DNA of 64,000 nt, from the IMG/VR virus record IMGVR_UViG_3300010882_000010; one strand, written 5' to 3'. This document shows, one piece after another, positions 1 through 64,000 of the stretch (the first letter of the stretch is position 1; the number at the start of each line of letters is the position of its first letter). Both the position numbers and the translations under genes were made by a program. The DNA comes from a virus (lineage: Duplodnaviria > Heunggongvirae > Uroviricota > Caudoviricetes). The notes under the pieces were generated by a model that was given only the letters and a program-made list of their open reading frames with translations, was not told the DNA's origin and did no database searches.

Positions 1-2
1 AT

Positions 3-917
3 CGTAAGTACATCGTTGCTAAAACTAAAGTAGTAGAAACAGCAATGTGTCAAAAAGAATGGGGTAGAATTGATTATGAACATGTACCATCAGTTGCGAT
101 GTCTCGTTACATGAAAGCTTTTGGTAAAAACGATGGAATTAGATTTACAGAATACGTGCAATCTGTTCAAAAAGGTGAAAAAGTAATGCATGCAAGTGCT
201 ACTTATCCATATGATATTATTCGCGCTTTAAGAAATTGTAGTAATCCTGATGCCGCAAATGCACAATGGTTGCAATTACCTAACTATTTGGAAGGTAATA
301 AAGAATCTATTATGCCAATGGTTGATGTTTCGGGTTCTATGGATAGCAAAGTTTCTGGAAGTATTACAGCAATGGATATTTCAATTTCTTTGGGAATTTA
401 TGTAGCAGAAAGAATGGAAGGACCGTTTAGAGATCATTTCATTACTTTCACAAGTGAACCAAAGTTACAAAGATTAACCGGAAGCTTATCTTCAAGATTA
501 CAACAAATTAAAGGACCTGTTGGATATGATACAAATATCGAAGCAGCTTTTAGAATGTTGTTAGATTGTGCTATTAAAGGTAATGTACCTCAATCTGAAA
601 TGCCTACAAAAATAATGATTATATCGGACATGGAATTTAATAATTCTTGTATTAGTGGACATGATGTAACAGCTATGTCAAAGATAAACAGTCTTTATGA
701 AGCAGCCGGATACAAAAGACCTGATATTATTTTCTGGAAAGTAAACGTTCTTTCTATGGAAAATTGCCCTGTAAAACATGATGCAGAGGGTACATGCTTA
801 GTTTCGGGATTTTCCCCAAGTATTTTGACATCATTGCTTGGTGGTGAAATGACTCCAATGAAAATTTTGGAAAAAACTATCAACAATCCAAGATATGATA
901 AAGTAGTTCTTGGATAA
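3..917 (+). CDS. DUF2828-family / vWA-domain protein (5' partial)
   Basis: Frame is open from base 3 (RKYIVAKTKVVETAMC...). Has the MIDAS motif DVSGSM, IISDMEF and the C-terminal LVSGFSPS typical of DUF2828/TROVE-vWA proteins. Confidence 0.8.
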   Translation, partial: RKYIVAKTKVVETAMCQKEWGRIDYEHVPSVAMSRYMKAFGKNDGIRFTEYVQSVQKGEKVMHASATYPYDIIRALRNCSNPDAANAQWLQLPNYLEGNKESIMPMVDVSGSMDSKVSGSITAMDISISLGIYVAERMEGPFRDHFITFTSEPKLQRLTGSLSSRLQQIKGPVGYDTNIEAAFRMLLDCAIKGNVPQSEMPTKIMIISDMEFNNSCISGHDVTAMSKINSLYEAAGYKRPDIIFWKVNVLSMENCPVKHDAEGTCLVSGFSPSILTSLLGGEMTPMKILEKTINNPRYDKVVLG

Positions 918-951
918 TTAAAACGGTTTGCAGACCGATACCGAAAAAAGT

Positions 952-980
952 AAAACTTTTTGGACCGTTTGTGTAATAAT
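952..980 (+). promoter_or_regulatory. Early/middle-type promoter motif AAAACTTTT-N13-TAATAAT
   Basis: One of six copies with identical 13-nt spacing, each upstream of a non-structural gene. Confidence 0.7.
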
Positions 981-997
981 AGCACAAACGGTTTTTT
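964..997 (+). terminator. Intrinsic terminator overlapping the promoter motif
   Basis: Stem ACCGTTTGTG/CACAAACGGT (10 bp) followed by a T-tract. Confidence 0.7.
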
Positions 998-1000
998 ATT

Positions 1001-1195
1001 ATGATTTTAAATTGGTTTTTTGCTTTTTGCTTACTTGGTATTTTAAGTGCCGGCGTTTTTGGAATTTCGAATGATTTTCTTTGTAATAATTCTAAAGGAG
1101 CTGAAATTGCTACCTTAATTTCGGGATTTAGTATGATTTTAAGTCAACTAGGAATAATAGTATTAATAATTTTGGAAATAATTTCTTTATGGTAA
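1001..1195 (+). CDS. Small membrane protein (2 TM)
   Basis: 64 aa with two hydrophobic segments, directly behind the promoter motif. Confidence 0.6.
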   Translation: MILNWFFAFCLLGILSAGVFGISNDFLCNNSKGAEIATLISGFSMILSQLGIIVLIILEIISLW

Positions 1196-1806
1196 TTTTA
1201 GAAGAGTTAAAGGAAATTTTAGGTAATGAAGAAAAAGTAATCAATTTTGAAACTGTTAAAGTTGATGATACTTTTTTAAGGCCTAGCAAGATTAAGTTTC
1301 TTTCAGATGTTTCTTACCTTAATAGTAGATATTATGATTTTAGTTGGGATTATTCTAATGAAGCACTTAGAATTACAGTAGATGATATCAATTATCATTT
1401 ATTGGAACTTAATGTAGTTGAAAGGTTTAGAGTAATAACTGAATATCAGTATGAAGATAGAAATTTTTTGTTTTTTCATTGGAGAAAGAAAGTAGGACAA
1501 ACAACAAATGAAGATGCTTGTAAAAAACTCTTAGAGAAAATTAAGACTGATATTGAAGAAAAGAACAAGCATATCAAAATTGATATTAAGAAATGGTTTA
1601 GTAATAAAGATAATGCACTTTATTATGGATTTAAGGTAAAGACCTATCTCATTAGTAAACAACAAGTTGGAAGTTACAAAACGGAATTACAAGAAGTTTC
1701 AATTTTTGATTTGAAAAGTTTGAAAAGAGAAAACAAGAAAAAGCAATTAAAAGAGAAGCAACAATTAATTGACAAAAAATTAGAAAATTTTTTAGCATGG
1801 CTATGA
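1189..1806 (+). CDS. Hypothetical protein
   Basis: 205-aa ORF overlapping its neighbours in operon fashion. Confidence 0.7.
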   Translation: MVILEELKEILGNEEKVINFETVKVDDTFLRPSKIKFLSDVSYLNSRYYDFSWDYSNEALRITVDDINYHLLELNVVERFRVITEYQYEDRNFLFFHWRKKVGQTTNEDACKKLLEKIKTDIEEKNKHIKIDIKKWFSNKDNALYYGFKVKTYLISKQQVGSYKTELQEVSIFDLKSLKRENKKKQLKEKQQLIDKKLENFLAWL

Positions 1807-2051
1807 TACAAGAAAACAGAAAATTATCAGGAATTTTCTTCAGGTTGAAAAATGAAGAATCTGGTGAAATGGAAGTTAGATGTTTTGAAGATTTTTCAGA
1901 AGATCAGCAAAAGTTCATTATGGAACAAAATAGTAAGACTAACAAAGATTATCAGATGTGGTTAGAAGGTCTTTGTTTGCAACTTTCAAGAACAATTAAA
2001 GAAATTGGAAATGAGTTAGATCTCTTTTCTGAATACAACTTAGAATCTTAG
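1797..2051 (+). CDS. Hypothetical protein
   Basis: 84-aa ORF overlapping the upstream stop. Confidence 0.65.
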   Translation: MAMIQENRKLSGIFFRLKNEESGEMEVRCFEDFSEDQQKFIMEQNSKTNKDYQMWLEGLCLQLSRTIKEIGNELDLFSEYNLES

Positions 2052-2063
2052 TTCAAAAAAGTT

Positions 2064-2074
2064 GGAATAGATAA
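2064..2074 (+). promoter_or_regulatory. Late-type promoter variant GGAATAGATAA
   Basis: Matches the recurring GGAATARATA motif; lies upstream of hsp20. Confidence 0.55.
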
Positions 2075-2167
2075 CATGACTGTGAATTTTGTCCGAGTTT
2101 AGCTCAGGCAAACAAAAACAAAATTAACAATACTAAAATAATATCCAATCTAAGGAGGGATTACAAA

Positions 2168-2632
2168 ATGCATGAATTAGTAAAATTCAACAATCAATTA
2201 AACAATTATTTAAATAGTTGGGGCGTAGAACCATTTTCAATTCTATGCCGAAATTTTTTCAATGAAAATTCACTTTTTGAACCGATTGAAGATTTTAAAT
2301 TTAATCATCCTGTTGATGTAACAAAAACAAAGGAAGGATTAGAAATTGAAGTCGCGGCAGTGGGAATTGATAAAGAAGACATCAAAATTAACATTGAAGA
2401 TGGTAATGTGCTTAGAATTTCTTACGATAAGAAAGAAGTAGAAGAAACCGAAAATGAAGAAAAGAAAACAATCCACAAAGGAATCAGTAGAAAATCATTC
2501 AAGTATGGTTATCAATTAGATTCTAGCAGATATGATCTTAATGATATTAAGGCAAATTTAGAGAAAGGTTTGCTTACTATTAAGGTTAAACATTGTGAAA
2601 AAGCATTACCTAAAATGGTAACAATTAACTAA
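2168..2632 (+). CDS. hsp20: Small heat-shock protein (Hsp20/alpha-crystallin)
   Basis: PVDV..., IEVAAVGIDKEDIKI, HKGISRKSF, ANLEKGLLTI motifs. SD AAGGAGG at 2152-2158. Confidence 0.92.
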   Translation: MHELVKFNNQLNNYLNSWGVEPFSILCRNFFNENSLFEPIEDFKFNHPVDVTKTKEGLEIEVAAVGIDKEDIKINIEDGNVLRISYDKKEVEETENEEKKTIHKGISRKSFKYGYQLDSSRYDLNDIKANLEKGLLTIKVKHCEKALPKMVTIN

Positions 2633-2659
2633 AAGTAAAAACAAGATAATTCACAGTCG

Positions 2660-2687
2660 AAATCCCTTAAGAAATTGAGGGATTTTT
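2660..2687 (+). terminator. Intrinsic terminator
   Basis: Stem AAATCCCTTAA-GAAA-TTGAGGGATTT with a GNRA loop, then a T-tract. Confidence 0.8.
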
Positions 2688-2747
2688 AGTTTTAAATCAA
2701 AACTTTTTGAGAATTTTGAATTAAAACAATAGTAGAAATTTGCAATT

Positions 2748-3053
2748 ATGATGACAGAAATTTGCGTAATTAAGATAGAGACAAAACATCTTTTTACACC
2801 AGGTAAGGATTATTTTCTTCGATATGGAAAGCGGACAATTAAGTTAATTTGTTTAAGACCATCCACAGAAGGATGGATTTTTCAAGCAGAAGAAAAGTTG
2901 GAAGAAATTAAAAAGTACTTTGAACCTGAAGGATTTTTAAATGGTAAGCTAACATCTGAAGATGCTAATACTATTGATACTTTACTTTTAGAAATCAAAC
3001 CATTAACACCAACACATGGTCTAATAAAAACAAAAGATAATGAAACATGTTAA
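2748..3053 (+). CDS. Hypothetical protein
   Basis: 101-aa ORF after the terminator and a degenerate AAAACTTTT box (2699-2707). Confidence 0.65.
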   Translation: MMTEICVIKIETKHLFTPGKDYFLRYGKRTIKLICLRPSTEGWIFQAEEKLEEIKKYFEPEGFLNGKLTSEDANTIDTLLLEIKPLTPTHGLIKTKDNETC

Positions 3054-3516
3054 AATTCCTATTTACGAATTTAAAGAATTAAGTGAGAACATTCGTAAAT
3101 GGAAAATTGAAGGAGTTGAAAAAACTTTTGATGAAAATCCAGAATCTTTTATGCCAAAAGATGTTTGGGCAGAGTTAAAAGGATTTTACAAAGATAATTT
3201 AGTAGGAACTTTGCAAAACTATTATTATCAAATTGATGGAACTGTTGTAGGAAAGAAGTGGGAAATTGATGAATTACAAGAGGATTTAAGATTCATGGAT
3301 AATTTCATAGTAAGTTTTCAATATCCAAAATCTGGAATTTTTGAAGTTGAAATTAAAGATCCAAGAGATGTTTTAAAATTTCAAAAATTGTGTGAATTGA
3401 TAAAGGTCCCAGGTGAGTATTATCCTGGAGTCAGAGTTTGGAAAAATGGTAAAGAAATTGATGTTTTAGATTTGCAAATTGCTTTAGGACAAGTTAAAAT
3501 TAAAGAAATCATATGA
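3040..3516 (+). CDS. Hypothetical protein
   Basis: 158-aa ORF overlapping its neighbours. Confidence 0.7.
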   Translation: MKHVKIPIYEFKELSENIRKWKIEGVEKTFDENPESFMPKDVWAELKGFYKDNLVGTLQNYYYQIDGTVVGKKWEIDELQEDLRFMDNFIVSFQYPKSGIFEVEIKDPRDVLKFQKLCELIKVPGEYYPGVRVWKNGKEIDVLDLQIALGQVKIKEII

Positions 3517-3734
3517 TGATAGAAGCAATGCAAAACAGAATAATGCAGCCTAAATTAATGGAAGCACATTGGAAAAGTTGTCCATTCTTTGAAGAGAAAA
3601 ATTGCGGAAGTTGGTATTGTTTTGCTAATAATTATGAAGCTGATTTTGAAGAACATGATGAACTTTGTGATAAGGATTGTTATTACATGAGAAGTTTTGA
3701 AGCAGAACTTGAAAAATTAGGTTTTAAAGCATGA
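3513..3734 (+). CDS. Small Cys-rich protein
   Basis: 73 aa with C..C..CxxxCxxM pattern; ATGA coupling. Confidence 0.6.
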   Translation: MMIEAMQNRIMQPKLMEAHWKSCPFFEEKNCGSWYCFANNYEADFEEHDELCDKDCYYMRSFEAELEKLGFKA

Positions 3735-3913
3735 CAATTAAAGAAAAAGAAAAATTAATCCAAGAACGCAGAGATGCTTGTTGTCTTTACAGTGAAAGAA
3801 ATGGCGAAAGAAATTGTGCCAGCGGTTTAACTTTTAGGTGGAATCCTTGTGGAATTTTACCATGTAATGATCAATGTGATTGGATGCAAAACTATGTTAA
3901 AACTTTAGAATAA
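3731..3913 (+). CDS. Small Cys-rich protein (likely paralog of the previous gene)
   Basis: 60 aa with the same C..C..CxxxCxxM pattern; ATGA coupling. Confidence 0.6.
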   Translation: MTIKEKEKLIQERRDACCLYSERNGERNCASGLTFRWNPCGILPCNDQCDWMQNYVKTLE

Positions 3914-4398
3914 TGAGAATAGAAATTAGACTAGGACAAGTTTTCAAAGATGGAAACTATGCAACGCCGGGAAGCGAAGAACAGTGGTATGAGTACGATT
4001 ACAAAGATTGGAGTACACAACTATACAAAGATAATTTTAAAGCCAACGTTAAAGTAGTTTACGATATTGTAGAACGAGCAAACAAGGGTGAAAACATCTT
4101 AATTGATAATTGTGACCATTTTGTTACTTATCTTGTAAACAATTGTCTTTTTAGAAAAGTAGTTGAAAATGAGATTAAAAGATTAGAAGATGTTGAGATG
4201 CTTGAATTATTACCTCCTGTAGAAACTTTTTGTGATATTTTAGAAATTGATGAAGATGGTAAAGAAGTTTCAATTTTAACAGAAGATCACAGAGGTTGTA
4301 TCGGTAGTAATTGGTTTGACAAACAAATGAAAATCATAATGGATGATTTTTATCGACTATTGAATTTTTACTGGTCTGAAGATGAAAAAGAAGATTAA
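3913..4398 (+). CDS. Hypothetical protein
   Basis: 161-aa acidic ORF; TAATG coupling. Confidence 0.7.
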   Translation: MRIEIRLGQVFKDGNYATPGSEEQWYEYDYKDWSTQLYKDNFKANVKVVYDIVERANKGENILIDNCDHFVTYLVNNCLFRKVVENEIKRLEDVEMLELLPPVETFCDILEIDEDGKEVSILTEDHRGCIGSNWFDKQMKIIMDDFYRLLNFYWSEDEKED

Positions 4399-4416
4399 AA
4401 AGTTTCAAAAAATTTT

Positions 4417-4432
4417 GGAATAAATAGTAAAA
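4417..4432 (+). promoter_or_regulatory. Late-type promoter GGAATAAATAGTAAAA
   Basis: Exact consensus copy 23 nt upstream of the tnpB ATG. Confidence 0.7.
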
Positions 4433-4455
4433 GTTGTAATCATACAAACACTAAA

Positions 4456-5700
4456 ATGATTTTATCAGAACAACACATCATTAAACAATCAAATCCTCTT
4501 TATCAAGAGTTAGATATGTTGTGTTTTTTATCTAAAAATCTTTACAATTCAGCTCTTTATTCTGTACGTCAACATTATTTTGAAACAGGTAAATATCTAG
4601 GAAAGTTTGAATTGATTAAAAAGTTTGTTAAAGAAAAACAAGTTGATTATTATGCTTTACCTACTAAAGTGGCTACATGTGTACTTTTTCAAGTAGATCA
4701 AAACATGAAATCATTTTTTACACTTTTAAAGTTAAAACAAAAAGGACAATATCAACAACAAGTTAAATTACCTAAGTATCTTAAAAAAGATGGAAGAAAC
4801 ATAGGGATATTTCCAGAAGATGGAATTTCAGGAAAAGAATTAAAGAAAGGAATTATCAAATTCGGTGGAATAGAAATTAACAAAAAATTTGTTTCATTAG
4901 TTAAAGGAACTATCAAAACCAAACAACAAAAGGTTCAACAAGTTCGTATTATTCCTAAAAACGGATACTATACTGTAGAAGTGCTTTACAAAGTAGAATC
5001 AAAATCTAAACTACAAGACAATCAAAAATACTTATCAATTGATTTAGGCATAAACAACTTAGCAACTTTAACTTCTAATGTAACTAAACCTATCATAGTA
5101 AACGGAAGACCTGTAAAGAGTATTAACCAATACTTTAACAAAACTAAAGCAAAACTCTCTTCACAATTAGAAACAGTAAACAAAACTAAATCATCAAAAA
5201 GAACTCAATCTTTATCCTTAAAGAGAAACAATAAAATCAAAGATTACTTTCACAAGACATCTAGATTCATAGTGAATCATGCAATTTCTAACGACCTTAA
5301 TACTATAATTATCGGTAAGAATCAAGGCTGGAAACAAGACACAAATCTAGGTAGAGTTAATAATCAAAAGTTTGTTTCAATTCCATTTAACAATTTAATT
5401 CAAATGATAAGTTACAAAGCTGAATTACAAGGAATTAAAGTTATTGTAAGAGAAGAAAGTTACACAAGCCAAGCAAGTTTCTTGGATGGAGATTTCATAC
5501 CAAAGTATGGAGATAAGGATATTAAGGAATTTAGTGGAAAGAGGATTAAAAGAGGTCTCTACCAGACTAAAAATGGTAGATTAATTAATGCTGATGTTAA
5601 CGGAAGTTTAAACATCATGAAAAAAGAAGTTTCAAATGCTTTTGTGATAGAAAGATATGGAATAGAGGTGTGTGATACGCCATTAGTTGTAGGATTCTAG
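4456..5700 (+). mobile_element. tnpB: Solo TnpB (IS200/IS605, IS1341-like) RNA-guided nuclease gene, no tnpA
   Basis: N-terminal SKNLYN, RuvC-I SIDLGINNLA, IIIGKNQGWKQ, REESYTSQAS and RuvC-III INADVNGSLNI. Confidence 0.9.
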
Positions 5701-5750
5701 AACTAAGAAAACTTTTTAAAAGTTAATCATCGTAGGTAATTAGAACTATT
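5560..5750 (+). ncRNA. Putative TnpB omega/reRNA region (bounds approximate)
   Basis: Inferred from family biology (the reRNA overlaps the tnpB 3' end). Palindrome AACTTTT-T-AAAAGTT at 5710-5724, then TCAT at 5727-5730 as a candidate right end. Confidence 0.35.
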
Positions 5751-5766
5751 AAAATTATTAACATCT

Positions 5767-6015
5767 ATGATTAAACTAACACAACATAGTGAATGGAATG
5801 GACAACCAAAACCAGATGATGGTAAGAAAGTTTTGATAAATCCATTTTGGCTTTCAATGGTTGAAGAGTTAGAATTTGGAACAAGAATACATGTGCAAGC
5901 TAATTCAAAATATGGGGTTACTAAATTCCAAACAAAAGAAAGTTTTAAACAAATTGAAGATATTTTAAAAGTAGAACAGTTTGAAAAGAAGAACAAACCA
6001 TTGACAATTGTTTAG
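5767..6015 (+). CDS. Small protein, possibly FlbD-like fold
   Basis: Pattern MIKLT...VLINP...VEE...T.I......KES..QI..IL. Confidence 0.45.
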   Translation: MIKLTQHSEWNGQPKPDDGKKVLINPFWLSMVEELEFGTRIHVQANSKYGVTKFQTKESFKQIEDILKVEQFEKKNKPLTIV

Positions 6016-6037
6016 AAAAATAGAGGTAAATAGTAAG

Positions 6038-6268
6038 ATGAATGAAGTACTTGAATTAACACCAGAAAATTTCTATGATTATTTTGATGATCCTCTTTTA
6101 GATGATGAATTGTTTGGAGATAAAAAACATTTTACACTTGAAGAGAAATTAAACAGTGGAAAAGAATCTTTTGATAATTTGGTATTATTAGGTTTGAAAA
6201 AACCGGAAGAATGGGATGAACACAAAAAAGAATTAACAAAATTTTATCAAGAACATGAACAAATTTGA
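6038..6268 (+). CDS. Hypothetical acidic protein
   Basis: ATG 6038 preferred over TTG 6008 because it follows the late-like GGTAAATAGTAA (6025-6036). Confidence 0.6.
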   Translation: MNEVLELTPENFYDYFDDPLLDDELFGDKKHFTLEEKLNSGKESFDNLVLLGLKKPEEWDEHKKELTKFYQEHEQI

Positions 6269-7106
6269 TCAATTTTTAAAAGGAGAAATTATTGTTGAAA
6301 AATCAATTAACAGATTTTTTTACATGATGGAAAATCATGATATTGCAACTATTAGTGGATGGAGAAAAGAAATTAAAGCACAACATCCTGGAATTTCTTT
6401 ATGGTATGGTTATCAACAGTATTTAGAAACTGGTGAACAAGTTAAAAGAAATAGTAAAGATAGTGCCAATAAAGAATTAGTACGAATGTTACAAAATTTA
6501 AAGTACGGAGTTACAAAAGTACAAGGTGGATATCCAGAAAATAATAATGGTAAAGTAAAACTTAATGATGCTGAAAATTCTTTCATAGTTGTTAATCTTA
6601 ATAATGATCCAAGTTTTCATCAAAATCTAATTAAAATAGCAGGATTTTTTAATCAAGATTCAGTTGGTTTTATTGATAAAGGAACAGAAGGAAACTTTTA
6701 CTTGGTTACTACTAATGATTCAGATGAAAATAGTCCATATGGTACTAAATTTTCAATTGGTAAAATGAAAAATGTTAATACTATTGAGTACTTTTTTACT
6801 AAAATCAAAGGTCATTATCTTTCAGCGATGGAAGAATCTTTAAATTCATTAACAAATCGTAATTTTCATGATTTTTTTGATTCAACAGATGAGATGTTTG
6901 AAGATGAAAAAAATCTTAATGGATGGTCTAGATTGGCTAAAAGAAAACAAACGTATGAAAATTTAAAGTCTCTTGATATTAAAGAAGCACGAGATTTCAA
7001 TGGACATACAGATGAAGAAAGAAGACAAGATCAAATTTTAGCAGAAGAAAACAATGCAAAAACTACAAGACCAAGTAAACTATTTCAAAATTTAGCAAAA
7101 TTTTAA
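6255..7106 (+). CDS. SAM lyase (T3 SAMase-like) with capsid-targeting-like N-terminus
   Basis: Motifs ISGWR, N..L...L, GGYPE, ENSFIV and FNQDSV parallel the T3 SAMase motifs (VSAFR, GCYRE, EKTVRV, WEQDCV; recalled from memory). N-terminus is MNKFDQFLKGE. Confidence 0.65.
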   Translation: MNKFDQFLKGEIIVEKSINRFFYMMENHDIATISGWRKEIKAQHPGISLWYGYQQYLETGEQVKRNSKDSANKELVRMLQNLKYGVTKVQGGYPENNNGKVKLNDAENSFIVVNLNNDPSFHQNLIKIAGFFNQDSVGFIDKGTEGNFYLVTTNDSDENSPYGTKFSIGKMKNVNTIEYFFTKIKGHYLSAMEESLNSLTNRNFHDFFDSTDEMFEDEKNLNGWSRLAKRKQTYENLKSLDIKEARDFNGHTDEERRQDQILAEENNAKTTRPSKLFQNLAKF

Positions 7107-7109
7107 CAT

Positions 7110-7751
7110 ATGAAACATCTTATTATAGCTGGACCAGATTGTGTAGGAAAGAATCTCTTAATTAAAAACATCATTAAGGATTTTGAGAATATTACAGTAC
7201 GTCATTTTACAGTTCCGAAAAATCTAAAACCGGGAGAGATAACCAATTATTGGAAAGATGAGTATTCTCATGCTTTGCATTTGGTTAATCATGCACGAAA
7301 AGAAGAAAAATGTCCACACAAACTTTACGTTTGGAATCGTTCTCATATCTGTGAAACTGTTTATGGTCCTCTTTATCGAAATTCAAACTCAGAATGGATT
7401 TGGAAAATGGAACAATTTTGGGATTTAGACAAAGAAGATGAAACTTACCTTATCTTACTTTATGCAGATCCTGAATTTATTGTAAAACAAGAAGATGGTG
7501 AATCCATTTCTAATGAACTTGAAAAGAGACAAAAAGAAGTTCAACTTTATCTTGAAGGATTTGAAAAATCAATTATCAAAAACAAGTTAAAACTTAAAGT
7601 AAATGAAGGAGATGAGTATGTGCCGGCAATAGGAATTTGGTACAAAGTTTCAAATTTCATTCATGGTTTGGATATTGATAAAATTATTGCAGAAAATTCA
7701 ACATCTTCACATGTTGAGCAATTAAAAGCACTTAACCGAAAGGAAAATTAA
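7110..7751 (+). CDS. Thymidylate/dNMP kinase-like P-loop protein
   Basis: IIAGPDCVGKN P-loop and WNRSHICETVYG (DR-motif equivalent). Confidence 0.75.
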   Translation: MKHLIIAGPDCVGKNLLIKNIIKDFENITVRHFTVPKNLKPGEITNYWKDEYSHALHLVNHARKEEKCPHKLYVWNRSHICETVYGPLYRNSNSEWIWKMEQFWDLDKEDETYLILLYADPEFIVKQEDGESISNELEKRQKEVQLYLEGFEKSIIKNKLKLKVNEGDEYVPAIGIWYKVSNFIHGLDIDKIIAENSTSSHVEQLKALNRKEN

Positions 7752-7768
7752 AATAACGACAAAGAAAA

Positions 7769-8173
7769 ATGAAAAAATTTCTAAAACTATTAGTAGTTGG
7801 ACTATTTTTTGGAATTTGCTTGACATCATGTAATTCATGTAACATGCAAAAACCTGAGTTCCAATTTAATGTGGATGTTTGTGGTGAATTCTTTGAACCT
7901 CAAACAGGTATTTCAGGAGAATTTGACAGTCACGTTTACAATTTTGTACTACCATTTAAAAATTTAGCAGATACCGAAGAAGAAATCAGAGAAGATGAAG
8001 TTACACCTCAGAAACAAAGTGAAATGGAAGATTGGTTAGACAAGTACTTTAAAGAACAAATTCTTAGTAACATGCCAGAAACATCAACTTACTCTATTAC
8101 AATTACAGGAATTTTAAGAGAAGCTAATACTGGAATTATGATTATGGTTAATAAAACATTCACAAAACCTTAA
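7769..8173 (+). CDS. Lipoprotein
   Basis: MKK + hydrophobic core + LTSC lipobox. Confidence 0.7.
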   Translation: MKKFLKLLVVGLFFGICLTSCNSCNMQKPEFQFNVDVCGEFFEPQTGISGEFDSHVYNFVLPFKNLADTEEEIREDEVTPQKQSEMEDWLDKYFKEQILSNMPETSTYSITITGILREANTGIMIMVNKTFTKP

Positions 8174-8175
8174 TC

Positions 8176-8514
8176 ATGAATAAGTTTGATAAGTTTTTGG
8201 CTGGGAATACAGATGAAATTAATGAGTACTTAAGTTTAAGAAAGTATTTTGTGGGTGCTCAAACTGTTACTCAACTTGATTTTTTAAAGAAAAGATTAGA
8301 AAGAGAAATTGAACAAGGTAATCGAGATAAAGTTCCTCCCAAAATAGTTGATTTTTTCTACAGAGAAAGACTTAATCAACTAGGTCCTGGTTCATCAAAA
8401 GATGATGAAACTGAAGTAAACAGGATAAATGCAGCAATGCAAGATTTGATAAGAAGTGAACAAATCAAAGCTCAACAAAATAGACCAACCGAGTTTGGAC
8501 CATTAGCTTTTTAG
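8176..8514 (+). CDS. Putative internal head protein
   Basis: N-terminus MNKFDKFL...EINE, nearly the same as that of 6255. Confidence 0.55.
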   Translation: MNKFDKFLAGNTDEINEYLSLRKYFVGAQTVTQLDFLKKRLEREIEQGNRDKVPPKIVDFFYRERLNQLGPGSSKDDETEVNRINAAMQDLIRSEQIKAQQNRPTEFGPLAF

Positions 8515-8566
8515 CAAAAAACTTAGTAAATTCAATAGTAAAAGTGAAGTTTTAGTTGTCAAAACT

Positions 8567-8595
8567 AAAACTTTTTTGATTCTCCGAATAGTAAT
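8567..8595 (+). promoter_or_regulatory. Early/middle-type promoter AAAACTTTT-N13-TAGTAAT
   Basis: Same motif and spacing as 952; implies the real start is ATG 8630. Confidence 0.65.
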
Positions 8596-8629
8596 AACCA
8601 ATTTAACAAGAACTTTAATTTTTAACACT

Positions 8630-9778
8630 ATGAGTGAACGCAAAAATCAAGATGCAATTGACCTCTTGCAAATGAAAGTAAAAGAGGTTACGGACAATAA
8701 TCAGATTTGCCGTAATATCGAAAAATTTGAATTAAAAGACATCAAAATCAGCGATCAGATGACATATGGAAGCAAAATGCTTTCAGATGATGCAATGAAA
8801 TCTGTTTTAGATGTACTTGAAGTAAAGCCGGCTTTTAAAGAATTTCAAAAATCCATGTCTGAAAAAGATTGGGAATTAGTTTCAGACAAAATTAAAAAAG
8901 CTAAAGGTGAAACTTTTCTTTATGGTAACGTTACTGATCAAGGTATTGTTGCTGATATCTTTACAATGGATCCTAACAAGAAAAAACCGGATGATATGAC
9001 TAATAGTTTGGCTGTTATTGATATGATTCAGTATGAACTTGCCAATTCTGAATGTGACTATTCTCTTTCGGGTTTTAAATTCGATCCTGAAAAAAATCTT
9101 TTTGATGTTGAATTAACCAATGAAAGTCATCCTGTTGATCTGTTAGGAAATGATCCTTGGAAGACTGGTAATCGTTTCATTTTCAATAGTTTAAGCTTTC
9201 AATCAGCGCCCCACTTTATCCGTCAAATCTGTACTAATGGAATGCACAAAAAAGAGTTTGGTTTTCATTCAGATATCTCTAAAAAATCTTTCAATAACAA
9301 CAAAATTGAAAAGATAATTGGAAATGCTTTACACTCTATCAATGAAACTCATTATCAACTATTAGAAGAGTATTCATCAAGATTGAGAAACAATAACATC
9401 TCTTTAGATGAATTTTACGGACACAAACTTTGGTTCAATAAAGGCGAACGTAAAGAGTCCGAGTATGATATGATGATGGAAAAATACTTTGACGAGGCTC
9501 CATTCTACAAAACATATGGATTACCGGTTAATGAACAACCAAAAACTTGGCTTAGAACAGCAGATTCTGGAATTAATGCTTATGATTTTGTGAACTTGTT
9601 AACTTGGATTGCAAGTCATCCAGAAACTTCTGGTTTAAGTGAAAAAGATAGTTTAGGTTTGAAAATTATGGCAGGTAACTTGTTTTTCAAAGAAAATCTT
9701 GATCTTGTTAATTTAGCACCTCGCAAAACACCAGAGTACAAGAGATTTGAATATCCGATACTTGCTGAGATGAAATAA
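8630..9778 (+). CDS. DUF932-like protein
   Basis: RQICTNGM motif. Start moved from TTG 8576 to ATG 8630 because the promoter overlaps the extension. Confidence 0.55.
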   Translation: MSERKNQDAIDLLQMKVKEVTDNNQICRNIEKFELKDIKISDQMTYGSKMLSDDAMKSVLDVLEVKPAFKEFQKSMSEKDWELVSDKIKKAKGETFLYGNVTDQGIVADIFTMDPNKKKPDDMTNSLAVIDMIQYELANSECDYSLSGFKFDPEKNLFDVELTNESHPVDLLGNDPWKTGNRFIFNSLSFQSAPHFIRQICTNGMHKKEFGFHSDISKKSFNNNKIEKIIGNALHSINETHYQLLEEYSSRLRNNNISLDEFYGHKLWFNKGERKESEYDMMMEKYFDEAPFYKTYGLPVNEQPKTWLRTADSGINAYDFVNLLTWIASHPETSGLSEKDSLGLKIMAGNLFFKENLDLVNLAPRKTPEYKRFEYPILAEMK

Positions 9779-9839
9779 TCAAAAAAAATTACTATAATAA
9801 CTCAACTAACTAACAATTACTAACTTAACTAAAGCCCGG

Positions 9840-9873
9840 AAACAAGAGATAACTTAAAATTGTCTCTTGTTTT
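9840..9873 (+). terminator. Intrinsic terminator
   Basis: 13-bp stem AAACAAGAGATAA/TTGTCTCTTGTTT with a 7-nt loop. Confidence 0.7.
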
Positions 9874-9923
9874 CATTAAAAGCAAAGCGCTAAAAAAGCG
9901 AAATTAAAAAGACATGACTATTA

Positions 9924-11012
9924 ATGGAAATGTCAAAAAAAATATCGGTTAAAATCGGTCAAACCGAAGTTGGAAAAATTAATGAAAATGATGTGCAAAC
10001 AATTTCACAATTAACCAATATTACAAAAAATGCAGAATACAAAGAAATTATCATTAATTGTTTTGTTAATGAAATTAACATAGTAAACTTGAATGATGAT
10101 AAAAAAGAAACAGTAAGTGAGGATCTTTATTTAGCCATCTCTTCCGAAGAAAATAATTGTAAACAATTAGCTAATTATCTTCAAAATCGTACTATTTTAC
10201 TAGAAAATTTCATAGGAAGAAAATTTAACATAGAAGAAATTAACAATCAGATTGGAATTACTTCTAAAAAAACAGCAACAAAGTTTTTTAAGTACAATTG
10301 GTCATCTTCTCCAACAATGGGACAAGGTGAAATTTATCTTTCAACAATTTTTAAAGATGGCAGAAAACCAATACCTGGACAAGAAAAAGGTGATATTAAA
10401 ATTGGTAATACTATTGTTGAATGTAAAGGAACGAATGGAAGATTATCAGGTCAACATGGATATGGAACAGCAAGAGATATGAGAGGTTCTTTTTCTAAAA
10501 TGATTGAATGGATTGCAATAGAAGCTGGACTTTTAGATTACAAAGTACTTGATACAGGAGAAGAAACATTTTGGAGTATTGCAAAAAATCAAAAGCGCGG
10601 AATAGAAAAAAATTTAATGAATATCGTAGAACTTAGAGAAAAAGAATTTACTCGTGAATTTCGTTCTATTATTTCACTTAAAATTGTTGAAGCATGGAAA
10701 AGAGGCTATCTTTTAGATATTAAGGTAAATGACTACAAAGATTTTTTTACTGATACAATACGAAATGATGGATCAATTGATAAACATGCTTTTTGCTTAG
10801 CAACTTTAGAAATGATGTTTCTTTATTATCATGAAATGGAAAAGTTTAATTACTTAGCAATGGTTAATACTAAATCAGGTAATGTTTTGATAATAGAACC
10901 TAAAGATTTCATGGATTATGTTAGAGCTGGTAAAATTTTACTTACTGGTACACCATCTTTTACAGATAGAGCGGGTAATCAAGGTGGAGTTTGTGGAATT
11001 TCAATTAAGTAA
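9924..11012 (+). CDS. PD-(D/E)xK restriction-endonuclease-like protein
   Basis: GQGEI...GDIKIGNTIVECKG catalytic-type motif. Confidence 0.55.
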   Translation: MEMSKKISVKIGQTEVGKINENDVQTISQLTNITKNAEYKEIIINCFVNEINIVNLNDDKKETVSEDLYLAISSEENNCKQLANYLQNRTILLENFIGRKFNIEEINNQIGITSKKTATKFFKYNWSSSPTMGQGEIYLSTIFKDGRKPIPGQEKGDIKIGNTIVECKGTNGRLSGQHGYGTARDMRGSFSKMIEWIAIEAGLLDYKVLDTGEETFWSIAKNQKRGIEKNLMNIVELREKEFTREFRSIISLKIVEAWKRGYLLDIKVNDYKDFFTDTIRNDGSIDKHAFCLATLEMMFLYYHEMEKFNYLAMVNTKSGNVLIIEPKDFMDYVRAGKILLTGTPSFTDRAGNQGGVCGISIK

Positions 11013-11029
11013 CAGAGTTTTGAAAAAGT

Positions 11030-11045
11030 GGAATAGATAGTAAAA
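11030..11045 (+). promoter_or_regulatory. Late-type promoter GGAATAGATAGTAAAA
   Basis: Consensus copy 13 nt before ATG 11059. Confidence 0.7.
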
Positions 11046-11058
11046 GAGGTTTACTATC

Positions 11059-11487
11059 ATGGGCAGAAAATCTTTTCATTATGATCAAGAAAGATTTAGT
11101 TGGTCTGAAATGTTTGCTAATGCAGAAACAGGTAAAACATCAGCAACAGGATTTACTGGTGTAATTTGTATTGGAGTTGGTTTACTTGGATTTATTGCAA
11201 GTTTTGTTTTCATGTTTTTGAACAAAAGATTAGGTGAAGCAAGTGGTGAAGCAATTTATCAGTCCATAATTTTAATTACAATAGGTGCAGCTTTACTTGG
11301 TGTTCGTAAACTTTCATTTTCAAAAGCAGGAGTGAATGCAGCAGATGATTATGTTGACAAACCGAGTACTGGAAATTCAGGTAATAATTCAGGAAATAAC
11401 AATAATTCCGGAGGTACAACCACAAAACCTAAAGCAAGTACAGCACCTCTAGAATATTATGATGGGGGTAGTTACTATGATAGTTAA
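11059..11487 (+). CDS. Two-TM membrane protein, holin-like
   Basis: Two hydrophobic helices, a low-complexity GNNS tail and a late promoter. Confidence 0.45.
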   Translation: MGRKSFHYDQERFSWSEMFANAETGKTSATGFTGVICIGVGLLGFIASFVFMFLNKRLGEASGEAIYQSIILITIGAALLGVRKLSFSKAGVNAADDYVDKPSTGNSGNNSGNNNNSGGTTTKPKASTAPLEYYDGGSYYDS

Positions 11488-11848
11488 AGGTTTTCAAACT
11501 TTTGAAGAGTTTCTTACTGAAAAATGGGGTGAATCTAAGTTACAAAAAGAACTACAACAAAAGTACAAAGATGTAATTAAATCTTTAACTATTCATGAAA
11601 ATGATGATTGTATTGACCTTAATTTTATTGTGATAAAGTCGGATGAAAGAGAAAAAGGATGGGGAGAGAAAATAATGAAGGATATTATTGCATACTCTGA
11701 AAAAGTTAAAAAACCTATCATACTTTCACCAGAAGACAGTCATGGAACTGAATTAACAAAACTAGAAAATTGGTACCGAAAGTTTGGATTTGAGTATGAA
11801 GATGGACAAAAGTATGGATATCTTTTTTGTATGGTACGAAATCCTTAA
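11477..11848 (+). CDS. GNAT acetyltransferase with capsid-targeting-like N-terminus
   Basis: REKGWG (motif A) and WYRKFGF (motif B). N-terminus from ATG 11477 is MIVKGFQTFEEFLTE. Confidence 0.75.
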   Translation: MIVKGFQTFEEFLTEKWGESKLQKELQQKYKDVIKSLTIHENDDCIDLNFIVIKSDEREKGWGEKIMKDIIAYSEKVKKPIILSPEDSHGTELTKLENWYRKFGFEYEDGQKYGYLFCMVRNP

Positions 11849-11853
11849 AAACT

Positions 11854-11882
11854 AAAACTTTTCTTTAATTCTGTGTAATAAT
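11854..11882 (+). promoter_or_regulatory. Early/middle-type promoter AAAACTTTT-N13-TAATAAT
   Basis: Exact motif and spacing. Confidence 0.7.
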
Positions 11883-11900
11883 CAAAAAGATTTAAAACAC

Positions 11901-12509
11901 ATGAAGATATTGGATTTTATCACTAAGTACGATCTAGGTTGGAAAGATACTGTTTACTTTTCTAAAATGACTGAAACTCAACTTAATGAGTTTAAAACTT
12001 GTGAAGAGTTTGCAGACGTTAAAACGTTTAATGTTACTGATCCAAATGACAGTTTTTTTCAAAATAATGCAATTGATTTTAGATTAGTACCATTAAAAGA
12101 TACTACAACTTTTAACAAACGGATTAATCTTGTTTCTATTAACATCTTTGGACCATTTGGAAATCATGATGTTTACGATTTGCCAGATGGATTTTCAATG
12201 TTTCGGTTTGTTGATGAAAAAGAACTAAAAAACAAAGGTGGTTTAGTTTTCAAGTTTGATTACAATGAAGTTTCAAAAAATCTTCTTTCTACTGATGAAA
12301 TCAGATTTACAATTGCAAAATACTTGAAAGAATTTAGTGAAGATTTAAGTAGTAAAAAACTTGATGAAGACAAGTTTCATCAGTATTACTATTTAATTGG
12401 AATTCGTTGCCACAAAGATTCTATTCTTGAAGATACAACAGTTTTGGGTGAGACAATTAAAGTTCCTGAAAAGAACATCACAAAAGAATTGAAAATTTTT
12501 CCAGCTTAA
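11901..12509 (+). CDS. Hypothetical protein
   Basis: 202-aa ORF behind the promoter. Confidence 0.7.
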   Translation: MKILDFITKYDLGWKDTVYFSKMTETQLNEFKTCEEFADVKTFNVTDPNDSFFQNNAIDFRLVPLKDTTTFNKRINLVSINIFGPFGNHDVYDLPDGFSMFRFVDEKELKNKGGLVFKFDYNEVSKNLLSTDEIRFTIAKYLKEFSEDLSSKKLDEDKFHQYYYLIGIRCHKDSILEDTTVLGETIKVPEKNITKELKIFPA

Positions 12510-12847
12510 TGCCACATCATGTTAATTTTGATACACTCGAAAATCAACTTTCTGATGTTGATATAATGGATATTGATGTAATTGGTTGGAAAAAACCATT
12601 ACAAATTGAGTATGTCTATGTGAAAGATCATGTTAACAAATTGTTTTGGCGTGTAAAAGGAACAACGCATACTTTTACTATCGAATTAGAACAACTTAAC
12701 AAAATTTCACAGGGGGATTATGTTCTTCATTTTCAACAGGCTTTAACAGTTTTTCGAGATGATTTAATCAAATGGGCAGCAGAAGGATTAACAGAAAAAT
12801 GGATGCGAGAATATCTTTACATGTACAAAAATTACATCATACTATAA
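12509..12847 (+). CDS. Hypothetical protein
   Basis: 112 aa; TAATG coupling. Confidence 0.7.
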   Translation: MPHHVNFDTLENQLSDVDIMDIDVIGWKKPLQIEYVYVKDHVNKLFWRVKGTTHTFTIELEQLNKISQGDYVLHFQQALTVFRDDLIKWAAEGLTEKWMREYLYMYKNYIIL

Positions 12848-13431
12848 TGGAACAAAACAAAGTATCGAAAGAAGAAAAAATGGAAATTCTACCTGAAGAT
12901 AGAATTATGCTAAAGCCTGGTGCTTTTGCAGACGATTATTATCCAACAGAAGAAGAATATCAGCAAATGACACAAGGGAATGGAAGTGCAAATTTAGGAA
13001 ATGCAAACAGGATTCCACATCCTAATGAAATTGCTTTAAACCCAGATTATGCAGTAAAACCACCAATAGTAAAAAGAGAAAAAGTTAATCCATTATTAGC
13101 TGGAATTCCAACAGAAGGTGAATCTCAAAAAAGAAAGAAAAATGCTTTATTAGATGGAATTGAAGAGGAAAATTTTAAACAAAAAGCGCCTGTTAATCCA
13201 GATTTAGAATTAATTACTAGATTATTGACTAATTGTAAAAAATCTGAGTTTGAAATTGATTTCAATCTTAAAGTAAAATTACCATACATCAAATTTTTCG
13301 ATATTTTTGATGATGATTTTGTGAACAAAAATGAAGAATTGATTTTTGATGAAATTACAAAGTTGATAGATCAAAAGTTAATAACAGAACAACTAAAAGA
13401 AAAAGTAAAGGAAATCTACGATGTACAATAG
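12847..13431 (+). CDS. Hypothetical protein
   Basis: ATG 12847 (TAATG coupling, MEQNK...) preferred over 12772. Confidence 0.7.
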   Translation: MEQNKVSKEEKMEILPEDRIMLKPGAFADDYYPTEEEYQQMTQGNGSANLGNANRIPHPNEIALNPDYAVKPPIVKREKVNPLLAGIPTEGESQKRKKNALLDGIEEENFKQKAPVNPDLELITRLLTNCKKSEFEIDFNLKVKLPYIKFFDIFDDDFVNKNEELIFDEITKLIDQKLITEQLKEKVKEIYDVQ

Positions 13432-13747
13432 ACATGAGCGCAGGAAAATAGCCAAAAATCTTGGAATGACTAAAGAAAAAATGGCAAAAGAAAATGGTGA
13501 AACAGTTGAAGAAATCACAAGAAGAATGATTGCAGCAGGTAAACAGATTCATCAAAATAATAAAGAAGAAGTTTTAAATGCACAAATTAAAGCAGAAGCT
13601 GAAAAAGAAGCTAAGATTTTGCAAAGTTTAATGGAACCAACAAAAGATAGAAGGGGTAAAGTACTTAAAGAAGGTCTAAGTTATGAAGAAGCTATGAAGA
13701 TGATAAAGCATAATCGTCAATTAGACATGAAAAAACAGGGCTTCTAG
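13421..13747 (+). CDS. Basic helical hypothetical protein
   Basis: 108 aa with an NRHERRK start motif. Confidence 0.65.
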   Translation: MYNRHERRKIAKNLGMTKEKMAKENGETVEEITRRMIAAGKQIHQNNKEEVLNAQIKAEAEKEAKILQSLMEPTKDRRGKVLKEGLSYEEAMKMIKHNRQLDMKKQGF

Positions 13748-13753
13748 AAAGTA

Positions 13754-13766
13754 GAATAAATAGTAG
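13754..13766 (+). promoter_or_regulatory. Late-type promoter GAATAAATAGTAG
   Basis: Motif copy upstream of 13784. Confidence 0.6.
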
Positions 13767-13783
13767 AAAATAGCAATAGTTTA

Positions 13784-14260
13784 ATGAAATTCTACTTTTC
13801 ATCAGAACCGGCAGAATTTGTTCGGTCTTCTTTTTTTGTGAATAATGGTTTAATTGTAATAGATCCAAATGAGATTGTGGAAGAATTTGAAACAATTAAA
13901 AACATGAAGCACTTTGGATTTCTTGTTAATGAAGAGTTAAAAGCAAGGATAATTAATTCAATAGAACGGAAAAAGAATGCAATAGTTGTTTACACTAATG
14001 AACATCTTGATTGTGAAATCATTGAAAGTGTAAAACTGTTTTTGTTGGAAAGAAAAAAACATGTTACTTTTGCTTACATCAAGAAAGAAGATTCAGAAGA
14101 AAAAGAATACTATCATCTGTTTGATGAGATAATTCATTTTCCAAAAGCAAAAAAAGGAAAGTTAATTGAATGTGAACCGATAAAAAGTCCATTATTTTAT
14201 TGGGCAAATGGTTTTAAGAAGCCGAAATTTCTAAAAGAAACTAAAAATCCTCAATCTTAA
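13784..14260 (+). CDS. Hypothetical protein
   Basis: 158-aa ORF between a promoter and a terminator. Confidence 0.7.
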   Translation: MKFYFSSEPAEFVRSSFFVNNGLIVIDPNEIVEEFETIKNMKHFGFLVNEELKARIINSIERKKNAIVVYTNEHLDCEIIESVKLFLLERKKHVTFAYIKKEDSEEKEYYHLFDEIIHFPKAKKGKLIECEPIKSPLFYWANGFKKPKFLKETKNPQS

Positions 14261-14274
14261 GTTGGGGATTTTTT
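14243..14274 (+). terminator. Intrinsic terminator
   Basis: Stem AAAAATCCTCAA/TTGGGGATTTTT plus T-tract. Confidence 0.7.
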
Positions 14275-14290
14275 GATTGCATGAAATCCT

Positions 14291-14306
14291 GGAATAAATA
14301 GTAAAA
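14291..14306 (+). promoter_or_regulatory. Late-type promoter GGAATAAATAGTAAAA
   Basis: Exact consensus heading the baseplate operon. Confidence 0.75.
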
Positions 14307-14317
14307 AGTACTGTACA

Positions 14318-16513
14318 ATGGAAGAAGAAATGGATGTAATGGGTCCAGAGCCTCAAAAAGAAGGTAATTGGTGGAGAGTCTATGCTAGAATAGGACCAAA
14401 GTATGATTTTATTGGTATTGGTACTGAAAATGCTGGACAAAGAACAGGTTGGACATTTTCATATGTTCCAAGAAATGAAGATGGTAGTTTACCAGAAGGA
14501 TACAATGTTGCAAAGCCGGCAAGTACAAAACCGGAACCTAAAGAAGATGGTTTTGTTAATCCTCCAATGGCAGAATCTTTAGTAGCAGAAGAACCTAAAA
14601 GAGGTGAAAAAGCACAGAATAATCCAAGCGATCCAAGATTAAACAATATCTTTGTTCAAAAAGATGACAATGGTTTCTATGAAATTAGAAGACCTTACTA
14701 TTCTGAAGATATGGATGATGGTTCAGCAGGATTACACGATAGAGAGAATGCAAAGAAAGAAAAAACTAACAATGAAACTAAAGGTGTACCATCTTTAATT
14801 AACAAGTTTGCAATTGTTAGATTAAAAGGAGCATACACAGATGAAACCGACAAAGCATACTCTTTAATTGATACACCAGGAAAAAGGCGTTGGTATGAAG
14901 ATTTTGATTTTGGGGGACCAATTGATAACAGAAATCTAAATTTACCAGGATATTCAAAAGATGTTACAGTTTCTAAATTAATTGATTTTGGTTTAGCAAA
15001 TCCAAGAGGAGTTACACCATACAACTATTCAGATTTTGCATATTGCACTTACTTTAATCGAATTCCTAACAATTACTTGATTACTTTAAGAAGATTTGCA
15101 GTTCCTACTTTTGATTCACTTGATTTTCCGTTTTTTACCGATACTTCAAAGATAATTAAAGGAAGTGAAACTGGCACAGTAAAAGATAAAGATGGCAAAG
15201 AAGTTAAAAAAACAATGCCTACTATTAAAGTTGAGAATGATAAATCAGAACCTACAATTGATAAACAATTAAAGTCTCCTCCAATTGCACAAGCAATAAC
15301 GTGGTTAGGTGATGTAACAGATAACAAATTAAGTTCTTTACTTTCATTTTCTTGTGGATTAGGTTGGAAGCCATTAAAAGCAAAAGTTAATGAAAATAGT
15401 GAACAGATGGATGATCCTGCGAGTTCAAATCTTCCGGGGTGGATGAAAGGATTTGCAAGTTCTTTAGCAATGCTAGAAGCTAATGTTGCGGGTAAAGGTG
15501 CTAATATTCATTCAGGTACACCTCCAGATCCCTATGAAGATGGTCCATATGCAAATAGAGTAATTGGTCCTGTTAATAAGATTGATTCTGTAATGCAAAG
15601 AGACGATGATGGATTAAAATTTGACCACAAACTTTCTCTTAATTTTCATTACAGTTCTCGTTCAATAGGTAACATCAATTCTAAAGCAGCAATGCTTGAT
15701 ATAATATCAAACTTTTTGTTACTTTGTTACAGTTCTGCACCATTTTGGGGCGGTGTAAACAGATTTAGAGGTTCAGCACAAGCATATCCTTGGAAAAAAG
15801 GTATGGCAGCAATTTACTCAGGAAATCCAGCAAAAGCGCTGAATGCTATTACACACAGTTTGTCTAATATTGGATCAGCACTTACCGATATGTTAAACAA
15901 TATCTTGCAGAATCCAATTGAGGGATTAAAAGCACTTGCTGGAAATGTTGGACAAAAATTATTCCAACATCAATTAGCAGGTAAAGCGCCAATGTTTAAA
16001 GGAATGCGCGCACTTTTAACAGGAGAACCTGTGGGAGATTGGCACTTAGTAATTGGTAATCCATTTAATCCTATTATGATGATAGGAAATTTAGTTTGCA
16101 CCGGTTGTGATTTTAAGTTTAATGATGAACTTAGTGCTGATGATTTTCCAACAGAGATGACTGTTACAGTTACTTTAGAACATGGAATGCCACGTGATAG
16201 AATTGCAATTGAATCCATGTTTAATAAAGGATCTGGTAGAATTTACGCTTTACCTGATGGATTAGAACAAAGTTTGTCTTCTAATAATGAAACAGGTGTG
16301 GATAAGAATACAGGAACAAGAAATCCTTACGTAAACAAAGTAATGGGGGTTGACAAATTAAGTAATACTACAAATGGAATTAAAGGTAAAGCACAATTTG
16401 ATCAAATTGTAGACAGTACGCAAAAAGCAAAAAAGGTAGCAGTGGATCAAGGAACAAGACTAGCAGCAATAATGGAAATGGGATATGGATCCTATGGAGA
16501 AGGTAAAAAATAA
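14318..16513 (+). CDS. Virion/baseplate protein (possibly gp48-like tube initiator)
   Basis: First gene of the late operon, before gp53- and hub-like genes; tube-like C-terminal beta-strands (FPTEMTVTVTL). Confidence 0.45.
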   Translation: MEEEMDVMGPEPQKEGNWWRVYARIGPKYDFIGIGTENAGQRTGWTFSYVPRNEDGSLPEGYNVAKPASTKPEPKEDGFVNPPMAESLVAEEPKRGEKAQNNPSDPRLNNIFVQKDDNGFYEIRRPYYSEDMDDGSAGLHDRENAKKEKTNNETKGVPSLINKFAIVRLKGAYTDETDKAYSLIDTPGKRRWYEDFDFGGPIDNRNLNLPGYSKDVTVSKLIDFGLANPRGVTPYNYSDFAYCTYFNRIPNNYLITLRRFAVPTFDSLDFPFFTDTSKIIKGSETGTVKDKDGKEVKKTMPTIKVENDKSEPTIDKQLKSPPIAQAITWLGDVTDNKLSSLLSFSCGLGWKPLKAKVNENSEQMDDPASSNLPGWMKGFASSLAMLEANVAGKGANIHSGTPPDPYEDGPYANRVIGPVNKIDSVMQRDDDGLKFDHKLSLNFHYSSRSIGNINSKAAMLDIISNFLLLCYSSAPFWGGVNRFRGSAQAYPWKKGMAAIYSGNPAKALNAITHSLSNIGSALTDMLNNILQNPIEGLKALAGNVGQKLFQHQLAGKAPMFKGMRALLTGEPVGDWHLVIGNPFNPIMMIGNLVCTGCDFKFNDELSADDFPTEMTVTVTLEHGMPRDRIAIESMFNKGSGRIYALPDGLEQSLSSNNETGVDKNTGTRNPYVNKVMGVDKLSNTTNGIKGKAQFDQIVDSTQKAKKVAVDQGTRLAAIMEMGYGSYGEGKK

Positions 16514-16522
16514 TAACAGAAG

Positions 16523-17095
16523 ATGAGATTTCCAAAAACAGTTGAAAGTAAGCCTATTATTACTGATAAAAACGGTGAGGCTATTAGAGATTTGACAACT
16601 CAATCTTTAAAGGATAATGAGTTCATCTATGTTGATATGATGGCAGTTCCGCGCGATTTTATTATGAGACCTGAATTAATTGCACATCTTAGAATGGGTA
16701 ATGTTGATAAACTTGAAATTTTATTGAAAGCCAATGAAATTTCAAATCCATTTTCAATTGATGAAAATGATATCATGTTAATTCCAGAAGTAATTACTTC
16801 AGATAAAAAGTTTGTTACAGAATTAGTGGGTGGTGATGTTAGAAAAATCATTAAAAAACAGTACATTGATCCCAAGAAATCTGATATCAAAAATACCGGA
16901 GATAACTATGAAGATTACAGAGATAGAGAAAAAACAATGTTACCTCCTAATTATGCAAAAGAAGATGATAAAGAGTTTGTTCTCACAGGTGGTAAAATTG
17001 TATTAGGTCCTTATGTAACCAAGAAAGCATACAAAGGAGATGTACCATTAGCAAAACAAAGATTTCTAGAAAAAATGCAAGAGTTAAGAAAGTAA
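16523..17095 (+). CDS. Baseplate wedge protein, T4 gp53/LysM-like
   Basis: RPELIAH..MG....EILLKANEISNPF.I.....IP signature. Confidence 0.7.
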   Translation: MRFPKTVESKPIITDKNGEAIRDLTTQSLKDNEFIYVDMMAVPRDFIMRPELIAHLRMGNVDKLEILLKANEISNPFSIDENDIMLIPEVITSDKKFVTELVGGDVRKIIKKQYIDPKKSDIKNTGDNYEDYRDREKTMLPPNYAKEDDKEFVLTGGKIVLGPYVTKKAYKGDVPLAKQRFLEKMQELRK

Positions 17096-17096
17096 A

Positions 17097-18566
17097 ATGG
17101 GTAAAACAATAGCAAGTCTTTTCGAACCAACAATTGAACTCGATGAACAGGTAATGACCGACTATTCATATGGTAGCGCTGGAATTGATCCAAGTGCATA
17201 TCCAGCCAATGAATTCAGAGGTGTAGATTTTCCGCACATCAATGTTAACGATTACACTTTTGGTGCAGAAGAGATAATGAAGTTTAATATCGACTGTACT
17301 GGAATTGTACCAAAGGTCTTCATTAAGGTTGTTTTGGCGACCTCTGGTGAGTTTTTATCCAAATCTATGCCAATGGACGGAGATATTGTTTCGGTGTACG
17401 TACGAGGTAAAGATGACCTTTTTAAGCCTATTCGAAATGACTATTTGATAACATCTGTGAGTACAATGGCAACACAAGATACATCAGCAGAAGGAGCCGG
17501 AAGTATTATCTCAATTGAAGGAGATTTAAACATTCCCGGTCTTTATGATGAAACCATTTTTTCAGAACAGGGAACATCTTTTGAAGTTATGAAGAAACTT
17601 GCAGAACAGATGGGATTAGGATTTGCAACAAATGAAGATAATACCGATGATGAAATGAATTGGATTTGTGCCAATGATACTAAGTTAGAATTCATGAAAC
17701 ATGTTACAGGTGCAGCTTGGAAAGATGAGACAAGTTTTTTTACTTTTTTTATTGACATGTACTATCATCTTAATTTTGTGAATGTTAATGATTTAATTAC
17801 CTATGATGCAAGTACTTTATTAGCACTTGCAGAGAATACAATGAGTGGAGGACAGTATGGTGAAGAAGAAACAGGAAAAGGTTTAATGGAAAAATGCTTT
17901 ACCAACCATTCAAATCAAAGAAGTTCAAATTTCTACGTTAATAATTTTAAACCTATTAACAACTCTTCACAAATTTCAAAGAATTATGGTTATGCACTGA
18001 ATACAATTTTCTATGATCATATTGGAAAAGAAGAGTGGCAATTACAAGCAAAAAGTTTGGTAACAGAAGGTGCTGAATCTCAAAAGGTTTTATTAAGGGG
18101 AAGAGCAAATGACGATAGTTACAATAATCAACAAAAGTACAACTATGTTGGTATTCAATACAATCATAGTGAACTAGAAAATTCTAATGTTCATGAGAAT
18201 TTTTACTTTGCAAGAGCACACAATATGATGAATAATTTAGAAATGGACAAAGTAAACTTAGAGGTAAAAATCAACAAGTTTAATCTTAATATCTACCGAT
18301 ATGAAAATGTGCCCGCGATTTTCTTTGTAACAAGTGATATCAAAAGAATGAAAGAATTGTCAGATGATGAAGAACAAGTTGATCCAACATCTGATGATCC
18401 AGAAACAGTACCAATTGCCGTAGATAGAGTGTACACTGGACATTATCTTGTTAAAGGACTGACTATTGTATTCAGTCCAACAGGTCAAGAATCTCCACAA
18501 GATTCCGGAATAACAGAAACTTTGGTATTAAGTAGAAGAGAGTGGCCAAGTCCATCAGGAGTTTAA
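17097..18566 (+). CDS. Baseplate hub protein (gp27/gpD-like)
   Basis: Position next to gp53-like; hub-like pattern (TSFEVMKKLA, YTGHYLVKG, LSRREW). Confidence 0.55.
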   Translation: MGKTIASLFEPTIELDEQVMTDYSYGSAGIDPSAYPANEFRGVDFPHINVNDYTFGAEEIMKFNIDCTGIVPKVFIKVVLATSGEFLSKSMPMDGDIVSVYVRGKDDLFKPIRNDYLITSVSTMATQDTSAEGAGSIISIEGDLNIPGLYDETIFSEQGTSFEVMKKLAEQMGLGFATNEDNTDDEMNWICANDTKLEFMKHVTGAAWKDETSFFTFFIDMYYHLNFVNVNDLITYDASTLLALAENTMSGGQYGEEETGKGLMEKCFTNHSNQRSSNFYVNNFKPINNSSQISKNYGYALNTIFYDHIGKEEWQLQAKSLVTEGAESQKVLLRGRANDDSYNNQQKYNYVGIQYNHSELENSNVHENFYFARAHNMMNNLEMDKVNLEVKINKFNLNIYRYENVPAIFFVTSDIKRMKELSDDEEQVDPTSDDPETVPIAVDRVYTGHYLVKGLTIVFSPTGQESPQDSGITETLVLSRREWPSPSGV

Positions 18567-18579
18567 AATTTGAGTAATA

Positions 18580-20304
18580 ATGAAAGGAAGAAGTGTAAAG
18601 ATACAAAACTTTTTAAGGGGATCAACTAGAATTAATTCGATGCCATTAATTTTAGATTGGCAAGATCCTACTTTCTTGGGATTTGAGATTACTTTCTCAT
18701 TTAATGACCCAAGTACTTCAATATTAGCTGATTATGATAGTCTTGGTAATCCATTGTTGATGAGTCCAAATGAAGAATCAAGTGCAATAAGATATCTTGA
18801 TAATATCAATGAACCTGGAAGAGCAATGGCATTAGCAACTTTTAGAAATTTGTTGCATACTATTTCATCTAATGCACCATGGCATTTTCAATCTATTTCA
18901 GGTGTTGATAATCTTTTTAAAATTGATCCAGCGAAGAATACCAGAGTAACAGAAGAAGCCATAATTACAATTGATTGTCTTGAAGGTCTTGATATGAAAA
19001 TTAGTTCAATGATTGACTCTTACAGAAGAGCTTGTTGGGATCCGATTGGACATCGTTGGATGTTGCCTGAAAACATGCGATACTTTAAGTGTGAAATTAC
19101 AATTTACGATTTTAGAGAATTCCACCGGACAAAATTTTTAGAAACAAAGTGGGGAAAATGGGGAGATCCGGAAATGCACAATGCTTTTGAAGATTCTGTT
19201 CATGATGGGATTTTTGGTGTAAAACAAGAAGACGGTTCTAAAAAAAGACCTAGCGGACAAGAAGTCAAAGAAGCTGCAATACAAAAAGGAAAAGATTTAA
19301 TCGCAAATTTAGTTAACTTAATACTTTCAGATATTGAAACAACACCAGATGATAGTTGGAAACCTTGGATAAAGTTAGAATGTGACATGTGTGAGTGGGA
19401 TCTTTTAAATTGGGCACCACCGTTTGCAGACACTCTTGATAATAAGGGAGATTCTGAAATGGCAACACAACAATTAAAATTTAAAGTTGGTAAAGTACGA
19501 GAAGCAAGTAGATTTAGTGAACTTGGTATTAACTATGCTGATGTTGCAATGAGAGGTCTTTACTATCCTGATACAGAACCTATTGTAATGGCAGAAGCTG
19601 AAACAGAAGTAAAAACTATTCTACTTAACAAACTGAAAAAGAAAGCAGAAGGATTACTTCAAATGTTGTTTTTAGGAAATGCTTATCATTTTTCTTTAAT
19701 GAACTTAGAATCTACCGCCATAAATGCTGCCAGGGCAGCTTACAGAGCAATAGATAGTGCAGCACATGGAAGAAAGAAAATTGGAACTAATGCAGAATTG
19801 AAAGAACCACATGTTAAGAAAGATTTTAGTTCTGAAAACATGGAGTTACAAGAAACTGTTCCACATAATTATGGAGGAGCACCACTCGATGGGAGACCAA
19901 ATCCTTATGAAGCAAAATTAGAAGGTAAAAGAGACAGAATTCGTTCTAATATTGAGTTTTACCAATTAACACCACATCAAACTACTATTCAAGATGATGC
20001 AGGATTTGAATCTCCTAGAACACCTAATACTAATTTAGGAAACGCCGGATTTGATGATTGGGAACACAAACCTCCTATAGGAGATAATATTGGCTACAAC
20101 CAATTGGAAACTCCGCATAAAAATTGGGAGGATTGGGATTTTTCGGGAGAACCTAGCAAACCTCAAATGGATCAAAATATTGGACTGTCCGTAAATGAAA
20201 GTAATGTTCAAATGGAAGGTGTTGCAGAATTAAAAGAACCTTACGTTTCTACATCTATTGCAAACAAAGTAGAATTTTCAGGACCTCCGTCCTCATCAAT
20301 GTAA
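18580..20304 (+). CDS. Virion structural protein with repetitive C-terminal tail
   Basis: Lies in the baseplate operon; imperfect ~16-aa repeats at the C-terminus. Confidence 0.5.
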   Translation: MKGRSVKIQNFLRGSTRINSMPLILDWQDPTFLGFEITFSFNDPSTSILADYDSLGNPLLMSPNEESSAIRYLDNINEPGRAMALATFRNLLHTISSNAPWHFQSISGVDNLFKIDPAKNTRVTEEAIITIDCLEGLDMKISSMIDSYRRACWDPIGHRWMLPENMRYFKCEITIYDFREFHRTKFLETKWGKWGDPEMHNAFEDSVHDGIFGVKQEDGSKKRPSGQEVKEAAIQKGKDLIANLVNLILSDIETTPDDSWKPWIKLECDMCEWDLLNWAPPFADTLDNKGDSEMATQQLKFKVGKVREASRFSELGINYADVAMRGLYYPDTEPIVMAEAETEVKTILLNKLKKKAEGLLQMLFLGNAYHFSLMNLESTAINAARAAYRAIDSAAHGRKKIGTNAELKEPHVKKDFSSENMELQETVPHNYGGAPLDGRPNPYEAKLEGKRDRIRSNIEFYQLTPHQTTIQDDAGFESPRTPNTNLGNAGFDDWEHKPPIGDNIGYNQLETPHKNWEDWDFSGEPSKPQMDQNIGLSVNESNVQMEGVAELKEPYVSTSIANKVEFSGPPSSSM

Positions 20305-20316
20305 AACTAAAACAAC

Positions 20317-21273
20317 ATGACAAAACTCAGTATTTTTACACCAGCTCATATTACCAACGATTTTTTTAAATGGTGCATACTTTCTGTAACTAATCAATCT
20401 TATCGAAATTGGGAATGGATAATTTTAGACAATTCACCAAATTATGGAATTGAAAATTTTCTTCGTAATGTTCTTTGGGAAAACTTTACACCTCTTGAAA
20501 TAATTGAATTGAACAAGAAAATCAAGGTTTACAAAGATGTAACAGGTTCTAAAAATATTGGACAACTCAAAGATATTGCAGCAAGATTATGCACCGGTGA
20601 GCTTTTAATAGAACAAGACTGTGATGATGTGATGATGTCATTTGCTTTAGCAAGTTTTGCACAGGCAACTAAGCATATTGAACGCGCACAATTTTTCTTT
20701 TCTGATTACATCCCGGTTAAAGTTTTTTACAACGAAAAAGATGAAATGGGATTTTTGAACATGAACAATGGACATCTTCATCTTGATAATTGTACTGTAG
20801 AATTTCACAAATTGTATGGTAAAAATCTAAATCTTAATGTTAATGTCTTTGGTTCTCAAGCTATTACAAAGGATTTCATTCTTACTAATCAGATAGTTCC
20901 ATGTAATTTAAGAGCATGGAGAAGAGAATTTTTTAATCAGATTGGAGGATTTAATCCAGAAGTTAAATTATGGGAAGACTATGATATTGTTTTAAGAAGT
21001 TATCTTGAAATCTTCAAAAATCCGGAAAACATCAGCAATAGTAGAATTTGCAGAATTTCACATCCTTGTTATCTTTACTTTCTTCATGATAAAAATTCAA
21101 CAAATGAAGAAGTTAGTAACAAATTAAGAAGTGAAATTGTAGAGTCATTCAGACCTCAAATTGAAAATCTTTTTGAAAGAATCAAAGAAGAAATTGGAAT
21201 AGAAACTTTACCAATTCACAGGTTCATACCAACTCATCCACCAGAAGCCAAAAATTTTACTTTATTATCATGA
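20317..21273 (+). CDS. Glycosyltransferase family 2
   Basis: SIFTP, SVTNQSYRNWEWIILDNS, DCDD (DxD) and GGFNPE...EDYD motifs. Confidence 0.85.
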   Translation: MTKLSIFTPAHITNDFFKWCILSVTNQSYRNWEWIILDNSPNYGIENFLRNVLWENFTPLEIIELNKKIKVYKDVTGSKNIGQLKDIAARLCTGELLIEQDCDDVMMSFALASFAQATKHIERAQFFFSDYIPVKVFYNEKDEMGFLNMNNGHLHLDNCTVEFHKLYGKNLNLNVNVFGSQAITKDFILTNQIVPCNLRAWRREFFNQIGGFNPEVKLWEDYDIVLRSYLEIFKNPENISNSRICRISHPCYLYFLHDKNSTNEEVSNKLRSEIVESFRPQIENLFERIKEEIGIETLPIHRFIPTHPPEAKNFTLLS

Positions 21274-22244
21274 AAGTTACAGAGAAAAATCAATTAACAA
21301 GTAAAGATATTGCAGTAAAAGATTGGACAGGCGAAGTTGTAGTTAATGATGATCCATTAAAACTTTACCGATGTCGAATTAAAGTTTACGGGCTTTTTGA
21401 TGATTTAGAAGATGATAAGATACCATGGGCTCATCCAGCTGATAAATCAATTTTTGCGGGTGGAGAAACCAAAGGTTTTGGTTGCGGATCGGTTCCAAGA
21501 ATAGGAACAAAAGTAAAAGTAAGATTTGACAGTGGTAATATCTACTCACCAGAATATTATGCAATTCAAAATGTGAATGAAGCGCTTTTAGATACTTTAG
21601 GAGATGATTACATGGATTCTCAGACTATTGTTTTTGATGAAGATGCACAACTTAAAGTTTACTACACAACTAATGATGGAGAAGATGAAGGAGGATTGCA
21701 TATCATATTGAAAGACAGTCATGTGAAGATAGACAATAAAAACAACATCTACATCGACAATAATCAAAGTAAGTGTAGAATTGTAATGAAAGCAAATGGA
21801 GAAATGACTATTGATACTGAAAGCCATATTGATGTTACTTCAAGACAAGGCAATATTACAGTAGTTGCAGAACAAGGAGATATGAAAGCAGAAGCAAAAC
21901 AAGGTAAGATAGATGTAGTTGCTATGAAGGATATCTCTGTTGAGTCAAAAACTGGGAATATTGATGTAGTTGCTACTCTTGGTGATGTTTCAATTGATGC
22001 AAAAGTTGGTAAAGTAGATGTAACAGCAACACAACAAATTACTTTAGATAGTAAAATTGGTGTAAAAGTAACATCATTAGGTCCAATAGTTTTAGATAGT
22101 ACATCAAGTTTGCAAGTTTCTGGTTTGGGTGTAACACCTGGAATTGGACCATTTTGTGCTATTCCTGTTTGTCCTATTACAGGTATGCCACATCAAGGTT
22201 CAATAGCAGGAGGACCACTTGCAATGCCATCATTATTACCATAA
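21270..22244 (+). CDS. Baseplate central spike, gp5/VgrG-like (OB fold + beta-helix)
   Basis: GEVVVNDDP...RCRIKVYG, IPWA and VPRIGTKVKVRF motifs; ~9-residue beta-helix repeats; tip motif CxxxxCPxTGxPH. Confidence 0.85.
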   Translation: MKVTEKNQLTSKDIAVKDWTGEVVVNDDPLKLYRCRIKVYGLFDDLEDDKIPWAHPADKSIFAGGETKGFGCGSVPRIGTKVKVRFDSGNIYSPEYYAIQNVNEALLDTLGDDYMDSQTIVFDEDAQLKVYYTTNDGEDEGGLHIILKDSHVKIDNKNNIYIDNNQSKCRIVMKANGEMTIDTESHIDVTSRQGNITVVAEQGDMKAEAKQGKIDVVAMKDISVESKTGNIDVVATLGDVSIDAKVGKVDVTATQQITLDSKIGVKVTSLGPIVLDSTSSLQVSGLGVTPGIGPFCAIPVCPITGMPHQGSIAGGPLAMPSLLP

Positions 22245-22256
22245 TCTTAAACTACT

Positions 22257-22979
22257 ATGGCTCTTAATTCTACAGCACTTTGCAATTTAATTCTGACAAA
22301 AAAAGATCAGATTACTAATTCTAAAAAAGGTTGGAATCCTCCATGTGAATATCCGCCTCCTAAGGAGATGAGAGATGAGTATCTTGATTATGAAGAAAAT
22401 GTTAAGATGTACTATGTTGGTATTATTAGAACCTACGTTTTAGCCAATACTCAAATTTTCTACAATTACACAGGAAATCTAACTATCTATCCGTTCTCTT
22501 CTGATCCTATGATGGCAACTCCCGTACAAGCTACTAATCCATTACTTTCTTTTCTCTACACACCATATGATAAACCAACTACACTTTTGAATTTGCGTTT
22601 GTTTTTTAAAGAGACACAAGAAAGAGGAGAAAAAGGTTTACCTCCACCATTAAATCCGGTTGAAGAGTTAACCAATGCAATTTTTAGAGATATGGTAGGA
22701 ATGCCGCCATTAATACCAATACCAACCAATATTGTGCAAATTATGCCTCCATTTATTGGACCTCCAGCAATACCAACCTATTCTAGGATTCCAATTTTGA
22801 AACCTCAAGCAGATGCAGCAATTGCTTTAGACACAGCAAAACAATCAGCACCAAGAGAATTATGGCAATTGATTTGTGATTCTATTATTAATGGATACAC
22901 TACTATGCAAACTCCACCTGTTGTTACAACTACATCATCTCCAGGAGCAGGTGCAAGTGCTTTTACTAAGATTTTTTAG
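22257..22979 (+). CDS. Proline-rich hypothetical (probably virion) protein
   Basis: 240 aa, follows the spike gene. Confidence 0.6.
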   Translation: MALNSTALCNLILTKKDQITNSKKGWNPPCEYPPPKEMRDEYLDYEENVKMYYVGIIRTYVLANTQIFYNYTGNLTIYPFSSDPMMATPVQATNPLLSFLYTPYDKPTTLLNLRLFFKETQERGEKGLPPPLNPVEELTNAIFRDMVGMPPLIPIPTNIVQIMPPFIGPPAIPTYSRIPILKPQADAAIALDTAKQSAPRELWQLICDSIINGYTTMQTPPVVTTTSSPGAGASAFTKIF

Positions 22980-22988
22980 TCCGAATGC

Positions 22989-23017
22989 AAAACTTTTGCG
23001 ATTATCGGAATAATAAT
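22989..23017 (+). promoter_or_regulatory. Early/middle-type promoter AAAACTTTT-N13-TAATAAT
   Basis: Exact motif upstream of the S1-like gene. Confidence 0.7.
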
Positions 23018-23058
23018 AATAACTAATTAATACTACGTTTTACTTAACACACTACAAG

Positions 23059-24249
23059 ATGAAAAAAAATCTTAATGGGCTCCAGGTGAACAAAAAAGTT
23101 TTGTTATCTGATCCCACAGACAAAGTTTTCTGTCAAGAAGATTATGCACAGGAACTTTACGACAAAATGTTCAATCATTCTAAATTGAACAACAGTCTTC
23201 CAAGAGGAGGCAAAGACCTAGAAAAAGGTCAATTTTTACCAATTACAGACATCTCATCTGTTTCAGAAAATGAAATTTGGTTTGAGGTAAACAACATGAC
23301 GGCAATTCCGGTTAACATCAACAAGGAAAAGCGATTTTTTGAGTATTTTGGATACACAAAAGATTCTTTCATTGATTGGGTACGTTTACCACAAGGACGT
23401 AAAGAGTTTTTAAAAGAGGAACATCTAGTTTACATCGAAAAAGCACAACCAAGTCCAAGTGGATCTTTATTTGAAGGATTGCAAAATATTGTTAAAACAG
23501 AGTTCTTTGATCAGATTAAAAATCCAACAAAAGCTTACTATGCAAAAGTTAACAGTAAGAATCAAGGTGGATTTTTCATTGAAGTACAAGGTATTCAAGC
23601 ATTTTTACCAGGTGGATTAGCAGCAGCTAACAAAATTGTGAATTTTGATTCTTACATCGGTAAAACTATTCCTGTAATGGTAGAAGATTATCTAGCAGAT
23701 ATTAACACTTTCATTTTCTCTAACAAGAAGTACATCCAACATGTACTACCAAAATTGGTGGCGGAACTTGATGTTACTAAAAAATTGCAAGGTTTTGTTA
23801 CCGGTACAAACAAACATGGTGTTTTCATTGAATTCGATGAAACGTTTACAGGTCTTTTGCATACCAGCAAAATGACACCAGGAACTAAAAAGTATTTTGA
23901 TGAACGCAGATTTCAACCGGGTGATGAAATGGAAGTTTGGGTAATTGAAATTAACAGAAGTAATCAATTAGTACTTTCTGAGTACGAAAGAGGTGCTGAA
24001 GAAAACTATGAAAAAAGTTTACTCGAACAAGGTGTTGTTTATCCATGTGAACTTACAGCAATCCGAGATTTTGGTATTTTTGTTAAACTAACAGGAAATG
24101 ATAAAGAAGGTAATCCAAGAAAAGAGATTGGTTTGATACCATCTAAATCTGACAACAATTATCTTTTCAATGTTGGAGACACTACAAAGAAAGTTAGGTT
24201 AAAAAACACAAGAGAAGGTAAACACTATTTTGAGTTTGCTACAAACTAA
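23059..24249 (+). CDS. Ribosomal protein S1-like multi-S1-domain protein
   Basis: Three S1/OB repeats: GGFFIEVQGIQAFLPG, HGVFIEFDETFTGLLHTS and DFGIFVKL. Confidence 0.85.
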   Translation: MKKNLNGLQVNKKVLLSDPTDKVFCQEDYAQELYDKMFNHSKLNNSLPRGGKDLEKGQFLPITDISSVSENEIWFEVNNMTAIPVNINKEKRFFEYFGYTKDSFIDWVRLPQGRKEFLKEEHLVYIEKAQPSPSGSLFEGLQNIVKTEFFDQIKNPTKAYYAKVNSKNQGGFFIEVQGIQAFLPGGLAAANKIVNFDSYIGKTIPVMVEDYLADINTFIFSNKKYIQHVLPKLVAELDVTKKLQGFVTGTNKHGVFIEFDETFTGLLHTSKMTPGTKKYFDERRFQPGDEMEVWVIEINRSNQLVLSEYERGAEENYEKSLLEQGVVYPCELTAIRDFGIFVKLTGNDKEGNPRKEIGLIPSKSDNNYLFNVGDTTKKVRLKNTREGKHYFEFATN

Positions 24250-24263
24250 AAACTAAAAATTTG

Positions 24264-24296
24264 GGGCGATTATCTCAAAAATAGTCGCCCATTTTT
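24264..24296 (+). terminator. Intrinsic terminator
   Basis: Stem GGGCGATTAT/ATAGTCGCCC followed by ATTTTT. Confidence 0.8.
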
Positions 24297-24299
24297 ATT

Positions 24300-25145
24300 A
24301 TGGCACAATTTGACAGAATAATCATGAATCCACCATATGGCGAGTTTCATTTTCCAATTTTTAAATCATCGGTTCAAAATTTTATCAAATCAACAGGAAT
24401 AGTAACAAGTCTACAACCGATGACATGGGTTCTTCATTCTTGGCGAGATGATGTTGATTTTGGATACAAAGAATTCATCTCCGAAATTGAAGATTATTGT
24501 TTCATTGAACAAGTACTTGATAATGGAGACGATACAACTTTTAAAGATGTTAACCTCTTTATCAATTTAGGAATTTTCAAAGTTTCGCACACTATTAAAA
24601 ATCCTAATATCAGAGATATAGTTACAACATCACATGGCATTCAATTCAAAAGATTTTTACCATTTTTGAAATCTTCTGGTGTTGATAATATCCGAGTAGA
24701 AAAGTTTGATAATCAACAATTTTGTGTACCATTAAAAACTATGCTCGGTGGTAATGGTAGAGGAATTGAAAGTCATTGTAAAGTAATTGTAAGAGTAAAT
24801 TATGGAACAATAATTAATGGAATTTGTTCAACAACAGGAAAGTCTTTAAAAGATTCTAAAACTTCATGTTCAGGTAAGATAGAGGATTGGCCAGTAGTAG
24901 TTTTTGATACAGAACAAGAACTCAAAAATTTCTACAATTTTTGTCATCTTTTGAGTTTTAGATTTTTTGTTCTTTTAGGACAAATCAAAGCACAAATCAT
25001 GTTAAAATACTTACCATTTCCATCAGACTACACAAAAGAATGGACAGAAGACAGTTACTTAAAATGGCTAGGAATTTTACATGAGAAAGAATGGATTTTA
25101 AATGTCATGAAACAAGCAATGAATGGAAAGTGGTTAAATTGTTAA
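24300..25145 (+). CDS. DNA adenine methyltransferase C-terminal part (NPPY + TRD), lacks motif I
   Basis: FDRIIMNPPY lies within the first 13 residues; no upstream SAM-binding FxGxG motif. Confidence 0.6.
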   Translation: MAQFDRIIMNPPYGEFHFPIFKSSVQNFIKSTGIVTSLQPMTWVLHSWRDDVDFGYKEFISEIEDYCFIEQVLDNGDDTTFKDVNLFINLGIFKVSHTIKNPNIRDIVTTSHGIQFKRFLPFLKSSGVDNIRVEKFDNQQFCVPLKTMLGGNGRGIESHCKVIVRVNYGTIINGICSTTGKSLKDSKTSCSGKIEDWPVVVFDTEQELKNFYNFCHLLSFRFFVLLGQIKAQIMLKYLPFPSDYTKEWTEDSYLKWLGILHEKEWILNVMKQAMNGKWLNC

Positions 25146-25189
25146 TCACTTTTTTCTTTTTAAACAGTACTAAAGTAGTAAAATAATCT

Positions 25190-25205
25190 GGAATAAATAG
25201 TGAAA
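25190..25205 (+). promoter_or_regulatory. Late-type promoter GGAATAAATAGTGAAA
   Basis: Motif copy heading the amidoligase operon. Confidence 0.7.
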
Positions 25206-25227
25206 GCTAGCAATAAGATTCATTAAT

Positions 25228-26655
25228 ATGGCACAAAAACAGTACACAAGAGAAGAGATTTTACAAGGTAGTAAAATTGGAATAGAGTTTGAATTTTTAA
25301 CAAACATGGATCCGGTTGATACAGCAAGAAGTCTTTCAGATGCAATTGAAAAACGTGTGCTTGTTCCTCTAAATGTTGATGAATTCACAAAGTCAGAAGG
25401 AAAATTAAAGTATCATACACCAATTGATTTGGTTGGTATGCCATGGATGTGCAAACTTGAATCTGATTATTCTTGTGGAAAGAAAGGTAATGAACTTATC
25501 ACAGCGCCTCTTCCATATCAAGATGCTAGAAACACAATACTTAGAGTTTGCAAATGGATTAAGCAACATGGTTGGACTACAGATAGATGCTCTATGCACT
25601 TAAACATCTCATTTGATGATAATTACGTTAAAACTAAAACAGAAATTAGGCATATCAATGTTTTAAAATTTTGTCTTGATTTTGATGAAAACAAAGTGTA
25701 TGCCGAATTTCCTAATAGAAAAGATTCTATCTATGCTAATTCCATTAAAAAGTTGATTACCAATAATATCTTTAATACTACGATTACTACTAATAGTCAG
25801 TTAATTACACCAAATGAAAAGTATTATGGTGTTAATTTTACCAAAGCTTTCAAAGATTACTTAGAGTTTCGTTATTTAGGATGTAAAGACTATGAAAACA
25901 AAGTAACTACTATTATTGATATGATGGATTATTTTATTGAGTTTACTTTCAACATCTTGCAAAATCCAGAAGTTACTGAAAAAGAAAACAAGGAATTACA
26001 GGTTACTTTAGAAAACTACAAAAAAGTTTTGGAAGTTTATCGAAATCCTATGCTATTAAAGTCTAATTTTCCAAAATTGCAAATTATGGTAGATACTCAA
26101 GAAGATAGTAAAATTATTAAAACTTTTTGGGGTACTATTAAAGATAAAGTTCTTGAAGCACTATTAAAGTGTAATATCCATGAAGGAATTATCAACTATG
26201 ATAGTGATATTTCAGAATTACAACTAAAAGATTGTGTTTTAAAATTTGGTACAATTGAAGATGTTACTTTAATTGGTTGTAGTGGAAACGGGTTTGTTAA
26301 AAATTGCAAAATTTTTGATTGTAATTTTGAGGATGTTAACTTTACCGATTGTTGGTTTTTCACAGGTTCTAAAGTAAAAGACAGTCAATTAAAAAATTGC
26401 ATAGTAAAACCTAGTAATGAGTTTAATAATTGCTACATTCAAAATGAAAAACAATTTCTCTTTGCTGGAATAATGAATGGTGGGGTTTTTAGAAAAGGAC
26501 CTATTTCAAAAGATGCCGAAATTTCATCAAGTACTGATATTATTGAACACAAAGTTGTAACAGCAAATCCAAACGTGAAAAAGTTTGGGATTTACGTTAG
26601 CCCTGACAAAGGAACTTTTCAAAACAAAAAACTTTTCGTAACAAAAGGAAAATAG
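25228..26655 (+). CDS. Putative amidoligase (COOH-NH2 ligase) with C-terminal beta-helix repeats
   Basis: IGIEFEF, ESDYS, ELIT, CSMHLNIS, KYYGVN and LEFRYLG motifs; Cys/Asn pentapeptide-like C-terminus. Confidence 0.8.
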   Translation: MAQKQYTREEILQGSKIGIEFEFLTNMDPVDTARSLSDAIEKRVLVPLNVDEFTKSEGKLKYHTPIDLVGMPWMCKLESDYSCGKKGNELITAPLPYQDARNTILRVCKWIKQHGWTTDRCSMHLNISFDDNYVKTKTEIRHINVLKFCLDFDENKVYAEFPNRKDSIYANSIKKLITNNIFNTTITTNSQLITPNEKYYGVNFTKAFKDYLEFRYLGCKDYENKVTTIIDMMDYFIEFTFNILQNPEVTEKENKELQVTLENYKKVLEVYRNPMLLKSNFPKLQIMVDTQEDSKIIKTFWGTIKDKVLEALLKCNIHEGIINYDSDISELQLKDCVLKFGTIEDVTLIGCSGNGFVKNCKIFDCNFEDVNFTDCWFFTGSKVKDSQLKNCIVKPSNEFNNCYIQNEKQFLFAGIMNGGVFRKGPISKDAEISSSTDIIEHKVVTANPNVKKFGIYVSPDKGTFQNKKLFVTKGK

Positions 26656-26656
26656 T

Positions 26657-27805
26657 ATGGAAATTAGAGGATTTAAATCATATGACCAATTTCTCTTAGA
26701 GAAAGATAGTTCAAAAATAATACCAAAAGAAAGTACTGAATTTGATAAGAAAGTTGGTTTTATCAAACTTTCTCATGATATGAGTGCACTTGATGGAGGT
26801 ACTACAGGGAGACAGCTTTGGATGAATCAAGCAGCTTTAAACAAACTTTATCTAACCTATTCTACTCTTGAAGATTTAGATAAAGATATCAAAGTTCCTA
26901 CTGATATTCCTATGCTTAATTATGGCGGACACAGTAAACAAGAAACTAAAGATTTTATCAAAAAACACAAAATACCAACAGAAAATCTTTACAATAAGGG
27001 AGAGTTTACTAAGCTTTCAGGTTCTAAAGTAGAATTCGCAAAAATTTTCAAAGGAAAAGATTGGTTGCCTAAAACTGTTTTTAATAGAGATGAAGCAATT
27101 AATGGACAAGTTGGATTTCCTGTTATTGCAAAAATCGAAGATGGACATAGTGGATTGGGAATTAAAAAATTTGATACTAAAGAAGATTTAGAAAAAGAAC
27201 CTAAAACGTTTACACTTAGAGGTGATGAAAGAACTTTTGATCTTTACTCACAATTCATCAACTTTGATCGCGAATATCGTTGTATTTTCATAGATGGCAA
27301 GTGTGTAATTGTTAATGAAAGAGTTGATAACATAAAAGAAGACAAATCCATACGAACTAAAAAACTAAATCAAAAATTGAAGTTCATCTATGTTGAACAA
27401 GATTTTGATAAAATACCAAAAGAATGGTTAGAAAAAGTCAACAAAATTGCAAAAGAAATTTCTAAAGAAATTCCACTTGAAGCTTGGTCGCTTGATATTA
27501 TTGTAGACAAAGAAGGTAAGATTTGGGTTTGTGAAATCAATTCAGCAACAGGATTAGGAAGTGGAAAGCTTTGTAAGTACTACATGACTATTTACGAAAA
27601 TTTCTACAAAAAACAATTACCACAAGAATTTAAGGATGAGTTGTTTACGAATTTCATATCACAAGGATACATCCAATTTTGGCCAGAGAAAAAGAAAGAA
27701 ATTGAATCAAGTCCTTGGGCTATTGATTATGCAAAAATAGCAAAAGATTATCCAGAAATACCAGATCAATGGTACAAAGACAGATTAGAAGGAAGCAAAA
27801 ATTAA
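26657..27805 (+). CDS. ATP-grasp ligase (RimK-like) with capsid-targeting-like N-terminus
   Basis: FPVIAK..GHSGLGI, QFI...EYR and LDII......VCEINS motifs. N-terminus is MEIRGFKSYDQFLLE. Confidence 0.8.
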   Translation: MEIRGFKSYDQFLLEKDSSKIIPKESTEFDKKVGFIKLSHDMSALDGGTTGRQLWMNQAALNKLYLTYSTLEDLDKDIKVPTDIPMLNYGGHSKQETKDFIKKHKIPTENLYNKGEFTKLSGSKVEFAKIFKGKDWLPKTVFNRDEAINGQVGFPVIAKIEDGHSGLGIKKFDTKEDLEKEPKTFTLRGDERTFDLYSQFINFDREYRCIFIDGKCVIVNERVDNIKEDKSIRTKKLNQKLKFIYVEQDFDKIPKEWLEKVNKIAKEISKEIPLEAWSLDIIVDKEGKIWVCEINSATGLGSGKLCKYYMTIYENFYKKQLPQEFKDELFTNFISQGYIQFWPEKKKEIESSPWAIDYAKIAKDYPEIPDQWYKDRLEGSKN

Positions 27806-27813
27806 AACAAAAC

Positions 27814-29034
27814 ATGACAGGAACACAACTATTTGAGAATTTTTTGAATGAAAGATCTTTAAAATCGGATTTCCAAAATATCAAAAATTACAGAGACTAC
27901 CGATATTACAACACCTACTTTTACTTTACCGAGTCTACTGATAAAATTTTTATCATGGATTTTCTAAGTAAAAAAGAAGATGAAATTTTTGGGACAAGTA
28001 ATTTCAATGTAGAAGATTTGCAAATGCACATCGAACAGAAAATACCAAATTTTAATTTCTCTGATGCTTTAATTTTAACTTTCTTAGTTGAACAAGCTTG
28101 TTATGGAGATATTGACCAATTAAAAAATGAAGCAAGAACTAAAGTAGAATTTTTGCAAGAATCTGGTAAAGTCATGACGGTTGAAGACATCTTTAATAAT
28201 CGTGCAAAACTTTTCAAAATTATTGGAGGACGTAAAGGTTCATTTCCAGAATTTTCAAATCTTAAACTAAAAGATATCATTAAAATTTTACCATTATTTG
28301 AGTCCAAACTCATAGAGAAAATTCAAGATCCACGCGAAATGCGAAAATTTACGAAAGCTGATGTTTTGAAAATGTTTAATCCTGCTTATGCTAAGTTTAT
28401 TGTAGACAGTATGGGAAATGGTCCTTATTTTAGGATAGATGGTGAAATGGGCTTTAAACATCAAGATCCTGAATTTGATACAATTGATAAGGAAACAATA
28501 GGAAAGTTTAATGCTAATCCAAATACAGGAAGTTTTAAAGATCCTCAAAATGGAAACAAATCAACTATTGGTCACTATATCGTTAATGGAAAAGATGTTG
28601 TTAGAAAAGAACATGAAAAAGGAGGTGTTACTTATTGGATTAACTACAAAGACAAAGAAAAATTATTAGAATCTAAAGTTTACGAAGCACCTATTGCTTA
28701 TCTTCCAGATAATACTGTTTCTTTTGATATTCGGATTGATTCAACAGTACACTCTGAAGAACGCAAAACTCGTCACAGTACTGAACATCCTATTACAGAT
28801 GAACAAATTGTAGAAGTAATCAAAAAAGCATTAGAACCTATTGCAAAAGATCAACTTACCGGAGAAGATGACCTTGGACAAAAATATCACATCTATGCTC
28901 CTAAATACTATCACCTTAATATCATAGGTCAATTTGGTAGAGATAAAGGAAAGCTTGTTTTTAGAGTAATCACAGTAATGGAAACACCAAAATTTTATCC
29001 ATCTGCAGATGCTAAAACAATTAAAGTAAATTAA
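27814..29034 (+). CDS. Putative internal-head polyprotein with a C-terminal BECR/DUF4258-like domain
   Basis: ATG 27814 gives MTGTQLFENFLNE; internal L/V-x-E pairs (LFE..LIE, LLE..VYE); last domain has HSEER..R and FRVITVM. Confidence 0.5.
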   Translation: MTGTQLFENFLNERSLKSDFQNIKNYRDYRYYNTYFYFTESTDKIFIMDFLSKKEDEIFGTSNFNVEDLQMHIEQKIPNFNFSDALILTFLVEQACYGDIDQLKNEARTKVEFLQESGKVMTVEDIFNNRAKLFKIIGGRKGSFPEFSNLKLKDIIKILPLFESKLIEKIQDPREMRKFTKADVLKMFNPAYAKFIVDSMGNGPYFRIDGEMGFKHQDPEFDTIDKETIGKFNANPNTGSFKDPQNGNKSTIGHYIVNGKDVVRKEHEKGGVTYWINYKDKEKLLESKVYEAPIAYLPDNTVSFDIRIDSTVHSEERKTRHSTEHPITDEQIVEVIKKALEPIAKDQLTGEDDLGQKYHIYAPKYYHLNIIGQFGRDKGKLVFRVITVMETPKFYPSADAKTIKVN

Positions 29035-29051
29035 AATTAAACTACAATATT

Positions 29052-29468
29052 ATGAAAAGCAGAATACAATCATTAAATGAATACACCAATTATGCTCAAG
29101 AAATTACAGGTAGAACTTCTGGTAGTGTAATGATGAGTTCTTTAGATATTGATGGAATGGCACAAAACTTTCAAATGACACCAAAACCTGTTAAAGTAGA
29201 ATTTGTTACCGGAATTATTGATCCCGGGGCTAAATCTTTTGATTTAACTTTAGATCTTACTGATAAAATGGTTTTCGGTGCCACTTGTGCAAATTGGGAT
29301 GATTACAAAGGTTTTGTTTTCTTAGAACAAAAAGCAGGTGGAAGAGCTAAATCTAAAATTCCAGTTAAAGAATTTAGAAAATGGTATGATAGAGATAAGC
29401 TTGTCATCTACAATTTAATGATTTTAATTTGTCAAGAATTTTATCCTAATTGGATATGGACCATTTAA
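29052..29468 (+). CDS. Putative internal head protein
   Basis: N-terminus MKSRIQSLNEY; last gene of the late operon. Confidence 0.5.
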   Translation: MKSRIQSLNEYTNYAQEITGRTSGSVMMSSLDIDGMAQNFQMTPKPVKVEFVTGIIDPGAKSFDLTLDLTDKMVFGATCANWDDYKGFVFLEQKAGGRAKSKIPVKEFRKWYDRDKLVIYNLMILICQEFYPNWIWTI

Positions 29469-29474
29469 AAAGTT

Positions 29475-29500
29475 AAAGACCTCACTTAGAGGTCTTTTTT
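29475..29500. terminator. Bidirectional terminator between convergent genes
   Basis: AAAGACCTC-ACTTA-GAGGTCTTT followed by TTT. Confidence 0.8.
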
Positions 29501-29502
29501 CA

Positions 29503-30648
29503 TTATTTTGCAAACAGATGACTATTTCTCATTTGGTATGGATATTCACACTCTCGATTTTGAAAAGTTATCACATCTTTGTTCATTACAAAACCATTCT
29601 TAATATCATAGGAATTACCTATTGTTGAATTTTCTGTATTCAAACTCACAATATCTTTCAGATATGGTAACAAACTTTTAGAAACTTCACGCGAACTTGC
29701 ATGTTTTAAGTATGAAGGTGAGTGATCACATGCATAATAACTAATTTTTTCATTCACATCAAAAATCGGATTTTCAAAAGTAGTTGGTTTTGCAAAGTAA
29801 AATCCCATTTTTTCATCACAAGAAACGTCTACAATTCCCATACCTCTTTTTAATTTTGCTAATTCCATTGAATTTGCAATAAACATGATAGGTTTGTGAA
29901 CATCTTGCAAGATGCAATTTACTATTAAATCTGTATCTGAAAGGGTGTTAATCAGTTTTACTTTTTTACCATCTTCTGTTGTCCACATCTCACCATTTTC
30001 TTCCCAATAATAATGATAATAACAGTTGGGATTTTTATCAGCAACCAAGTGTGTGGGACGTTGTGTGTAAACATGGATATTTTCATATCCTCTACCAAGT
30101 AAAGCATAGATAGCACCACGAGAAGTCATGCCAAATCCAAATACTACAACTTTTTGACGCTCACCATAAAATCCGTCTAATCCTTTCAGCTGCAAATAAT
30201 GCAATATTGAACAATATCCCGCTAATTCTCGATTACGTGAAAAGATGTAGATTGATTTTTTATTGTTATGATAACCATACATGTTTTCCCATGCCATAAG
30301 AGAAAGCTTTTTATCTATAGCAAGCTGGGCAATCTTTCGTTGCTGTACAGTATGCACCCATCCAGAAAGTGTAGCACCATTTTTCATTTTTTCTAAATCT
30401 TCCGGCATAGGTTTAGTTATCATAACTACGTCTTGTTGTAAAACAGTTTCCCTATCTGCAATTTGTGCTCCTAAATTAATGATTTCTTGATCCAAAACAC
30501 CTACTTCTTTACCATATCCTTTTTCAAAAACTAAATTTTGCAAAATTTCTTTATCAATTTGCTTAATATACTCTGGTAATATTGGTACTCGATGTTCGTT
30601 TTCTTTCGAACTTGTTTTAATTATGCCTGTTTTGTAGTAATAGGTCAT
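29503..30648 (-). CDS. N5-(carboxyethyl)ornithine synthase-like (AlaDh/PNT family) oxidoreductase
   Basis: TSSKENEHRVPI, FEKGYG, GWVHTVQ, Rossmann FGFGMTSRGA, DVSCD..MGF.FAKPTTF and DHSPS motifs. Confidence 0.8.
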   Translation of the reverse strand: MTYYYKTGIIKTSSKENEHRVPILPEYIKQIDKEILQNLVFEKGYGKEVGVLDQEIINLGAQIADRETVLQQDVVMITKPMPEDLEKMKNGATLSGWVHTVQQRKIAQLAIDKKLSLMAWENMYGYHNNKKSIYIFSRNRELAGYCSILHYLQLKGLDGFYGERQKVVVFGFGMTSRGAIYALLGRGYENIHVYTQRPTHLVADKNPNCYYHYYWEENGEMWTTEDGKKVKLINTLSDTDLIVNCILQDVHKPIMFIANSMELAKLKRGMGIVDVSCDEKMGFYFAKPTTFENPIFDVNEKISYYACDHSPSYLKHASSREVSKSLLPYLKDIVSLNTENSTIGNSYDIKNGFVMNKDVITFQNRECEYPYQMRNSHLFAK

Positions 30649-30685
30649 TTTTCTCTATTATTTTAAGTTACTGTTAATCAGTAAA

Positions 30686-31417
30686 TTAGTGGAAAATGTA
30701 GAACCAATCAGGTACATTTTCACTATCTACTCTTTCTAAAATTTTCTCTAATTCATCTTGTCCGTCTTGTTTTATTGAATCTCCATTAATTGTAATACCA
30801 CCAGGAAGATTAAAAGAAAATGTAGTAAGTACTCGCCCCAAACTAATTCTTGCTTGTGCTACACAATATCTTTGAAATGTCCAATCTTCAAACAATGACT
30901 CTTCAGGAATTTTATTGTAAGCTGATATGCAAACAGAATACTTAGGATCTCTTCCGACTATTGTTAAAATCTTAGTATTATGATTAAAATCTGTAGAAAT
31001 TCTGTCAATAAAGAAAGCTTTTGATAAATCCCAATAAGACTCATATGCTGTACGAAGTACCATATCATCAGAACCCCAAGGACTGAGGTAAATTTCTTGT
31101 GCAATCATTTTTTCTGCAGAAAAATCAGCACCAAAATATCCAAGTTTATTGTAACCTTTAATTTCTTTAACTTCATAGACAGAAACAACACAATCTGGGA
31201 GTTTAAGAGTACGACCTTTCTTAAATTCTTTAGATTCAAAGTACTTTCTATCTACTATGTAATAACCTGCCGTTACTGAATATTGATAATCAATGTAAGC
31301 CCAACGTAAAGCTGAGTCAATAATTCTATTGTACTCTTTATCATTAAGAGAATAAGGAAGAACACAACCTGCTGTAATCTCATCTTTTATTAACTGGATA
31401 AATTGATCTCTTGTCAT
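30686..31417 (-). CDS. Neck/head-tail adaptor protein (T4 gp13-like)
   Basis: C-terminal LGRVL...LPGGITING..I...G.DE signature; late promoter. Confidence 0.75.
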   Translation of the reverse strand: MTRDQFIQLIKDEITAGCVLPYSLNDKEYNRIIDSALRWAYIDYQYSVTAGYYIVDRKYFESKEFKKGRTLKLPDCVVSVYEVKEIKGYNKLGYFGADFSAEKMIAQEIYLSPWGSDDMVLRTAYESYWDLSKAFFIDRISTDFNHNTKILTIVGRDPKYSVCISAYNKIPEESLFEDWTFQRYCVAQARISLGRVLTTFSFNLPGGITINGDSIKQDGQDELEKILERVDSENVPDWFYIFH

Positions 31418-31421
31418 TAAG

Positions 31422-31508
31422 ATACTACTTTTTACTATTTATTCCGAATTATTTTGAAGTTAAAATTATTGGTCAAAATAATTCGGAATAAATAGTAAAA
31501 AGTAGTAT
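31422..31508. repeat. Perfect 36-bp inverted repeat carrying back-to-back late promoters
   Basis: 31422-31457 is the exact reverse complement of 31473-31508 (15-nt spacer). Promoters at 31430-31445 (-) and 31485-31500 (+). Confidence 0.95.
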
Positions 31509-31511
31509 TAG

Positions 31512-33215
31512 ATGAACATCTTTAACAAAACAAGGATAGCTTTTACAGAATTGTACAAAGATGCAACTCTGTTTTTACAAAAAGAATTTGAACAAGCCGG
31601 CCAACTTTTTTCAACATCTTCGGCTTTTGGACAACTTTTGCAAGTTATTCTATCATTAGGAAACTTAATTTTTTACTACATAGAAGACTCAATTTCTGAA
31701 CTTAATATTGGAACAGCTACAAGAACTAATAGTATTCAGGGTCTTGCTCGTATTACAGGACATAATCCTATGCGTTCTTCTTCGGCAACAGGTAATGTTA
31801 AAATTACTTACAATGGCGAAAATATTGACATGTATGGAAATACTGCAATAATTCCAAATTTTACCAAAATTAAGTGTAAAGAAAATTCTCTTCCATATCT
31901 TATCATTTTACCAAATGAAGAGTTACGTTTAATACTTACACCATTAAATTCAGCAATAGTTAAAATCGTTCAAGGTGAGTTTGAAATTCAAAAAGCAACA
32001 GGAACTGGTACTAAATTACAATCATACAGTTTTGTTCCTAAAAAAGGTAGAGGTATTGAAAACAAGTTAGTTAAAGTTTTTGTGAACAGTGAAGAGTGGA
32101 AAATCTATGATAGTATTATGGATATTCCATATCAAGTACAAGGTTGTGTAGTAAAGACAGGATACACAGAAGGGATAGATGTTTGGTTTGGAAATGGTTA
32201 CAAAGGTGCCATACCTCCCAATGGCTCGGAAATTCGTATTGAGTATGTTCTCAGTGGCGGGACAGATGGCAATATCCGTATGACTGATAATGTTTCTTGG
32301 ACTTTTGATGACTTAGGTTTTGATGTGATAGGTAATGAAATTCCTCTTTCAGAAATTTTTGATATTACTACAGAAACTAACATTTCATTCGGCTCAGATA
32401 CAGAACCACTATATCTTACAAAGCTTTTAACACCAATAACATCACGTAACTTTGTTCTTGCAAATACTGTTAATTACATCTACTTTCTTGAAAAATTCAA
32501 CTATTTTTCATACATTGATGCTTTTACTACTTTTGAAGATGATGATACTTCAGATGACAATGTAATCTATCTCTTCTTAGTTCCTGATGTAAACAAAAGA
32601 ATTAAAAGTAATGAAAATTATTTTACAGTTCCGATAAACAGTTTTTTCCTTAGTGAAGATGAGAAAAACAATGTTTATAGTGTAATAGAAGAGTCCGGAC
32701 AAAAAATAGTGACAACAGTTTGTAAAATTATTGATCCGATAATTAAACGTTACATTGTTAATATTGCACTTGTAATTTTTGAAGATTTTAGCAAAGATGT
32801 AATTCGTCAAAATATTGAAACAAAATTGTCTGAATACTTTTTGAAAAACAGACGTAGAGATTTAATACCAAAATCGGATTTGATTGCGATAATTGAAGGT
32901 ATTGAAGGTGTTGATAGTGTAAATCTTTGGTTTACAGGTGAAGAAAATGAAAAACAATGGAGAAATGCAATAGAAGGAGAATTTGAAGATGAGATAACAG
33001 AAGATATTGGTATTGATAATTTTGGAGATATTACAATAGAAAGAGATGAATTGATACTTTTAAGGGGTGGGTGGTTTGATAGAAACGGAATTTGGATAGA
33101 AGACGGATTAGATCCGGAAAAACCTGGTAGTATTAACATTTCATACCAAAGAATAACACCTAAAACATACAATGCAAAAGTAAACAAAGATGTAATTAAA
33201 AAGATTAAAAAGTAA
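31512..33215 (+). CDS. Baseplate wedge protein (T4 gp6/BplJ-like)
   Basis: LARITGHNPMR.SSA, VWFGNG..G.IP and IEY..SGG..GN motifs. Confidence 0.85.
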   Translation: MNIFNKTRIAFTELYKDATLFLQKEFEQAGQLFSTSSAFGQLLQVILSLGNLIFYYIEDSISELNIGTATRTNSIQGLARITGHNPMRSSSATGNVKITYNGENIDMYGNTAIIPNFTKIKCKENSLPYLIILPNEELRLILTPLNSAIVKIVQGEFEIQKATGTGTKLQSYSFVPKKGRGIENKLVKVFVNSEEWKIYDSIMDIPYQVQGCVVKTGYTEGIDVWFGNGYKGAIPPNGSEIRIEYVLSGGTDGNIRMTDNVSWTFDDLGFDVIGNEIPLSEIFDITTETNISFGSDTEPLYLTKLLTPITSRNFVLANTVNYIYFLEKFNYFSYIDAFTTFEDDDTSDDNVIYLFLVPDVNKRIKSNENYFTVPINSFFLSEDEKNNVYSVIEESGQKIVTTVCKIIDPIIKRYIVNIALVIFEDFSKDVIRQNIETKLSEYFLKNRRRDLIPKSDLIAIIEGIEGVDSVNLWFTGEENEKQWRNAIEGEFEDEITEDIGIDNFGDITIERDELILLRGGWFDRNGIWIEDGLDPEKPGSINISYQRITPKTYNAKVNKDVIKKIKK

Positions 33216-33217
33216 AG

Positions 33218-33484
33218 ATGGGACGTGAAAATAATGCACACTTAAACAGAGAAAGTTATTATGATATAGCAGAATCTGTTTGGGATGATTACAAAAATCT
33301 TGGATATCAGTACAAAGGAATGATTTTCAGAAATTCCATATCTTCACTTTTTTATAGTGATAAAAGAAAAGTTAGAATAATAGATGAACTTGAAAAGATG
33401 ATTTATCATTTACTAGAACATGTTAAAATGATAAAGAAGTTTAGAAATTTTGCCATAAAGAAAAACAGCCATAGAATTAACTAA
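33218..33484 (+). CDS. Small baseplate-associated protein
   Basis: 88 aa, coupled between gp6- and gp7-like genes. Confidence 0.6.
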   Translation: MGRENNAHLNRESYYDIAESVWDDYKNLGYQYKGMIFRNSISSLFYSDKRKVRIIDELEKMIYHLLEHVKMIKKFRNFAIKKNSHRIN

Positions 33485-36400
33485 TGATATTATTTCACAA
33501 TTTAGAGTTTTTTAACAAAAGTGGTAACAATTTAAATCTTGAAAAAGCTTTTAATGTTACAGTTACAGTAGAAGATATTGTAAAACCGGAACATGTTATC
33601 AAAGATAATAGTGGTTACAATCCATATCCTACTTTAGGTGATTTAGAAATGATAACAGGAAATCTAGGAGATGTTTACACTACTAATGATGGTGTGATTT
33701 TTGTATGGAAAGATGGAAGATGGCAAAGTAGTGAATTTGGTGCTAATTATGGTGAAGGTGCTGAAGTTGAAGTTGTGATAAATCTTGAAAATCAAATAGA
33801 GACTTTTGCAATATTAAAACAGGGTAAAAATTACACACCAAGAACTTTAATTACAATTAAAGATGTTAAGATAGGAACGGATTTTGAAATCTTTGGTGAA
33901 AATTTTGTAATACGAGACAGTGATGGAAAAATTGAAAGTATTTTTAGCCCCACAAGAGCAACAGGATTTACTTTTCCAGCAATGTACTACAAAGGTGAAA
34001 TATTTTTCAAAAAATTATCAACAGGACTAATTGAAACAGAACACATCTATGTTACAGAGCGCGTTAAATCTTCTGTAGATGGTAGTCTTATGCTGGTTTA
34101 TCCAAGATATGGAATTTTTGAAAATGGTAGTAAAATTGATAATATTGTAATTAATTTAGAAGATGGAGATCAAGAAATTTTTCCGTTTACTATTGATAAA
34201 AGCGGAGAATATCCTCAAATTAAAAAAGAATTTGATGATGAATTTTATTATTCTGAACCATTAGCTGAAGGATGGACAAATGGTGATTGGATTTGGGATA
34301 GAGAACCGGATCCATTAGTAGAAGGAGATTGGGGTGAAGGACACTATGAACAGATTAATGATGTTTTTGATTACAGTTTGACAAGAATTTTACCTCCTAT
34401 GAACAATACAGTAATGCAATTGAACATCGGAGCAAGTTCTAATGAAGAAGGAATTTTTGAGAATACTTTGAAATTACAAATTCATGATAAAGATGAAAAT
34501 GGTAAACCATTTCTTTACACTTTTGCAGAAATTTTAATGAGAGCTGAAATTGAAGGTGAAGATGAACGCTTTAGATTAGCTTTAGAAACTTTTGGATTTT
34601 CACTTAGTCAACAAGATGCTATTATGTTAAGAGAAGCTGATATTAAAGAACACTTGCCTGACTTTCTCATGATTAATGAGAAACGTAAGGAAATGTTACT
34701 TGAATACAGCAATATCTTCCCATATATCGGTAGTTACAAAGCATTGGTTAATATCCTTAAGTATTTTGATTACAATGATTTGCGAATTAAAGAGTACTGG
34801 CTTAATGTTGAGATGGTGAATAGAGATGATAAGAGAAAAAGTTTTAGAAAAGGTGAAAAACTAAAATCTAGAATTTCAGAACCTGTACCATCTAGAATTG
34901 AAGAAATTGAAACAGAAGAAAAAATTGAAAATCTTGTTAAAATTCACAAAGCACCGTTAATTTCAAAAGAATCTGAAAAGAAAGGAAAAAGGTCTAAATT
35001 CAATAATAATCAAGATTTTGAAAAAGATGAAGAACAAGTTGTAGAGGAAGAAAAAAGACGCAAACATTTTCCAAAAGCTATTGAAATTGGAGATATGATT
35101 AAGTTCTGGGATAAGTACAACTATATCCCTAATACTTATGGCAAGAATAATCGTAAATTGTTAAAATTCAATGAGAAATACTACAAACAAGTTGATATTC
35201 CATTTGAATTAAAAGGAAAAGGAAGGAATTGGAAAGATGAAGATTTTTTACCGTCTGAGATTTGGAAAAAAACGAGTCTTTTCAGTTTACATTATGATAT
35301 CAACAAACCAAGTGGAAAAACAGACCAATGGGGAATTCCAGAAGTAATTGATAATTTCATGTTTTCAGAAGAAGAAGCCTTGATTAAACTTTTCATGTTA
35401 AAACGTTACCTTAAAGAAAAGTTTCTTCCATTACATGCTAGAATTATTGATATTACAGGTGAAGGAATTTACTTTGCTAGATATGCTATCAGTACATGGA
35501 AAGATGATACTGATACTCTATATGTTGATAAAGAATTTCAGCCAGATTTCAAAGTTAAATCAAGTTACTTAATTGAAGACTTGCAAAATTATGGGGAAAA
35601 AGTTAGAGAAACTTTACCAGAACTTGCAAATGAACCACTCTTAGAATACTTGCAAAATGCACTTTTTAAATTTACCAATACTAAAAGTACTCCTCATAAT
35701 GATATCGGTCCTATTGGTTGTATTCTACATCTTGATTGTGATACTTTTGATGTAAGTTGGAAAGACATGAATTTAACTTGGGATGATCTCATGATTTTCA
35801 CAAGTATTCAGTTTGATATTACAATGGTAAAACCTAAATCAATCTTAAGATTTGATGATTGGTTTACCGGAGAACTTTCAGAATTTCAGTTTACTAAGGA
35901 TATTCCAAAGATAATAGAACCAGAACATCCAGAAGAAATGAGTGAAACAGAACTCTTTGACTGGTATAATCCACAATACAAAGACATGTTTGTAGCAGTA
36001 TATGAAGAGTTGTTAAGAGCAAGTGTTGTTCCCGATGAAGATACTTTAAATAGTTATTATGATCCTATTATTTCTTCATTTAATTACATTGATCCAATTC
36101 CAAGAGATATCCATGGAGTTGAAATTCTAGGAGCTTTTGATTACAGAACAGCGAAAATTATTGCTTATTCTAATGAAATTAATCCAAGAACCGTTTCAGT
36201 ACAATTCATCAATGGTGCACAAGGAATTTTTAAACCTTGTCCAAATCAAGGGATAAACACTTGGGAAACAATAGGTCAACATGAATTTTACGAACTTGAA
36301 TGGACTGTTACACACATGGATTCTTCTAAATTTTCAATGAAAATTAGAGACAATATCATATCAGGAAAAAACAAAACATTCACAGTTCCATTTTCGGGAA

Positions 36401-38808
36401 GATACAGAATTGATTTAACACTTTGGGACTTAACTAATCATAGTGTTAGAACTCACAAGTATGTTGATGTTAGAATGCCTGAAATAGAAGTGAACATGCT
36501 TACAAGAATAACAGAACATATCCCAAATTGGAAAGAATACAAAGAAATACCATGGAAATCAGCAGGACAAGAGCTTAGAACTCCAGCTTTAAGAAATGAA
36601 GTTAAATGGGAAGATTGTCAACTTAGATGGGAAGATTTTGATTTAAGAACCTACAATACAACAGAAGATGTTAGAGAACTTTTTGAAACATCTGAGTCAG
36701 CTAAAATGGTTAGAATTTCAGAATTTGATAGATTTGTTGGTGTTATTGTAGATTCCGGTATCGATGTTAATACTAAAACTGTAAAATGTGAAGGTAGTTT
36801 TAGACATCCTGAATTAAGACCTGGATTAGATTTCGTATTCTTTAGAAGAGATGAAACTATTTTCAAAACTAAAGTAATTGATGTTATCTATGATGGAATC
36901 TACACTACTTTAATACTTGAAAATTTACCAATTGGATTAAACAAAACATGGGAAGTTCTTAGAGAAATCGGCGGCAATGTTTTAGTAGATGGCAAAGTTG
37001 ATTATGATGAATCAGTAAGAATCAATGGACTTAAAGTAGGTCAATGGTTAAAATTTTGGTATGATGAACAAAAAATAGAGCAACAAAAAATTCTATTAGA
37101 AGACATCATAGTTAAAACAGAATTAGCAAGTGAGCCAGAAGGAATCATACTTTCTATGCCAATTGATAAAGTTAAAAGCGAATTCGGAAAGGTCTACAGA
37201 ATAAAAACTGGTGAAATTGGTACCGATTTAGAAATTTTACCAGATACTATGCAAATTAAGATTAACTATGATCTTGAAGATGAAGAAATTAAACCTGGCT
37301 TTACTGAAATTTTATTAACATCTGAATTTGAAGGTGAAGAATTTTTACAACGTGTTTTAGTTCAACATAGTACGCATGTTAACATAGAAGAGCTTGGAGA
37401 AGATCCAATTAACTACACTTTACTTGATGTAATTGAGATAGATTCAGATATTAGATTAGCTTTAAACGGTTCAAGTTTTGAATATGCTTATTGGCAATTC
37501 AATGTAAAGTTAGTACATTTTAATGATAGTTATGGACCAACTGAATTACTTTTGAATTTTAATGACTATCCATATCACTCAAAATTCATTAAAATGGTAC
37601 CACTAATTACAGAAGAACCTATCACACCGGGATTAGAACCTATTGTTATTGGGGTTGATTCCGGAAAAGCTATTAAAACAATTGAAGATTTTAATGATAT
37701 TAACAAGTATCTAGATGAAACAGAGTACAAAATAGTTCTTAATGAAGATAGCGGATTATGGTATTTTGACTATATCACCAAAGATGGTACTTACTCAATT
37801 CAAGTTACCAATATTGGGGACGAAGATGGTAGTTCTTTAATTACAGTTAATGATGATCATTCAGAACTTTTTCAAATAGGACCACAGTTTAAACTTAGTT
37901 GGACTAATTTTGATGAAGATTATGCTGAAAATAGAATAGGAATTCACAATCATACTTGGGAAAATTATGATGAAGTACAATGGAAAGATTTATCAGCATT
38001 ACAATGGCAACATGGTGAATTTTATCCAGGAGTTCTTTGTAGTTTTGAAATTACTAAAGTAATTAGAAAAGGAACTATTAGATTTGAAAATTTTCCTAAG
38101 TTTACGTTTAATGAAATTTTAGATGGAAATGTTGTAGGAACTTATGCTATGTGGAAATCGGCAACAAATGAACTTAATAATTCAACTAATGAAGGAATTT
38201 CTAAATTTAGTTACAGTTTGTTAGAAATTGAAGAAGGGATTTCATACAAAATTATTGCAACATCAAAAAATCAAACGATAAGTTCTTTAGGAAATTTAAA
38301 GTTTAGTAATGGGGTTGAAGGAATTTTTGAAACACACGAAAATGGATTTGTTTTTGCAAATTCTTATCCTCTTGGATATTACAAAGAATGGTATGATCCA
38401 CATGTTTTCGGACCTGAAAACAAAATAGCACAATGGAAACCTATTGCTAGAACATACTATGAACATGAACTTGATAAACAAGAAACTATTAAAGATTCCG
38501 ATTTGTTAAATCAAGTTATTGGAGGTAGTTTTACTTGGGATGATTTCTTTTCTTCTACTAATTCAGAAGTATTCAGACCAATGACCACAGTTTTCTTTAA
38601 TCTCTCTAACATCAAAATTTTTGGAAAGAAAAACTTTAAATGGATTTTGCGTAATAGAACTAATGATGAAATTCTTTGTGAAACTATTGACAAAAATTTC
38701 ATATGGATGTTTACTGAAAAAGGAATTTACGATTTAACAATTGAAGTTGAAGATATTAATGGAAATTATCAAACTATTACTAAAAATGGATTAATTACTA
38801 TTCAATAG
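33484..38808 (+). CDS. Large baseplate protein (gp7-like) with PKD-like domains
   Basis: YIGSYKALVNILKYFDY..LRIKEYW (gp7/tail-I-like); C-terminal FTEKGIYDLTIEVEDING (PKD); Trp repeats. Confidence 0.65.
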   Translation: MILFHNLEFFNKSGNNLNLEKAFNVTVTVEDIVKPEHVIKDNSGYNPYPTLGDLEMITGNLGDVYTTNDGVIFVWKDGRWQSSEFGANYGEGAEVEVVINLENQIETFAILKQGKNYTPRTLITIKDVKIGTDFEIFGENFVIRDSDGKIESIFSPTRATGFTFPAMYYKGEIFFKKLSTGLIETEHIYVTERVKSSVDGSLMLVYPRYGIFENGSKIDNIVINLEDGDQEIFPFTIDKSGEYPQIKKEFDDEFYYSEPLAEGWTNGDWIWDREPDPLVEGDWGEGHYEQINDVFDYSLTRILPPMNNTVMQLNIGASSNEEGIFENTLKLQIHDKDENGKPFLYTFAEILMRAEIEGEDERFRLALETFGFSLSQQDAIMLREADIKEHLPDFLMINEKRKEMLLEYSNIFPYIGSYKALVNILKYFDYNDLRIKEYWLNVEMVNRDDKRKSFRKGEKLKSRISEPVPSRIEEIETEEKIENLVKIHKAPLISKESEKKGKRSKFNNNQDFEKDEEQVVEEEKRRKHFPKAIEIGDMIKFWDKYNYIPNTYGKNNRKLLKFNEKYYKQVDIPFELKGKGRNWKDEDFLPSEIWKKTSLFSLHYDINKPSGKTDQWGIPEVIDNFMFSEEEALIKLFMLKRYLKEKFLPLHARIIDITGEGIYFARYAISTWKDDTDTLYVDKEFQPDFKVKSSYLIEDLQNYGEKVRETLPELANEPLLEYLQNALFKFTNTKSTPHNDIGPIGCILHLDCDTFDVSWKDMNLTWDDLMIFTSIQFDITMVKPKSILRFDDWFTGELSEFQFTKDIPKIIEPEHPEEMSETELFDWYNPQYKDMFVAVYEELLRASVVPDEDTLNSYYDPIISSFNYIDPIPRDIHGVEILGAFDYRTAKIIAYSNEINPRTVSVQFINGAQGIFKPCPNQGINTWETIGQHEFYELEWTVTHMDSSKFSMKIRDNIISGKNKTFTVPFSGRYRIDLTLWDLTNHSVRTHKYVDVRMPEIEVNMLTRITEHIPNWKEYKEIPWKSAGQELRTPALRNEVKWEDCQLRWEDFDLRTYNTTEDVRELFETSESAKMVRISEFDRFVGVIVDSGIDVNTKTVKCEGSFRHPELRPGLDFVFFRRDETIFKTKVIDVIYDGIYTTLILENLPIGLNKTWEVLREIGGNVLVDGKVDYDESVRINGLKVGQWLKFWYDEQKIEQQKILLEDIIVKTELASEPEGIILSMPIDKVKSEFGKVYRIKTGEIGTDLEILPDTMQIKINYDLEDEEIKPGFTEILLTSEFEGEEFLQRVLVQHSTHVNIEELGEDPINYTLLDVIEIDSDIRLALNGSSFEYAYWQFNVKLVHFNDSYGPTELLLNFNDYPYHSKFIKMVPLITEEPITPGLEPIVIGVDSGKAIKTIEDFNDINKYLDETEYKIVLNEDSGLWYFDYITKDGTYSIQVTNIGDEDGSSLITVNDDHSELFQIGPQFKLSWTNFDEDYAENRIGIHNHTWENYDEVQWKDLSALQWQHGEFYPGVLCSFEITKVIRKGTIRFENFPKFTFNEILDGNVVGTYAMWKSATNELNNSTNEGISKFSYSLLEIEEGISYKIIATSKNQTISSLGNLKFSNGVEGIFETHENGFVFANSYPLGYYKEWYDPHVFGPENKIAQWKPIARTYYEHELDKQETIKDSDLLNQVIGGSFTWDDFFSSTNSEVFRPMTTVFFNLSNIKIFGKKNFKWILRNRTNDEILCETIDKNFIWMFTEKGIYDLTIEVEDINGNYQTITKNGLITIQ

Positions 38809-38934
38809 TTAATCTTTGTTTTTTTTTTGAAAGCAAATCCCCTATGTAAGGATATTTTACTTTCTTCAAGAGACCTTGATTTTATGCACAATTTAAGATT
38901 AGTTTCACTTTTGTGAAATTTTTTCTTTTAATAG

Positions 38935-38963
38935 TAAACTTTTTGTTAAATTAGCATAATAAT
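38935..38963 (+). promoter_or_regulatory. Early/middle-type promoter TAAACTTTT-N13-TAATAAT
   Basis: Same spacing; upstream of the exonuclease. Confidence 0.7.
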
Positions 38964-38994
38964 AAGAATAAGTAGGAAATTAAAACTTAATACT

Positions 38995-39705
38995 ATGATA
39001 AATCCAAAAAATTACTTTTACTTTGACATCGAAACAACTGGAAAACATCCTGATTATGCTACTTTTAAATTAAAAGATGAAAGAGGTGCAGGACTTTTTA
39101 AGTACAAGCAAGAAAAACAACAAAAAACTGGACATGCTGATTGGCAAAGTACAACTGAGTCATATGAAAAATTTTGTACTCTTTATTCTGAGTATGGACA
39201 AATAGTTTGCATATCAACAGCATACATCAAAAAAGATGGAACAATTGGAATGCAATCCATTAAAATTGATAATGTTAAAATTAATAACGAAGAAGAATTA
39301 ATTAAAGAATCGGTAAAGTACTTTAAAAAGGCTCAAGAATTGGGATTAATTTTGTGTGGTTTTAATATTAAAGGATTTGATATGCCATGGCTTTTTAAGA
39401 AGATGTGTGAATATGGAGTTGAAGTTCCAGAAAATCTTAATGTTTGGAACAAAAAACCATGGGAAATTACAGCACTTGATTTAATGGAAATTTGGAGAGG
39501 ACGTGGATTTGAACCTACAACTTTTGATGAAATGGCTTATGCTTTAGGAGTACCATCTCCAAAGGATGGTGATGTAAAATCTTCAAATATCCAAAAATGG
39601 TGGTGGCAACGTCAAGGTGAAGATACGACAGAAGTTTCAAAATATTGTGAACGAGATGTAATAACACTAATCGAATGTCTTAAAAAAATTGCTAACTTAA
39701 TTTAG
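38995..39705 (+). CDS. DnaQ/PolB-type 3'-5' exonuclease
   Basis: ExoI YFDIET, ExoII GFNIKGFDMP and ExoIII YCERDV. Confidence 0.9.
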   Translation: MINPKNYFYFDIETTGKHPDYATFKLKDERGAGLFKYKQEKQQKTGHADWQSTTESYEKFCTLYSEYGQIVCISTAYIKKDGTIGMQSIKIDNVKINNEEELIKESVKYFKKAQELGLILCGFNIKGFDMPWLFKKMCEYGVEVPENLNVWNKKPWEITALDLMEIWRGRGFEPTTFDEMAYALGVPSPKDGDVKSSNIQKWWWQRQGEDTTEVSKYCERDVITLIECLKKIANLI

Positions 39706-39730
39706 TTCTAATTATTGTTCAAAACAAATC

Positions 39731-39746
39731 GGAATAAATAGTAAAA
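39731..39746 (+). promoter_or_regulatory. Late-type promoter GGAATAAATAGTAAAA
   Basis: Exact consensus. Confidence 0.75.
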
Positions 39747-39761
39747 AATAGTAGACAAGAT

Positions 39762-40430
39762 ATGAGTCAAGTTACAATTCAAGACATCTTAAGTTCTGAC
39801 AATGTTTCAGCTTCAAGAGCAACTATCATGAGTAATTTTAGAACTTTAGCAGATTCTGTTAATAAAATGCAACTACTTTTGGATGTAAATCAAAATGGTG
39901 GTGCTTTAACAGTAGGAGGACTAACTTTACAAAGAAAAGCAAATCCAACAAGTGCTTTTATCCTTAATGTTGAAGCTTCTGGATCTATTGCAGGAAGATT
40001 AACAATTAACCAAAATTTAGTAGTTGGAACAAGTAATAATTTAGAATCGGTTTTTAATGAACGTCTTTCTGTAATTGGTGAATTTAAAACAGTAGGTAAA
40101 ACAGTAATTGAAGGACCAATTAAAGTTGGTTCCGGTGCTATTTCTGATATCACACCAATTCAAAATAGTTTTGTTACTTTAACTTTTCCTTCTTCGGGAT
40201 TGGTATCACTTTCACCGGGTATTGAAGGACAAGTTGTAATTATTAAAATAGTTTCAAGTAATGCACTAGGTATTGATTCCGGTTCGCCATTACAACGTAT
40301 TGCTGATTTAACAGGTATGTCTACACCAGGCGCAACAGAAAAAACTTTTTTAACTTGTCTTTTTATTAACGGAGTTTGGAGAGTAATTAATTCTGTAGCC
40401 CCTAATAATGTAACTATTACAATTCCATAA
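39762..40430 (+). CDS. Virion/tail appendage protein
   Basis: Late promoter; beta-rich; N-terminal anchor-like motif shared with 52923. Confidence 0.55.
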   Translation: MSQVTIQDILSSDNVSASRATIMSNFRTLADSVNKMQLLLDVNQNGGALTVGGLTLQRKANPTSAFILNVEASGSIAGRLTINQNLVVGTSNNLESVFNERLSVIGEFKTVGKTVIEGPIKVGSGAISDITPIQNSFVTLTFPSSGLVSLSPGIEGQVVIIKIVSSNALGIDSGSPLQRIADLTGMSTPGATEKTFLTCLFINGVWRVINSVAPNNVTITIP

Positions 40431-40460
40431 TATTGAGAAGATTAAAATTAGAAAAATAGA

Positions 40461-42755
40461 ATGAGTGTAACACCATTCATACGTCCAATAAAAATTCAAG
40501 GTGGTAGTTTCTACACTTGTAGTTCAGCTTCCGAAGATTTAAATTACACTTTAGATACTGGAAACAAAAAGTTTAGATTTAGTAATTTTGCACTTTTGAA
40601 AATTCCGGAATTTAAAGCTTTAACAACGGCTAATAAAGCAGATTTGTTAAATAATTCGATTCCAAAACCTAATTTTGTTCAGCTTGATTCAATAATAGGA
40701 GCAAGTTCAGCTTGGTATAAAGGTATGCCTAATATTGTACCTAACATACAGAATAATAATGCGTTAGCAGAGAGTTTTCAAAATTATTACTACAATCTTG
40801 AAGAAATTTTAACAGATGATAGTGAGTATGATATGGAAGAAGATCGTACTATTTCGGAACGAGCTTTTTTCAAATGGTTGAAAGAAATTGGTGCTATCAG
40901 ATTTAGAGAAGCCAATAATACTGAAGTTGTTGAAATTACAGATGAGCATGGACAACCTGAAAAACGTTTTGTAGAAGAAGATGAAACTTTTGATATAGGT
41001 GGAAATCCAATTTACGAAAGAGTTGTTAAGTACTTAGGTAATATCAATGTTATTAACTCAATTCGTAATCCTGAAAATTCGTTTACAGAAGTTTACGTTC
41101 ATGTACCTGTTAATCATGGGCACACAAGAGATCCATTATTTTCTTCGATTTCGGATGAAAATTATTTTGCCGGCAAAATTGTAGAAACGAGTAATTTTGG
41201 AACTGATGAAGAATACATCCAAGGTAGAAGATACAATGATGTACATCCGGCAGGTTTGAATTTTCTTGCACACTATGATTGTAAAGGAATTGGAAGTTTT
41301 AGTAAGTGTTGGTATTTAAACCCAAGTACAACTAACTTTGAAAGAGGACCATACATGAGTGGATTGTCTTTAATTGATAATCCTAATTTTAAATGGTGGT
41401 ATAATCATACTTCACCTGCAGATAATGCTTATTATATGGAACCTATTGATCTTGAAGATAGTTTTACAGATCCAAGTAATGATGTTTTTGCTATCAGTCA
41501 TTTAGAAGGTCAAAATCCTAATAATCCAGAAGACTATCAAGTAACTAAGTTTATTAGAAGTAGATTAGATGGTATTTCACTTGATTTTGATCCTGAAAAT
41601 TACAAAAAGATTGCAACAAGTGTAAGAATAGAAAGTTTGGCAGAATACAATGAAAGTCATTTTGCAAGTAATTTCAGTTTTAACACAGTTTTAATTTACT
41701 ATGATCTTTACAGTGTTGATGATCCTGAAGACTATACTACAAACTTGTTTGGTGTGCTTTTCTTGGATAACGTTGATTTTATTCCAGGTCAAGGTGGTAT
41801 TATTCCATCAATGAACAAGTACAAGCCTAATAAAATTTTGTCACAAAATGGAAATTCATATGCTTTTCGTTTAAATATTAAGTTTGATGTTCATGCAGAA
41901 GATGCAAGTATTGAAATTAACATCAACGACTACAATACTTTTTCATTACAACTTTATCTTGATGCTTTGACTAAGATGAAATTAATGGCAGAAAGAATTG
42001 ATGATTTTGTTAATAGTTACAAAAATCTTAGAAATGAATTAAGAGATATTAAGGATTTTTACTTTAATGGAGATTCAATTAATGAACTAAAAGCAAGAAT
42101 AGACCATATTGAAAAGAAGATAACAGATTCAGAAGAAGTTTTTTTGAATAACAATAATATTGTGAACTTAATTAACAAGACATATGAAGAAGTATCTAAT
42201 ATCTACAAAAATGTAACATCTGTAGAGATGTCTTACAATTTAGATTTAATTAAGCAAGGTGAAGGGATTGAAATTGATAGAAGTGTAAAAAATCAAATTA
42301 CATTAGCAAGTACAAGACAAGCTTTTACTCTTGGAGAAAATTCAATAGTCAGTATAGTACATGATTTTAACAATTTACCGGAAATTTACTCTTGGTATCA
42401 TGTTTTGCAAAATTTTGATAATTACTTGAGAATTAAAGATGGAGATGTAGGAGAACCTTGGAATGTTGATAAAGATATTGTAATTTACGTTAATGATAGT
42501 GTGTCAGAATGGAAAAGAGGCCAAAAACTTAGAATTTCTTTTGAAAATGGATTATTGATGAATAATACTAATGGTAATTTTAATTTTCTAATCTACTCTG
42601 ACAGTCTTGATAAACTTAATTCAGGTTACAAGTACAATAAGTTAATTGGATTCATTTCAAGTAATGAGTTTAGTTTAGAAAATCGAAACAAACCAATTAT
42701 TGAGTTAATTTGCGTAGATCCATTAACTTTTGAATTTGTAGTAGATGTTTTTTAA
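40461..42755 (+). CDS. Large virion structural protein
   Basis: 764 aa in the late operon with a central coiled coil. Confidence 0.6.
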   Translation: MSVTPFIRPIKIQGGSFYTCSSASEDLNYTLDTGNKKFRFSNFALLKIPEFKALTTANKADLLNNSIPKPNFVQLDSIIGASSAWYKGMPNIVPNIQNNNALAESFQNYYYNLEEILTDDSEYDMEEDRTISERAFFKWLKEIGAIRFREANNTEVVEITDEHGQPEKRFVEEDETFDIGGNPIYERVVKYLGNINVINSIRNPENSFTEVYVHVPVNHGHTRDPLFSSISDENYFAGKIVETSNFGTDEEYIQGRRYNDVHPAGLNFLAHYDCKGIGSFSKCWYLNPSTTNFERGPYMSGLSLIDNPNFKWWYNHTSPADNAYYMEPIDLEDSFTDPSNDVFAISHLEGQNPNNPEDYQVTKFIRSRLDGISLDFDPENYKKIATSVRIESLAEYNESHFASNFSFNTVLIYYDLYSVDDPEDYTTNLFGVLFLDNVDFIPGQGGIIPSMNKYKPNKILSQNGNSYAFRLNIKFDVHAEDASIEININDYNTFSLQLYLDALTKMKLMAERIDDFVNSYKNLRNELRDIKDFYFNGDSINELKARIDHIEKKITDSEEVFLNNNNIVNLINKTYEEVSNIYKNVTSVEMSYNLDLIKQGEGIEIDRSVKNQITLASTRQAFTLGENSIVSIVHDFNNLPEIYSWYHVLQNFDNYLRIKDGDVGEPWNVDKDIVIYVNDSVSEWKRGQKLRISFENGLLMNNTNGNFNFLIYSDSLDKLNSGYKYNKLIGFISSNEFSLENRNKPIIELICVDPLTFEFVVDVF

Positions 42756-42777
42756 AATTTAAAATAATACGAACTTA

Positions 42778-45700
42778 ATGCAAACGCAGAATAGTTTTAG
42801 TGAGCTAATAGACAAATTTGTACTATTGCAAAATAATAGTTTAAGCATAATTCAAAAGCTTAATGAAGCAATAGTTTCGGATAATGAAGAGATTTCTTTC
42901 AAGTTGTACGATATGAATGGAGAGGAAAATGAGTACAATTTTCCTTCATTTGGTTTTCTTAAAGAGTCAATGAACAGAATTGATAATACTTTAAAAAAGT
43001 TAATGGGTATTGGAGACGGTGAGTCTATTATGCAAATGCCAGATGGAACTTTTAAAAGAATAGTTACTGTAGATTTAGCAACAGAACCGGCAAATATCTT
43101 AAATTTAGTTGTACCATCTCAATTTGGTGTAAAACCTAATTGGTTTTTTGAGTCTTTTCTTAGTCCAAGTCTTCATATATCAGTAGATGTTTCAAAGTAT
43201 ATCCCACAATCTGGAAAGCGAATTTTAGTAAAACGAGTAATAGTTCTCGCGGATACAATTAGTCAAAAAACTTTTTTTGATGTTAATTACAAAGGAAGAA
43301 ATGATATCAAACTTGAAGAACTTTATGCAGACCTTAATAATAATGGAATACTTTATCATGAAGATGAAGAGGTAAAAGAACTTCCTCTTTCAATTTTACA
43401 GTATGAAGGCACTTTTGATGTAATTGATATCAAAGATATTAGAGTAATTGATAATGATGGAATTGAAAAAGTAACAAGACAATACTTTCTTAACAAGTTA
43501 ACATACAATAATAATCTCAATAAAGTTCCTGATTCACTTAGTCTTAAAATTGGAGATACTTTAGTAGTTGAAGATACAACATACCAAGTTTCTTCTGTAG
43601 ATGCTTCAATTAATGCAATTACTTTAAGACGGCTTTCAGGATATGATACAATTTCAATAGGTGCTGATATTTTAAGAGTTTATAGTAGTTTGTTTGCACC
43701 TAAAAAAGCAGATGTTGATATCAGTTTTAACGAAAGACAAGTGGTTTTCTTTAAAGCAATCGAAGAATCTAATAATATTATCTCAAAACAATGGAGTCCT
43801 GGTATTGGTATTTTTACTAATGATTTAAAAATTGTTACAACAACAGGTGAACAAGATCTTAAAACGTTCTATTACAATAATGTAATGGATTTTAGTAATA
43901 TCATCATGTCAATGGCAAAGGAAAAAACAATTCCTTCAATTTATGGTGAGATTCCTGATGCACCATTCATTGATGATACTAATTTTAAGGTAGTTAGAAT
44001 TAATGAGCATTTGTTTGATAGTAAAGAGCAGGAAGATATCAGTAAAAAATCAGCAGATAAAGTTAAACTAAAATCTGAAATTCAACAAATTGAAAGTTCT
44101 ATTGAGTCAAACAAACAAATTCTAGGAAATACTACATTTAAAACAGAGCAAGAAAGAACATCGGTAAAGAATACTATCAATTCTTTAATAGCTGAAAAAA
44201 CAGCAAAATCGGCACTTTATGATTCTTTAGTTTTAGATTTAGTAGGAATTGCAAAAGAACACAATATTGTAGTTGAAAAACCAAGATATCATATCAGAGG
44301 ATTTTTTGAAATTCCAGATCCTAAATTTAATGAAAATACAGGATTTCAAGAAGTAATTCAATTTGAGTATGCTTACCGATATTTAAGAACAGACAATAAA
44401 CCAGCGAAAGCACAACAATTAGAATTTAGAGGAAGAGGTAAACAAACAAGAAGAGGAACTTACTCACCATGGGAATACGTTAAGTCTTCTATTAGAAAAC
44501 GTTACTATGATGAAATTGCTGGTATCTACAAATGGCAAGGTGAAGAGATAGAAAATCCAGATGTTGTTAATATTAATCAAGTTGATATTCCAATTACGAA
44601 AGGAGAAAAGGTTGAAATTAGAATTAAATCATTTTCTGAAGCAGGATGGCCAATTAATCCTATTGAATCAAGATGGTCAGATACAGTTACAGTTACTTTT
44701 CCCGATGAACTTTGGGTTAATGATCCAACAGCTCTAGCTTTAGAACAAGCAAGAAATGAAGAAAGTTTTGTTAGATTTGAAGCAAGTTTAAGAGCTAAAA
44801 ATGTTGATTTGCACTTATCTACATCAACGCAAACAGGTGATAGATATTTAGCACATGATGCTAACATGATAGCAAGTGGGTTTTTTGATGATTCAGGAAT
44901 AATTTTGAACATGTATGAAAAGATTCAACAACTTGAAGCTGAGTTAATGGCTCTTAGAAATCAAATTGATAAGAAAAAAGGTATTTTGCAAGTTGCAATA
45001 GTTGAAGGAGAAATTAATACTATTAAAACTTTTGTAGAAAATGGAAGTACTGTAGATTTGTTTGCAGGTTACTATACTGATTACATAGATATGCTACCTC
45101 CTAATGAAAAGAAAGGTGCTATAGTTACTAAAGTTTATCGTTTGGTAATTTCAAATACTGAAAAAGCACCATTAGAATTGGTTTCTCAATTTCCTGGAGG
45201 ATTAATGGATAGATTACCTGAAGTAGCAACAGAAGAAAGAACTTTAACTTTTGATAGTGAAAATACTACTTTAGAATTAGAGTCGAGTACTTTAGCAACT
45301 AATGATATTTTAATTGGGGCTACAATTCCAATAACACATGATATTCAAACAGAAGTAATGATTGCGGGTGCACCTACTATAGTTACTTTTCCAGCTAATT
45401 CAATTCAAATTCCAGCTAATGCTATTACAATACCATCACAAAATCTTGAATTAGCTTCTCAAAATTTAGATGTTGGATTAAATAAAATGAGAACTACAAT
45501 ATCTTCAGAAGATGCAGGCTCTAGGGCTACAAGAGAAGATAATGATTATTTTAATAGACGTAGATATTGGGAAGTTCCTATTAATAATTTACCATTATTA
45601 ACAGAAGAAACTAAAAATTCTAATGGAATTTATGCTGGTAATGTACAATCGCGTCAATTAAGATCTCAATTCATGTACTTACGCAAAAAGAATATTGGAT

Positions 45701-46650
45701 TAGTAACAGATCTTTACAAAGATAGCCCAGGATCAAGATATTTAGAACCTTCAATTACAGGTACAAGAACGGGTTCTGGAACAACTTTATCTGGATCTTC
45801 GAATGCTTTTGTGTGGGGTGGAAGTTTTAATGTTGAAGATGAAAATAATATTATTCCAGAGGGTAATGGACCTCTTAATGATTTTTGTATTCATGTTGAC
45901 TGTCCAATTTTACAACCTAAAAATGGTAGTAATTGGAATTGGGAAGATACAGTACCAACAATAGATGATTTTCAAAAACCTGAAATTGATTTAGGTCCTG
46001 ATGATTTACCAGTTTCTCCAATGAAAGTTGTTGCTTTTAGACATGCAGAATTTTTTAACAGACAATCAACAGAGCAAGATGGTAAAATTCAATTACAATT
46101 TAAAGATGCTTGGGATTATGAAAAAATTAATGGACAACCAAAAACTTTTGATGAAATCACAGAAGAAAAAGAATATCAATACCAAGATAAATTAGGATTT
46201 TATCCTCATGATAGATGGTTAATTGGTAAAAATACTTGCGGATGTTATCTTTTTGCAGCACCTTCTTATTTTGATCAATTATTAGTAGATGGAACAGATT
46301 TTAGAGCAACAAAAAATGTTGAATTTGGAGAGAATAAAGCAATAGTAGTTCCAATTATTTTTCAATATCGTATGGTAGATTTTTATGGTGAAGGGAATAA
46401 TCCAAATAGTGGAATAATCGGAGGATATACTACAGATAATACTAAATCAACTAATATTCAAAATATCATCTATGAAAAGAAATTAGGTATTGATATTAAT
46501 ATTAAAGATGAACCGATGTTTTCATTTGATATTGGAGTTTCTTCAAAATATTCTAAAAAGACACAAGCAGAAAAAGTAGAGACTGTTGTAAATTTAGGAC
46601 AACAATTAACTACTTTACAAGTTGATAAAGTACAGTTAAAAAGTCTTTAA
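42778..46650 (+). CDS. Large virion structural protein
   Basis: 1290 aa with coiled coils and an Ig/FN3-like segment (VEIRIKS....G......S.WS). Confidence 0.6.
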   Translation: MQTQNSFSELIDKFVLLQNNSLSIIQKLNEAIVSDNEEISFKLYDMNGEENEYNFPSFGFLKESMNRIDNTLKKLMGIGDGESIMQMPDGTFKRIVTVDLATEPANILNLVVPSQFGVKPNWFFESFLSPSLHISVDVSKYIPQSGKRILVKRVIVLADTISQKTFFDVNYKGRNDIKLEELYADLNNNGILYHEDEEVKELPLSILQYEGTFDVIDIKDIRVIDNDGIEKVTRQYFLNKLTYNNNLNKVPDSLSLKIGDTLVVEDTTYQVSSVDASINAITLRRLSGYDTISIGADILRVYSSLFAPKKADVDISFNERQVVFFKAIEESNNIISKQWSPGIGIFTNDLKIVTTTGEQDLKTFYYNNVMDFSNIIMSMAKEKTIPSIYGEIPDAPFIDDTNFKVVRINEHLFDSKEQEDISKKSADKVKLKSEIQQIESSIESNKQILGNTTFKTEQERTSVKNTINSLIAEKTAKSALYDSLVLDLVGIAKEHNIVVEKPRYHIRGFFEIPDPKFNENTGFQEVIQFEYAYRYLRTDNKPAKAQQLEFRGRGKQTRRGTYSPWEYVKSSIRKRYYDEIAGIYKWQGEEIENPDVVNINQVDIPITKGEKVEIRIKSFSEAGWPINPIESRWSDTVTVTFPDELWVNDPTALALEQARNEESFVRFEASLRAKNVDLHLSTSTQTGDRYLAHDANMIASGFFDDSGIILNMYEKIQQLEAELMALRNQIDKKKGILQVAIVEGEINTIKTFVENGSTVDLFAGYYTDYIDMLPPNEKKGAIVTKVYRLVISNTEKAPLELVSQFPGGLMDRLPEVATEERTLTFDSENTTLELESSTLATNDILIGATIPITHDIQTEVMIAGAPTIVTFPANSIQIPANAITIPSQNLELASQNLDVGLNKMRTTISSEDAGSRATREDNDYFNRRRYWEVPINNLPLLTEETKNSNGIYAGNVQSRQLRSQFMYLRKKNIGLVTDLYKDSPGSRYLEPSITGTRTGSGTTLSGSSNAFVWGGSFNVEDENNIIPEGNGPLNDFCIHVDCPILQPKNGSNWNWEDTVPTIDDFQKPEIDLGPDDLPVSPMKVVAFRHAEFFNRQSTEQDGKIQLQFKDAWDYEKINGQPKTFDEITEEKEYQYQDKLGFYPHDRWLIGKNTCGCYLFAAPSYFDQLLVDGTDFRATKNVEFGENKAIVVPIIFQYRMVDFYGEGNNPNSGIIGGYTTDNTKSTNIQNIIYEKKLGIDINIKDEPMFSFDIGVSSKYSKKTQAEKVETVVNLGQQLTTLQVDKVQLKSL

Positions 46651-46656
46651 GATTAA

Positions 46657-49600
46657 ATGAGTATTACAAAACCATGGTATTATGTTAATTTTCCAAATGA
46701 TCTTTATTTTAATGGAAAAACAGTTAGATTTCTTAGATTGGTAATTGAAGATGAGACAGAAGAAATAAAAGGTCTTATAGGAGATATTTATGCTTGTTTA
46801 GTTCCAGTTTGGTTAGGAAATGAAAATAATGAAAATAATCTTTTTAAAAATAAAGAGATTATTTCTCAATATAATATTAATGGTGTAAATGCAATAGATT
46901 ATTTTGAAACTATTTGGGATGATAAAATACAAATATCTACAAAATTTTATGGAACTAATGATTTTATTTTTGGTTCTGGTGGAATGAATGTACCAAAAGA
47001 AGATAAATGGCAAAAAATTTCTTATGGTAATTTTTATGAATGGCGCATTGATTATTATGGAGAAAAAACAGAAAGAATTAAATTTGTTTTATTATTAAGT
47101 AAAGAATTACCAGAAAAAATTGATGAAATAATAGGAAATCAATTAGATCCAAATGATATAGGAAATTTTGGTATTAAAGATTATTTTTCTGAATATACAG
47201 GTACAGAATTTGGTCCGTTTCTTGATTATGTTGATGTTGATATTTTAGGAATTGCTTATGATAAAGTAGATAACAAAGTTAATATTTCTGAGTATCAATT
47301 AGATGATAAAGCAATTTTTGAGAATAAGACAAGTAATATGCTTATTCGTACAAATCCGTTACTTTCTGGAAATATTAAAGTTACAGTAGATAGTGAAAAT
47401 AATGTTTGGCTTAATAGTATTGATGCTAATAATGATTTAGCAAATTCTAGATACAAAAGATACAAAGTAAGTCCATTATCTCAATATGCAACCGATTTAT
47501 ACCGATTTTTTGATAATGGACAAACTCCTCCAGATATTGTTTTTGATTTAAAACAATATGATAGTGAGTATAAATTTACAAAACAAGAGTATTATTTACA
47601 ATATGATAATTTTTATGGATGTGGAGTTCAACGAATGTCAAATCGACTATATTCAGAAGAGTTTTCATTTTTAGCTCCAATTTGGCTTAAAAAAACTTTG
47701 CCAGAATTTTTTGTTATTTTTAAAGTAGATCATCCAATTTCTTTAGCAAGTTACAATAATGAAGAAGATAAAGAAATTTTAAAAGATGTTTTTAAAAATG
47801 CTAGTATTCTTAAAACTTTTGATTTACGAGAAGGTACAAAAATTGGAAATTATTTAAGAAATATTGTAAATAATATTAGATTTAAAGAAGAACCATTATT
47901 TATTACTTTTGATAAAGAATCTTTAAGTACTTGGTCTGGTATTTCATATAATGATGGAAATGTTACAGAAAAGGGAGAAAATCTTTATAATATTTTTACT
48001 GTCGATAGAACTATAAAAGAATTTGAAGAGTATATTACAGAAGGTTTTAAACGCCATTCTATAATTTGTCAAAATTTGATAAATCTAGAGTTTCTTTTTA
48101 ATGATGATATTTCTGAAGAATATTCAATAAATCGTTATTTTGGATTTTTTGTAAATGAAATTGAATTAGATAGATTTAATCCAAGTGAAATAATTTTAAC
48201 TAAATTATTTGAACAAAATCCAACACCAAGAAAGGGAATAGATGTAGTTCCTTATAATATGAATAGTTTTTATCAAGAAAATAAAAATGGAGTTGTTTTA
48301 CCATTAATTGAATCTGATAAAAATAAATTTACTTTAGAAAATGATACTGATAATTTTTTGACAAAATTTTCTGAAGATAAAGGAAAAATTTTAACAGTTA
48401 GAAATAGAGATAATGAATTTTATCGTATTCAAGATATACAAAATAGAGAAGATTATAAAGAGATAAAACTTTATGATAATAAAGTTGATATTAGTAAATT
48501 TGCTGGAATTGATAAATTTAGTTCAATGCTTAAAGCTGATTTATTAGATGAATCTTCGGCACAAATGGTAATACATCTTTATGATACTAATAAAGATCAA
48601 TATATTTTTAAACCTGGCGAACTTTTAACTATTGAATGGCAAGAAAATTCAGAATTTCATAAATGGGAAATGATTGCAAATGAAACAGCAATTCAGCCCG
48701 AAGATTGGTGGGATTTTCCTATTTATAATAATGATACTTTTACTTATCAAAATACTTTTAATCCAAAGGGAAGACCAGAACAAGTTGCAAAAGCTATAGC
48801 AGGTTGTATTAATCAATTTAATAGTAATCAATTTGAAGCAATTGCAATTGATAATAAGGTTTTTATTATTACAATTAAAAAATTTGTTGGTGGTAATCTT
48901 TTTAAACTTAAAAGAACTTTTGTAGAAGGTTCTAGTATAATGAATGTTAAATATTATGATAAAGAACCAGAAGTTAAACAACTTTATAATTATAAAGATT
49001 ATACAGTTCAATATGATAGAGTTACAGAAGAAGATATTTTATTAGATTCTACTTTAATCTTAGGTAATATTAAATTAAATAGTGAAAATAAGCCAGCAGA
49101 ATTAGAACGAGAATATTTTGATATTGAAATTGAAGTTTTAAAACTTAAAAATATTGTAGTTTCCGAATTACCTGAAAAAGGAAATTCAAATTATTTTTAT
49201 CATCATTTTATTAAAGAAGATGAGGAAAATGAAGGTATTGATCTATATTATATATGGATACAAAATGAATTTAAAATAGCAGAATTTTTAGATGAATATA
49301 CATCTTATAATTTTATAGGAGGTAATTCTAGAAAAAGAAACCGCGCGAAAATTGAAATTATAAATGGTAGTAATATTGAAGAAAATGATTGGTTTCAGTG
49401 TCAATCTCAAAAATTTAGTAAAATTAAAAGTTTTGAAATTGGTATTTCAAGAGATTTAAAAAATCAATTTGTTACTAATACTATTATAGTTTTACCTTAT
49501 TTAGATGAACCAATAAGAGGAAAAGGTGGAAAATTATTAGGATTTCAAGATCTTGAAAGATTTGTAAGTATTCAATTAAATGATGATTTTGAATTTTATA

Positions 49601-52600
49601 CTACAAAAGAAAGTTATATTTCAGCATATAAAATTTTTAAAACACCAATTTCTATACTTTCGGTTTTACCTATTAAAGATTTTGATTTTGATTTTTTCTT
49701 TTCTGATTATAGTTATACGCCAACAGTAGAATTATTAAAATATTTTGAATTTTATGAGCTTAAAAAAGGAGAAGAAGTAGAACTTTCTAATAATGAATTT
49801 TTTAGAGTTATAGGAGGTGGTGGTACTTTATTAGGATATAAAAATGGAGTTTGGAAAGATATTTGTGAATTTTCAGAAATATTAGGAGAAAATGTTTTTA
49901 ACACAATTCCATTAGTTTTAGAATATCAAGTTAAAATAGAAGATCCTGGAGATGTACCTAATGATTTTCGTACTTATAAAGTAATTGATAAATTTGAAAA
50001 ATTTAAAGTGATTGCTTTAGAAAACATTAAAGATACTAAAATAGTTAAATATCTTTATTCACAACAATGGAATGATAAAGATTTTAATGCAAAACGAAAA
50101 GTTACTTTAGATAATTTAGATTATAGTATGTTAGATTTCCCAGGTTTTTCAGGATTAAAAGGTCTAATTACAGAATCGGGGGATTTATTACAACTTAAAT
50201 TAAAAGAAAATGAAGATTTTAGAAGATTTTTATTACCATTTTTAAAAACCGAATACGATTATTTACTTGAAAATGAAAATAAGTATTTTGTAAGTAAATC
50301 AAGAGTTGTACCATATATCAATAAATGGGTACATAGTGGCACTGATGTTCATGATAATAATTATCGTCTTAATATTTCAAATGCTTTTGGACTAACAAAT
50401 TTTTCACCAAGTACAGAAATTTTAGTAGATCCTTCTTTATTTACACATGAATGGTATTATTTAGACAGACATCCTGAAAATTATCCGATTGAATTTTTAG
50501 AAAATTCTAGAAGTTATATGTTCAGTAAATTAGATGAAATTCCATTTCCTATTCCAGAAAAAGGTAAAATAGAAAGAAAACATGGAAAAACTTGGAAAGA
50601 ATTATTTTATTTTTCAAGAGAAGACGATCCTAATTATTTTTTAAAATATTTTACAGAAGGATATCCTACTAATATTTCACATGAAAATTTAATTATTAAA
50701 GAAAAATCTGAACGTTATGTTTTTACTGAATTTATTAAAGGATTAAATCAAGTACATTGTTTATTTAGAGGAGCTAGGTTACGAATTAATGAACTTGATA
50801 ATTTAGGAGAAATTATAAAAAATTCAAAAAAATATCAAGGATATAAATTTACATCTATTCTTACTTTAAAAACTAAAGAATTTTATAAATATACACCTCC
50901 TATTTCAATAGAAGTAATTGACAACCAAAGATTTAAGACAATAACTTTTATTATTTCGGTATTTATTCAAGATTATAAACTAAAAGATCATTTAAGTTAT
51001 TCTTCTTTATACACATTGAATAGTGTACAAAAAATAGATTCAGCTTTTAGAAATAATTATAGTGAAAATATTTTTATAGATGATAGAAGAAAAATAATGT
51101 CTAATAATCAATTTGTTTCAGTAGCAGATTATGATGATACACAAATAAATTTAATGTTTAGACCCGTTGGAAACATAGATATTGATAGAAAAAGATTAAA
51201 AGATAATAATTTAATTGAAGAAAGTTTTATTCAAAAAGATTTAGGTAATTTAGAAGAAATTTTTAATTTAAAAACCGAAGAAATAGAAGAAAATCAAATA
51301 ATAGATTTTACACATATTTGTTCTTTTGATAAATTTTTAAATAAAAGCTATGATCCATTACCATTTATTATAGCAACTATTTCTACTTTTTTTTCTAATT
51401 TTGGATATAAATTTAAATTCAATGCTTTTTTACCAATAGAAGGAAATATTAGAAAATCCATTTTTGATTTACTTTCAAATTTTATTATTGTTGATTGGAC
51501 CGCAATTCCTTCAACAAAAAAAATTCTCGATTATATACAGTATTCAAAAAATAATAATTTTAATAATAATTTTAATTTTATTATAAGTATTAATAATGAT
51601 AATACTACTGAAGTTTTTGCTCTTAATGGTGGTAAAGATTATAATAAAGAAATTGGTGAATTAATATCTTTTAATAATATTAAAAATTTTATAAATTTTA
51701 ATAACAAATTAGTAGAATATATTTCAATTGAATCAAATGGTACTATTCATAATTCTAAAAAAGGAGACCAAGTTTTTTCTTTAGAATTTATTGAGCCTAA
51801 TGAATTTGCGAAATTTGATATTATGCAACCAATAATAGATTCTGATATTCCATCTGAATTAAAAACTCATCAAGTAATAGGTTATGATACTAAAAAAGTT
51901 AATACTTTTAAAAAATTACAAAGATATGGAGGATTTTATGGTCCAAAATCTAAAAATATTTTGAAATATAATTTAAGTGAAAAAGATACAGTAAATAAAT
52001 TTTTTGAAAAAGATTTTACTTTATTAAATACTACCTTAAATTTTGATATAACTAATAATAGTATTATCAAAAATTTATCAATTAATAAAATTACACCAGA
52101 TAGTATACCAATAATTACAGGTGAATTAACTTATTTTAATAAATATCCATTAGTTAATAAAGTTGCTATTGATAATAAAAATCATAATATAGTTCTTAGT
52201 AATTGGGATAATAATTATTATAGAGATTATAGTATAAATTCAACTGATTTTGAAGAGATAGAAGGTATTAAAGAAATGCAAGAAATTAAATCTTATTTTG
52301 GTGGCAAAGTAATGAATATTAAAAAAGAGTATAAATTAGACCAATTTAATAATCAAGAATTTAAAATTGAATTAATTAGTCCTACAGGTAATAATATTAA
52401 TACTAAAGAGTCTACTAAAAATACTTTTGATGGTGGACAATTAAAACTTGAAATTTCTTTAGATTTGAGAAATAGAATGATAAGATATTTATTTGCTGAT
52501 AATATTGAAAAAGAATTTTATTGGGTAAAAAATAATTCAAATTCATCATTTTCAGAAAAAACATCAAATGAAATTTCAGGAATAGTACAAAATTATATTG

Positions 52601-52890
52601 ATAAAAATATTATTGAAATTTTTGAAATTGATAGTATTTTACTTTATACAAAAGAAGAAATAAGATCTTATGAAATAAATGAAGATGAAAATAATATAAT
52701 TCCAGAACGTTTTTATACTTTAAGATTAGAAGAAAGTGAAGTGGATTTAATAAAACAAGGTTTTAGAAGAGATAAATCATTTATATTTGAGAAAAATGAT
52801 ATTGATAAATTATTAGCAAAAATTACAGTTTTCTTAGATACAAATCTTTATAAGAATATAGGAATTGTTACAAAATTAAAGAGAATATAA
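46657..52890 (+). CDS. Very large virion structural protein
   Basis: 2077-aa uninterrupted ORF in the late operon; compositionally distinct (TATA-rich). Confidence 0.6.
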   Translation: MSITKPWYYVNFPNDLYFNGKTVRFLRLVIEDETEEIKGLIGDIYACLVPVWLGNENNENNLFKNKEIISQYNINGVNAIDYFETIWDDKIQISTKFYGTNDFIFGSGGMNVPKEDKWQKISYGNFYEWRIDYYGEKTERIKFVLLLSKELPEKIDEIIGNQLDPNDIGNFGIKDYFSEYTGTEFGPFLDYVDVDILGIAYDKVDNKVNISEYQLDDKAIFENKTSNMLIRTNPLLSGNIKVTVDSENNVWLNSIDANNDLANSRYKRYKVSPLSQYATDLYRFFDNGQTPPDIVFDLKQYDSEYKFTKQEYYLQYDNFYGCGVQRMSNRLYSEEFSFLAPIWLKKTLPEFFVIFKVDHPISLASYNNEEDKEILKDVFKNASILKTFDLREGTKIGNYLRNIVNNIRFKEEPLFITFDKESLSTWSGISYNDGNVTEKGENLYNIFTVDRTIKEFEEYITEGFKRHSIICQNLINLEFLFNDDISEEYSINRYFGFFVNEIELDRFNPSEIILTKLFEQNPTPRKGIDVVPYNMNSFYQENKNGVVLPLIESDKNKFTLENDTDNFLTKFSEDKGKILTVRNRDNEFYRIQDIQNREDYKEIKLYDNKVDISKFAGIDKFSSMLKADLLDESSAQMVIHLYDTNKDQYIFKPGELLTIEWQENSEFHKWEMIANETAIQPEDWWDFPIYNNDTFTYQNTFNPKGRPEQVAKAIAGCINQFNSNQFEAIAIDNKVFIITIKKFVGGNLFKLKRTFVEGSSIMNVKYYDKEPEVKQLYNYKDYTVQYDRVTEEDILLDSTLILGNIKLNSENKPAELEREYFDIEIEVLKLKNIVVSELPEKGNSNYFYHHFIKEDEENEGIDLYYIWIQNEFKIAEFLDEYTSYNFIGGNSRKRNRAKIEIINGSNIEENDWFQCQSQKFSKIKSFEIGISRDLKNQFVTNTIIVLPYLDEPIRGKGGKLLGFQDLERFVSIQLNDDFEFYTTKESYISAYKIFKTPISILSVLPIKDFDFDFFFSDYSYTPTVELLKYFEFYELKKGEEVELSNNEFFRVIGGGGTLLGYKNGVWKDICEFSEILGENVFNTIPLVLEYQVKIEDPGDVPNDFRTYKVIDKFEKFKVIALENIKDTKIVKYLYSQQWNDKDFNAKRKVTLDNLDYSMLDFPGFSGLKGLITESGDLLQLKLKENEDFRRFLLPFLKTEYDYLLENENKYFVSKSRVVPYINKWVHSGTDVHDNNYRLNISNAFGLTNFSPSTEILVDPSLFTHEWYYLDRHPENYPIEFLENSRSYMFSKLDEIPFPIPEKGKIERKHGKTWKELFYFSREDDPNYFLKYFTEGYPTNISHENLIIKEKSERYVFTEFIKGLNQVHCLFRGARLRINELDNLGEIIKNSKKYQGYKFTSILTLKTKEFYKYTPPISIEVIDNQRFKTITFIISVFIQDYKLKDHLSYSSLYTLNSVQKIDSAFRNNYSENIFIDDRRKIMSNNQFVSVADYDDTQINLMFRPVGNIDIDRKRLKDNNLIEESFIQKDLGNLEEIFNLKTEEIEENQIIDFTHICSFDKFLNKSYDPLPFIIATISTFFSNFGYKFKFNAFLPIEGNIRKSIFDLLSNFIIVDWTAIPSTKKILDYIQYSKNNNFNNNFNFIISINNDNTTEVFALNGGKDYNKEIGELISFNNIKNFINFNNKLVEYISIESNGTIHNSKKGDQVFSLEFIEPNEFAKFDIMQPIIDSDIPSELKTHQVIGYDTKKVNTFKKLQRYGGFYGPKSKNILKYNLSEKDTVNKFFEKDFTLLNTTLNFDITNNSIIKNLSINKITPDSIPIITGELTYFNKYPLVNKVAIDNKNHNIVLSNWDNNYYRDYSINSTDFEEIEGIKEMQEIKSYFGGKVMNIKKEYKLDQFNNQEFKIELISPTGNNINTKESTKNTFDGGQLKLEISLDLRNRMIRYLFADNIEKEFYWVKNNSNSSFSEKTSNEISGIVQNYIDKNIIEIFEIDSILLYTKEEIRSYEINEDENNIIPERFYTLRLEESEVDLIKQGFRRDKSFIFEKNDIDKLLAKITVFLDTNLYKNIGIVTKLKRI

Positions 52891-52892
52891 TT

Positions 52893-52908
52893 GGAATAAA
52901 TAATAAAA
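52893..52908 (+). promoter_or_regulatory. Late-type promoter GGAATAAATAATAAAA
   Basis: Motif copy before the tail fibre gene. Confidence 0.65.
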
Positions 52909-52922
52909 ATAAAATAGAATAA

Positions 52923-55532
52923 ATGAGTACAGGAATTCCAGTAATTTTTTCTACAGATAAGTTTAGTGAAATGATTGATAAAATTAATCAAGGATTTCAA
53001 CAACTTTCTATTTTAAATGGAGGTCCGAGAGGAAAAAACGGAAGACAAGGTATTCCAGGATTACCAGGAATGCAAGGTATTAGAGGATTTAAAGGTGAAA
53101 CAGGACGAGCCGGTAATAAATTAGTTTTTATTGGTTCAATCCCAACAGACGATGATATTATTATAGATGGTGATACTTTAACTACTATTCCAGATCAAAA
53201 TAAATTAGTAGAATTAATTAATCAAGGAATTTATCAAGTAGGAGATACTTTTTTAGTAGATGGTCCATTAGATGGTACAGAGCCAACAGAAGGTACAACT
53301 CTTTATACTTTTTGTAAAATTCAAGAAACAGAAATAGAAGATGATCCTTATGAATATTCTTATTTTACTTTAAATAGAATTTCAGATTCAGATGGTATTT
53401 GGATAAATCATTCATCTACTTATACTGGAACAGTACCAAATATACCTATTACAATAAATATTCCTAATTCAAGTAATATGCAAAATATTAATCCACCATT
53501 AGGAGTTCCATTTGATGTTACAAAAAATTTTTTATTTAATACTTATATTTCATCATATAATAATACTGAAACAGATATTAATAGTTTTTTTACACAAAAT
53601 AGTTCAGTAGCAAATCCTATTTTATTATGGAATAAAAGACATTTTAAATTATCCATTGATCAAAAATCTCCATATATTGGACCAAAATCTCAATTTGAAG
53701 CTTATTTTAATATAATAAGACCATATTCTTTTCATTTGGATCAATCAAATTTATTACTTAATATTTATGGTGGTTATCAAAAAAATTCAACTAATAGACA
53801 AAGTAATTTTAGCTTATATAATAGATGTGCCCCCATTTTATATTTACAATTAGATGAAACTGGTGGTGATTCATCATATGGAGATGTTGGAGGTACAAAT
53901 GGATTTACAAATTTTGGAATTTTTATTAAAAGATTACCATTAAATAATCAAAATAAATCTATTTTAATAATTGCTTCGGATAATTCTAATACTAATGATA
54001 TTTATCTAAGAACTAAAAATGTTTGGTCAGATGGTAATTTTATTTCAGATATAAGTAGTGATCCAGCACAAGAAAAGCAAGATAGATTTGTAAGATATTA
54101 TACACCATTATTAACAGGTGACATTGAAAACAATAATATTTGTTCTACTTATTATGGTAATAGTAAATATAATGAGAATAATATTTTTGAATTTGAAACC
54201 GGATTTGATATTCGTTTTAATAAAACAACATCAAGACAAAATGGAAGTATTAATACAAAAATAACATCTAGAGATAATTTAGGAAATATATTACAAAAAA
54301 TATTAGTTTCAAGAATAGATGAAAATGGAAATTTCAAATATTGTATTGATACTAGACCAGATTTTCCAATATTTCCTGCACAACCAAATTATGGAAGTAG
54401 TAATATAGAAACTAATACTTTATTTACAATTGAAGAAAAACGTAATGATAAACAAATTCTTAATTTAATTGGAAGTGATAATAGTTTTGAATTTACAAAT
54501 GGTAATACAGGTTCAAGACTTTTAAAAATTTTTGGTCCTAATAATCAAAATTTTGGTATTAAATTTTTAAGAAATGAATTAGATTCATTATCAATAGAAA
54601 CAAAAAATAATGGAAATAATGAAATTGTTTCAAATCTTTCTACTTTTTCATTATTATCATTAGATAATTTAAATTTCGGTTTACGTTCTGGAAGTACTAC
54701 TAATAATATTGCAGGTATTCGTAGAAGTGATAATTTATTTTGGATTTCACGACAAATTATTAATAGACCTATTGGAAGTAGTAATAATATTTTATTGTAT
54801 CTTCAAGGAAATAATCCAATTTTACAAATAAAAGATGGAAGTGAAGCTAATAATAAAGTTTTGTGTTCAGATGAATTTGGACAAACAGAATGGAAATATA
54901 CTTATTCTACTAAGCCAAATTTAATATGGGATTTTACTTTTCCAAGTACATTATCAAATCAAGATCCAGTAATACAAAATAATTATAATGGAACAAATTA
55001 TAATTATTTTGGAATTCCAACCGGTATTGTAAATTTTTCAGCAAATCCATCAAAAGTAACTTGGAATATTGATAAAAACTCTACTTTTATTTATGCAGTA
55101 GGTAGTATTTCTAATATTTTTAAACAAGATGAATTTTCATATTCAATATCATCAATAATTCAAGTTAGAATAAATTTACCTATTTTAACAACATTAGATA
55201 GTGATTTAGGAACAGAAATTGAATTTTTATTAGATATATCAGATACATCATTAGATGTATTTAGAGCTGAAAGTGGTTCTGGTGCAACTTTACAAAAAAC
55301 TTTTTTCAAAATCGGCACAACAGCAACAGATGACTTATTAAAATTATCACCACTTGAGTATACTTACATTGCAAACGGATATAAAATTAATTTTAAAGTA
55401 AAATGGATGAGAAATCATCAATGGGTGGTAGTTCATCGTTCAATAGAAGGAAGAGAAAATTGTGGAGTTTATCCGATATTATTTGGAGAACATAATAAAC
55501 AAAGTGAATTTTTAATAGATGGTACACTTTAA
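52923..55532 (+). CDS. Tail fibre protein with collagen-like repeat
   Basis: (G-X-Y)n GPRGKNGRQGIPGLPGMQGIRGFKGETGRAG at 53022-53114; LQIKDG...NKVL.SD..G...W fibre motif; N/S/T-rich. Confidence 0.75.
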   Translation: MSTGIPVIFSTDKFSEMIDKINQGFQQLSILNGGPRGKNGRQGIPGLPGMQGIRGFKGETGRAGNKLVFIGSIPTDDDIIIDGDTLTTIPDQNKLVELINQGIYQVGDTFLVDGPLDGTEPTEGTTLYTFCKIQETEIEDDPYEYSYFTLNRISDSDGIWINHSSTYTGTVPNIPITINIPNSSNMQNINPPLGVPFDVTKNFLFNTYISSYNNTETDINSFFTQNSSVANPILLWNKRHFKLSIDQKSPYIGPKSQFEAYFNIIRPYSFHLDQSNLLLNIYGGYQKNSTNRQSNFSLYNRCAPILYLQLDETGGDSSYGDVGGTNGFTNFGIFIKRLPLNNQNKSILIIASDNSNTNDIYLRTKNVWSDGNFISDISSDPAQEKQDRFVRYYTPLLTGDIENNNICSTYYGNSKYNENNIFEFETGFDIRFNKTTSRQNGSINTKITSRDNLGNILQKILVSRIDENGNFKYCIDTRPDFPIFPAQPNYGSSNIETNTLFTIEEKRNDKQILNLIGSDNSFEFTNGNTGSRLLKIFGPNNQNFGIKFLRNELDSLSIETKNNGNNEIVSNLSTFSLLSLDNLNFGLRSGSTTNNIAGIRRSDNLFWISRQIINRPIGSSNNILLYLQGNNPILQIKDGSEANNKVLCSDEFGQTEWKYTYSTKPNLIWDFTFPSTLSNQDPVIQNNYNGTNYNYFGIPTGIVNFSANPSKVTWNIDKNSTFIYAVGSISNIFKQDEFSYSISSIIQVRINLPILTTLDSDLGTEIEFLLDISDTSLDVFRAESGSGATLQKTFFKIGTTATDDLLKLSPLEYTYIANGYKINFKVKWMRNHQWVVVHRSIEGRENCGVYPILFGEHNKQSEFLIDGTL

Positions 55533-55549
55533 TAAAAATTAAAAATAAA

Positions 55550-56455
55550 ATGGCAGATATAGGAGATACAGGTTCAACGGGGTTTACTAGCATAGGAGGT
55601 AGTTCAATAACATTTAAAAGATTGTATATTACTAATGATACTAATTTTATTCATATTAAACAACCTAGCGCGGGTCAAGGGTTTTTAATATCTAAAATTA
55701 TTGCACCTTCTCAAGCAATAACGGGATATCAACTTAATATTTTAATTGGTCCAGATTTAACTATTAATCAAGGTGTTGCAACTAGAGGTGCTATAGGATT
55801 TGCATATCGTTCAACCAATTCAGTAGATTGGATGGGTAATAGTCAAATGGAAACCAATGGTACAAATTTTAATTATGAACCTAATAATACTTTAAATGCA
55901 CATACAGGCACTAATAGATTTGAACTTAATGCAAGATTTAATACTAATATAATATGGCCAGATTATGCTAATGGTATTCCATTTAATGAATATGGTTTAG
56001 CTAATGTTGTTTATGATCCAACTAATGGCGCAAGTGGCGCGGGATTTGGAACTTTTAACAATTTTTATCCACGAAAAAGAACAAGTACAAATCCAACTTC
56101 TTCAGGTTCAATTGGATTAGATGATGATGAATTATTTGAAATGAGAGGTTTGAGAAGAAAACCAAAATTATTAAAATTTGTCTATGTTCAAAATTACAGA
56201 CCTTTAAGATGGAATTTTAATATTGGTACTGATGTTAGTTCTGGGAGTTCATTACCTCAATATAGTATGGATCCTATTGGTAATTATTGGATTTTACAAG
56301 ATATTACAGTACTTCAAGGATTTAGAACATTTTCAAATAATGTTTCACAAGTTAAAGATAATGTTAGATTTACAAACTCTAGTATTATTAAACAAACTAC
56401 TACTAATAATAGTTCAAGTACTACAACCACGGGACCGGGTGGACCAAGTGCTTAA
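55550..56455 (+). CDS. Tail-fibre-associated/receptor-binding protein
   Basis: G/S/T/N-rich beta protein following the fibre gene. Confidence 0.5.
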   Translation: MADIGDTGSTGFTSIGGSSITFKRLYITNDTNFIHIKQPSAGQGFLISKIIAPSQAITGYQLNILIGPDLTINQGVATRGAIGFAYRSTNSVDWMGNSQMETNGTNFNYEPNNTLNAHTGTNRFELNARFNTNIIWPDYANGIPFNEYGLANVVYDPTNGASGAGFGTFNNFYPRKRTSTNPTSSGSIGLDDDELFEMRGLRRKPKLLKFVYVQNYRPLRWNFNIGTDVSSGSSLPQYSMDPIGNYWILQDITVLQGFRTFSNNVSQVKDNVRFTNSSIIKQTTTNNSSSTTTTGPGGPSA

Positions 56456-56471
56456 AAATTAGAAAGAAAAC

Positions 56472-57353
56472 ATGCAAAAGATAATTAACTTTTTTAAGAA
56501 TACTTTAGTACAACGAATTATACTTTTAGTTGGTATTTTTGTATTAATTACTTTATTTATAACTAAATGTCAAAAAGATAAAGGTGAAATAACAAGACTT
56601 AATCAAAATATTGCATATTATCAAGATTCTTTACGAGTTTCACAGAATAAAGCGGGAGAGTGGGAATATGCTCATAATGTTTTAGCAGCAACTAACAAAA
56701 ATTTAGAGTCCCTTAATAAAGATTTAGCAGATGAAGTTAAAAAAGAAAAAGGTAATGTTGTTTATCTTTCTAAAATAGTAACAGTACTTGAACAGAAAAT
56801 AATAGAGATTTCAAATACAACCGGTGGACAAATTGATGTAGAGATTAATGATAATAAAACACAGACAATTACGTTTAAATATAGTGAAGTATACTCACCC
56901 GGAAATTCAAGACACTTAGAAGGTAAAGTAGATGTAGGTTTTCATTCGGATGAGTTTACAATATATGAATTTTTATCAGATGATAAGGAAGATACTATAA
57001 AGGTAAAAATTCCAGTAATTGATAAAAATGCTACATCAGTTTCAATCCCAATAGACAGTATAGTAATGACTTTGATTACAGGACTTAAAGAGAATGAAAA
57101 AACAGGATTTCTTGAAATTTTTGTTCGTTCAAATTATCCAGGATTTTCAGTTGCTTATCTTGATGGTGCAATAATAGATCCACACAAATCAACTTTGATA
57201 AAATCTTACTTTCCACCAAAAAAATGGGCACTTGGTGTTTCAGTAGGTCCAAGTGTAATGGTAGATTTTAAGGGACAATTTCATGCTGGAGTTGCATTAA
57301 CTCTTGGATTACAGTACAACTTATGGCAATGGAATTTTAAGAAGGTAAAATAA
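56472..57353 (+). CDS. Membrane-anchored coiled-coil protein, spanin-like
   Basis: N-terminal TM, coiled coil and C-terminal amphipathic beta-hairpin (KKWALGVSVG...GLQYNLWQW). Confidence 0.5.
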   Translation: MQKIINFFKNTLVQRIILLVGIFVLITLFITKCQKDKGEITRLNQNIAYYQDSLRVSQNKAGEWEYAHNVLAATNKNLESLNKDLADEVKKEKGNVVYLSKIVTVLEQKIIEISNTTGGQIDVEINDNKTQTITFKYSEVYSPGNSRHLEGKVDVGFHSDEFTIYEFLSDDKEDTIKVKIPVIDKNATSVSIPIDSIVMTLITGLKENEKTGFLEIFVRSNYPGFSVAYLDGAIIDPHKSTLIKSYFPPKKWALGVSVGPSVMVDFKGQFHAGVALTLGLQYNLWQWNFKKVK

Positions 57354-57362
57354 TGAGAAAAT

Positions 57363-57662
57363 ATGAGAATAGTAAAGTTTGAAGATTTTGTTAATGAATC
57401 AAGTTTTGAAGTTCAAAATGCTAATAGAAAAGAATTAATTGTTATTCTTAAAGAACTTGCAGATAATAAAGAAATTTCGGAATTATATCAAGAACCTCAT
57501 TGGGACAATACTAAAAATGGTGTAATGATAGGATTTACAACAAGAAAAGATAGTGAATTGGTTAAAAAACATCTTAAAAAATTAGGATGGAAAGTAGATG
57601 CATGGTATAATACAGTAGCATATCCAAATCATCCATTTAAACTTGAAGTAGATAGAAAGTAA
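57363..57662 (+). CDS. Putative internal head protein
   Basis: N-terminus MRIVKFEDFVNE closely resembles the T4 capsid-targeting sequence. Confidence 0.6.
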   Translation: MRIVKFEDFVNESSFEVQNANRKELIVILKELADNKEISELYQEPHWDNTKNGVMIGFTTRKDSELVKKHLKKLGWKVDAWYNTVAYPNHPFKLEVDRK

Positions 57663-57674
57663 AAATAAAGAAAA

Positions 57675-59954
57675 ATGTCAATGAATTTAGTTACATCTAA
57701 GTACTTGCAAATCAATGATTGGTGCATGATAGAATACAGTTATGCAGCCATGAATCTTGATCCTACACAAGGTAAAGTTGAAAATGCTATTCCTACAACC
57801 GGAGAAAAAGGTGTGGGTATCTACAGATTAACTAACAACATAACAAAAGAATTTCAGTTTGTTAATTTTCCAGATTCTCCTGGAGATTTAAGACCAGATT
57901 TAGGCAATGGATTGAATTGGAATTTAATACCGACCAATACAACACAAGGAAGATGGGCTACAAGCAATATTATCGGTTCTTTAGAGTTTAATCCAGACTC
58001 AATTCACAACTTGAAAGGTGGTGATCCTATTCCAATTACAAGGAATTACATCCTTGAAGACATATCTAAAGAAATTTTAAATGATGGTAAAAATCAAGTA
58101 AAGTATGATATTATTAAAATTCACATCTTATCAGGTTACAATTTAGAAGGAGTTGATGGTTTTATTTTAGATGTTAGTTTTTTAGAGTCTTCAAAGAAAA
58201 AGACCAAAGTTTCAACAGCAGCATATCTTAGAAACAATACTTTTCAAAAGCCGACTTTTAATCCTAATCCAATTATGATGGGTGAAAGGATGTATGATAA
58301 GTACTTGACTATTTACGTTCCATCTCTTTACAAAGTACAACAAGAATTAACCACAAACAAAAGGTCCTTAGCAAATCTTTTCAGTCATCCGGTAATTCCA
58401 GACAGTACAACTCTTTTACCAGGTGGATTTCTTAAAGGTTCTACTATCTACTTGACACTTAAAGAGATATTGTATGAAGAAACAAAAGATAAGGTAGATT
58501 TTTACACTATTAAAAATTCAGTTGAAACTACTGTAAATCCAGCAGATACTTACAGTTTTCTTTCTTGTACTATTAGAGAATCTGAATTAGGAGATTTCTT
58601 TGAATACTTTCCAACATGGCAAGGTGAGTTTCTTGATGATTACATTACATTCTTAAACAGTACACAAGGATATGGTTGGACTGTAATTCACAATATCAAA
58701 GTAGTAGAACAAATTGGTAGTCAATTCTTTACAACATCAGATTTAACAATACCACAATCTTCGGATTTCACAAAACCTAGTTATTTTAGACCTATTATTT
58801 TACGTTCTGGCGAGGCTTTTGCTTTTTCACTACTTTACACTATGCGTTTGTTTAATACTAACACGGGTGAGCAAGTTTTACGTGTAGCAAGTGTAACTTC
58901 TCATGAACCTAAAAAGTATGGTTTGAGTTCAAAGAGAATTAAAATTGATGAAGGAATACAACCATTTAATGTTTACAATAAGATAGTAAATGAGACTTTA
59001 ACACCTACTTCTTTTGGAATTACAAGAACAGAGAACATGTTTACAACTAAATTCATACCTACTTACATCGACAGAAGAATGATAGCCGTGAACATGACAA
59101 ATTCTGTAGCACCTCAATTAGATACAGTAATCTATGGACAAGGAAAATGTCATATCCAATTAACAAAATTTGATAATGTTTTCAAGTTTGTAGTTCTTAA
59201 TATTGAAGGAACAAGTACTTTACCAATGAATTTATCAGGTTCTAAGATTTTCATGAAATTTGTGCAAGATAATGATCAAGATATTACAATAAAGCAAATT
59301 ACGTCAGAAGATGTACAAGGTAATATGGGAGAGTTAGTTTTCAATATTATGAAAGAAGATGCTATTAAAATTTTGAAAATTAAGAATGATAAGAGTTTTT
59401 ATATTGTAATAAAGCAAGATAATTCATCTATGGAAACTGTAATTTACTCGGGTACTTTTGACAAGTTTGTGAAGGGGGTTGAAATTGATGAAGAAACGGC
59501 TAAACCATTGGAAATTAAGCTTAATGAAGAACAAGAAAAAATTGACAGATTAGAAGAAGAGTACAAAGAAAAACTTGCTGAACTTGAAGTTTTATTGGAA
59601 AATAATGAACAATTGAGAGAAAATCTTAATGAAGAAATTGAAAGTTACAGAAGAAGATTAGAACCGGAAATATCAGTAGTAGATGATACAATTGATGTAA
59701 CAGGAAATTTGTCAGACAGAGAAGCAAGAATGGATGAAAGAGAAACAAGACCATTAATCCATCCATTAATCCCAGAAGTTGTTGCAAATTCTGACATCAA
59801 CATAGGAACATCAATTGCAACTACAAATCCAATTCGTTTTATTACGCCGGTTTCTGTAAGTGCACAAAACAAGCCTGATATTTTCATAGCACAACCACCT
59901 CCAACAGTTACAACAATAGCAACAACTACAAGTACTCAAAATAATGCAAAATAA
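57675..59954 (+). CDS. Virion structural protein with C-terminal coiled coil
   Basis: 759 aa in the structural cluster. Confidence 0.55.
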   Translation: MSMNLVTSKYLQINDWCMIEYSYAAMNLDPTQGKVENAIPTTGEKGVGIYRLTNNITKEFQFVNFPDSPGDLRPDLGNGLNWNLIPTNTTQGRWATSNIIGSLEFNPDSIHNLKGGDPIPITRNYILEDISKEILNDGKNQVKYDIIKIHILSGYNLEGVDGFILDVSFLESSKKKTKVSTAAYLRNNTFQKPTFNPNPIMMGERMYDKYLTIYVPSLYKVQQELTTNKRSLANLFSHPVIPDSTTLLPGGFLKGSTIYLTLKEILYEETKDKVDFYTIKNSVETTVNPADTYSFLSCTIRESELGDFFEYFPTWQGEFLDDYITFLNSTQGYGWTVIHNIKVVEQIGSQFFTTSDLTIPQSSDFTKPSYFRPIILRSGEAFAFSLLYTMRLFNTNTGEQVLRVASVTSHEPKKYGLSSKRIKIDEGIQPFNVYNKIVNETLTPTSFGITRTENMFTTKFIPTYIDRRMIAVNMTNSVAPQLDTVIYGQGKCHIQLTKFDNVFKFVVLNIEGTSTLPMNLSGSKIFMKFVQDNDQDITIKQITSEDVQGNMGELVFNIMKEDAIKILKIKNDKSFYIVIKQDNSSMETVIYSGTFDKFVKGVEIDEETAKPLEIKLNEEQEKIDRLEEEYKEKLAELEVLLENNEQLRENLNEEIESYRRRLEPEISVVDDTIDVTGNLSDREARMDERETRPLIHPLIPEVVANSDINIGTSIATTNPIRFITPVSVSAQNKPDIFIAQPPPTVTTIATTTSTQNNAK

Positions 59955-60502
59955 TGATACTCAGTGCAAAAAACAATAATTTTCGAGTTGAATTAAGTTC
60001 TGAGTTTTTTGATGAAGAAGTTATCAAAAAGTACGAGTTTGTTATTAAAAACTTACCATCTCCATACAAAACAATTAGAAATTACATCAATGCAGGTATT
60101 CAAGAATTTAGTCTACCGAGTATCAGTTTACCTATTGTAGAGCAAGTTAACATCCATAATGTGGTAACACCGTGGAAGGGAAAGGGTAATATGGAGTATA
60201 ATACAGAAAAAGATATGAATATTACATGGAAATTATATGAAGGATATTTGAATTGGTTTATAATGCAAGATATTTTACAAAATTTTTATAAATATACACA
60301 AAGAAAACAATTTATGCCGGATATTATTTTAAGTTTATTAGATAATCAAGGATATGAATTAGTTGCTATTAAATATACTGGAATAATTTATTATGGTATA
60401 TCTGAATTAAATTTAAGTTTTTCTTCAAATATACCAGAGTTTAATACATTTACTTGTAATTTTAGAGCAAGAGATTTTGAAATTTTAAGAAGAATACAAT
60501 AA
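59954..60502 (+). CDS. Tail tube-fold protein (gp19/gp3-like)
   Basis: IQEFSLPSISL, ITWKLYE..LNW..M, LSLLD and FTCNF pattern. Confidence 0.6.
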   Translation: MILSAKNNNFRVELSSEFFDEEVIKKYEFVIKNLPSPYKTIRNYINAGIQEFSLPSISLPIVEQVNIHNVVTPWKGKGNMEYNTEKDMNITWKLYEGYLNWFIMQDILQNFYKYTQRKQFMPDIILSLLDNQGYELVAIKYTGIIYYGISELNLSFSSNIPEFNTFTCNFRARDFEILRRIQ

Positions 60503-60518
60503 ATTATTTTTAAAAGAT

Positions 60519-60528
60519 GAATATATAA
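60519..60528 (+). promoter_or_regulatory. Late-type promoter variant GAATATATAA
   Basis: Resembles the GAATARATA consensus but contains TATA; lies in a TATA-rich island. Confidence 0.4.
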
Positions 60529-60552
60529 TTTAAAAGTAATTGTATATTCTTT

Positions 60553-61624
60553 ATGAAAAAAGACGAATTAAAAGTATTATTTAAAGATAAAAATAATAAA
60601 CGTATAAAGAAAAATCATTATAAGATTTATTTACAATATAAAGAAGAAATTGATAAACTTTTTCCAAATGTTAGTACAGATTTACATTTAGAAAAAGTTT
60701 ATTTACTTTTTAATAATTTAGAAGAGCCACCTAAATGTCCTATTTGTAATGAAAATCGAAAATTTCAAGGAAAATTTTATTATGATACATGTTGTAAAAA
60801 AGACTGTATTTTTAAATTAAAATCAACAATATTAAAAGAATTATATCAAAATAGATCAGAAGAAGAAAAACAACAAACTATCGAAAAAAGAAAAGAAACA
60901 AATAATATAGTTTATGGGGGTAATTCTTCAATGAGTTTATTAGAAATTAGAGAAAAAGTAAGTAATTCACATCAAAATAGATCAGAAGAAGAAAAACAAC
61001 AAACTATCAAAAAAAGAAAAGAAACAAACTTAGATCTTTATAATGTTGAATTTCCATTACAATATAAAGAATTTAGTGACAAACAGAAAAATTCATTAAA
61101 TGAAAAATCAGATGAAGAATGGATAGAAATAATAAATAAAAGAAATATTACAAATTATTTAAAAACTGATGAAGAAAAACAATTAACAAAAGATAGAAGA
61201 AAAGAAACATTTTTAATTAAATATGGTGTTGAAAATCCATCGCAACTTTTTGATGTTCATATAAAACAACAAAAAAGAGCGGGCAAAAAATAATAAAATT
61301 AAATTACCTAATGGATTAATATATCAAGGGAGTTATGAATTAGATTTTCTTGAATATTGTAAAGAATTAAATTTATTAAATAATTTAGAAAATGCTCCAA
61401 GAATAACTTATAATTTTAATAATAAAAATCATTATTATTTTCCCGATTTTTATATAAGATCTTTAAATTTAATAATTGAAATAAAATCTTGGTATACCTA
61501 TGAATTAAATAAAGAAGAATGTAAATTAAAAGAAAAAGAAACTATTAATCAGGGATATAAATATCTATTAATTATGGATAAAAACTATACTGAATTTAAT
61601 AAATACATAGATAAAATAAGTTAA
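60553..61624 (+). pseudogene. Free-standing homing-type endonuclease (Zn-finger + repeats + PD-(D/E)xK), split by a +1 frameshift
   Basis: ORF 60553-61293 has CPIC..CC..C and KETN...YG repeats. Frame +1 at 61289-61624 encodes YQGSYE..F...HYYFPDFYI...IIEIKS. Removing one A from the A6 run at 61285-61290 fuses them. Confidence 0.75.
60845..61028 (+). repeat. 58-nt direct repeat (period 126 nt) inside the endonuclease gene
   Basis: 60845-60902 vs 60971-61028, one mismatch; encodes QNRSEEEKQQTI(E/K)KRKETN. Confidence 0.9.
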
Positions 61625-61628
61625 TAAG

Positions 61629-61988
61629 ATGAGTAGTATAAAAACGTTTAATCAAGTTATAGTAGAAGAATTGAGATTCAGTCCAGAAAGACGATCAATG
61701 ATTTTTGAGAATGAGCAGATAGAACACCTATCAGATGAACAAGTAAAGGAAAGTGAAGAGATGTACCAAAAATTACAGGAACACTTTGAAAAAGGTGGAA
61801 CATGGGATAATCTTGATGAAGGAATTTTAGGAGCAATAGTAGGTACAATAACAGGTGCAACCATTGGTCCAAAAATTGGTGGATGGATATGCTCGGCTCT
61901 CGGAATCACAAAAGGTTTATTATGGGATTTGTTCAATAGTAGAATTTTTACTACATCTGTTGGTTTAATAGCAGGAAAAAGACTTTAA
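61629..61988 (+). CDS. Putative processed virion protein: acidic propeptide + glycine-zipper membrane peptide
   Basis: N-terminus MSSIKTFNQVIVEE; L-D-E then GILGAIVGTITGATIG... Confidence 0.6.
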   Translation: MSSIKTFNQVIVEELRFSPERRSMIFENEQIEHLSDEQVKESEEMYQKLQEHFEKGGTWDNLDEGILGAIVGTITGATIGPKIGGWICSALGITKGLLWDLFNSRIFTTSVGLIAGKRL

Positions 61989-62059
61989 TAATAGAATTAG
62001 ATATTAGAAAGATATTTTAGAAATTTAATTTGAGAGTTTAATAAAATATTAAAATTAAA

Positions 62060-62590
62060 ATGCGAATAGGGATCGATCCGGGTAAAACAGGAGCAATTGT
62101 AATATTAGAAAAAGAAAAAGAGCCGAAAATTTATGTTATTCCAACAATAAAAAATGAATTAGATATAAGAGAATTAGTTAATATTTTTGATAATATATTT
62201 AAAGAATCTAGTGATATTCATGTAGTAATAGAAGATGTACATGCAATTTTTGGAGCATCAGCGGGTGCTACTTTTGAATTTGGAAAAATTTGTGGTATTT
62301 TAGAAGGAATGTTGGCTTGTTATAAAGTTCCATATACAAAAATTCAACCTAAAATTTGGCAAAAAGAAATGTGGATTGGAGTTTCTGAAGTTCGTAATTT
62401 ATCAAAAATAAATAAAAATGGAAAAGAATCTAAAGGTAGAATTGACACAAAAGCAATGTCATTAATTGCTGCAAAAAGATTATTTCCAAATGTTAAATTA
62501 ACTGATCCTAAATCTTCGCGTGCTACAAAACCTCATTCTGGAATTTTCGATGCTTTATTAATAGCTGAATATTGTAAAAGAAAATTTTAA
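62060..62590 (+). CDS. ruvC: RuvC-like Holliday junction resolvase
   Basis: IGIDPGKTGA, VIEDVH, PKIWQK and DALLIAEY motifs. Confidence 0.85.
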   Translation: MRIGIDPGKTGAIVILEKEKEPKIYVIPTIKNELDIRELVNIFDNIFKESSDIHVVIEDVHAIFGASAGATFEFGKICGILEGMLACYKVPYTKIQPKIWQKEMWIGVSEVRNLSKINKNGKESKGRIDTKAMSLIAAKRLFPNVKLTDPKSSRATKPHSGIFDALLIAEYCKRKF

Positions 62591-62593
62591 ACT

Positions 62594-62622
62594 AAAACTA
62601 TTATCAAAAATTGAGTAATAAT
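62594..62622 (+). promoter_or_regulatory. Early/middle-type promoter AAAACTATT-N13-TAATAAT
   Basis: Same spacing with one mismatch. Confidence 0.65.
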
Positions 62623-62638
62623 ATTAAAATAATTGTAA

Positions 62639-62884
62639 ATGTTAACAGAAGCACACCAAACTTATCTTAAAGAACACATCTCAAAAATTAATTTAGTTTA
62701 TCAAGAGTTGACAGTATATCAAGATGAAATTAAAGTGCTACAAGAAAAATTAGAACAATCATTAAAAGAACTTGATACACTTAGAGATAATGAAAAAAAT
62801 TGGACAAAACTTTCAGCTGAAAATCTTAATATTTCAGAGTCAAAGTTTCTTCAAATAATATATGAATATATAAATAAAAAATAA
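62639..62884 (+). CDS. Small coiled-coil protein
   Basis: 81 aa with a heptad pattern. Confidence 0.65.
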   Translation: MLTEAHQTYLKEHISKINLVYQELTVYQDEIKVLQEKLEQSLKELDTLRDNEKNWTKLSAENLNISESKFLQIIYEYINKK

Positions 62885-63032
62885 AATTTGACACTTATAT
62901 ACTTTAATGTACCAAAATAAATTTCATTTTCATTATACGATTGTATAAGATTTAGATTTCATTTATCTTGGTGAATAATAAATATTTATATATTTATTTC
63001 GGTGAGAAATTGGCATTTTTAAATGAAATTCT

Positions 63033-63788
63033 ATGGGAAGAGTAAGAACTTTTATAAATGGGAAAGAAATTGGACATATGTTTTTGGCCGGAAAAGAAGT
63101 ACAGGTTGCATACATAGATGGAAAAAAAGTTTATGAAAAACCACCTGAATTATTATTTTATGCTCCATTAACACAACATAAAAATGCCGTTTATGCGTGG
63201 GATAATAAACTTGGAATTTTAAGTGATAGTGGAACTGTTATCCAGAATAATGCTCTTTATTTACCTAATGCAAATAGTGGCATTATGTTCCAATCAACTG
63301 ATATAAATAAAAATGAACATATATTAGTAATTAGTTGTTACATAAATCCAATAAACTATAGCTACGGATTGGTTAATAATACTATGGTGGGTATATTGAA
63401 TCCATCAGTAGCTGCGAAAGGATATATTATGCAGGCAGGATCAAATGCAAGTTCATTAAACTTAAGTTTTTTTAATACAGCCAATATTGCAACGTTGACA
63501 CCTCCATTACCCAATAATGTTAATTCATTTGTAACAGCAAAAGTAATAAGTAAAAATAATTCATTAACAGGAAGTCTGTATATCAATGGAATACTTAAAG
63601 TAACAAGAACGATTAATTTACAAAATCCTGACATATTTAACGGAGGTCAGCATCCAAGCATTGGGTATTCTTTATTGAGAGGCTCTGTACAAGGCTATTA
63701 TAAGCAATTTTCAATATATAGTGGCGAATTAAGTGATAACGAAATTATGCAATTGTATCAAAATGGCGGAGTTCCACAAGGTTTTTAA
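63033..63788 (+). CDS. LamG/concanavalin-A-like domain protein
   Basis: LLFYAPL, LYING and G....FSIYSGELSDNEIMQLY motifs. Confidence 0.75.
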   Translation: MGRVRTFINGKEIGHMFLAGKEVQVAYIDGKKVYEKPPELLFYAPLTQHKNAVYAWDNKLGILSDSGTVIQNNALYLPNANSGIMFQSTDINKNEHILVISCYINPINYSYGLVNNTMVGILNPSVAAKGYIMQAGSNASSLNLSFFNTANIATLTPPLPNNVNSFVTAKVISKNNSLTGSLYINGILKVTRTINLQNPDIFNGGQHPSIGYSLLRGSVQGYYKQFSIYSGELSDNEIMQLYQNGGVPQGF

Positions 63789-63793
63789 ATTTC

Positions 63794-64000
63794 TCACAAA
63801 ACCTCTAAAAACTTGAACCCTATTTGGTATGTTTCCTTATCTGATAGTTTTTCTTCATTAATTGGTTTTGAAAAATAACCTTTACCTTCAATTCCTAAAA
63901 ATTGATTTCTTTGATTTTCCTTTTTACCCCCCTTATCTTTCGGAATCCAAATATCAACCAATAACAAAGCATAGAGAGAATACTCCAAAGCAATTTTATC
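63794..64000 (-). CDS. Hypothetical protein (5' partial, starts beyond the window)
   Basis: Frame is open from 64000 to the TGA at 63794-63796. Confidence 0.5.
   Translation of the reverse strand, partial: DKIALEYSLYALLLVDIWIPKDKGGKKENQRNQFLGIEGKGYFSKPINEEKLSDKETYQIGFKFLEVL

What the first reader, a model, noticed from the sequence alone, without database searches (positions are those of the whole stretch)
1..46600. Genome-wide purge of the 4-mer TATA in a highly AT-rich genome
Seen by eye: TATA occurs only about once per kb in 1-46.6 kb and about 57.1-60.2 kb, against more than 10 per kb around 48-49.5 kb (rough hand counts). Synonymous choices avoid it: TAC before A-starting codons (TACAAA, TACAAT) and ATC after T-ending codons (GATATC, AATATC), despite the AT bias. 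The core promoters are also TATA-free (GAATAAATA rather than T4 TATAAATA; TAATAAT rather than TATAAT), while one island promoter reads GAATATATAA (60519). Inference: long-term selection against a TATA-recognising agent, such as an uncharacterised host nuclease or DNA-modifying toxin, a phage nuclease that degrades host DNA at TATA, or TA-targeting transposons. Avoidance of spurious promoters is an alternative explanation.
Basis: partly seen in the sequence, partly recalled or inferred. Interest (0 to 1): 0.8.

Follow-up and report, generated by a model that had tools for sequence, protein, structure and literature searches.

The report
Lineage-specific TATA purge in jumbo phage
One lineage of very large T4-like phages has removed almost every copy of the four-letter word TATA from its long-resident DNA, even rewriting its late promoters, while over 70 relatives have not, which points to an unidentified enzyme or protein that recognises TATA.

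Summary
In window 1-46600 TATA occurs 37 times against 184 expected (Markov O/E 0.20) and is the most depleted of all 256 tetranucleotides. With protein sequence and codon usage held fixed, the 235 resident genes of the 217.7 kb contig have 220 TATA against 862 expected (0.26). All three frames are affected, so are intergenic DNA (0.40) and all flanking bases. ATAT that does not overlap TATA is normal (0.97).

The purge is lineage-specific. Seventy-one related phage loci show 0.78-1.12, relatives at 60% marker identity show 0.95-0.99, and 63 Bacteroidota genomes show 0.67 or more. In orthologous codons the relatives carry 54-125 TATA where this phage carries 1-9, replaced synonymously. The T4-type late promoter TATAAATA of the relatives reads GGAATAAATAG here.

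TATA-normal, lower-GC genes sit next to genes with none. I read them as recent imports.

Avoidance of sigma70-type promoters is rejected (TACAAT 1.51). I found a second, co-distributed purge of AAATA/TATTT.

My best reading (0.45) is site avoidance against a TATA-specific restriction-type enzyme acting on double-stranded DNA. Neither the agent nor the host was identified. This scan had not noted the same thing on other DNA.

The parts
1..46650 (.). TATA-purged resident DNA (about 40 genes, nearly all on the + strand)
   Evidence: 37 TATA against 184 expected, O/E 0.20. The orthologous block 6-30 kb has 8/78 = 0.10.
46657..57353 (+). TATA-normal, low-GC block (GC 0.22-0.30) of four genes: 2077 aa, 869 aa with a weak, sub-threshold collagen-repeat hit, 301 aa and 293 aa
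   Evidence: O/E 0.76 and 8-12 TATA per kb; the change falls at the gene boundary. The 2077 aa protein has homologues in the same phage family, so an allele was probably replaced.
57675..59954 (+). Purged resident gene (759 aa) lying between the two TATA-normal blocks
   Evidence: 1 TATA in 2280 bases; window 57100-60200 has O/E 0.30.
59954..64000 (+). Second TATA-normal, low-GC block (includes a DUF7487 gene and one with a borderline Laminin_G_3 lectin-fold hit)
   Evidence: 60500-64000 has 44/46.8 = 0.94; Pfam hits.
4418..4427 (+). TATA-free late-type promoter core GAATAAATAG (upstream of TnpB)
13754..13763 (+). Late-type promoter core GAATAAATAG
14292..14301 (+). Late-type promoter core GAATAAATAG upstream of the 731 aa gene; relatives have TATAAATA at the orthologous spot
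   Evidence: (L003 7229, L005 7575, L006 7284)
25191..25200 (+). Late-type promoter core GAATAAATAG upstream of the 475 aa gene; relative L006 has ATATATAAATAAAAT there
31435..31444 (-). Late-type promoter core for the minus-strand gene pair 30686-31417 and 29503-30648
31486..31495 (+). Late-type promoter core GAATAAATAG
39732..39741 (+). Late-type promoter core GAATAAATAG
52894..52903 (+). Lineage-type promoter variant GAATAAATAA upstream of the 869 aa island gene
60519..60528 (+). Island promoter-like GAATATATAA, which keeps TATA
9924..11012 (+). PD-(D/E)XK-like nuclease candidate (362 aa), 0 TATA
   Evidence: E136, D157 and K168 are invariant and E166 nearly invariant in 40 homologues. AlphaFold2 pLDDT is 92. 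Fold matches to HhaI, HinP1I and MspI are weak. No link to TATA was shown.
24300..25145 (+). Possible DNA methyltransferase catalytic/TRD half (an earlier first-stage note reads an NPPY motif), inserted between genes that are adjacent in relatives
Evidence: No ortholog in the relatives' syntenic loci. Only a weak PHROG hit (E 0.00086, unknown function) and no PDB match, so the methyltransferase reading is not confirmed here.

Best explanation
The resident DNA of this very large T4-like phage has been purged by natural selection of the palindromic tetranucleotide TATA. The genome is two contigs totalling at least 364 kb; the host is unknown and is probably a member of the Bacteroidota.

The most likely cause is site avoidance. 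This lineage alone met, or still meets, an enzyme that recognises double-stranded TATA symmetrically. The leading candidate is a type II restriction-type endonuclease of its host or of a mobile element. Every TATA raised the risk of damage, so synonymous changes that removed it were fixed.

The pressure reached non-coding DNA. The family's T4-type late promoter TATAAATA was rewritten to TGGAATAAATAGTAAAAG, which implies that the late sigma factor co-evolved. With the TATA half gone, recognition rests on the AAATA half. I infer that this is why AAATA/TATTT words are also avoided on both strands outside promoters.

Genes with normal TATA content and lower GC are later imports, acquired by recombination with TATA-normal relatives and not yet purged.

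Shown: the depletion, its specificity, its restriction to this lineage, the synonymous replacements, the promoter change, and the gene-by-gene mosaic. Inferred: the nature of the agent, the order of events, and that the low-GC genes are imports.
For: Specificity:
- TATA is the most depleted 4-mer under a Markov model and under codon shuffling.
- All flanks are affected: TATAA 0.26, TATAT 0.22, TATAC 0.25, TATAG 0.31, GTATAC 0.21.
- ATAT that does not overlap TATA is 0.97, TAATA 0.91, TTAA 1.05, AATT 1.07, and TATATA 0.06.

Not a coding effect:
- All three frames are depleted.
- Core intergenic DNA is 0.40.
- Codon choice depends on the neighbouring base.

Restricted to this lineage:
- 71 family loci show 0.78-1.12, median 0.94, against 0.10 for the orthologous block here.
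- Relatives at 60-61% marker identity show 0.95-0.99.
- Codon-shuffle O/E in relatives is 0.99 and 0.91.
- 63 sampled Bacteroidota genomes have median 0.87 and minimum 0.67.

Selection at synonymous sites:
- In aligned orthologous columns relatives carry 54-125 TATA and this phage 1-9.
- Where the amino acids are kept, this phage reads TACA, TATT, TTTA, TATC, TCTA and others.

Fits the restriction-site pattern:
- Other family members have fully purged classical restriction palindromes: GATC 0, CCGG 0 and GGCC 0.02 in L022/L023; CTAG 0 in L003 and L085; CATG 0.25-0.34 in L041, L069 and L077.
- Site avoidance in non-temperate dsDNA phages mainly concerns orthodox type II sites (PMC6286503).
- A palindrome is expected for a symmetric reader of double-stranded DNA, but is only 16 of 256 words for a reader of single strands.

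Action at the DNA level:
- About 17 promoters carry GGAA where relatives carry TATA.
- At least one of these promoters lies just after a terminator hairpin.

Imports:
- TATA density per gene is bimodal, with 0 next to 10-25 per kb. The TATA-rich genes have GC 0.20-0.25 against about 0.30.
Against: - No TATA-specific enzyme was found, and I know of no characterised restriction enzyme with this site. That is my own knowledge; REBASE was not available. The held, truncated part of one published specificity table lists no TATA site.
- The host is unknown.
- About 625 TATA remain in the 217.7 kb contig and 606 in the second contig. A classical type II enzyme should still destroy such a genome, so partial removal gives no obvious benefit. 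It would make sense only if the agent is weak, the pressure is past, or protection by methylation is partial.
- The two purged words, TATA and AAATA, together tile the family's late promoter TATAAATA. For a restriction site this is a coincidence of roughly one in ten. It fits a transcription-related cause better.
- Mild TATA under-representation is common in genomes: mean ratio 0.68 over 200 genomes in PMC3077040.
Confidence: 0.45

Rival explanations
1. The cause lies in transcription. The purged words are the two halves of the family's late promoter TATAAATA, which is also a canonical TATA-box word. In this lineage a late sigma factor, or some other TATA-box-like DNA binder, may act on half-sites. 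The genome would then avoid both halves on both strands to prevent spurious initiation or binding.
For: - TATA (0.26) and TAAATA/TATTTA (0.24/0.26) are both purged, and so are AAATA/TATTT (0.50/0.51). This holds only in resident genes.
- The two purges co-vary over 91 bins of both contigs (rho 0.64).
- TAAATA is kept mainly in promoters: 39 copies in 19 kb of non-coding DNA against 64 in 199 kb of coding DNA. Of the non-coding copies, 21 are in the AATAAATA form.
- Selection of this kind is graded, so it tolerates the sites that remain.
Against: - The real promoters lost TATA (GGAATAAATAG). That is the opposite of what is expected if TATA were a recognised promoter half.
- Depletion does not depend on flanks. 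GTATAC (0.21) and TTATAC (0.27) are hit as hard as TATAAA (0.21).
- Relatives with TATAAATA promoters avoid neither the halves nor the whole word inside genes: 0.99, 1.04 and 1.11.
- Sigma70-type -10 words are not avoided: TACAAT 1.51, TAAAAT 1.10, TAGAAT 1.22.
- The Bacteroidota -7 word TAnnTTTG is at 0.87.
Confidence: 0.2
2. The phage carries the agent itself. A phage-encoded restriction-like nuclease, for example the gene at 9924-11012, would attack TATA-rich host or competitor DNA. The phage's split adenine methyltransferases would protect its own DNA only in part, so its own TATA sites are costly and are selected against.
For: - The 9924-11012 protein has an invariant or near-invariant E...D...ExK signature.
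- Its AlphaFold2 model is confident (pLDDT 92).
- Its best fold matches, although weak, are enzymes that cut 4-bp sites: HhaI (Z 4.6), HinP1I and MspI.
- The gene has 0 TATA and evolves much faster than its neighbours.
- The contig holds at least one Pfam-supported methyltransferase catalytic half (Eco57I-like). First-stage notes report further halves.
- Partial self-protection would give graded selection and would tolerate imports.
Against: - Distant homologues occupy the same spot in TATA-normal relatives such as L003 (O/E 1.08), L032 and L037.
- Contigs that carry the closest homologues (36-37% identity) have TATA at 0.89-0.94.
- Fold Z-scores below 5 are within the range of unrelated matches.
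- No specificity can be read from the sequence.
Confidence: 0.1
3. The agent acts on DNA but does not cleave it, and its cost grows with the number of sites. Candidates are a motif-specific DNA ADP-ribosyltransferase of the DarT kind, a nicking enzyme, a base-excision enzyme, or a silencing protein that nucleates on TATA.
For: - Hundreds of sites remain and TATA-rich imports are tolerated. This fits a cost proportional to site number better than a single lethal cut.
- Promoters were cleared of TATA, as expected if bound or damaged sites block transcription.
Against: - No such protein is known to target TATA (my own knowledge).
- Enzymes that act on single strands have no reason to prefer a palindrome.
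- Known AT-hook silencers read AT-rich DNA loosely, whereas ATAT, TAAT, TTAA and AATT are all normal here.
Confidence: 0.1
4. The selection acts on RNA. A host or abortive-infection endoribonuclease would cut UAUA, and transcripts with fewer sites would last longer.
For: - Nearly all DNA is transcribed from one strand (270 of 282 genes).
- Selection of this kind is graded.
- The most depleted stretches include the structural genes.
- Toxin RNases with AU-rich four-letter sites exist, for example PemK of S. aureus at UAUU (my own knowledge).
Against: - A palindrome is not expected for a reader of RNA (16 of 256 words).
- Promoter DNA upstream of the start sites also lost TATA.
- The co-distributed AAATA/TATTT purge is equal on both strands, which points to DNA.
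- Per-gene TATA density is bimodal rather than graded with likely expression.
Confidence: 0.07
5. The cause is a mutational or repair bias that converts TATA into other words, as Vsr repair is thought to do to CTAG in enterobacteria, rather than selection on TATA as such. An assembly or base-calling artefact is a minor variant of this rival.
For: - Imports that are not yet converted would look like the observed islands.
- TATA to TACA is the commonest replacement (39 of 119 conserved-residue cases).
Against: - Replacements hit all four positions and include transversions (TATT, TTTA, TCTA, AATT). They follow whichever synonymous codon is available, not one mutational signature.
- Close relatives, which presumably have similar replication genes, show no bias.
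- Against an artefact: reading frames are intact, the replacements are synonymous, TATA-normal genes lie in the same contig, and a second contig from another record shows the same pattern.
Confidence: 0.07

Closest known systems
Restriction-site avoidance in virulent dsDNA phages (for example GATC loss in Staphylococcus phage K and in T7; survey in PMC6286503)
   Same: A short palindrome is removed far below the composition-corrected expectation. It is removed by synonymous changes and in a lineage-specific way. Relatives purge other palindromes (GATC, CCGG, GGCC, CTAG, CATG).
   Different: The word is TATA, for which I know of no characterised restriction enzyme. The host and the enzyme are unknown. 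Hundreds of sites remain. A core promoter had to be rewritten. A second, non-palindromic word is purged alongside.
General palindrome and TATA under-representation in prokaryotic genomes (PMC3077040; PMC2745766)
   Same: TATA is among the 4-mers that are often below expectation and that vary between genomes.
   Different: The usual effect is mild: a mean ratio of 0.68 in that survey, a median of 0.87 in the 63 Bacteroidota genomes sampled here, and 0.94 in this phage family. Here it is 0.10-0.26, and it is confined to resident genes.
T4-type late promoter TATAAATA, recognised by gp55
   Same: Relatives carry (T/A)ATATAAATA upstream of orthologous late genes. This phage keeps the ATAAATA core at the same spots.
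   Different: The first two letters are replaced (GGAATAAATAG) and the conserved element is longer (TGGAATAAATAGTAAAAG). The phage's late sigma factor was not examined.
Avoidance of spurious promoters inside genes (non-translational codon selection, reviewed in PMC8410138)
   Same: The AAATA/TAAATA purge, with retention of the word in promoters, fits this kind of avoidance.
   Different: The TATA purge does not fit. The word is absent from the real promoters, and -10-like words without TATA are not avoided.

Membership tests
Restriction-site avoidance (orthodox type II R-M) | The avoided word is a short palindrome | tested here: met
   TATA is its own reverse complement. The depletion is confined to the exact 4-mer.
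Restriction-site avoidance (orthodox type II R-M) | Depletion holds against composition- and codon-corrected expectation, in all frames and in non-coding DNA | tested here: met
   Markov O/E 0.20, codon-shuffle 0.26, frames 0.31/0.11/0.26, intergenic 0.40.
Restriction-site avoidance (orthodox type II R-M) | Specific to a lineage or host rather than a family-wide composition trait | tested here: met
   71 family loci at 0.78-1.12; relatives at 60% identity at 0.95-0.99.
Restriction-site avoidance (orthodox type II R-M) | A cognate endonuclease and methyltransferase of that specificity exists in the host | not testable with these tools
   The host was not identified and REBASE was not available.
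Restriction-site avoidance (orthodox type II R-M) | Few enough sites remain to allow escape from cleavage | tested here: not met
   625 and 606 TATA remain in the two contigs, although only 0.7-0.8 per kb in the purged parts.
Spurious sigma70-type -10 promoter avoidance | Depletion follows the TAnnnT consensus, strongest for TATAAT and its near variants | tested here: not met
   TACAAT 1.51, TAAAAT 1.10, TAGAAT 1.22, TATGAT 1.27. TATAAT (0.39) is less depleted than AATATA (0.15).
T4-type late promoter | The consensus TATAAATA lies upstream of late genes | tested here: not met
   This phage has GGAATAAATAG in about 17 copies. Relatives have TATAAATA at orthologous spots.
PD-(D/E)XK nuclease superfamily (gene 9924-11012) | Conserved acidic and lysine residues in the pattern E...D...(D/E)xK | tested here: met
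   E136, D157 and K168 are invariant and E166 is at least 90% conserved in 40 homologues. The same motif is present in the L003 homologue.
PD-(D/E)XK nuclease superfamily (gene 9924-11012) | Restriction-endonuclease-like alpha/beta core fold | tested here: inconclusive
   The best matches are HhaI (Z 4.6), HinP1I (Z 3.8) and MspI (Z 3.6), with Foldseek E = 0.2. All are within the range of unrelated matches.

The most novel reading that the evidence does not exclude
An enzyme that recognises the bare tetranucleotide TATA in double-stranded DNA exists in this phage's host or in the phage itself. It would be a restriction-type specificity with no characterised example that I know of. Its pressure was strong enough to strip the word from at least 364 kb of phage DNA. 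It also forced the T4-type late promoter, and presumably the late sigma factor, to be rewritten from TATAAATA to GGAATAAATAG.
Probability: 0.35. Interest if true: 0.75.

Novelty: new variant of a known kind. Interest (0 to 1): 0.6.

Why it matters
Oligonucleotide avoidance is one of the few ways to read an unknown defence enzyme's specificity from a phage genome alone.

This signal is unusually clean. It is an exact 4-mer, it is specific to one lineage, and more than 70 relatives serve as negative controls.

If the agent is a TATA-specific nuclease or modifying enzyme, it would fill a missing specificity among 4-bp recognition enzymes and could be a useful reagent. It would also show that defence pressure can reach into a phage's core transcription signals and drive promoter and sigma factor to co-evolve.

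The sharp contrast between purged and unpurged genes marks recently imported genes in a giant phage. It could be used to date gene flow.

If the cause is instead transcriptional, the finding would show a T4-like late system that acts on promoter half-sites.

Tried and rejected
Searches that found nothing useful:
- Megablast of 10 kb of the window against GenBank phages gave no match.
- A single-protein search of IMG/VR gave no relatives. An alignment of homologues was needed.

Host identification failed:
- TnpB homologues (62% identity or less) lie mostly on other huge phage-like contigs and carry no organism names.
- The marker protein hits only five metagenome-bin contigs in genome assemblies. 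Two are labelled as archaea, which I regard as mis-binning of AT-rich phage contigs.
- A 20 kb stretch searched against 401 Bacteroidota genomes gave only short matches of 77-94% identity and no spacer-like exact match.

Ideas rejected:
- TA-targeting transposons. The two TnpB copies are alike only from the start codon to about 60 nt past the stop, and they have phage promoters upstream.
- Gene 9924-11012 as a lineage-specific TATA nuclease. Its family also occurs in TATA-normal phages. Pfam, PHROGs and PDB sequence searches found nothing, and the fold matches are weak.
- General avoidance of TpA steps or (TA)n repeats. ATAT, TAATA, TACTA and TAGTA are all normal.
- The host-type -7 box TAnnTTTG, which is at 0.87.

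Inconclusive:
- The two methyltransferase halves have no PDB sequence match.
- Literature searches found no report of a TATA-specific enzyme and no statement that none exists.

An error of mine, corrected:
- The quick O/E divided by the count of TA instead of AT, which inflates the expectation.
- therefore made Bacteroidota genomes look TATA-poor (median 0.63), which is wrong. The correct figures are a median of 0.87 and a minimum of 0.67.
- The qualitative maps in the earlier calls still stand.
Full report
WHAT THE WINDOW IS

The window is the reverse complement of one end of a 217.7 kb IMG/VR phage contig. Its last 988 bases lie beyond that contig. Simple ORF calling gives 282 genes, 270 of them on one strand, with 91% of the DNA coding.

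The proteins are mostly unassignable. The assignable ones include a baseplate hub-like protein, an S1-domain protein, a T4 gp21-like prohead protease, a clamp-loader-like ATPase and two TnpB genes.

A conserved 489 aa structural-block protein (17097-18566) finds distant relatives at 23-29% identity in jumbo and mega phages of Bacteroidota: Lak phages of Prevotella, Tenacibaculum PTm1, Flavobacterium MaF61 and Chryseobacterium MA9V. It also finds many uncultured relatives at up to 68% identity.

THE OBSERVATION

TATA occurs 0-5 times per 2 kb across 1-46 kb and 58-60 kb, and 10-30 times per 2 kb in 46-58 kb and 60-64 kb.

Under a second-order Markov model, window 1-46600 has 37 TATA against 184.4 expected (O/E 0.20, z -10.9). 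This is the lowest of all 256 tetranucleotides. The block 46657-56455 has O/E 0.76 and 60500-64000 has 0.94.

I shuffled synonymous codons among the 235 resident genes of the contig, which keeps every protein sequence and the overall codon usage. This gives 862 +/- 20 expected against 220 observed (0.26). The three frames give 0.31, 0.11 and 0.26. In this test too, TATA is by far the most depleted 4-mer (z -21.9; the next is -12.2). Core intergenic DNA is at 0.40.

- Tyr is TAT in 20% of cases before an A-starting codon, and in 82-84% before C or G.
- Ile is ATA in 7% of cases after a T-ending codon, against 26% otherwise.
- Leu is TTA in 3% of cases before Tyr, against 49% otherwise.
These effects are far weaker in the TATA-normal genes.

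HOW SPECIFIC THE WORD IS

The depletion does not depend on flanking bases:
- On the 3' side: TATAA 0.26, TATAT 0.22, TATAC 0.25, TATAG 0.31.
- On the 5' side: ATATA 0.18, TTATA 0.20, GTATA 0.32, CTATA 0.53.
- As hexamers: GTATAC 0.21 and TTATAA 0.18.

TATATA is at 0.06, about the square of 0.25. ATAT that does not overlap TATA is at 0.97. TAATA is 0.91, TACTA 1.07, TAGTA 0.97, TTAA 1.05, AATT 1.07 and TAAT 1.14.

So no longer motif explains the depletion, and it is not a general dislike of TpA steps or TA repeats. Every TATA in a coding region can be removed synonymously, so the purge needs no protein change.

THE PURGE BELONGS TO THIS LINEAGE ONLY

Syntenic contigs of relatives have normal TATA content (Markov O/E):

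| Marker identity | Loci | TATA O/E |
|---|---|---|
| 61% | L009 | 0.99 |
| 60% | L008 | 0.95 |
| 56% | L003 | 1.08 |
| 49% | L005 | 0.97 |
| 45% | L006 | 1.07 |

An alignment-based scan of IMG/VR returned 80 loci. The 71 loci of at least 8 kb have TATA O/E of 0.78-1.12, median 0.94. The orthologous block of this phage (6-30 kb) has 8/78 = 0.10. Codon-shuffle O/E in relatives is 0.99 for the near ones and 0.91 for the far ones.

In aligned orthologous codon columns the relatives carry 54-125 TATA and this phage 1-9. Where the amino acids are conserved, this phage reads TACA (39 cases), TATT, TTTA, TATC, TCTA, AATT and others. These changes fall at all four positions and include transversions. 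That is the pattern of selection choosing among available synonyms, not of one mutational signature.

A sample of 63 Bacteroidota genomes (20 kb each) has a median of 0.87 and a minimum of 0.67. A published survey gives a mean ratio of 0.68 over 200 genomes under its own model (PMC3077040).

An earlier quick calculation of mine used the wrong denominator and made bacterial genomes look TATA-poor. It is void and is corrected.

PROMOTERS

About 17 intergenic sites in the contig read TGGAATAAATAGTAAAAG, against one such word inside genes. The window holds eight GAATAAATAR cores.

At the orthologous positions relatives have the T4-type word, for example ATATATAAATAAAA upstream of the orthologues of the 731 aa and 475 aa genes. 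Across the family, TATATAAATA is the commonest form upstream of genes.

So the first half of the late promoter, TATA, has been replaced by GGAA in this lineage. At least one such promoter lies directly after a terminator-like hairpin, so it is probably not part of an upstream transcript. This favours an effect on DNA over an effect on RNA.

Sigma70-type -10 words that lack TATA are not avoided: TACAAT 1.51, TAAAAT 1.10, TAGAAT 1.22, TATGAT 1.27. TATAAT (0.39) is less depleted than AATATA (0.15).

THE ISLANDS

TATA density per gene is bimodal. Genes with 0 TATA lie next to genes with 10-25 per kb. The TATA-rich genes mostly have GC 0.20-0.25, against about 0.30 for resident genes. One TATA-normal block at the far end of the contig is instead GC-richer (0.34-0.39). 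In the window the switch falls at the boundary 46650/46657.

TATA-normal genes include:
- an 869 aa protein with a weak, sub-threshold collagen-repeat hit;
- a protein with a borderline Laminin_G_3 lectin-fold hit;
- outside the window, an Eco57I-like methyltransferase half.

The 2077 aa protein (46657-52890) is conserved in the same phage family: 31.6% identity over 53% of its length to LR756500, with hits also in PTm1 and the Lak phages. It is therefore not an alien gene. More likely it is an allele brought in by recombination with a TATA-normal, lower-GC relative.

The purge itself cannot explain a GC gap of 6-8 points. I read the islands as later imports that have not yet been purged. This is an inference.

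A SECOND CONTIG

Searching IMG/VR for the promoter word found IMGVR_UViG_3300010167_000014, a contig of 146.4 kb. It shows the same mosaic: 12 of 37 four-kb bins have O/E below 0.4, pooled 32/149 = 0.21.

It also carries the same promoter and the same 90-nt intergenic element. It lacks the marker gene and shares only a few paralogue-level proteins with the first contig.

It is probably the other part of the same genome, or of a near-identical one. The genome would then be at least 364 kb, in line with relatives of 320-425 kb. It is not an independent lineage.

A SECOND PURGE

Resident genes also avoid AAATA (0.50) and its complement TATTT (0.51). The longer forms go lower: TAAATA 0.24, TATTTA 0.26, and CAAATA/TATTTG 0.33 each. 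The effect is equal on both strands and largely independent of flanks. TAATTA (1.16), TAAACA (1.11) and TAAGTA (1.16) are normal.

Island genes (0.8-1.0) and relatives (0.88-1.04) do not show this purge. Over 91 bins of both contigs it co-varies with the TATA purge (rho 0.64, p about 1e-11).

TAAATA survives mainly in promoters: 39 copies in 19 kb of non-coding DNA against 64 in 199 kb of coding DNA.

Together, TATA and AAATA tile the family's late promoter TATAAATA. My preferred reading is a chain of events:
1. An outside agent removed TATA.
2. The promoter was rebuilt around the AAATA half plus new flanks.
3. AAATA words elsewhere then became harmful as spurious promoters.

The alternative is that one transcription-related agent acts on both halves. 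I keep this as the main rival. It does not explain why the real promoters lost TATA, why GTATAC is hit as hard as TATAAA, or why relatives with TATAAATA promoters avoid nothing.

THE KIND OF AGENT

Other members of the family have completely purged classical restriction palindromes:
- GATC 0, CCGG 0 and GGCC 0.02 in L022/L023;
- CTAG 0 in L003 and L085;
- CATG 0.25-0.34 in L041, L069 and L077.

Site avoidance in virulent dsDNA phages mainly concerns orthodox type II sites (PMC6286503). A palindrome is expected for a symmetric reader of double-stranded DNA. It is only one word in sixteen for readers of RNA or single-stranded DNA. This makes a restriction-type enzyme the leading candidate.

Two points count against it. 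More than 1,200 TATA remain in the two contigs, which a classical 4-bp cutter should not tolerate. And I know of no characterised enzyme with this site; that is my own knowledge and could not be verified here (the only partial check is).

Several things could reconcile this:
- The pressure may be past. The TATA-normal block includes tail-fibre-like host-recognition genes, so a host switch is conceivable.
- The agent may be weak or load-dependent, such as a nickase, a DarT-like modifier or a binding protein.
- Protection by methylation may be partial.

Gene 9924-11012 has 99 homologues. Among 40 of them, E136, D157 and K168 are invariant and E166 is nearly so, giving a PD-(D/E)XK-like signature. 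The AlphaFold2 model is confident (pLDDT 92).

Its best fold matches are restriction enzymes that cut 4-bp sites: HhaI (Z 4.6), HinP1I and MspI. These scores lie within the range of unrelated matches.

Distant homologues sit at the same genomic spot in TATA-normal relatives. The contigs that carry the closest homologues have TATA at 0.89-0.94. It is a plausible nuclease, but nothing ties it to TATA.

VERDICT

It is a selection-driven, lineage-specific purge of an exact palindromic 4-mer, it reaches into promoters, and recent imports stand out against it.

The mechanism is not settled. My estimates are:
- site avoidance against a TATA-recognising enzyme acting on double-stranded DNA: 0.45;
- a transcription-related cause: 0.20;
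- a phage-borne nuclease: 0.10;
- a non-cleaving DNA agent: 0.10;
- an RNase: 0.07;
- mutational bias or artefact: 0.07.

It is a new variant of a known kind of genome signature.

Noticed in passing
whole contig; in the window, for example, all resident genes in 1-46650: There is a second purge, in resident genes only and on both strands: AAATA 0.50, TATTT 0.51, TAAATA 0.24, TATTTA 0.26, CAAATA and TATTTG 0.33. It is absent from the islands and from relatives, and it co-varies with the TATA purge (rho 0.64). TAAATA is kept mainly in promoters.
   Followed up: yes
IMGVR_UViG_3300010167_000014 (loci L112-L119, 146,406 bases): A second contig shows the same TATA mosaic, the same GGAATAAATAG promoter and the same intergenic element, but shares no core genes. 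It is probably the other part of this genome, which would then be at least 364 kb.
   Followed up: partly
outside the window: contig positions (window orientation) about 18.7k, 48.8k, 64.3k, 77.8k, 102.6k and 124.1k; also at least four copies in L116-L118: A conserved intergenic element of about 90 nt, ATTGTTAGTAAC...GTATCAGTATTTTTAGTATTTTT(A/G), lies just upstream of genes. Some copies read TATTTTTG, which fits the Bacteroidota -7 box TAnnTTTG. It is a likely early, host-type promoter class and a hint that the host belongs to the Bacteroidota.
   Followed up: partly
window 9924-11012: A 362 aa protein has no Pfam or PHROG hit but carries a conserved E...D...ExK nuclease-like signature and gives a confident AlphaFold2 model. 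Its gene evolves much faster than its neighbours and is replaced by an unrelated gene of about 470 aa at the same spot in L005 and L006.
   Followed up: yes
window 4456-5700, and a second copy outside the window (contig, window orientation, 69481-70719): Two TnpB (OrfB_IS605) genes are 88% identical. Each lies behind a phage late-type promoter, with about 60 nt of shared 3' tail and no transposase or IS ends. The closest homologues are on other contigs of 300-400 kb.
   Followed up: partly
window 46657-52890: The 2077 aa protein in the TATA-normal, GC 0.22 block is conserved across the phage family (LR756500, PTm1, Lak). The block therefore looks like an allelic replacement rather than a foreign gene.
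   Followed up: partly
resident and island genes, sense strand: Some depletion is strand-specific: CATT is 0.66 while AATG is 1.09, ACATT is 0.30 and GCATT is 0.24. It is also seen in the islands (0.59 and 0.44). Because it is strand-specific it may act on RNA or translation. TACATC is enriched threefold as a result.
   Followed up: no
related loci L022/L023, L003, L085, L063, L041/L069/L077: Relatives have completely or nearly completely purged other words: GATC, CCGG and GGCC; CTAG; GCGT (0 in L063, not a palindrome); and CATG. Each is a lead to a host restriction system.
   Followed up: no
L012:2106-3056 (minus strand), outside the window: An Eco57I-like methyltransferase catalytic half lies in a TATA-rich gene of GC 0.20. 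It would be the third such half if the two reported in earlier notes hold, and it looks like a recent import.
   Followed up: partly
window 24300-25145: A possible methyltransferase catalytic/TRD half (read as such in an earlier first-stage note) is inserted between the S1-domain gene and the amidoligase-like gene. These two genes are adjacent in relatives, yet the insert is already TATA-poor (1 site).
   Followed up: partly
resident genes: AAAAAA is at 0.55 of expectation (394 against 716) and ACCC is at 0.15. TAAG is low under the Markov model in nearly every family member, but only 0.85 under codon shuffling here.
   Followed up: no
window 63013-64000: The last 988 bases of the window are not on the 217.7 kb contig that was laid as the genome. 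The protein collection lists a second contig of 219,030 bases that carries the same proteins.
   Followed up: no

What the first reader, a model, noticed from the sequence alone, without database searches (positions are those of the whole stretch)
6255..61988. Dispersed capsid-targeted enzyme payload: about 8 genes share a T4 internal-protein-like packaging signal
Seen: otherwise unrelated ORFs begin with the same pattern, M-x(1-6)-(F/Y)-x2-F-(L/V)-x(1-2)-E. Clear cases: 6255 MNKFDQFLKGE, 11477 MIVKGFQTFEEFLTE, 26657 MEIRGFKSYDQFLLE, 27814 MTGTQLFENFLNE, 57363 MRIVKFEDFVNE. 8176 (MNKFDKFL...EINE) has a longer spacer, and 29052 (MKSRIQSLNE) and 61629 (MSSIKTFNQVIVE) are looser. Most lie downstream of late-type promoters. 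Established: T4 internal proteins use the N-terminal sequence MKTYQEFIAE for packaging, are cut by the gp21 prohead protease after (L/I)-x-E, and are injected with the DNA. Inference: this phage tags a catalytic toolkit (SAM lyase, GNAT, ATP-grasp ligase, RNase-like polyprotein, membrane peptide and three unknowns) for delivery at the moment of infection. That would be a modular anti-defence/host-takeover system defined by a signal peptide rather than by a gene cluster.
Basis: partly seen in the sequence, partly recalled or inferred. Interest (0 to 1): 0.9.

Follow-up and report, generated by a model that had tools for sequence, protein, structure and literature searches.

The report
T4-style capsid-loading tag, massively expanded
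An uncultured 218-kb T4-like jumbo phage puts a short "load me into the capsid" peptide, a longer cousin of the phage T4 signal, on about 35 otherwise unrelated proteins including several enzymes, so much of what it probably injects into its host can be read straight from the sequence.

Summary
Genome-wide, about 35 of 308 genes begin with M-K-Q-R-I-x-x-(F/L)-(E/D/N)-x-(F/Y)-(I/L/V)-x-E, where about 1.4 would be expected by chance. Most lie in two arrays outside the window, one directly beside a gp21-type (S77) prohead protease fused to a scaffold, and a gp23-type capsid gene.

In the window:
- 11477, 27814 and 57363 fit strongly.
- 61629 and 26657 fit significantly.
- 29052 is a variant.
- 6255 (SAM lyase) and 8176 carry a tag-derived form ending in Gly, not Glu, so their status is open.

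The four most conserved tag columns match the four T4 CTS residues shown experimentally to govern targeting (4, 7) and processing (8, 10). A profile built only from metagenomic tags hits T4 solely at ipII and ipIII.

Relatives carry 16 to 63 tags per genome. The ATP-grasp and a RelE-like module are conserved tagged cargoes. 27814 looks like a two-module polyprotein.

Packaging, cleavage and injection are inferred, not shown. The link to "late" promoters is not supported.

This scan has noted similar tags on other phage DNA before. Verdict: a new variant of a known kind.

The parts
11477..11848 (+). Tagged GNAT-like protein (123 aa). The tag is 11477-11521 (MIVKGFQTFEEFLTE), with the predicted cut after Glu15.
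   Evidence: Independent PSSM 20.4, above the null maximum of 16. Pfam Acetyltransf_7 23.8 bits, below the cut-off of 27. Atlas viral GNAT clusters 0.96. No sequence homologs found.
26657..27805 (+). Tagged ATP-grasp ligase (382 aa). The tag is 26657-26701 (MEIRGFKSYDQFLLE).
   Evidence: Pfam Dala_Dala_lig_C 29.9 bits against a cut-off of 24. PSSM 8.4, p = 2.8e-4. 76 homolog clusters, nearly all starting with a canonical tag such as MKYVKLFEEFIYE.
27814..29034 (+). Tagged two-module cargo (406 aa). The tag is 27814-27852 (MTGTQLFENFLNE). Module 1 runs to the internal joint ...KVYE291|A (Glu codon 28684-28686). Module 2 (28687-29031) is a RelE/BECR-like domain.
   Evidence: PSSM 19.0. The C-terminal domain is shared with 60 mostly ~125-aa proteins, nearly all tagged. 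Glu-ending joints are conserved in multidomain homologs. AF2 pLDDT 83. Fold Z 4.5-5.8 to RelE/ParE/RegB/CdiA-CT, tentative.
29052..29468 (+). Variant-tagged 138-aa protein of unknown function. The N-terminus is MKSRIQSLNE|Y (29052-29081).
   Evidence: The upstream half, M-K-x-R-I, is canonical, and L-N-E is present. A twin N-terminus, MKQRIKSLNEY, occurs at G000 rc 147804. Core-only PSSM 4.9, marginal. No family match.
57363..57662 (+). Tagged 99-aa protein of unknown function. The tag is 57363-57398 (MRIVKFEDFVNE).
   Evidence: PSSM 18.3, above the null maximum. Soluble, mature pI 8.9. No family match.
61629..61988 (+). Tagged 119-aa protein with a glycine-zipper-like hydrophobic C-terminal half. 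The tag is 61629-61667 (MSSIKTFNQVIVE).
   Evidence: PSSM 11.0, p = 1e-4. Sequence read (maximum Kyte-Doolittle 19-residue window 1.29 at residue 65).
6255..7106 (+). SAM lyase family protein (283 aa) with a tag-derived N-terminus in the exact T4 10-residue register (MNKFDQFLKG), ending in Gly and not Glu. Membership is open.
   Evidence: Pfam S-AdoMet_lyase 41.1 bits against a cut-off of 28. PSSM 6.8 with no terminal Glu. Its two homologs start MNKTEKFLGA and MNITEKFQGE, with no canonical tag.
8176..8514 (+). 112-aa protein of unknown function sharing only its first 10 residues with 6255 (MNKFDKFLAG). It has the same Gly-ending variant, and the next I-N-E is at residues 15-17. Membership is open.
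   Evidence: blastp of 6255 against 8176 matches only residues 1-10, 8/10 identical. PSSM -1.1. The G001 homolog reads ...RKRIPSFDDYKGM..., a canonical tag start followed by K-G-M where I-N-E is expected.
25228..26655 (+). Untagged amidoligase that heads the operon containing three tagged genes (context).
   Evidence: Pfam Amidoligase_2 24.3 bits against a cut-off of 22. Promoter-like motif at 25192.
25192..25205 (+). Promoter-like motif (GG)AATAAATAGTGAAA, 36 nt upstream of 25228. A similar copy lies at 11032-11045, upstream of 11059, the gene before tagged 11477.
   Evidence: Motif scan. The motif is not enriched before tagged genes genome-wide.

Best explanation
The shared N-terminus is a capsid targeting sequence of the phage T4 type.

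Proposed mechanism:
1. The tag's two aromatic/aliphatic positions (-6 and -3 from the terminal Glu) dock the newly made protein onto the scaffolding core of the prohead.
2. Once the gp23-type shell has closed, the gp21-type serine protease is active. Here it is fused to the scaffold in one 692-aa protein.
3. The protease cuts after the invariant Glu, in the context (I/L/V)-x-E.
4. That frees the cargo inside the head, while the scaffold itself is chopped at its many similar sites and leaves.
5. The cargo stays with the DNA and is most likely expelled into the host with it.

This phage applies the device to about 35 genes. In the window the cargo includes an ATP-grasp ligase, a GNAT-like acetyltransferase, a two-module protein ending in a RelE-like (possibly RNase) domain that is probably cut again at an internal joint, a glycine-zipper protein and two unknowns. 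The Gly-ending form on the SAM lyase and on 8176 may target without being cut at that position.

Shown here: the tag, its statistics, its conservation, the protease, the capsid protein and the matching site patterns. Inferred: docking, cleavage, residence in the virion, and injection.
For: (1) Enrichment: 22 strict-motif N-termini against about 1.4 expected, a bimodal PSSM with about 35-39 genes, and window candidates scored with a PSSM trained outside the window.

(2) The cargo bodies are unrelated: only 6 weak blastp pairs among 39.

(3) Selection acts on the peptide. Ile codons ATT/ATA/ATC are used 13/12/7 times, and substitutions are conservative (F/L/Y, I/L/V, E/D/N).

(4) Machinery:
- Peptidase_S77 at 55 bits.
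- It aligns to T4 gp21 (5jbl), with His in GELDHPD and Ser in GISSRAAG.
- It is fused to a repeat-rich scaffold; the 692-aa protein has 34 (LIVFM)-x-E sites.
- Gp23-type capsid protein at 137 bits, whose only such site between residues 20 and 120 is HALNE43|SS.

(5) A 19-gene tagged array directly abuts the protease gene.

(6) Match to T4 genetics. The most informative tag columns in the T4 register are 0 (E), -3 (F/Y), -6 (F/L) and -2 (I/L/V). These correspond to T4 IPIII residues 10, 7, 4 and 8, which govern processing (8, 10) and targeting (4, 7) (PMC9026906).

(7) A profile of 25 metagenomic tags hits the whole T4 genome at only two places, the N-termini of ipII and ipIII. The T4 CTS sequence itself is confirmed in PMC8442874.

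(8) Conservation in relatives:
- 63 profile hits in a 425-kb relative with a 66% identical capsid protein.
- 16 in LR756500.
- 21 and 27 in two further contigs.
- 182 tagged of 1,799 genes in 66 loci, against about 20 expected.

(9) G001 and LR756500 also encode S77 proteases in long frames.

(10) The RelE-like module is preceded by a Glu-ending tag when it is N-terminal, and by a Glu-ending joint when it is internal.
Against: - There is no experimental evidence for any of these proteins in a virion, for cleavage, or for injection, and no cultured member carries the tag.
- The cargoes are acidic to neutral (median pI 5.7, 14% above 8), whereas the T4 internal proteins are highly basic.
- No portal gene was found in this 75%-complete record.
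- The T4 profile hits are marginal in E-value (0.045 each).
- Thirty-five or more cargo species is far more than in T4, so some may be assembly-core parts and not delivered effectors.
- 6255 and 8176 lack the P1 Glu.
Confidence: 0.75

Rival explanations
1. The tag is a T4-type targeting and cleavage signal, but most tagged proteins are parts of the assembly core (like T4 gp67/gp68 or the scaffold) that are degraded or expelled during maturation. They would not be effectors delivered to the host. The enzymes would then act inside the prohead or not at all after injection.
For: The largest array (19 small, mostly orphan genes) sits directly beside the protease-scaffold and capsid genes. Cargoes are acidic, like scaffold proteins, and unlike DNA-bound internal proteins. 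Most have no recognisable enzyme domain.
Against: Several tagged proteins are enzymes or toxin-like modules with no obvious assembly role: the ATP-grasp, GNAT-like, UPF0227 esterase-like and RelE-like proteins. In T4, proteins cut once next to the CTS stay in the head, and foreign CTS fusions are delivered to the host (PMC8442874; PMC9026906).
Confidence: 0.15
2. The shared leader is a recognition sequence for a modifying enzyme, as in RiPP systems or graspetides, where an ATP-grasp ligase binds a conserved leader. Here that enzyme would be the neighbouring ATP-grasp/amidoligase pair, and the leader would not be a capsid signal.
For: An amidoligase and an ATP-grasp ligase are encoded together in the window. 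Among genomes fetched through the capsid protein, those with tags (G000, G001, LR756500) have the ATP-grasp and those without tags (PTm1, Lak-C1, MaF61) lack it.
Against: - The ATP-grasp itself carries the tag in nearly all of its 76 homolog clusters. That fits cargo and does not fit an enzyme bearing its own substrate leader.
- T4 has the tag, with experimentally shown capsid targeting, and is not among the two phage records that match this ATP-grasp.
- The tagged bodies range from 50 to 920 aa and share no core peptide.
- The invariant terminal Glu and the matching capsid and scaffold sites point to the protease.
- The co-occurrence involves few, related genomes.
Confidence: 0.05
3. The tag directs proteins somewhere other than the capsid interior, for example to a different virion part, a membrane or a replication compartment, or it is a general docking helix for a hub protein.
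For: Targeting to the head is inferred by analogy only. The hydrophobic moment of the tag as a helix is only modestly above shuffled controls (0.40 against 0.31 +/- 0.16). Window copies lie among tail- and baseplate-type genes.
Against: The tag has no signal-peptide-like hydrophobic core or basic n-region. The determinant positions coincide with those of the T4 CTS. The ipII/ipIII profile hits, the adjacency to the protease, scaffold and capsid genes, and the invariant Glu matching S77 specificity all point to the head.
Confidence: 0.04
4. The shared N-terminus is a by-product with no protein-level function. It could be a relic of duplication and recombination between genes, or an mRNA element around the start codon.
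For: A-rich codons after the start codon are common in this Shine-Dalgarno-less genome. Two adjacent genes have identical tag DNA (MKIPLFEDFINE and MRIPLFEDFINE).
Against: Synonymous codons vary freely while the residues are kept. The tag is conserved across phages whose capsid proteins are only 66% identical, and across dozens of metagenomic contigs. The bodies are unrelated.
Confidence: 0.01

Closest known systems
Phage T4 capsid targeting sequence (CTS, MKTYQEFIAE) on internal proteins IPI/IPII/IPIII (and Alt), removed by the prohead protease gp21
   Same: - A short N-terminal propeptide shared by unrelated proteins.
- Aromatic residues at CTS positions 4 and 7, an aliphatic residue at 8 and Glu at 10.
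- An S77 protease and a gp23-type capsid protein are present.
- A profile of this clade's tags finds T4 ipII and ipIII.
   Different: - The tag is 12-15 residues long, with an extra conserved M-K-Q-R-I prefix.
- About 35 tagged genes (about 12% of genes), not 3-4.
- The cargo is acidic to neutral and not basic, and includes enzymes and a probable polyprotein.
- The protease is fused to the scaffold in one 692-aa protein.
- The host is probably a member of Bacteroidota (inferred from the relatives).
Polymorphic internal-protein loci of T-even phages (Repoila et al. [quoted passage not shown]
   Same: Diverse, fast-evolving cargo genes keep only the CTS. Tagged genes lie in arrays, and the idea that the CTS is an evolutionary device for loading varied proteins is already stated in print.
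   Different: The scale is different: arrays of 12 and 19 genes here, and 63 hits in a relative. The cargo is non-basic. The tag is found in uncultured huge phages far from the T-evens (capsid protein matched to T4 gp23 only at E = 4e-7).
Ejection and inner-body proteins of phiKZ/SPN3US-type giant phages, processed by gp175/gp245 at S/A-x-E
   Same: Many head proteins are cut after Glu by a related protease (our protease also gives a weaker Peptidase_S80 match, 24.4 bits). Large amounts of protein are packaged and ejected (PMC5694885, PMC9026906).
   Different: In those phages the propeptides are mostly long (over 100 residues) and not a shared short tag. Here one short consensus tag is reused on dozens of genes, and the P3 preference is I/L/V as in T4.
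RiPP and graspetide leader peptides recognised by ATP-grasp ligases
   Same: A conserved N-terminal leader sits on variable downstream sequences, and an ATP-grasp ligase is encoded nearby.
   Different: The bodies are full-size unrelated proteins. The ligase itself bears the tag. The tag ends in a protease-type Glu site that is also present in the capsid protein and scaffold. T4 uses the same tag without such a ligase.

Membership tests
T4-type CTS / prohead-protease cargo system | A short (10-20 aa) N-terminal propeptide shared by otherwise unrelated proteins | tested here: met
   About 35 genes with a 12-15 aa tag. Bodies are unrelated by all-against-all blastp.
T4-type CTS / prohead-protease cargo system | Determinant residues as mapped in T4 IPIII: positions 4 and 7 for targeting, 8 and 10 (Glu) for processing | tested here: met
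   The most informative columns, -6 (F/L), -3 (F/Y), -2 (I/L/V) and 0 (E), coincide with T4 positions 4, 7, 8 and 10 (PMC9026906).
T4-type CTS / prohead-protease cargo system | A gp21-type (Peptidase_S77) prohead protease is encoded by the phage | tested here: met
   PF03420 at 55.1/52.5 bits, above the cut-off of 27. Aligns to T4 gp21 5jbl at E = 1.6e-6, with His and Ser at two positions that are Ala in the crystallised chain. That those are the catalytic residues is from my memory.
T4-type CTS / prohead-protease cargo system | A gp23-type major capsid protein with an N-terminal propeptide ending in the same cleavage context | tested here: met
   PF07068 at 136.9 bits. The single (LIVFM)-x-E site between residues 20 and 120 is HALNE43|SS, and T4 residue 85 aligns to residue 84 here. 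The cut itself is predicted.
T4-type CTS / prohead-protease cargo system | Sequence similarity of the tag to the T4 IP propeptides | tested here: met
   Profile A4 (metagenomic tags only) hits T4 only at the ipII and ipIII N-termini, E = 0.045 each, marginal but exclusive.
T4-type CTS / prohead-protease cargo system | The tag is removed by the protease, and the mature protein resides in the DNA-filled head and is ejected | not testable with these tools
   Needs virion mass spectrometry or in vitro cleavage. No cultured tag-bearing phage was found.
T4 internal proteins (IPI-III) in the narrow sense | Small, highly basic, DNA-associated cargo | tested here: not met
   Mature cargo has a median pI of 5.7, only 13.5% are above pI 8, and sizes run from 51 to 921 aa.
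SAM lyase (PF23780), gene 6255 | Pfam match above the gathering score | tested here: met
   41.1 bits against a cut-off of 28, residues 68-188.
Tagged cargo set, genes 6255 and 8176 | Tag ends in (I/L/V)-x-Glu in register | tested here: not met
   Both end F-L-x-Gly. The G001 homolog of 8176 likewise ends K-G-M. The SAM-lyase homologs have no canonical tag.
ATP-grasp ligases, gene 26657 | Pfam match above the gathering score | tested here: met
   Dala_Dala_lig_C at 29.9 bits against a cut-off of 24. PHROG 2599 at E = 2e-13.
GNAT acetyltransferases, gene 11477 | Pfam match above the gathering score, or an equivalent | tested here: inconclusive
   Acetyltransf_7 at 23.8 bits, below the cut-off of 27. 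The Atlas gives viral GNAT clusters at 0.96 with 207/256 features shared. No sequence homologs found.
RelE/ParE (BECR) fold RNase toxins, C-terminal module of 27814 | Fold match clearly above background, and catalytic residues | tested here: inconclusive
   Foldseek best E = 0.05. VIA Z 4.5-5.8 to ParE, RelE, HigB, YafQ, BrnT, RegB and CdiA-CT, which is below the tool's Z of 8 caution line. Invariant His, Arg, Asn and Thr residues are present.

The most novel reading that the evidence does not exclude
A whole clade of uncultured huge phages, probably infecting Bacteroidota, devotes 10-15% of its genes to capsid-loaded cargo that can be listed from sequence alone by one short tag. The cargo would include enzymes (ATP-grasp ligase, GNAT, esterase-like), RelE-like toxin modules and multi-module polyproteins that the head protease cuts at tag-like joints. 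A Gly-ending tag variant (on the SAM lyase and on 8176) would load proteins without releasing them. That would make the phage head a programmable, modular effector-delivery device on a scale not described for T4.
Probability: 0.35. Interest if true: 0.8.

Novelty: new variant of a known kind. Interest (0 to 1): 0.62.

Why it matters
Which proteins a phage injects together with its DNA is usually learned only from virion proteomics of cultured phages. If this tag works as in T4, then:

- The injected or head-internal proteome of many uncultured jumbo and huge phages can be predicted from sequence.
- That yields a ready list of candidate first-minute host-takeover and anti-defence factors, most of them orphans.
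- It identifies a portable tag for loading foreign proteins into non-E. coli phage heads.
- It shows that the T4 device is old and has been scaled up tenfold in other lineages.

Tried and rejected
- **Nucleotide search:** megablast of the structural block against GenBank phages found no match.
- I used the search for related loci with an ATP-grasp alignment instead.
- **Complex prediction:** scaffold part (residues 160-692) with the tagged 57363 protein gave no verdict (score 0.00). This is no evidence either way.
- **Portal:** not found with Pfam Portal_T4 or with the PTm1 portal protein. The record is about 75% complete.
- **GNAT homologs:** the search for 11477 found only the protein itself.
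- **Fold search:** Foldseek against the PDB gave nothing at E <= 0.001 for the 27814 C-terminal module.
- **Other relatives:** the tag profiles found nothing convincing in Tenacibaculum phage PTm1, Prevotella phage Lak-C1 or Flavobacterium phage MaF61. Their immediate capsid-gene neighbourhoods have no tagged array.
- **SAM lyase in relatives:** no homolog in G001-G003.
- **Late promoters:** T4-type TATAAATA is rare (11 + 8 copies). The recurrent GGAATAAATAGTAAAA motif is not enriched before tagged genes and is absent at the head of the main array.
- **Cargo annotation:** Pfam and PHROGs on 20 out-of-window cargoes found almost nothing.
- **False positive:** the strict regex also picked up one gene whose N-terminus looks like translation factor IF-1 (that identification is from memory).
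- **Procedural:** one alignment (A3) contained mis-registered rows and was rebuilt as A4.

Full report
**What the window is**

The window is about 30% G+C, nearly all its genes are on one strand, and it has no Shine-Dalgarno sequences. It is part of a single 217.7-kb virus record, linear and about 75% complete. The record has no close nucleotide match among GenBank phages.

By capsid protein, its nearest named relatives are:
- an uncultured 462-kb phage, LR756500 (44% identity);
- the Prevotella Lak megaphages (about 40%);
- Tenacibaculum phages PTm1 and pT24 (33%);
- a Flavobacterium phage (30%).

A Bacteroidota host is therefore likely. This is an inference.

**Checking the observation**

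Across the whole genome the pattern is much stronger than the window suggests.

- The strict core [FY]xx[FVIL][LVI]xE lies within the first ~20 residues of 22 of 308 called genes. Its internal frequency is 4.6e-4 per position, which predicts about 1.4. One of the 22 looks like an IF-1 false positive.
- An iterated PSSM splits the N-termini into two groups: about 35-39 genes score 12 or more, and the rest score below 2.
- The consensus is M-K-Q-R-I-x-x-(F/L)-(E/D/N)-x-(F/Y)-(I/L/V)-x-E.
- Most copies lie outside the window in two arrays. One has about 12 genes (G000:C1 about 181.5-194.8 kb). The other is an unbroken run of 19 genes (C1 about 102.1-110.8 kb) that ends directly at the prohead protease gene.

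To avoid circularity I retrained an 8-column PSSM on 28 tags outside the window and scored the window candidates against 49,531 internal positions:

| Candidate | Score | Note |
|---|---|---|
| 11477 | 20.4 | above the null maximum of 16.0 |
| 27814 | 19.0 | above the null maximum |
| 57363 | 18.3 | above the null maximum |
| 61629 | 11.0 | p = 1e-4 per position |
| 26657 | 8.4 | p = 2.8e-4 |
| T4's own CTS | 7.4 | for comparison |
| 6255 | 6.8 | motif ends in Gly |
| 29052 | 4.9 | marginal on the core |
| 8176 | -1.1 | fails |

**Is it a peptide signal?**

- The bodies behind the tag are unrelated. Only six weak blastp pairs occur among 39 proteins.
- Codons vary while residues are kept. Ile is encoded by ATT, ATA and ATC 13, 12 and 7 times, and replacements are conservative. 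Selection is therefore on the peptide, not on the DNA or mRNA.

**The machinery**

- The genome encodes a Peptidase_S77 (T4 gp21-type) domain at residues 18-149 of a 692-aa protein.
- It aligns to the T4 gp21 crystal structure, with His (GELDHPD) and Ser (GISSRAAG) at two positions that are Ala in the crystallised chain. That those are the catalytic residues mutated for crystallisation is my recollection, not a tool result.
- The remainder of the protein is a repeat-rich, Glu-rich scaffold (EKIAEDHNYL repeats). The whole 692-aa protein has 34 (L/I/V/F/M)-x-E sites.
- PTm1 annotates the same fusion as "prohead core scaffolding protein and protease".
- The next gene is a gp23-type capsid protein. 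T4 residue 85 aligns to residue 84 here. The only candidate site between residues 20 and 120 is HALNE43|SS, which ends like the tags (I/L-N-E).

**Link to the T4 CTS**

The literature establishes the following:
- The T4 CTS is MKTYQEFIAE. The internal proteins are cut once next to it, and CTS fusions are packaged (PMC8442874; PMC3012670).
- Only the first 10 residues of IPIII are needed. Residues 4 and 7 govern targeting, and residues 8 and 10 govern processing. Asp at position 10 blocks processing but not targeting (PMC9026906).

In this phage's tags the most informative columns in the T4 register are 0 (Glu), -3 (F/Y), -6 (F/L) and -2 (I/L/V), which are exactly T4 positions 10, 7, 4 and 8.

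Independently, a profile built only from 25 metagenomic tags (none from this genome or from T4) hits the six-frame T4 genome at just two places. Both are the N-termini of ipII and ipIII. The E-values are marginal (0.045), but the hits are exclusive to those two genes.

**Distribution**

- A 425-kb, 97%-complete relative (capsid protein 66% identical) has 63 matches to this genome's tag profile and an S77 protease in a 689-aa frame.
- The window's ATP-grasp protein has 76 homolog clusters, and nearly all begin with a canonical tag such as MKYVKLFEEFIYE or MIPIKLFEEFLYE.
- Sixty-six viral contigs fetched through that enzyme carry 182 tagged genes of 1,799, against about 20 expected. In one 21-kb stretch, 16 of 34 genes are tagged.
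- LR756500 has 16 hits and an S77 protease.
- PTm1, Lak-C1 and MaF61 show none or one marginal hit. No cultured phage has the tagged ATP-grasp.

**The window's cargo**

- **26657** is an ATP-grasp ligase. It follows an untagged amidoligase at 25228.
- **11477** is GNAT-like. Pfam is just under the cut-off, and the Atlas scores 0.96.
- **27814** has an orphan N-terminal part and a C-terminal module of about 115 residues.
  - The module is shared with 60 mostly ~125-aa proteins, almost all of which start with a tag.
  - In longer homologs the module is preceded, in the same register, by a tag-like joint ending in Glu (for example NSFSEFLFE|K and LFDKFINE|N). In the window protein the joint is LLESKVYE291|A.
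  - This supports a two-module cargo cut at an internal site.
  - The module folds confidently (pLDDT 83). It resembles RelE/ParE/HigB/YafQ toxins, BrnT, T4 RegB and CdiA-CT RNase domains only at modest scores: Foldseek E of 0.05 or worse, Z 4.5-5.8. "RNase-like" is therefore a lead and not a finding.
- **61629** has a glycine-zipper-like hydrophobic C-terminal half.
- **57363** and **29052** are unknowns.
- **29052** has the canonical M-K-x-R-I start and an L-N-E, and it has a twin N-terminus elsewhere in the genome.

**The two doubtful members**

- 6255 (SAM lyase; Pfam 41 bits) and 8176 share only their first ten residues, 8/10 identical. The sequence is M-N-K-F-D-(Q/K)-F-L-x-G.
- This is in exactly the T4 10-residue register, with aromatics at positions 4 and 7 and Leu at 8, but Gly at position 10.
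- The G001 homolog of 8176 reads ...RKRIPSFDDYKGM.... That is the canonical start of that phage's tag, followed by K-G-M where I-N-E is expected.
- These therefore look like tag-derived N-termini that have lost the P1 Glu. By analogy with the T4 Asp-10 mutant, they might be loaded but not cut there.
- Against this, the two SAM-lyase homologs lack the aromatic at position 4.
- I put membership of 6255 at roughly 40%.

**What does not fit T4**

- Mature cargoes are acidic to neutral (median pI 5.7), whereas the T4 internal proteins are basic.
- There are ten times as many of them.
- The tag has an extra conserved M-K-Q-R-I prefix.
- No portal gene was found in this incomplete record.

**Promoters**

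- TATA is strongly depleted (604 against about 3,180 expected), and TATAAATA is rare.
- A motif, GGAATAAATAGTAAAA, lies 23-37 nt before many start codons. These include the protease-scaffold gene and the heads of the units that hold 11477 and 26657/27814/29052.
- It also precedes non-structural genes, it is missing at the head of the main tagged array, and tagged genes are not enriched downstream of it (16/36 against 100/250).

**Rivals**

- The main rival for function is that many tagged proteins are assembly-core parts and not delivered effectors.
It is unlikely. The ligase itself carries the tag, T4 uses the tag and is not among the phage records matching this ligase, and the terminal Glu matches sites in the capsid protein and scaffold.
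- The complex prediction of scaffold with a tagged protein returned no verdict.

**Earlier notes and novelty**

Earlier notes of this scan report similar tag families on other phage DNA and in another window of this genome. I treated those as leads only.

In the searchable literature I found the concept (the T4 CTS as a way to load varied proteins) but no description of an expansion of this size, or of this clade. The literature search covers open-access papers only.

Noticed in passing
window 4419, 11032, 13755, 14293, 25192, 31443(-), 31487, 39733, 52895 (start of AATAAATAGTAAAA): A recurrent promoter-like element, GGAATAAATAGTAAAA, lies 23-37 nt upstream of start codons. Two divergent copies face each other at 31443/31487. 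It precedes both structural and non-structural genes. Its temporal class is unknown.
   Followed up: partly
whole genome (G000): The tetramer TATA is about five-fold depleted (604 against about 3,180 expected) in this 30% G+C genome. The T4 late-promoter octamer TATAAATA is rare (11 + 8 copies).
   Followed up: partly
G000:C1:100027-102105 (- strand), outside the window: The prohead protease (S77, residues 18-149) is fused to a long scaffold in one 692-aa protein. The scaffold has tandem ~14-residue EKIAEDHNYL-type repeats, and the whole protein has 34 (LIVFM)-x-E sites. G001 and LR756500 have similarly long frames (689 and 635 aa).
   Followed up: partly
window 46657-52890, about 48010-48042: The 2077-aa ORF contains an internal tag-like sequence ending in Glu at residue 462 (TIKEFEEYITE|G; PSSM 13.3). 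It could be an internal protease site in a very large protein.
   Followed up: no
window 25228-29468: An operon: untagged amidoligase, tagged ATP-grasp, tagged two-module protein, variant-tagged unknown. The amidoligase plus ATP-grasp pairing recalls predicted peptide- or protein-ligation systems. The target is unknown.
   Followed up: partly
L017 (Prevotella phage Lak-C1) 7600(+), 40451(-), 41584(-): Three Lak-C1 genes (402, 348 and 349 aa) share a different N-terminus, MNK(L/Q)I(K/R)xL(L/I)E(S/N)LFDD. They could be paralogs, or this could be a diverged tag in megaphages that lack the tag studied here.
   Followed up: no
protein P0103 (homolog of the 27814 C-terminal module): A 303-aa homolog joins an Acb1/2H-phosphoesterase-like N-terminal domain (24.7 bits, below the cut-off of 27) to the RelE-like module. 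This hints that anti-CBASS-type enzymes may ride the same cargo architecture in other phages.
   Followed up: no
G000 rc 29487-30230 (C1 187471-188214, - strand), outside the window: A 247-aa ORF headed by the promoter-like motif has a full canonical tag (MEKRIGTLADFINE) starting at an internal Met near residue 110. This is either a second start or an internal joint.
   Followed up: no
window 23059-24249 and 29503-30648(-): An S1 RNA-binding domain protein (51.6 bits), and an alanine dehydrogenase/PNT-type protein on the opposite strand, sit amid virion-type genes.
   Followed up: no
G000 rc 38415-38630, outside the window: A 71-aa ORF whose N-terminus looks like translation initiation factor IF-1. 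It matched the strict tag regex by chance. The IF-1 identity is from memory and was not checked with a tool.
   Followed up: no
whole genome (G000): No portal gene was detected with Pfam Portal_T4 or with the PTm1 portal protein. It may lie in the missing ~25% of the genome or be too diverged.
   Followed up: partly
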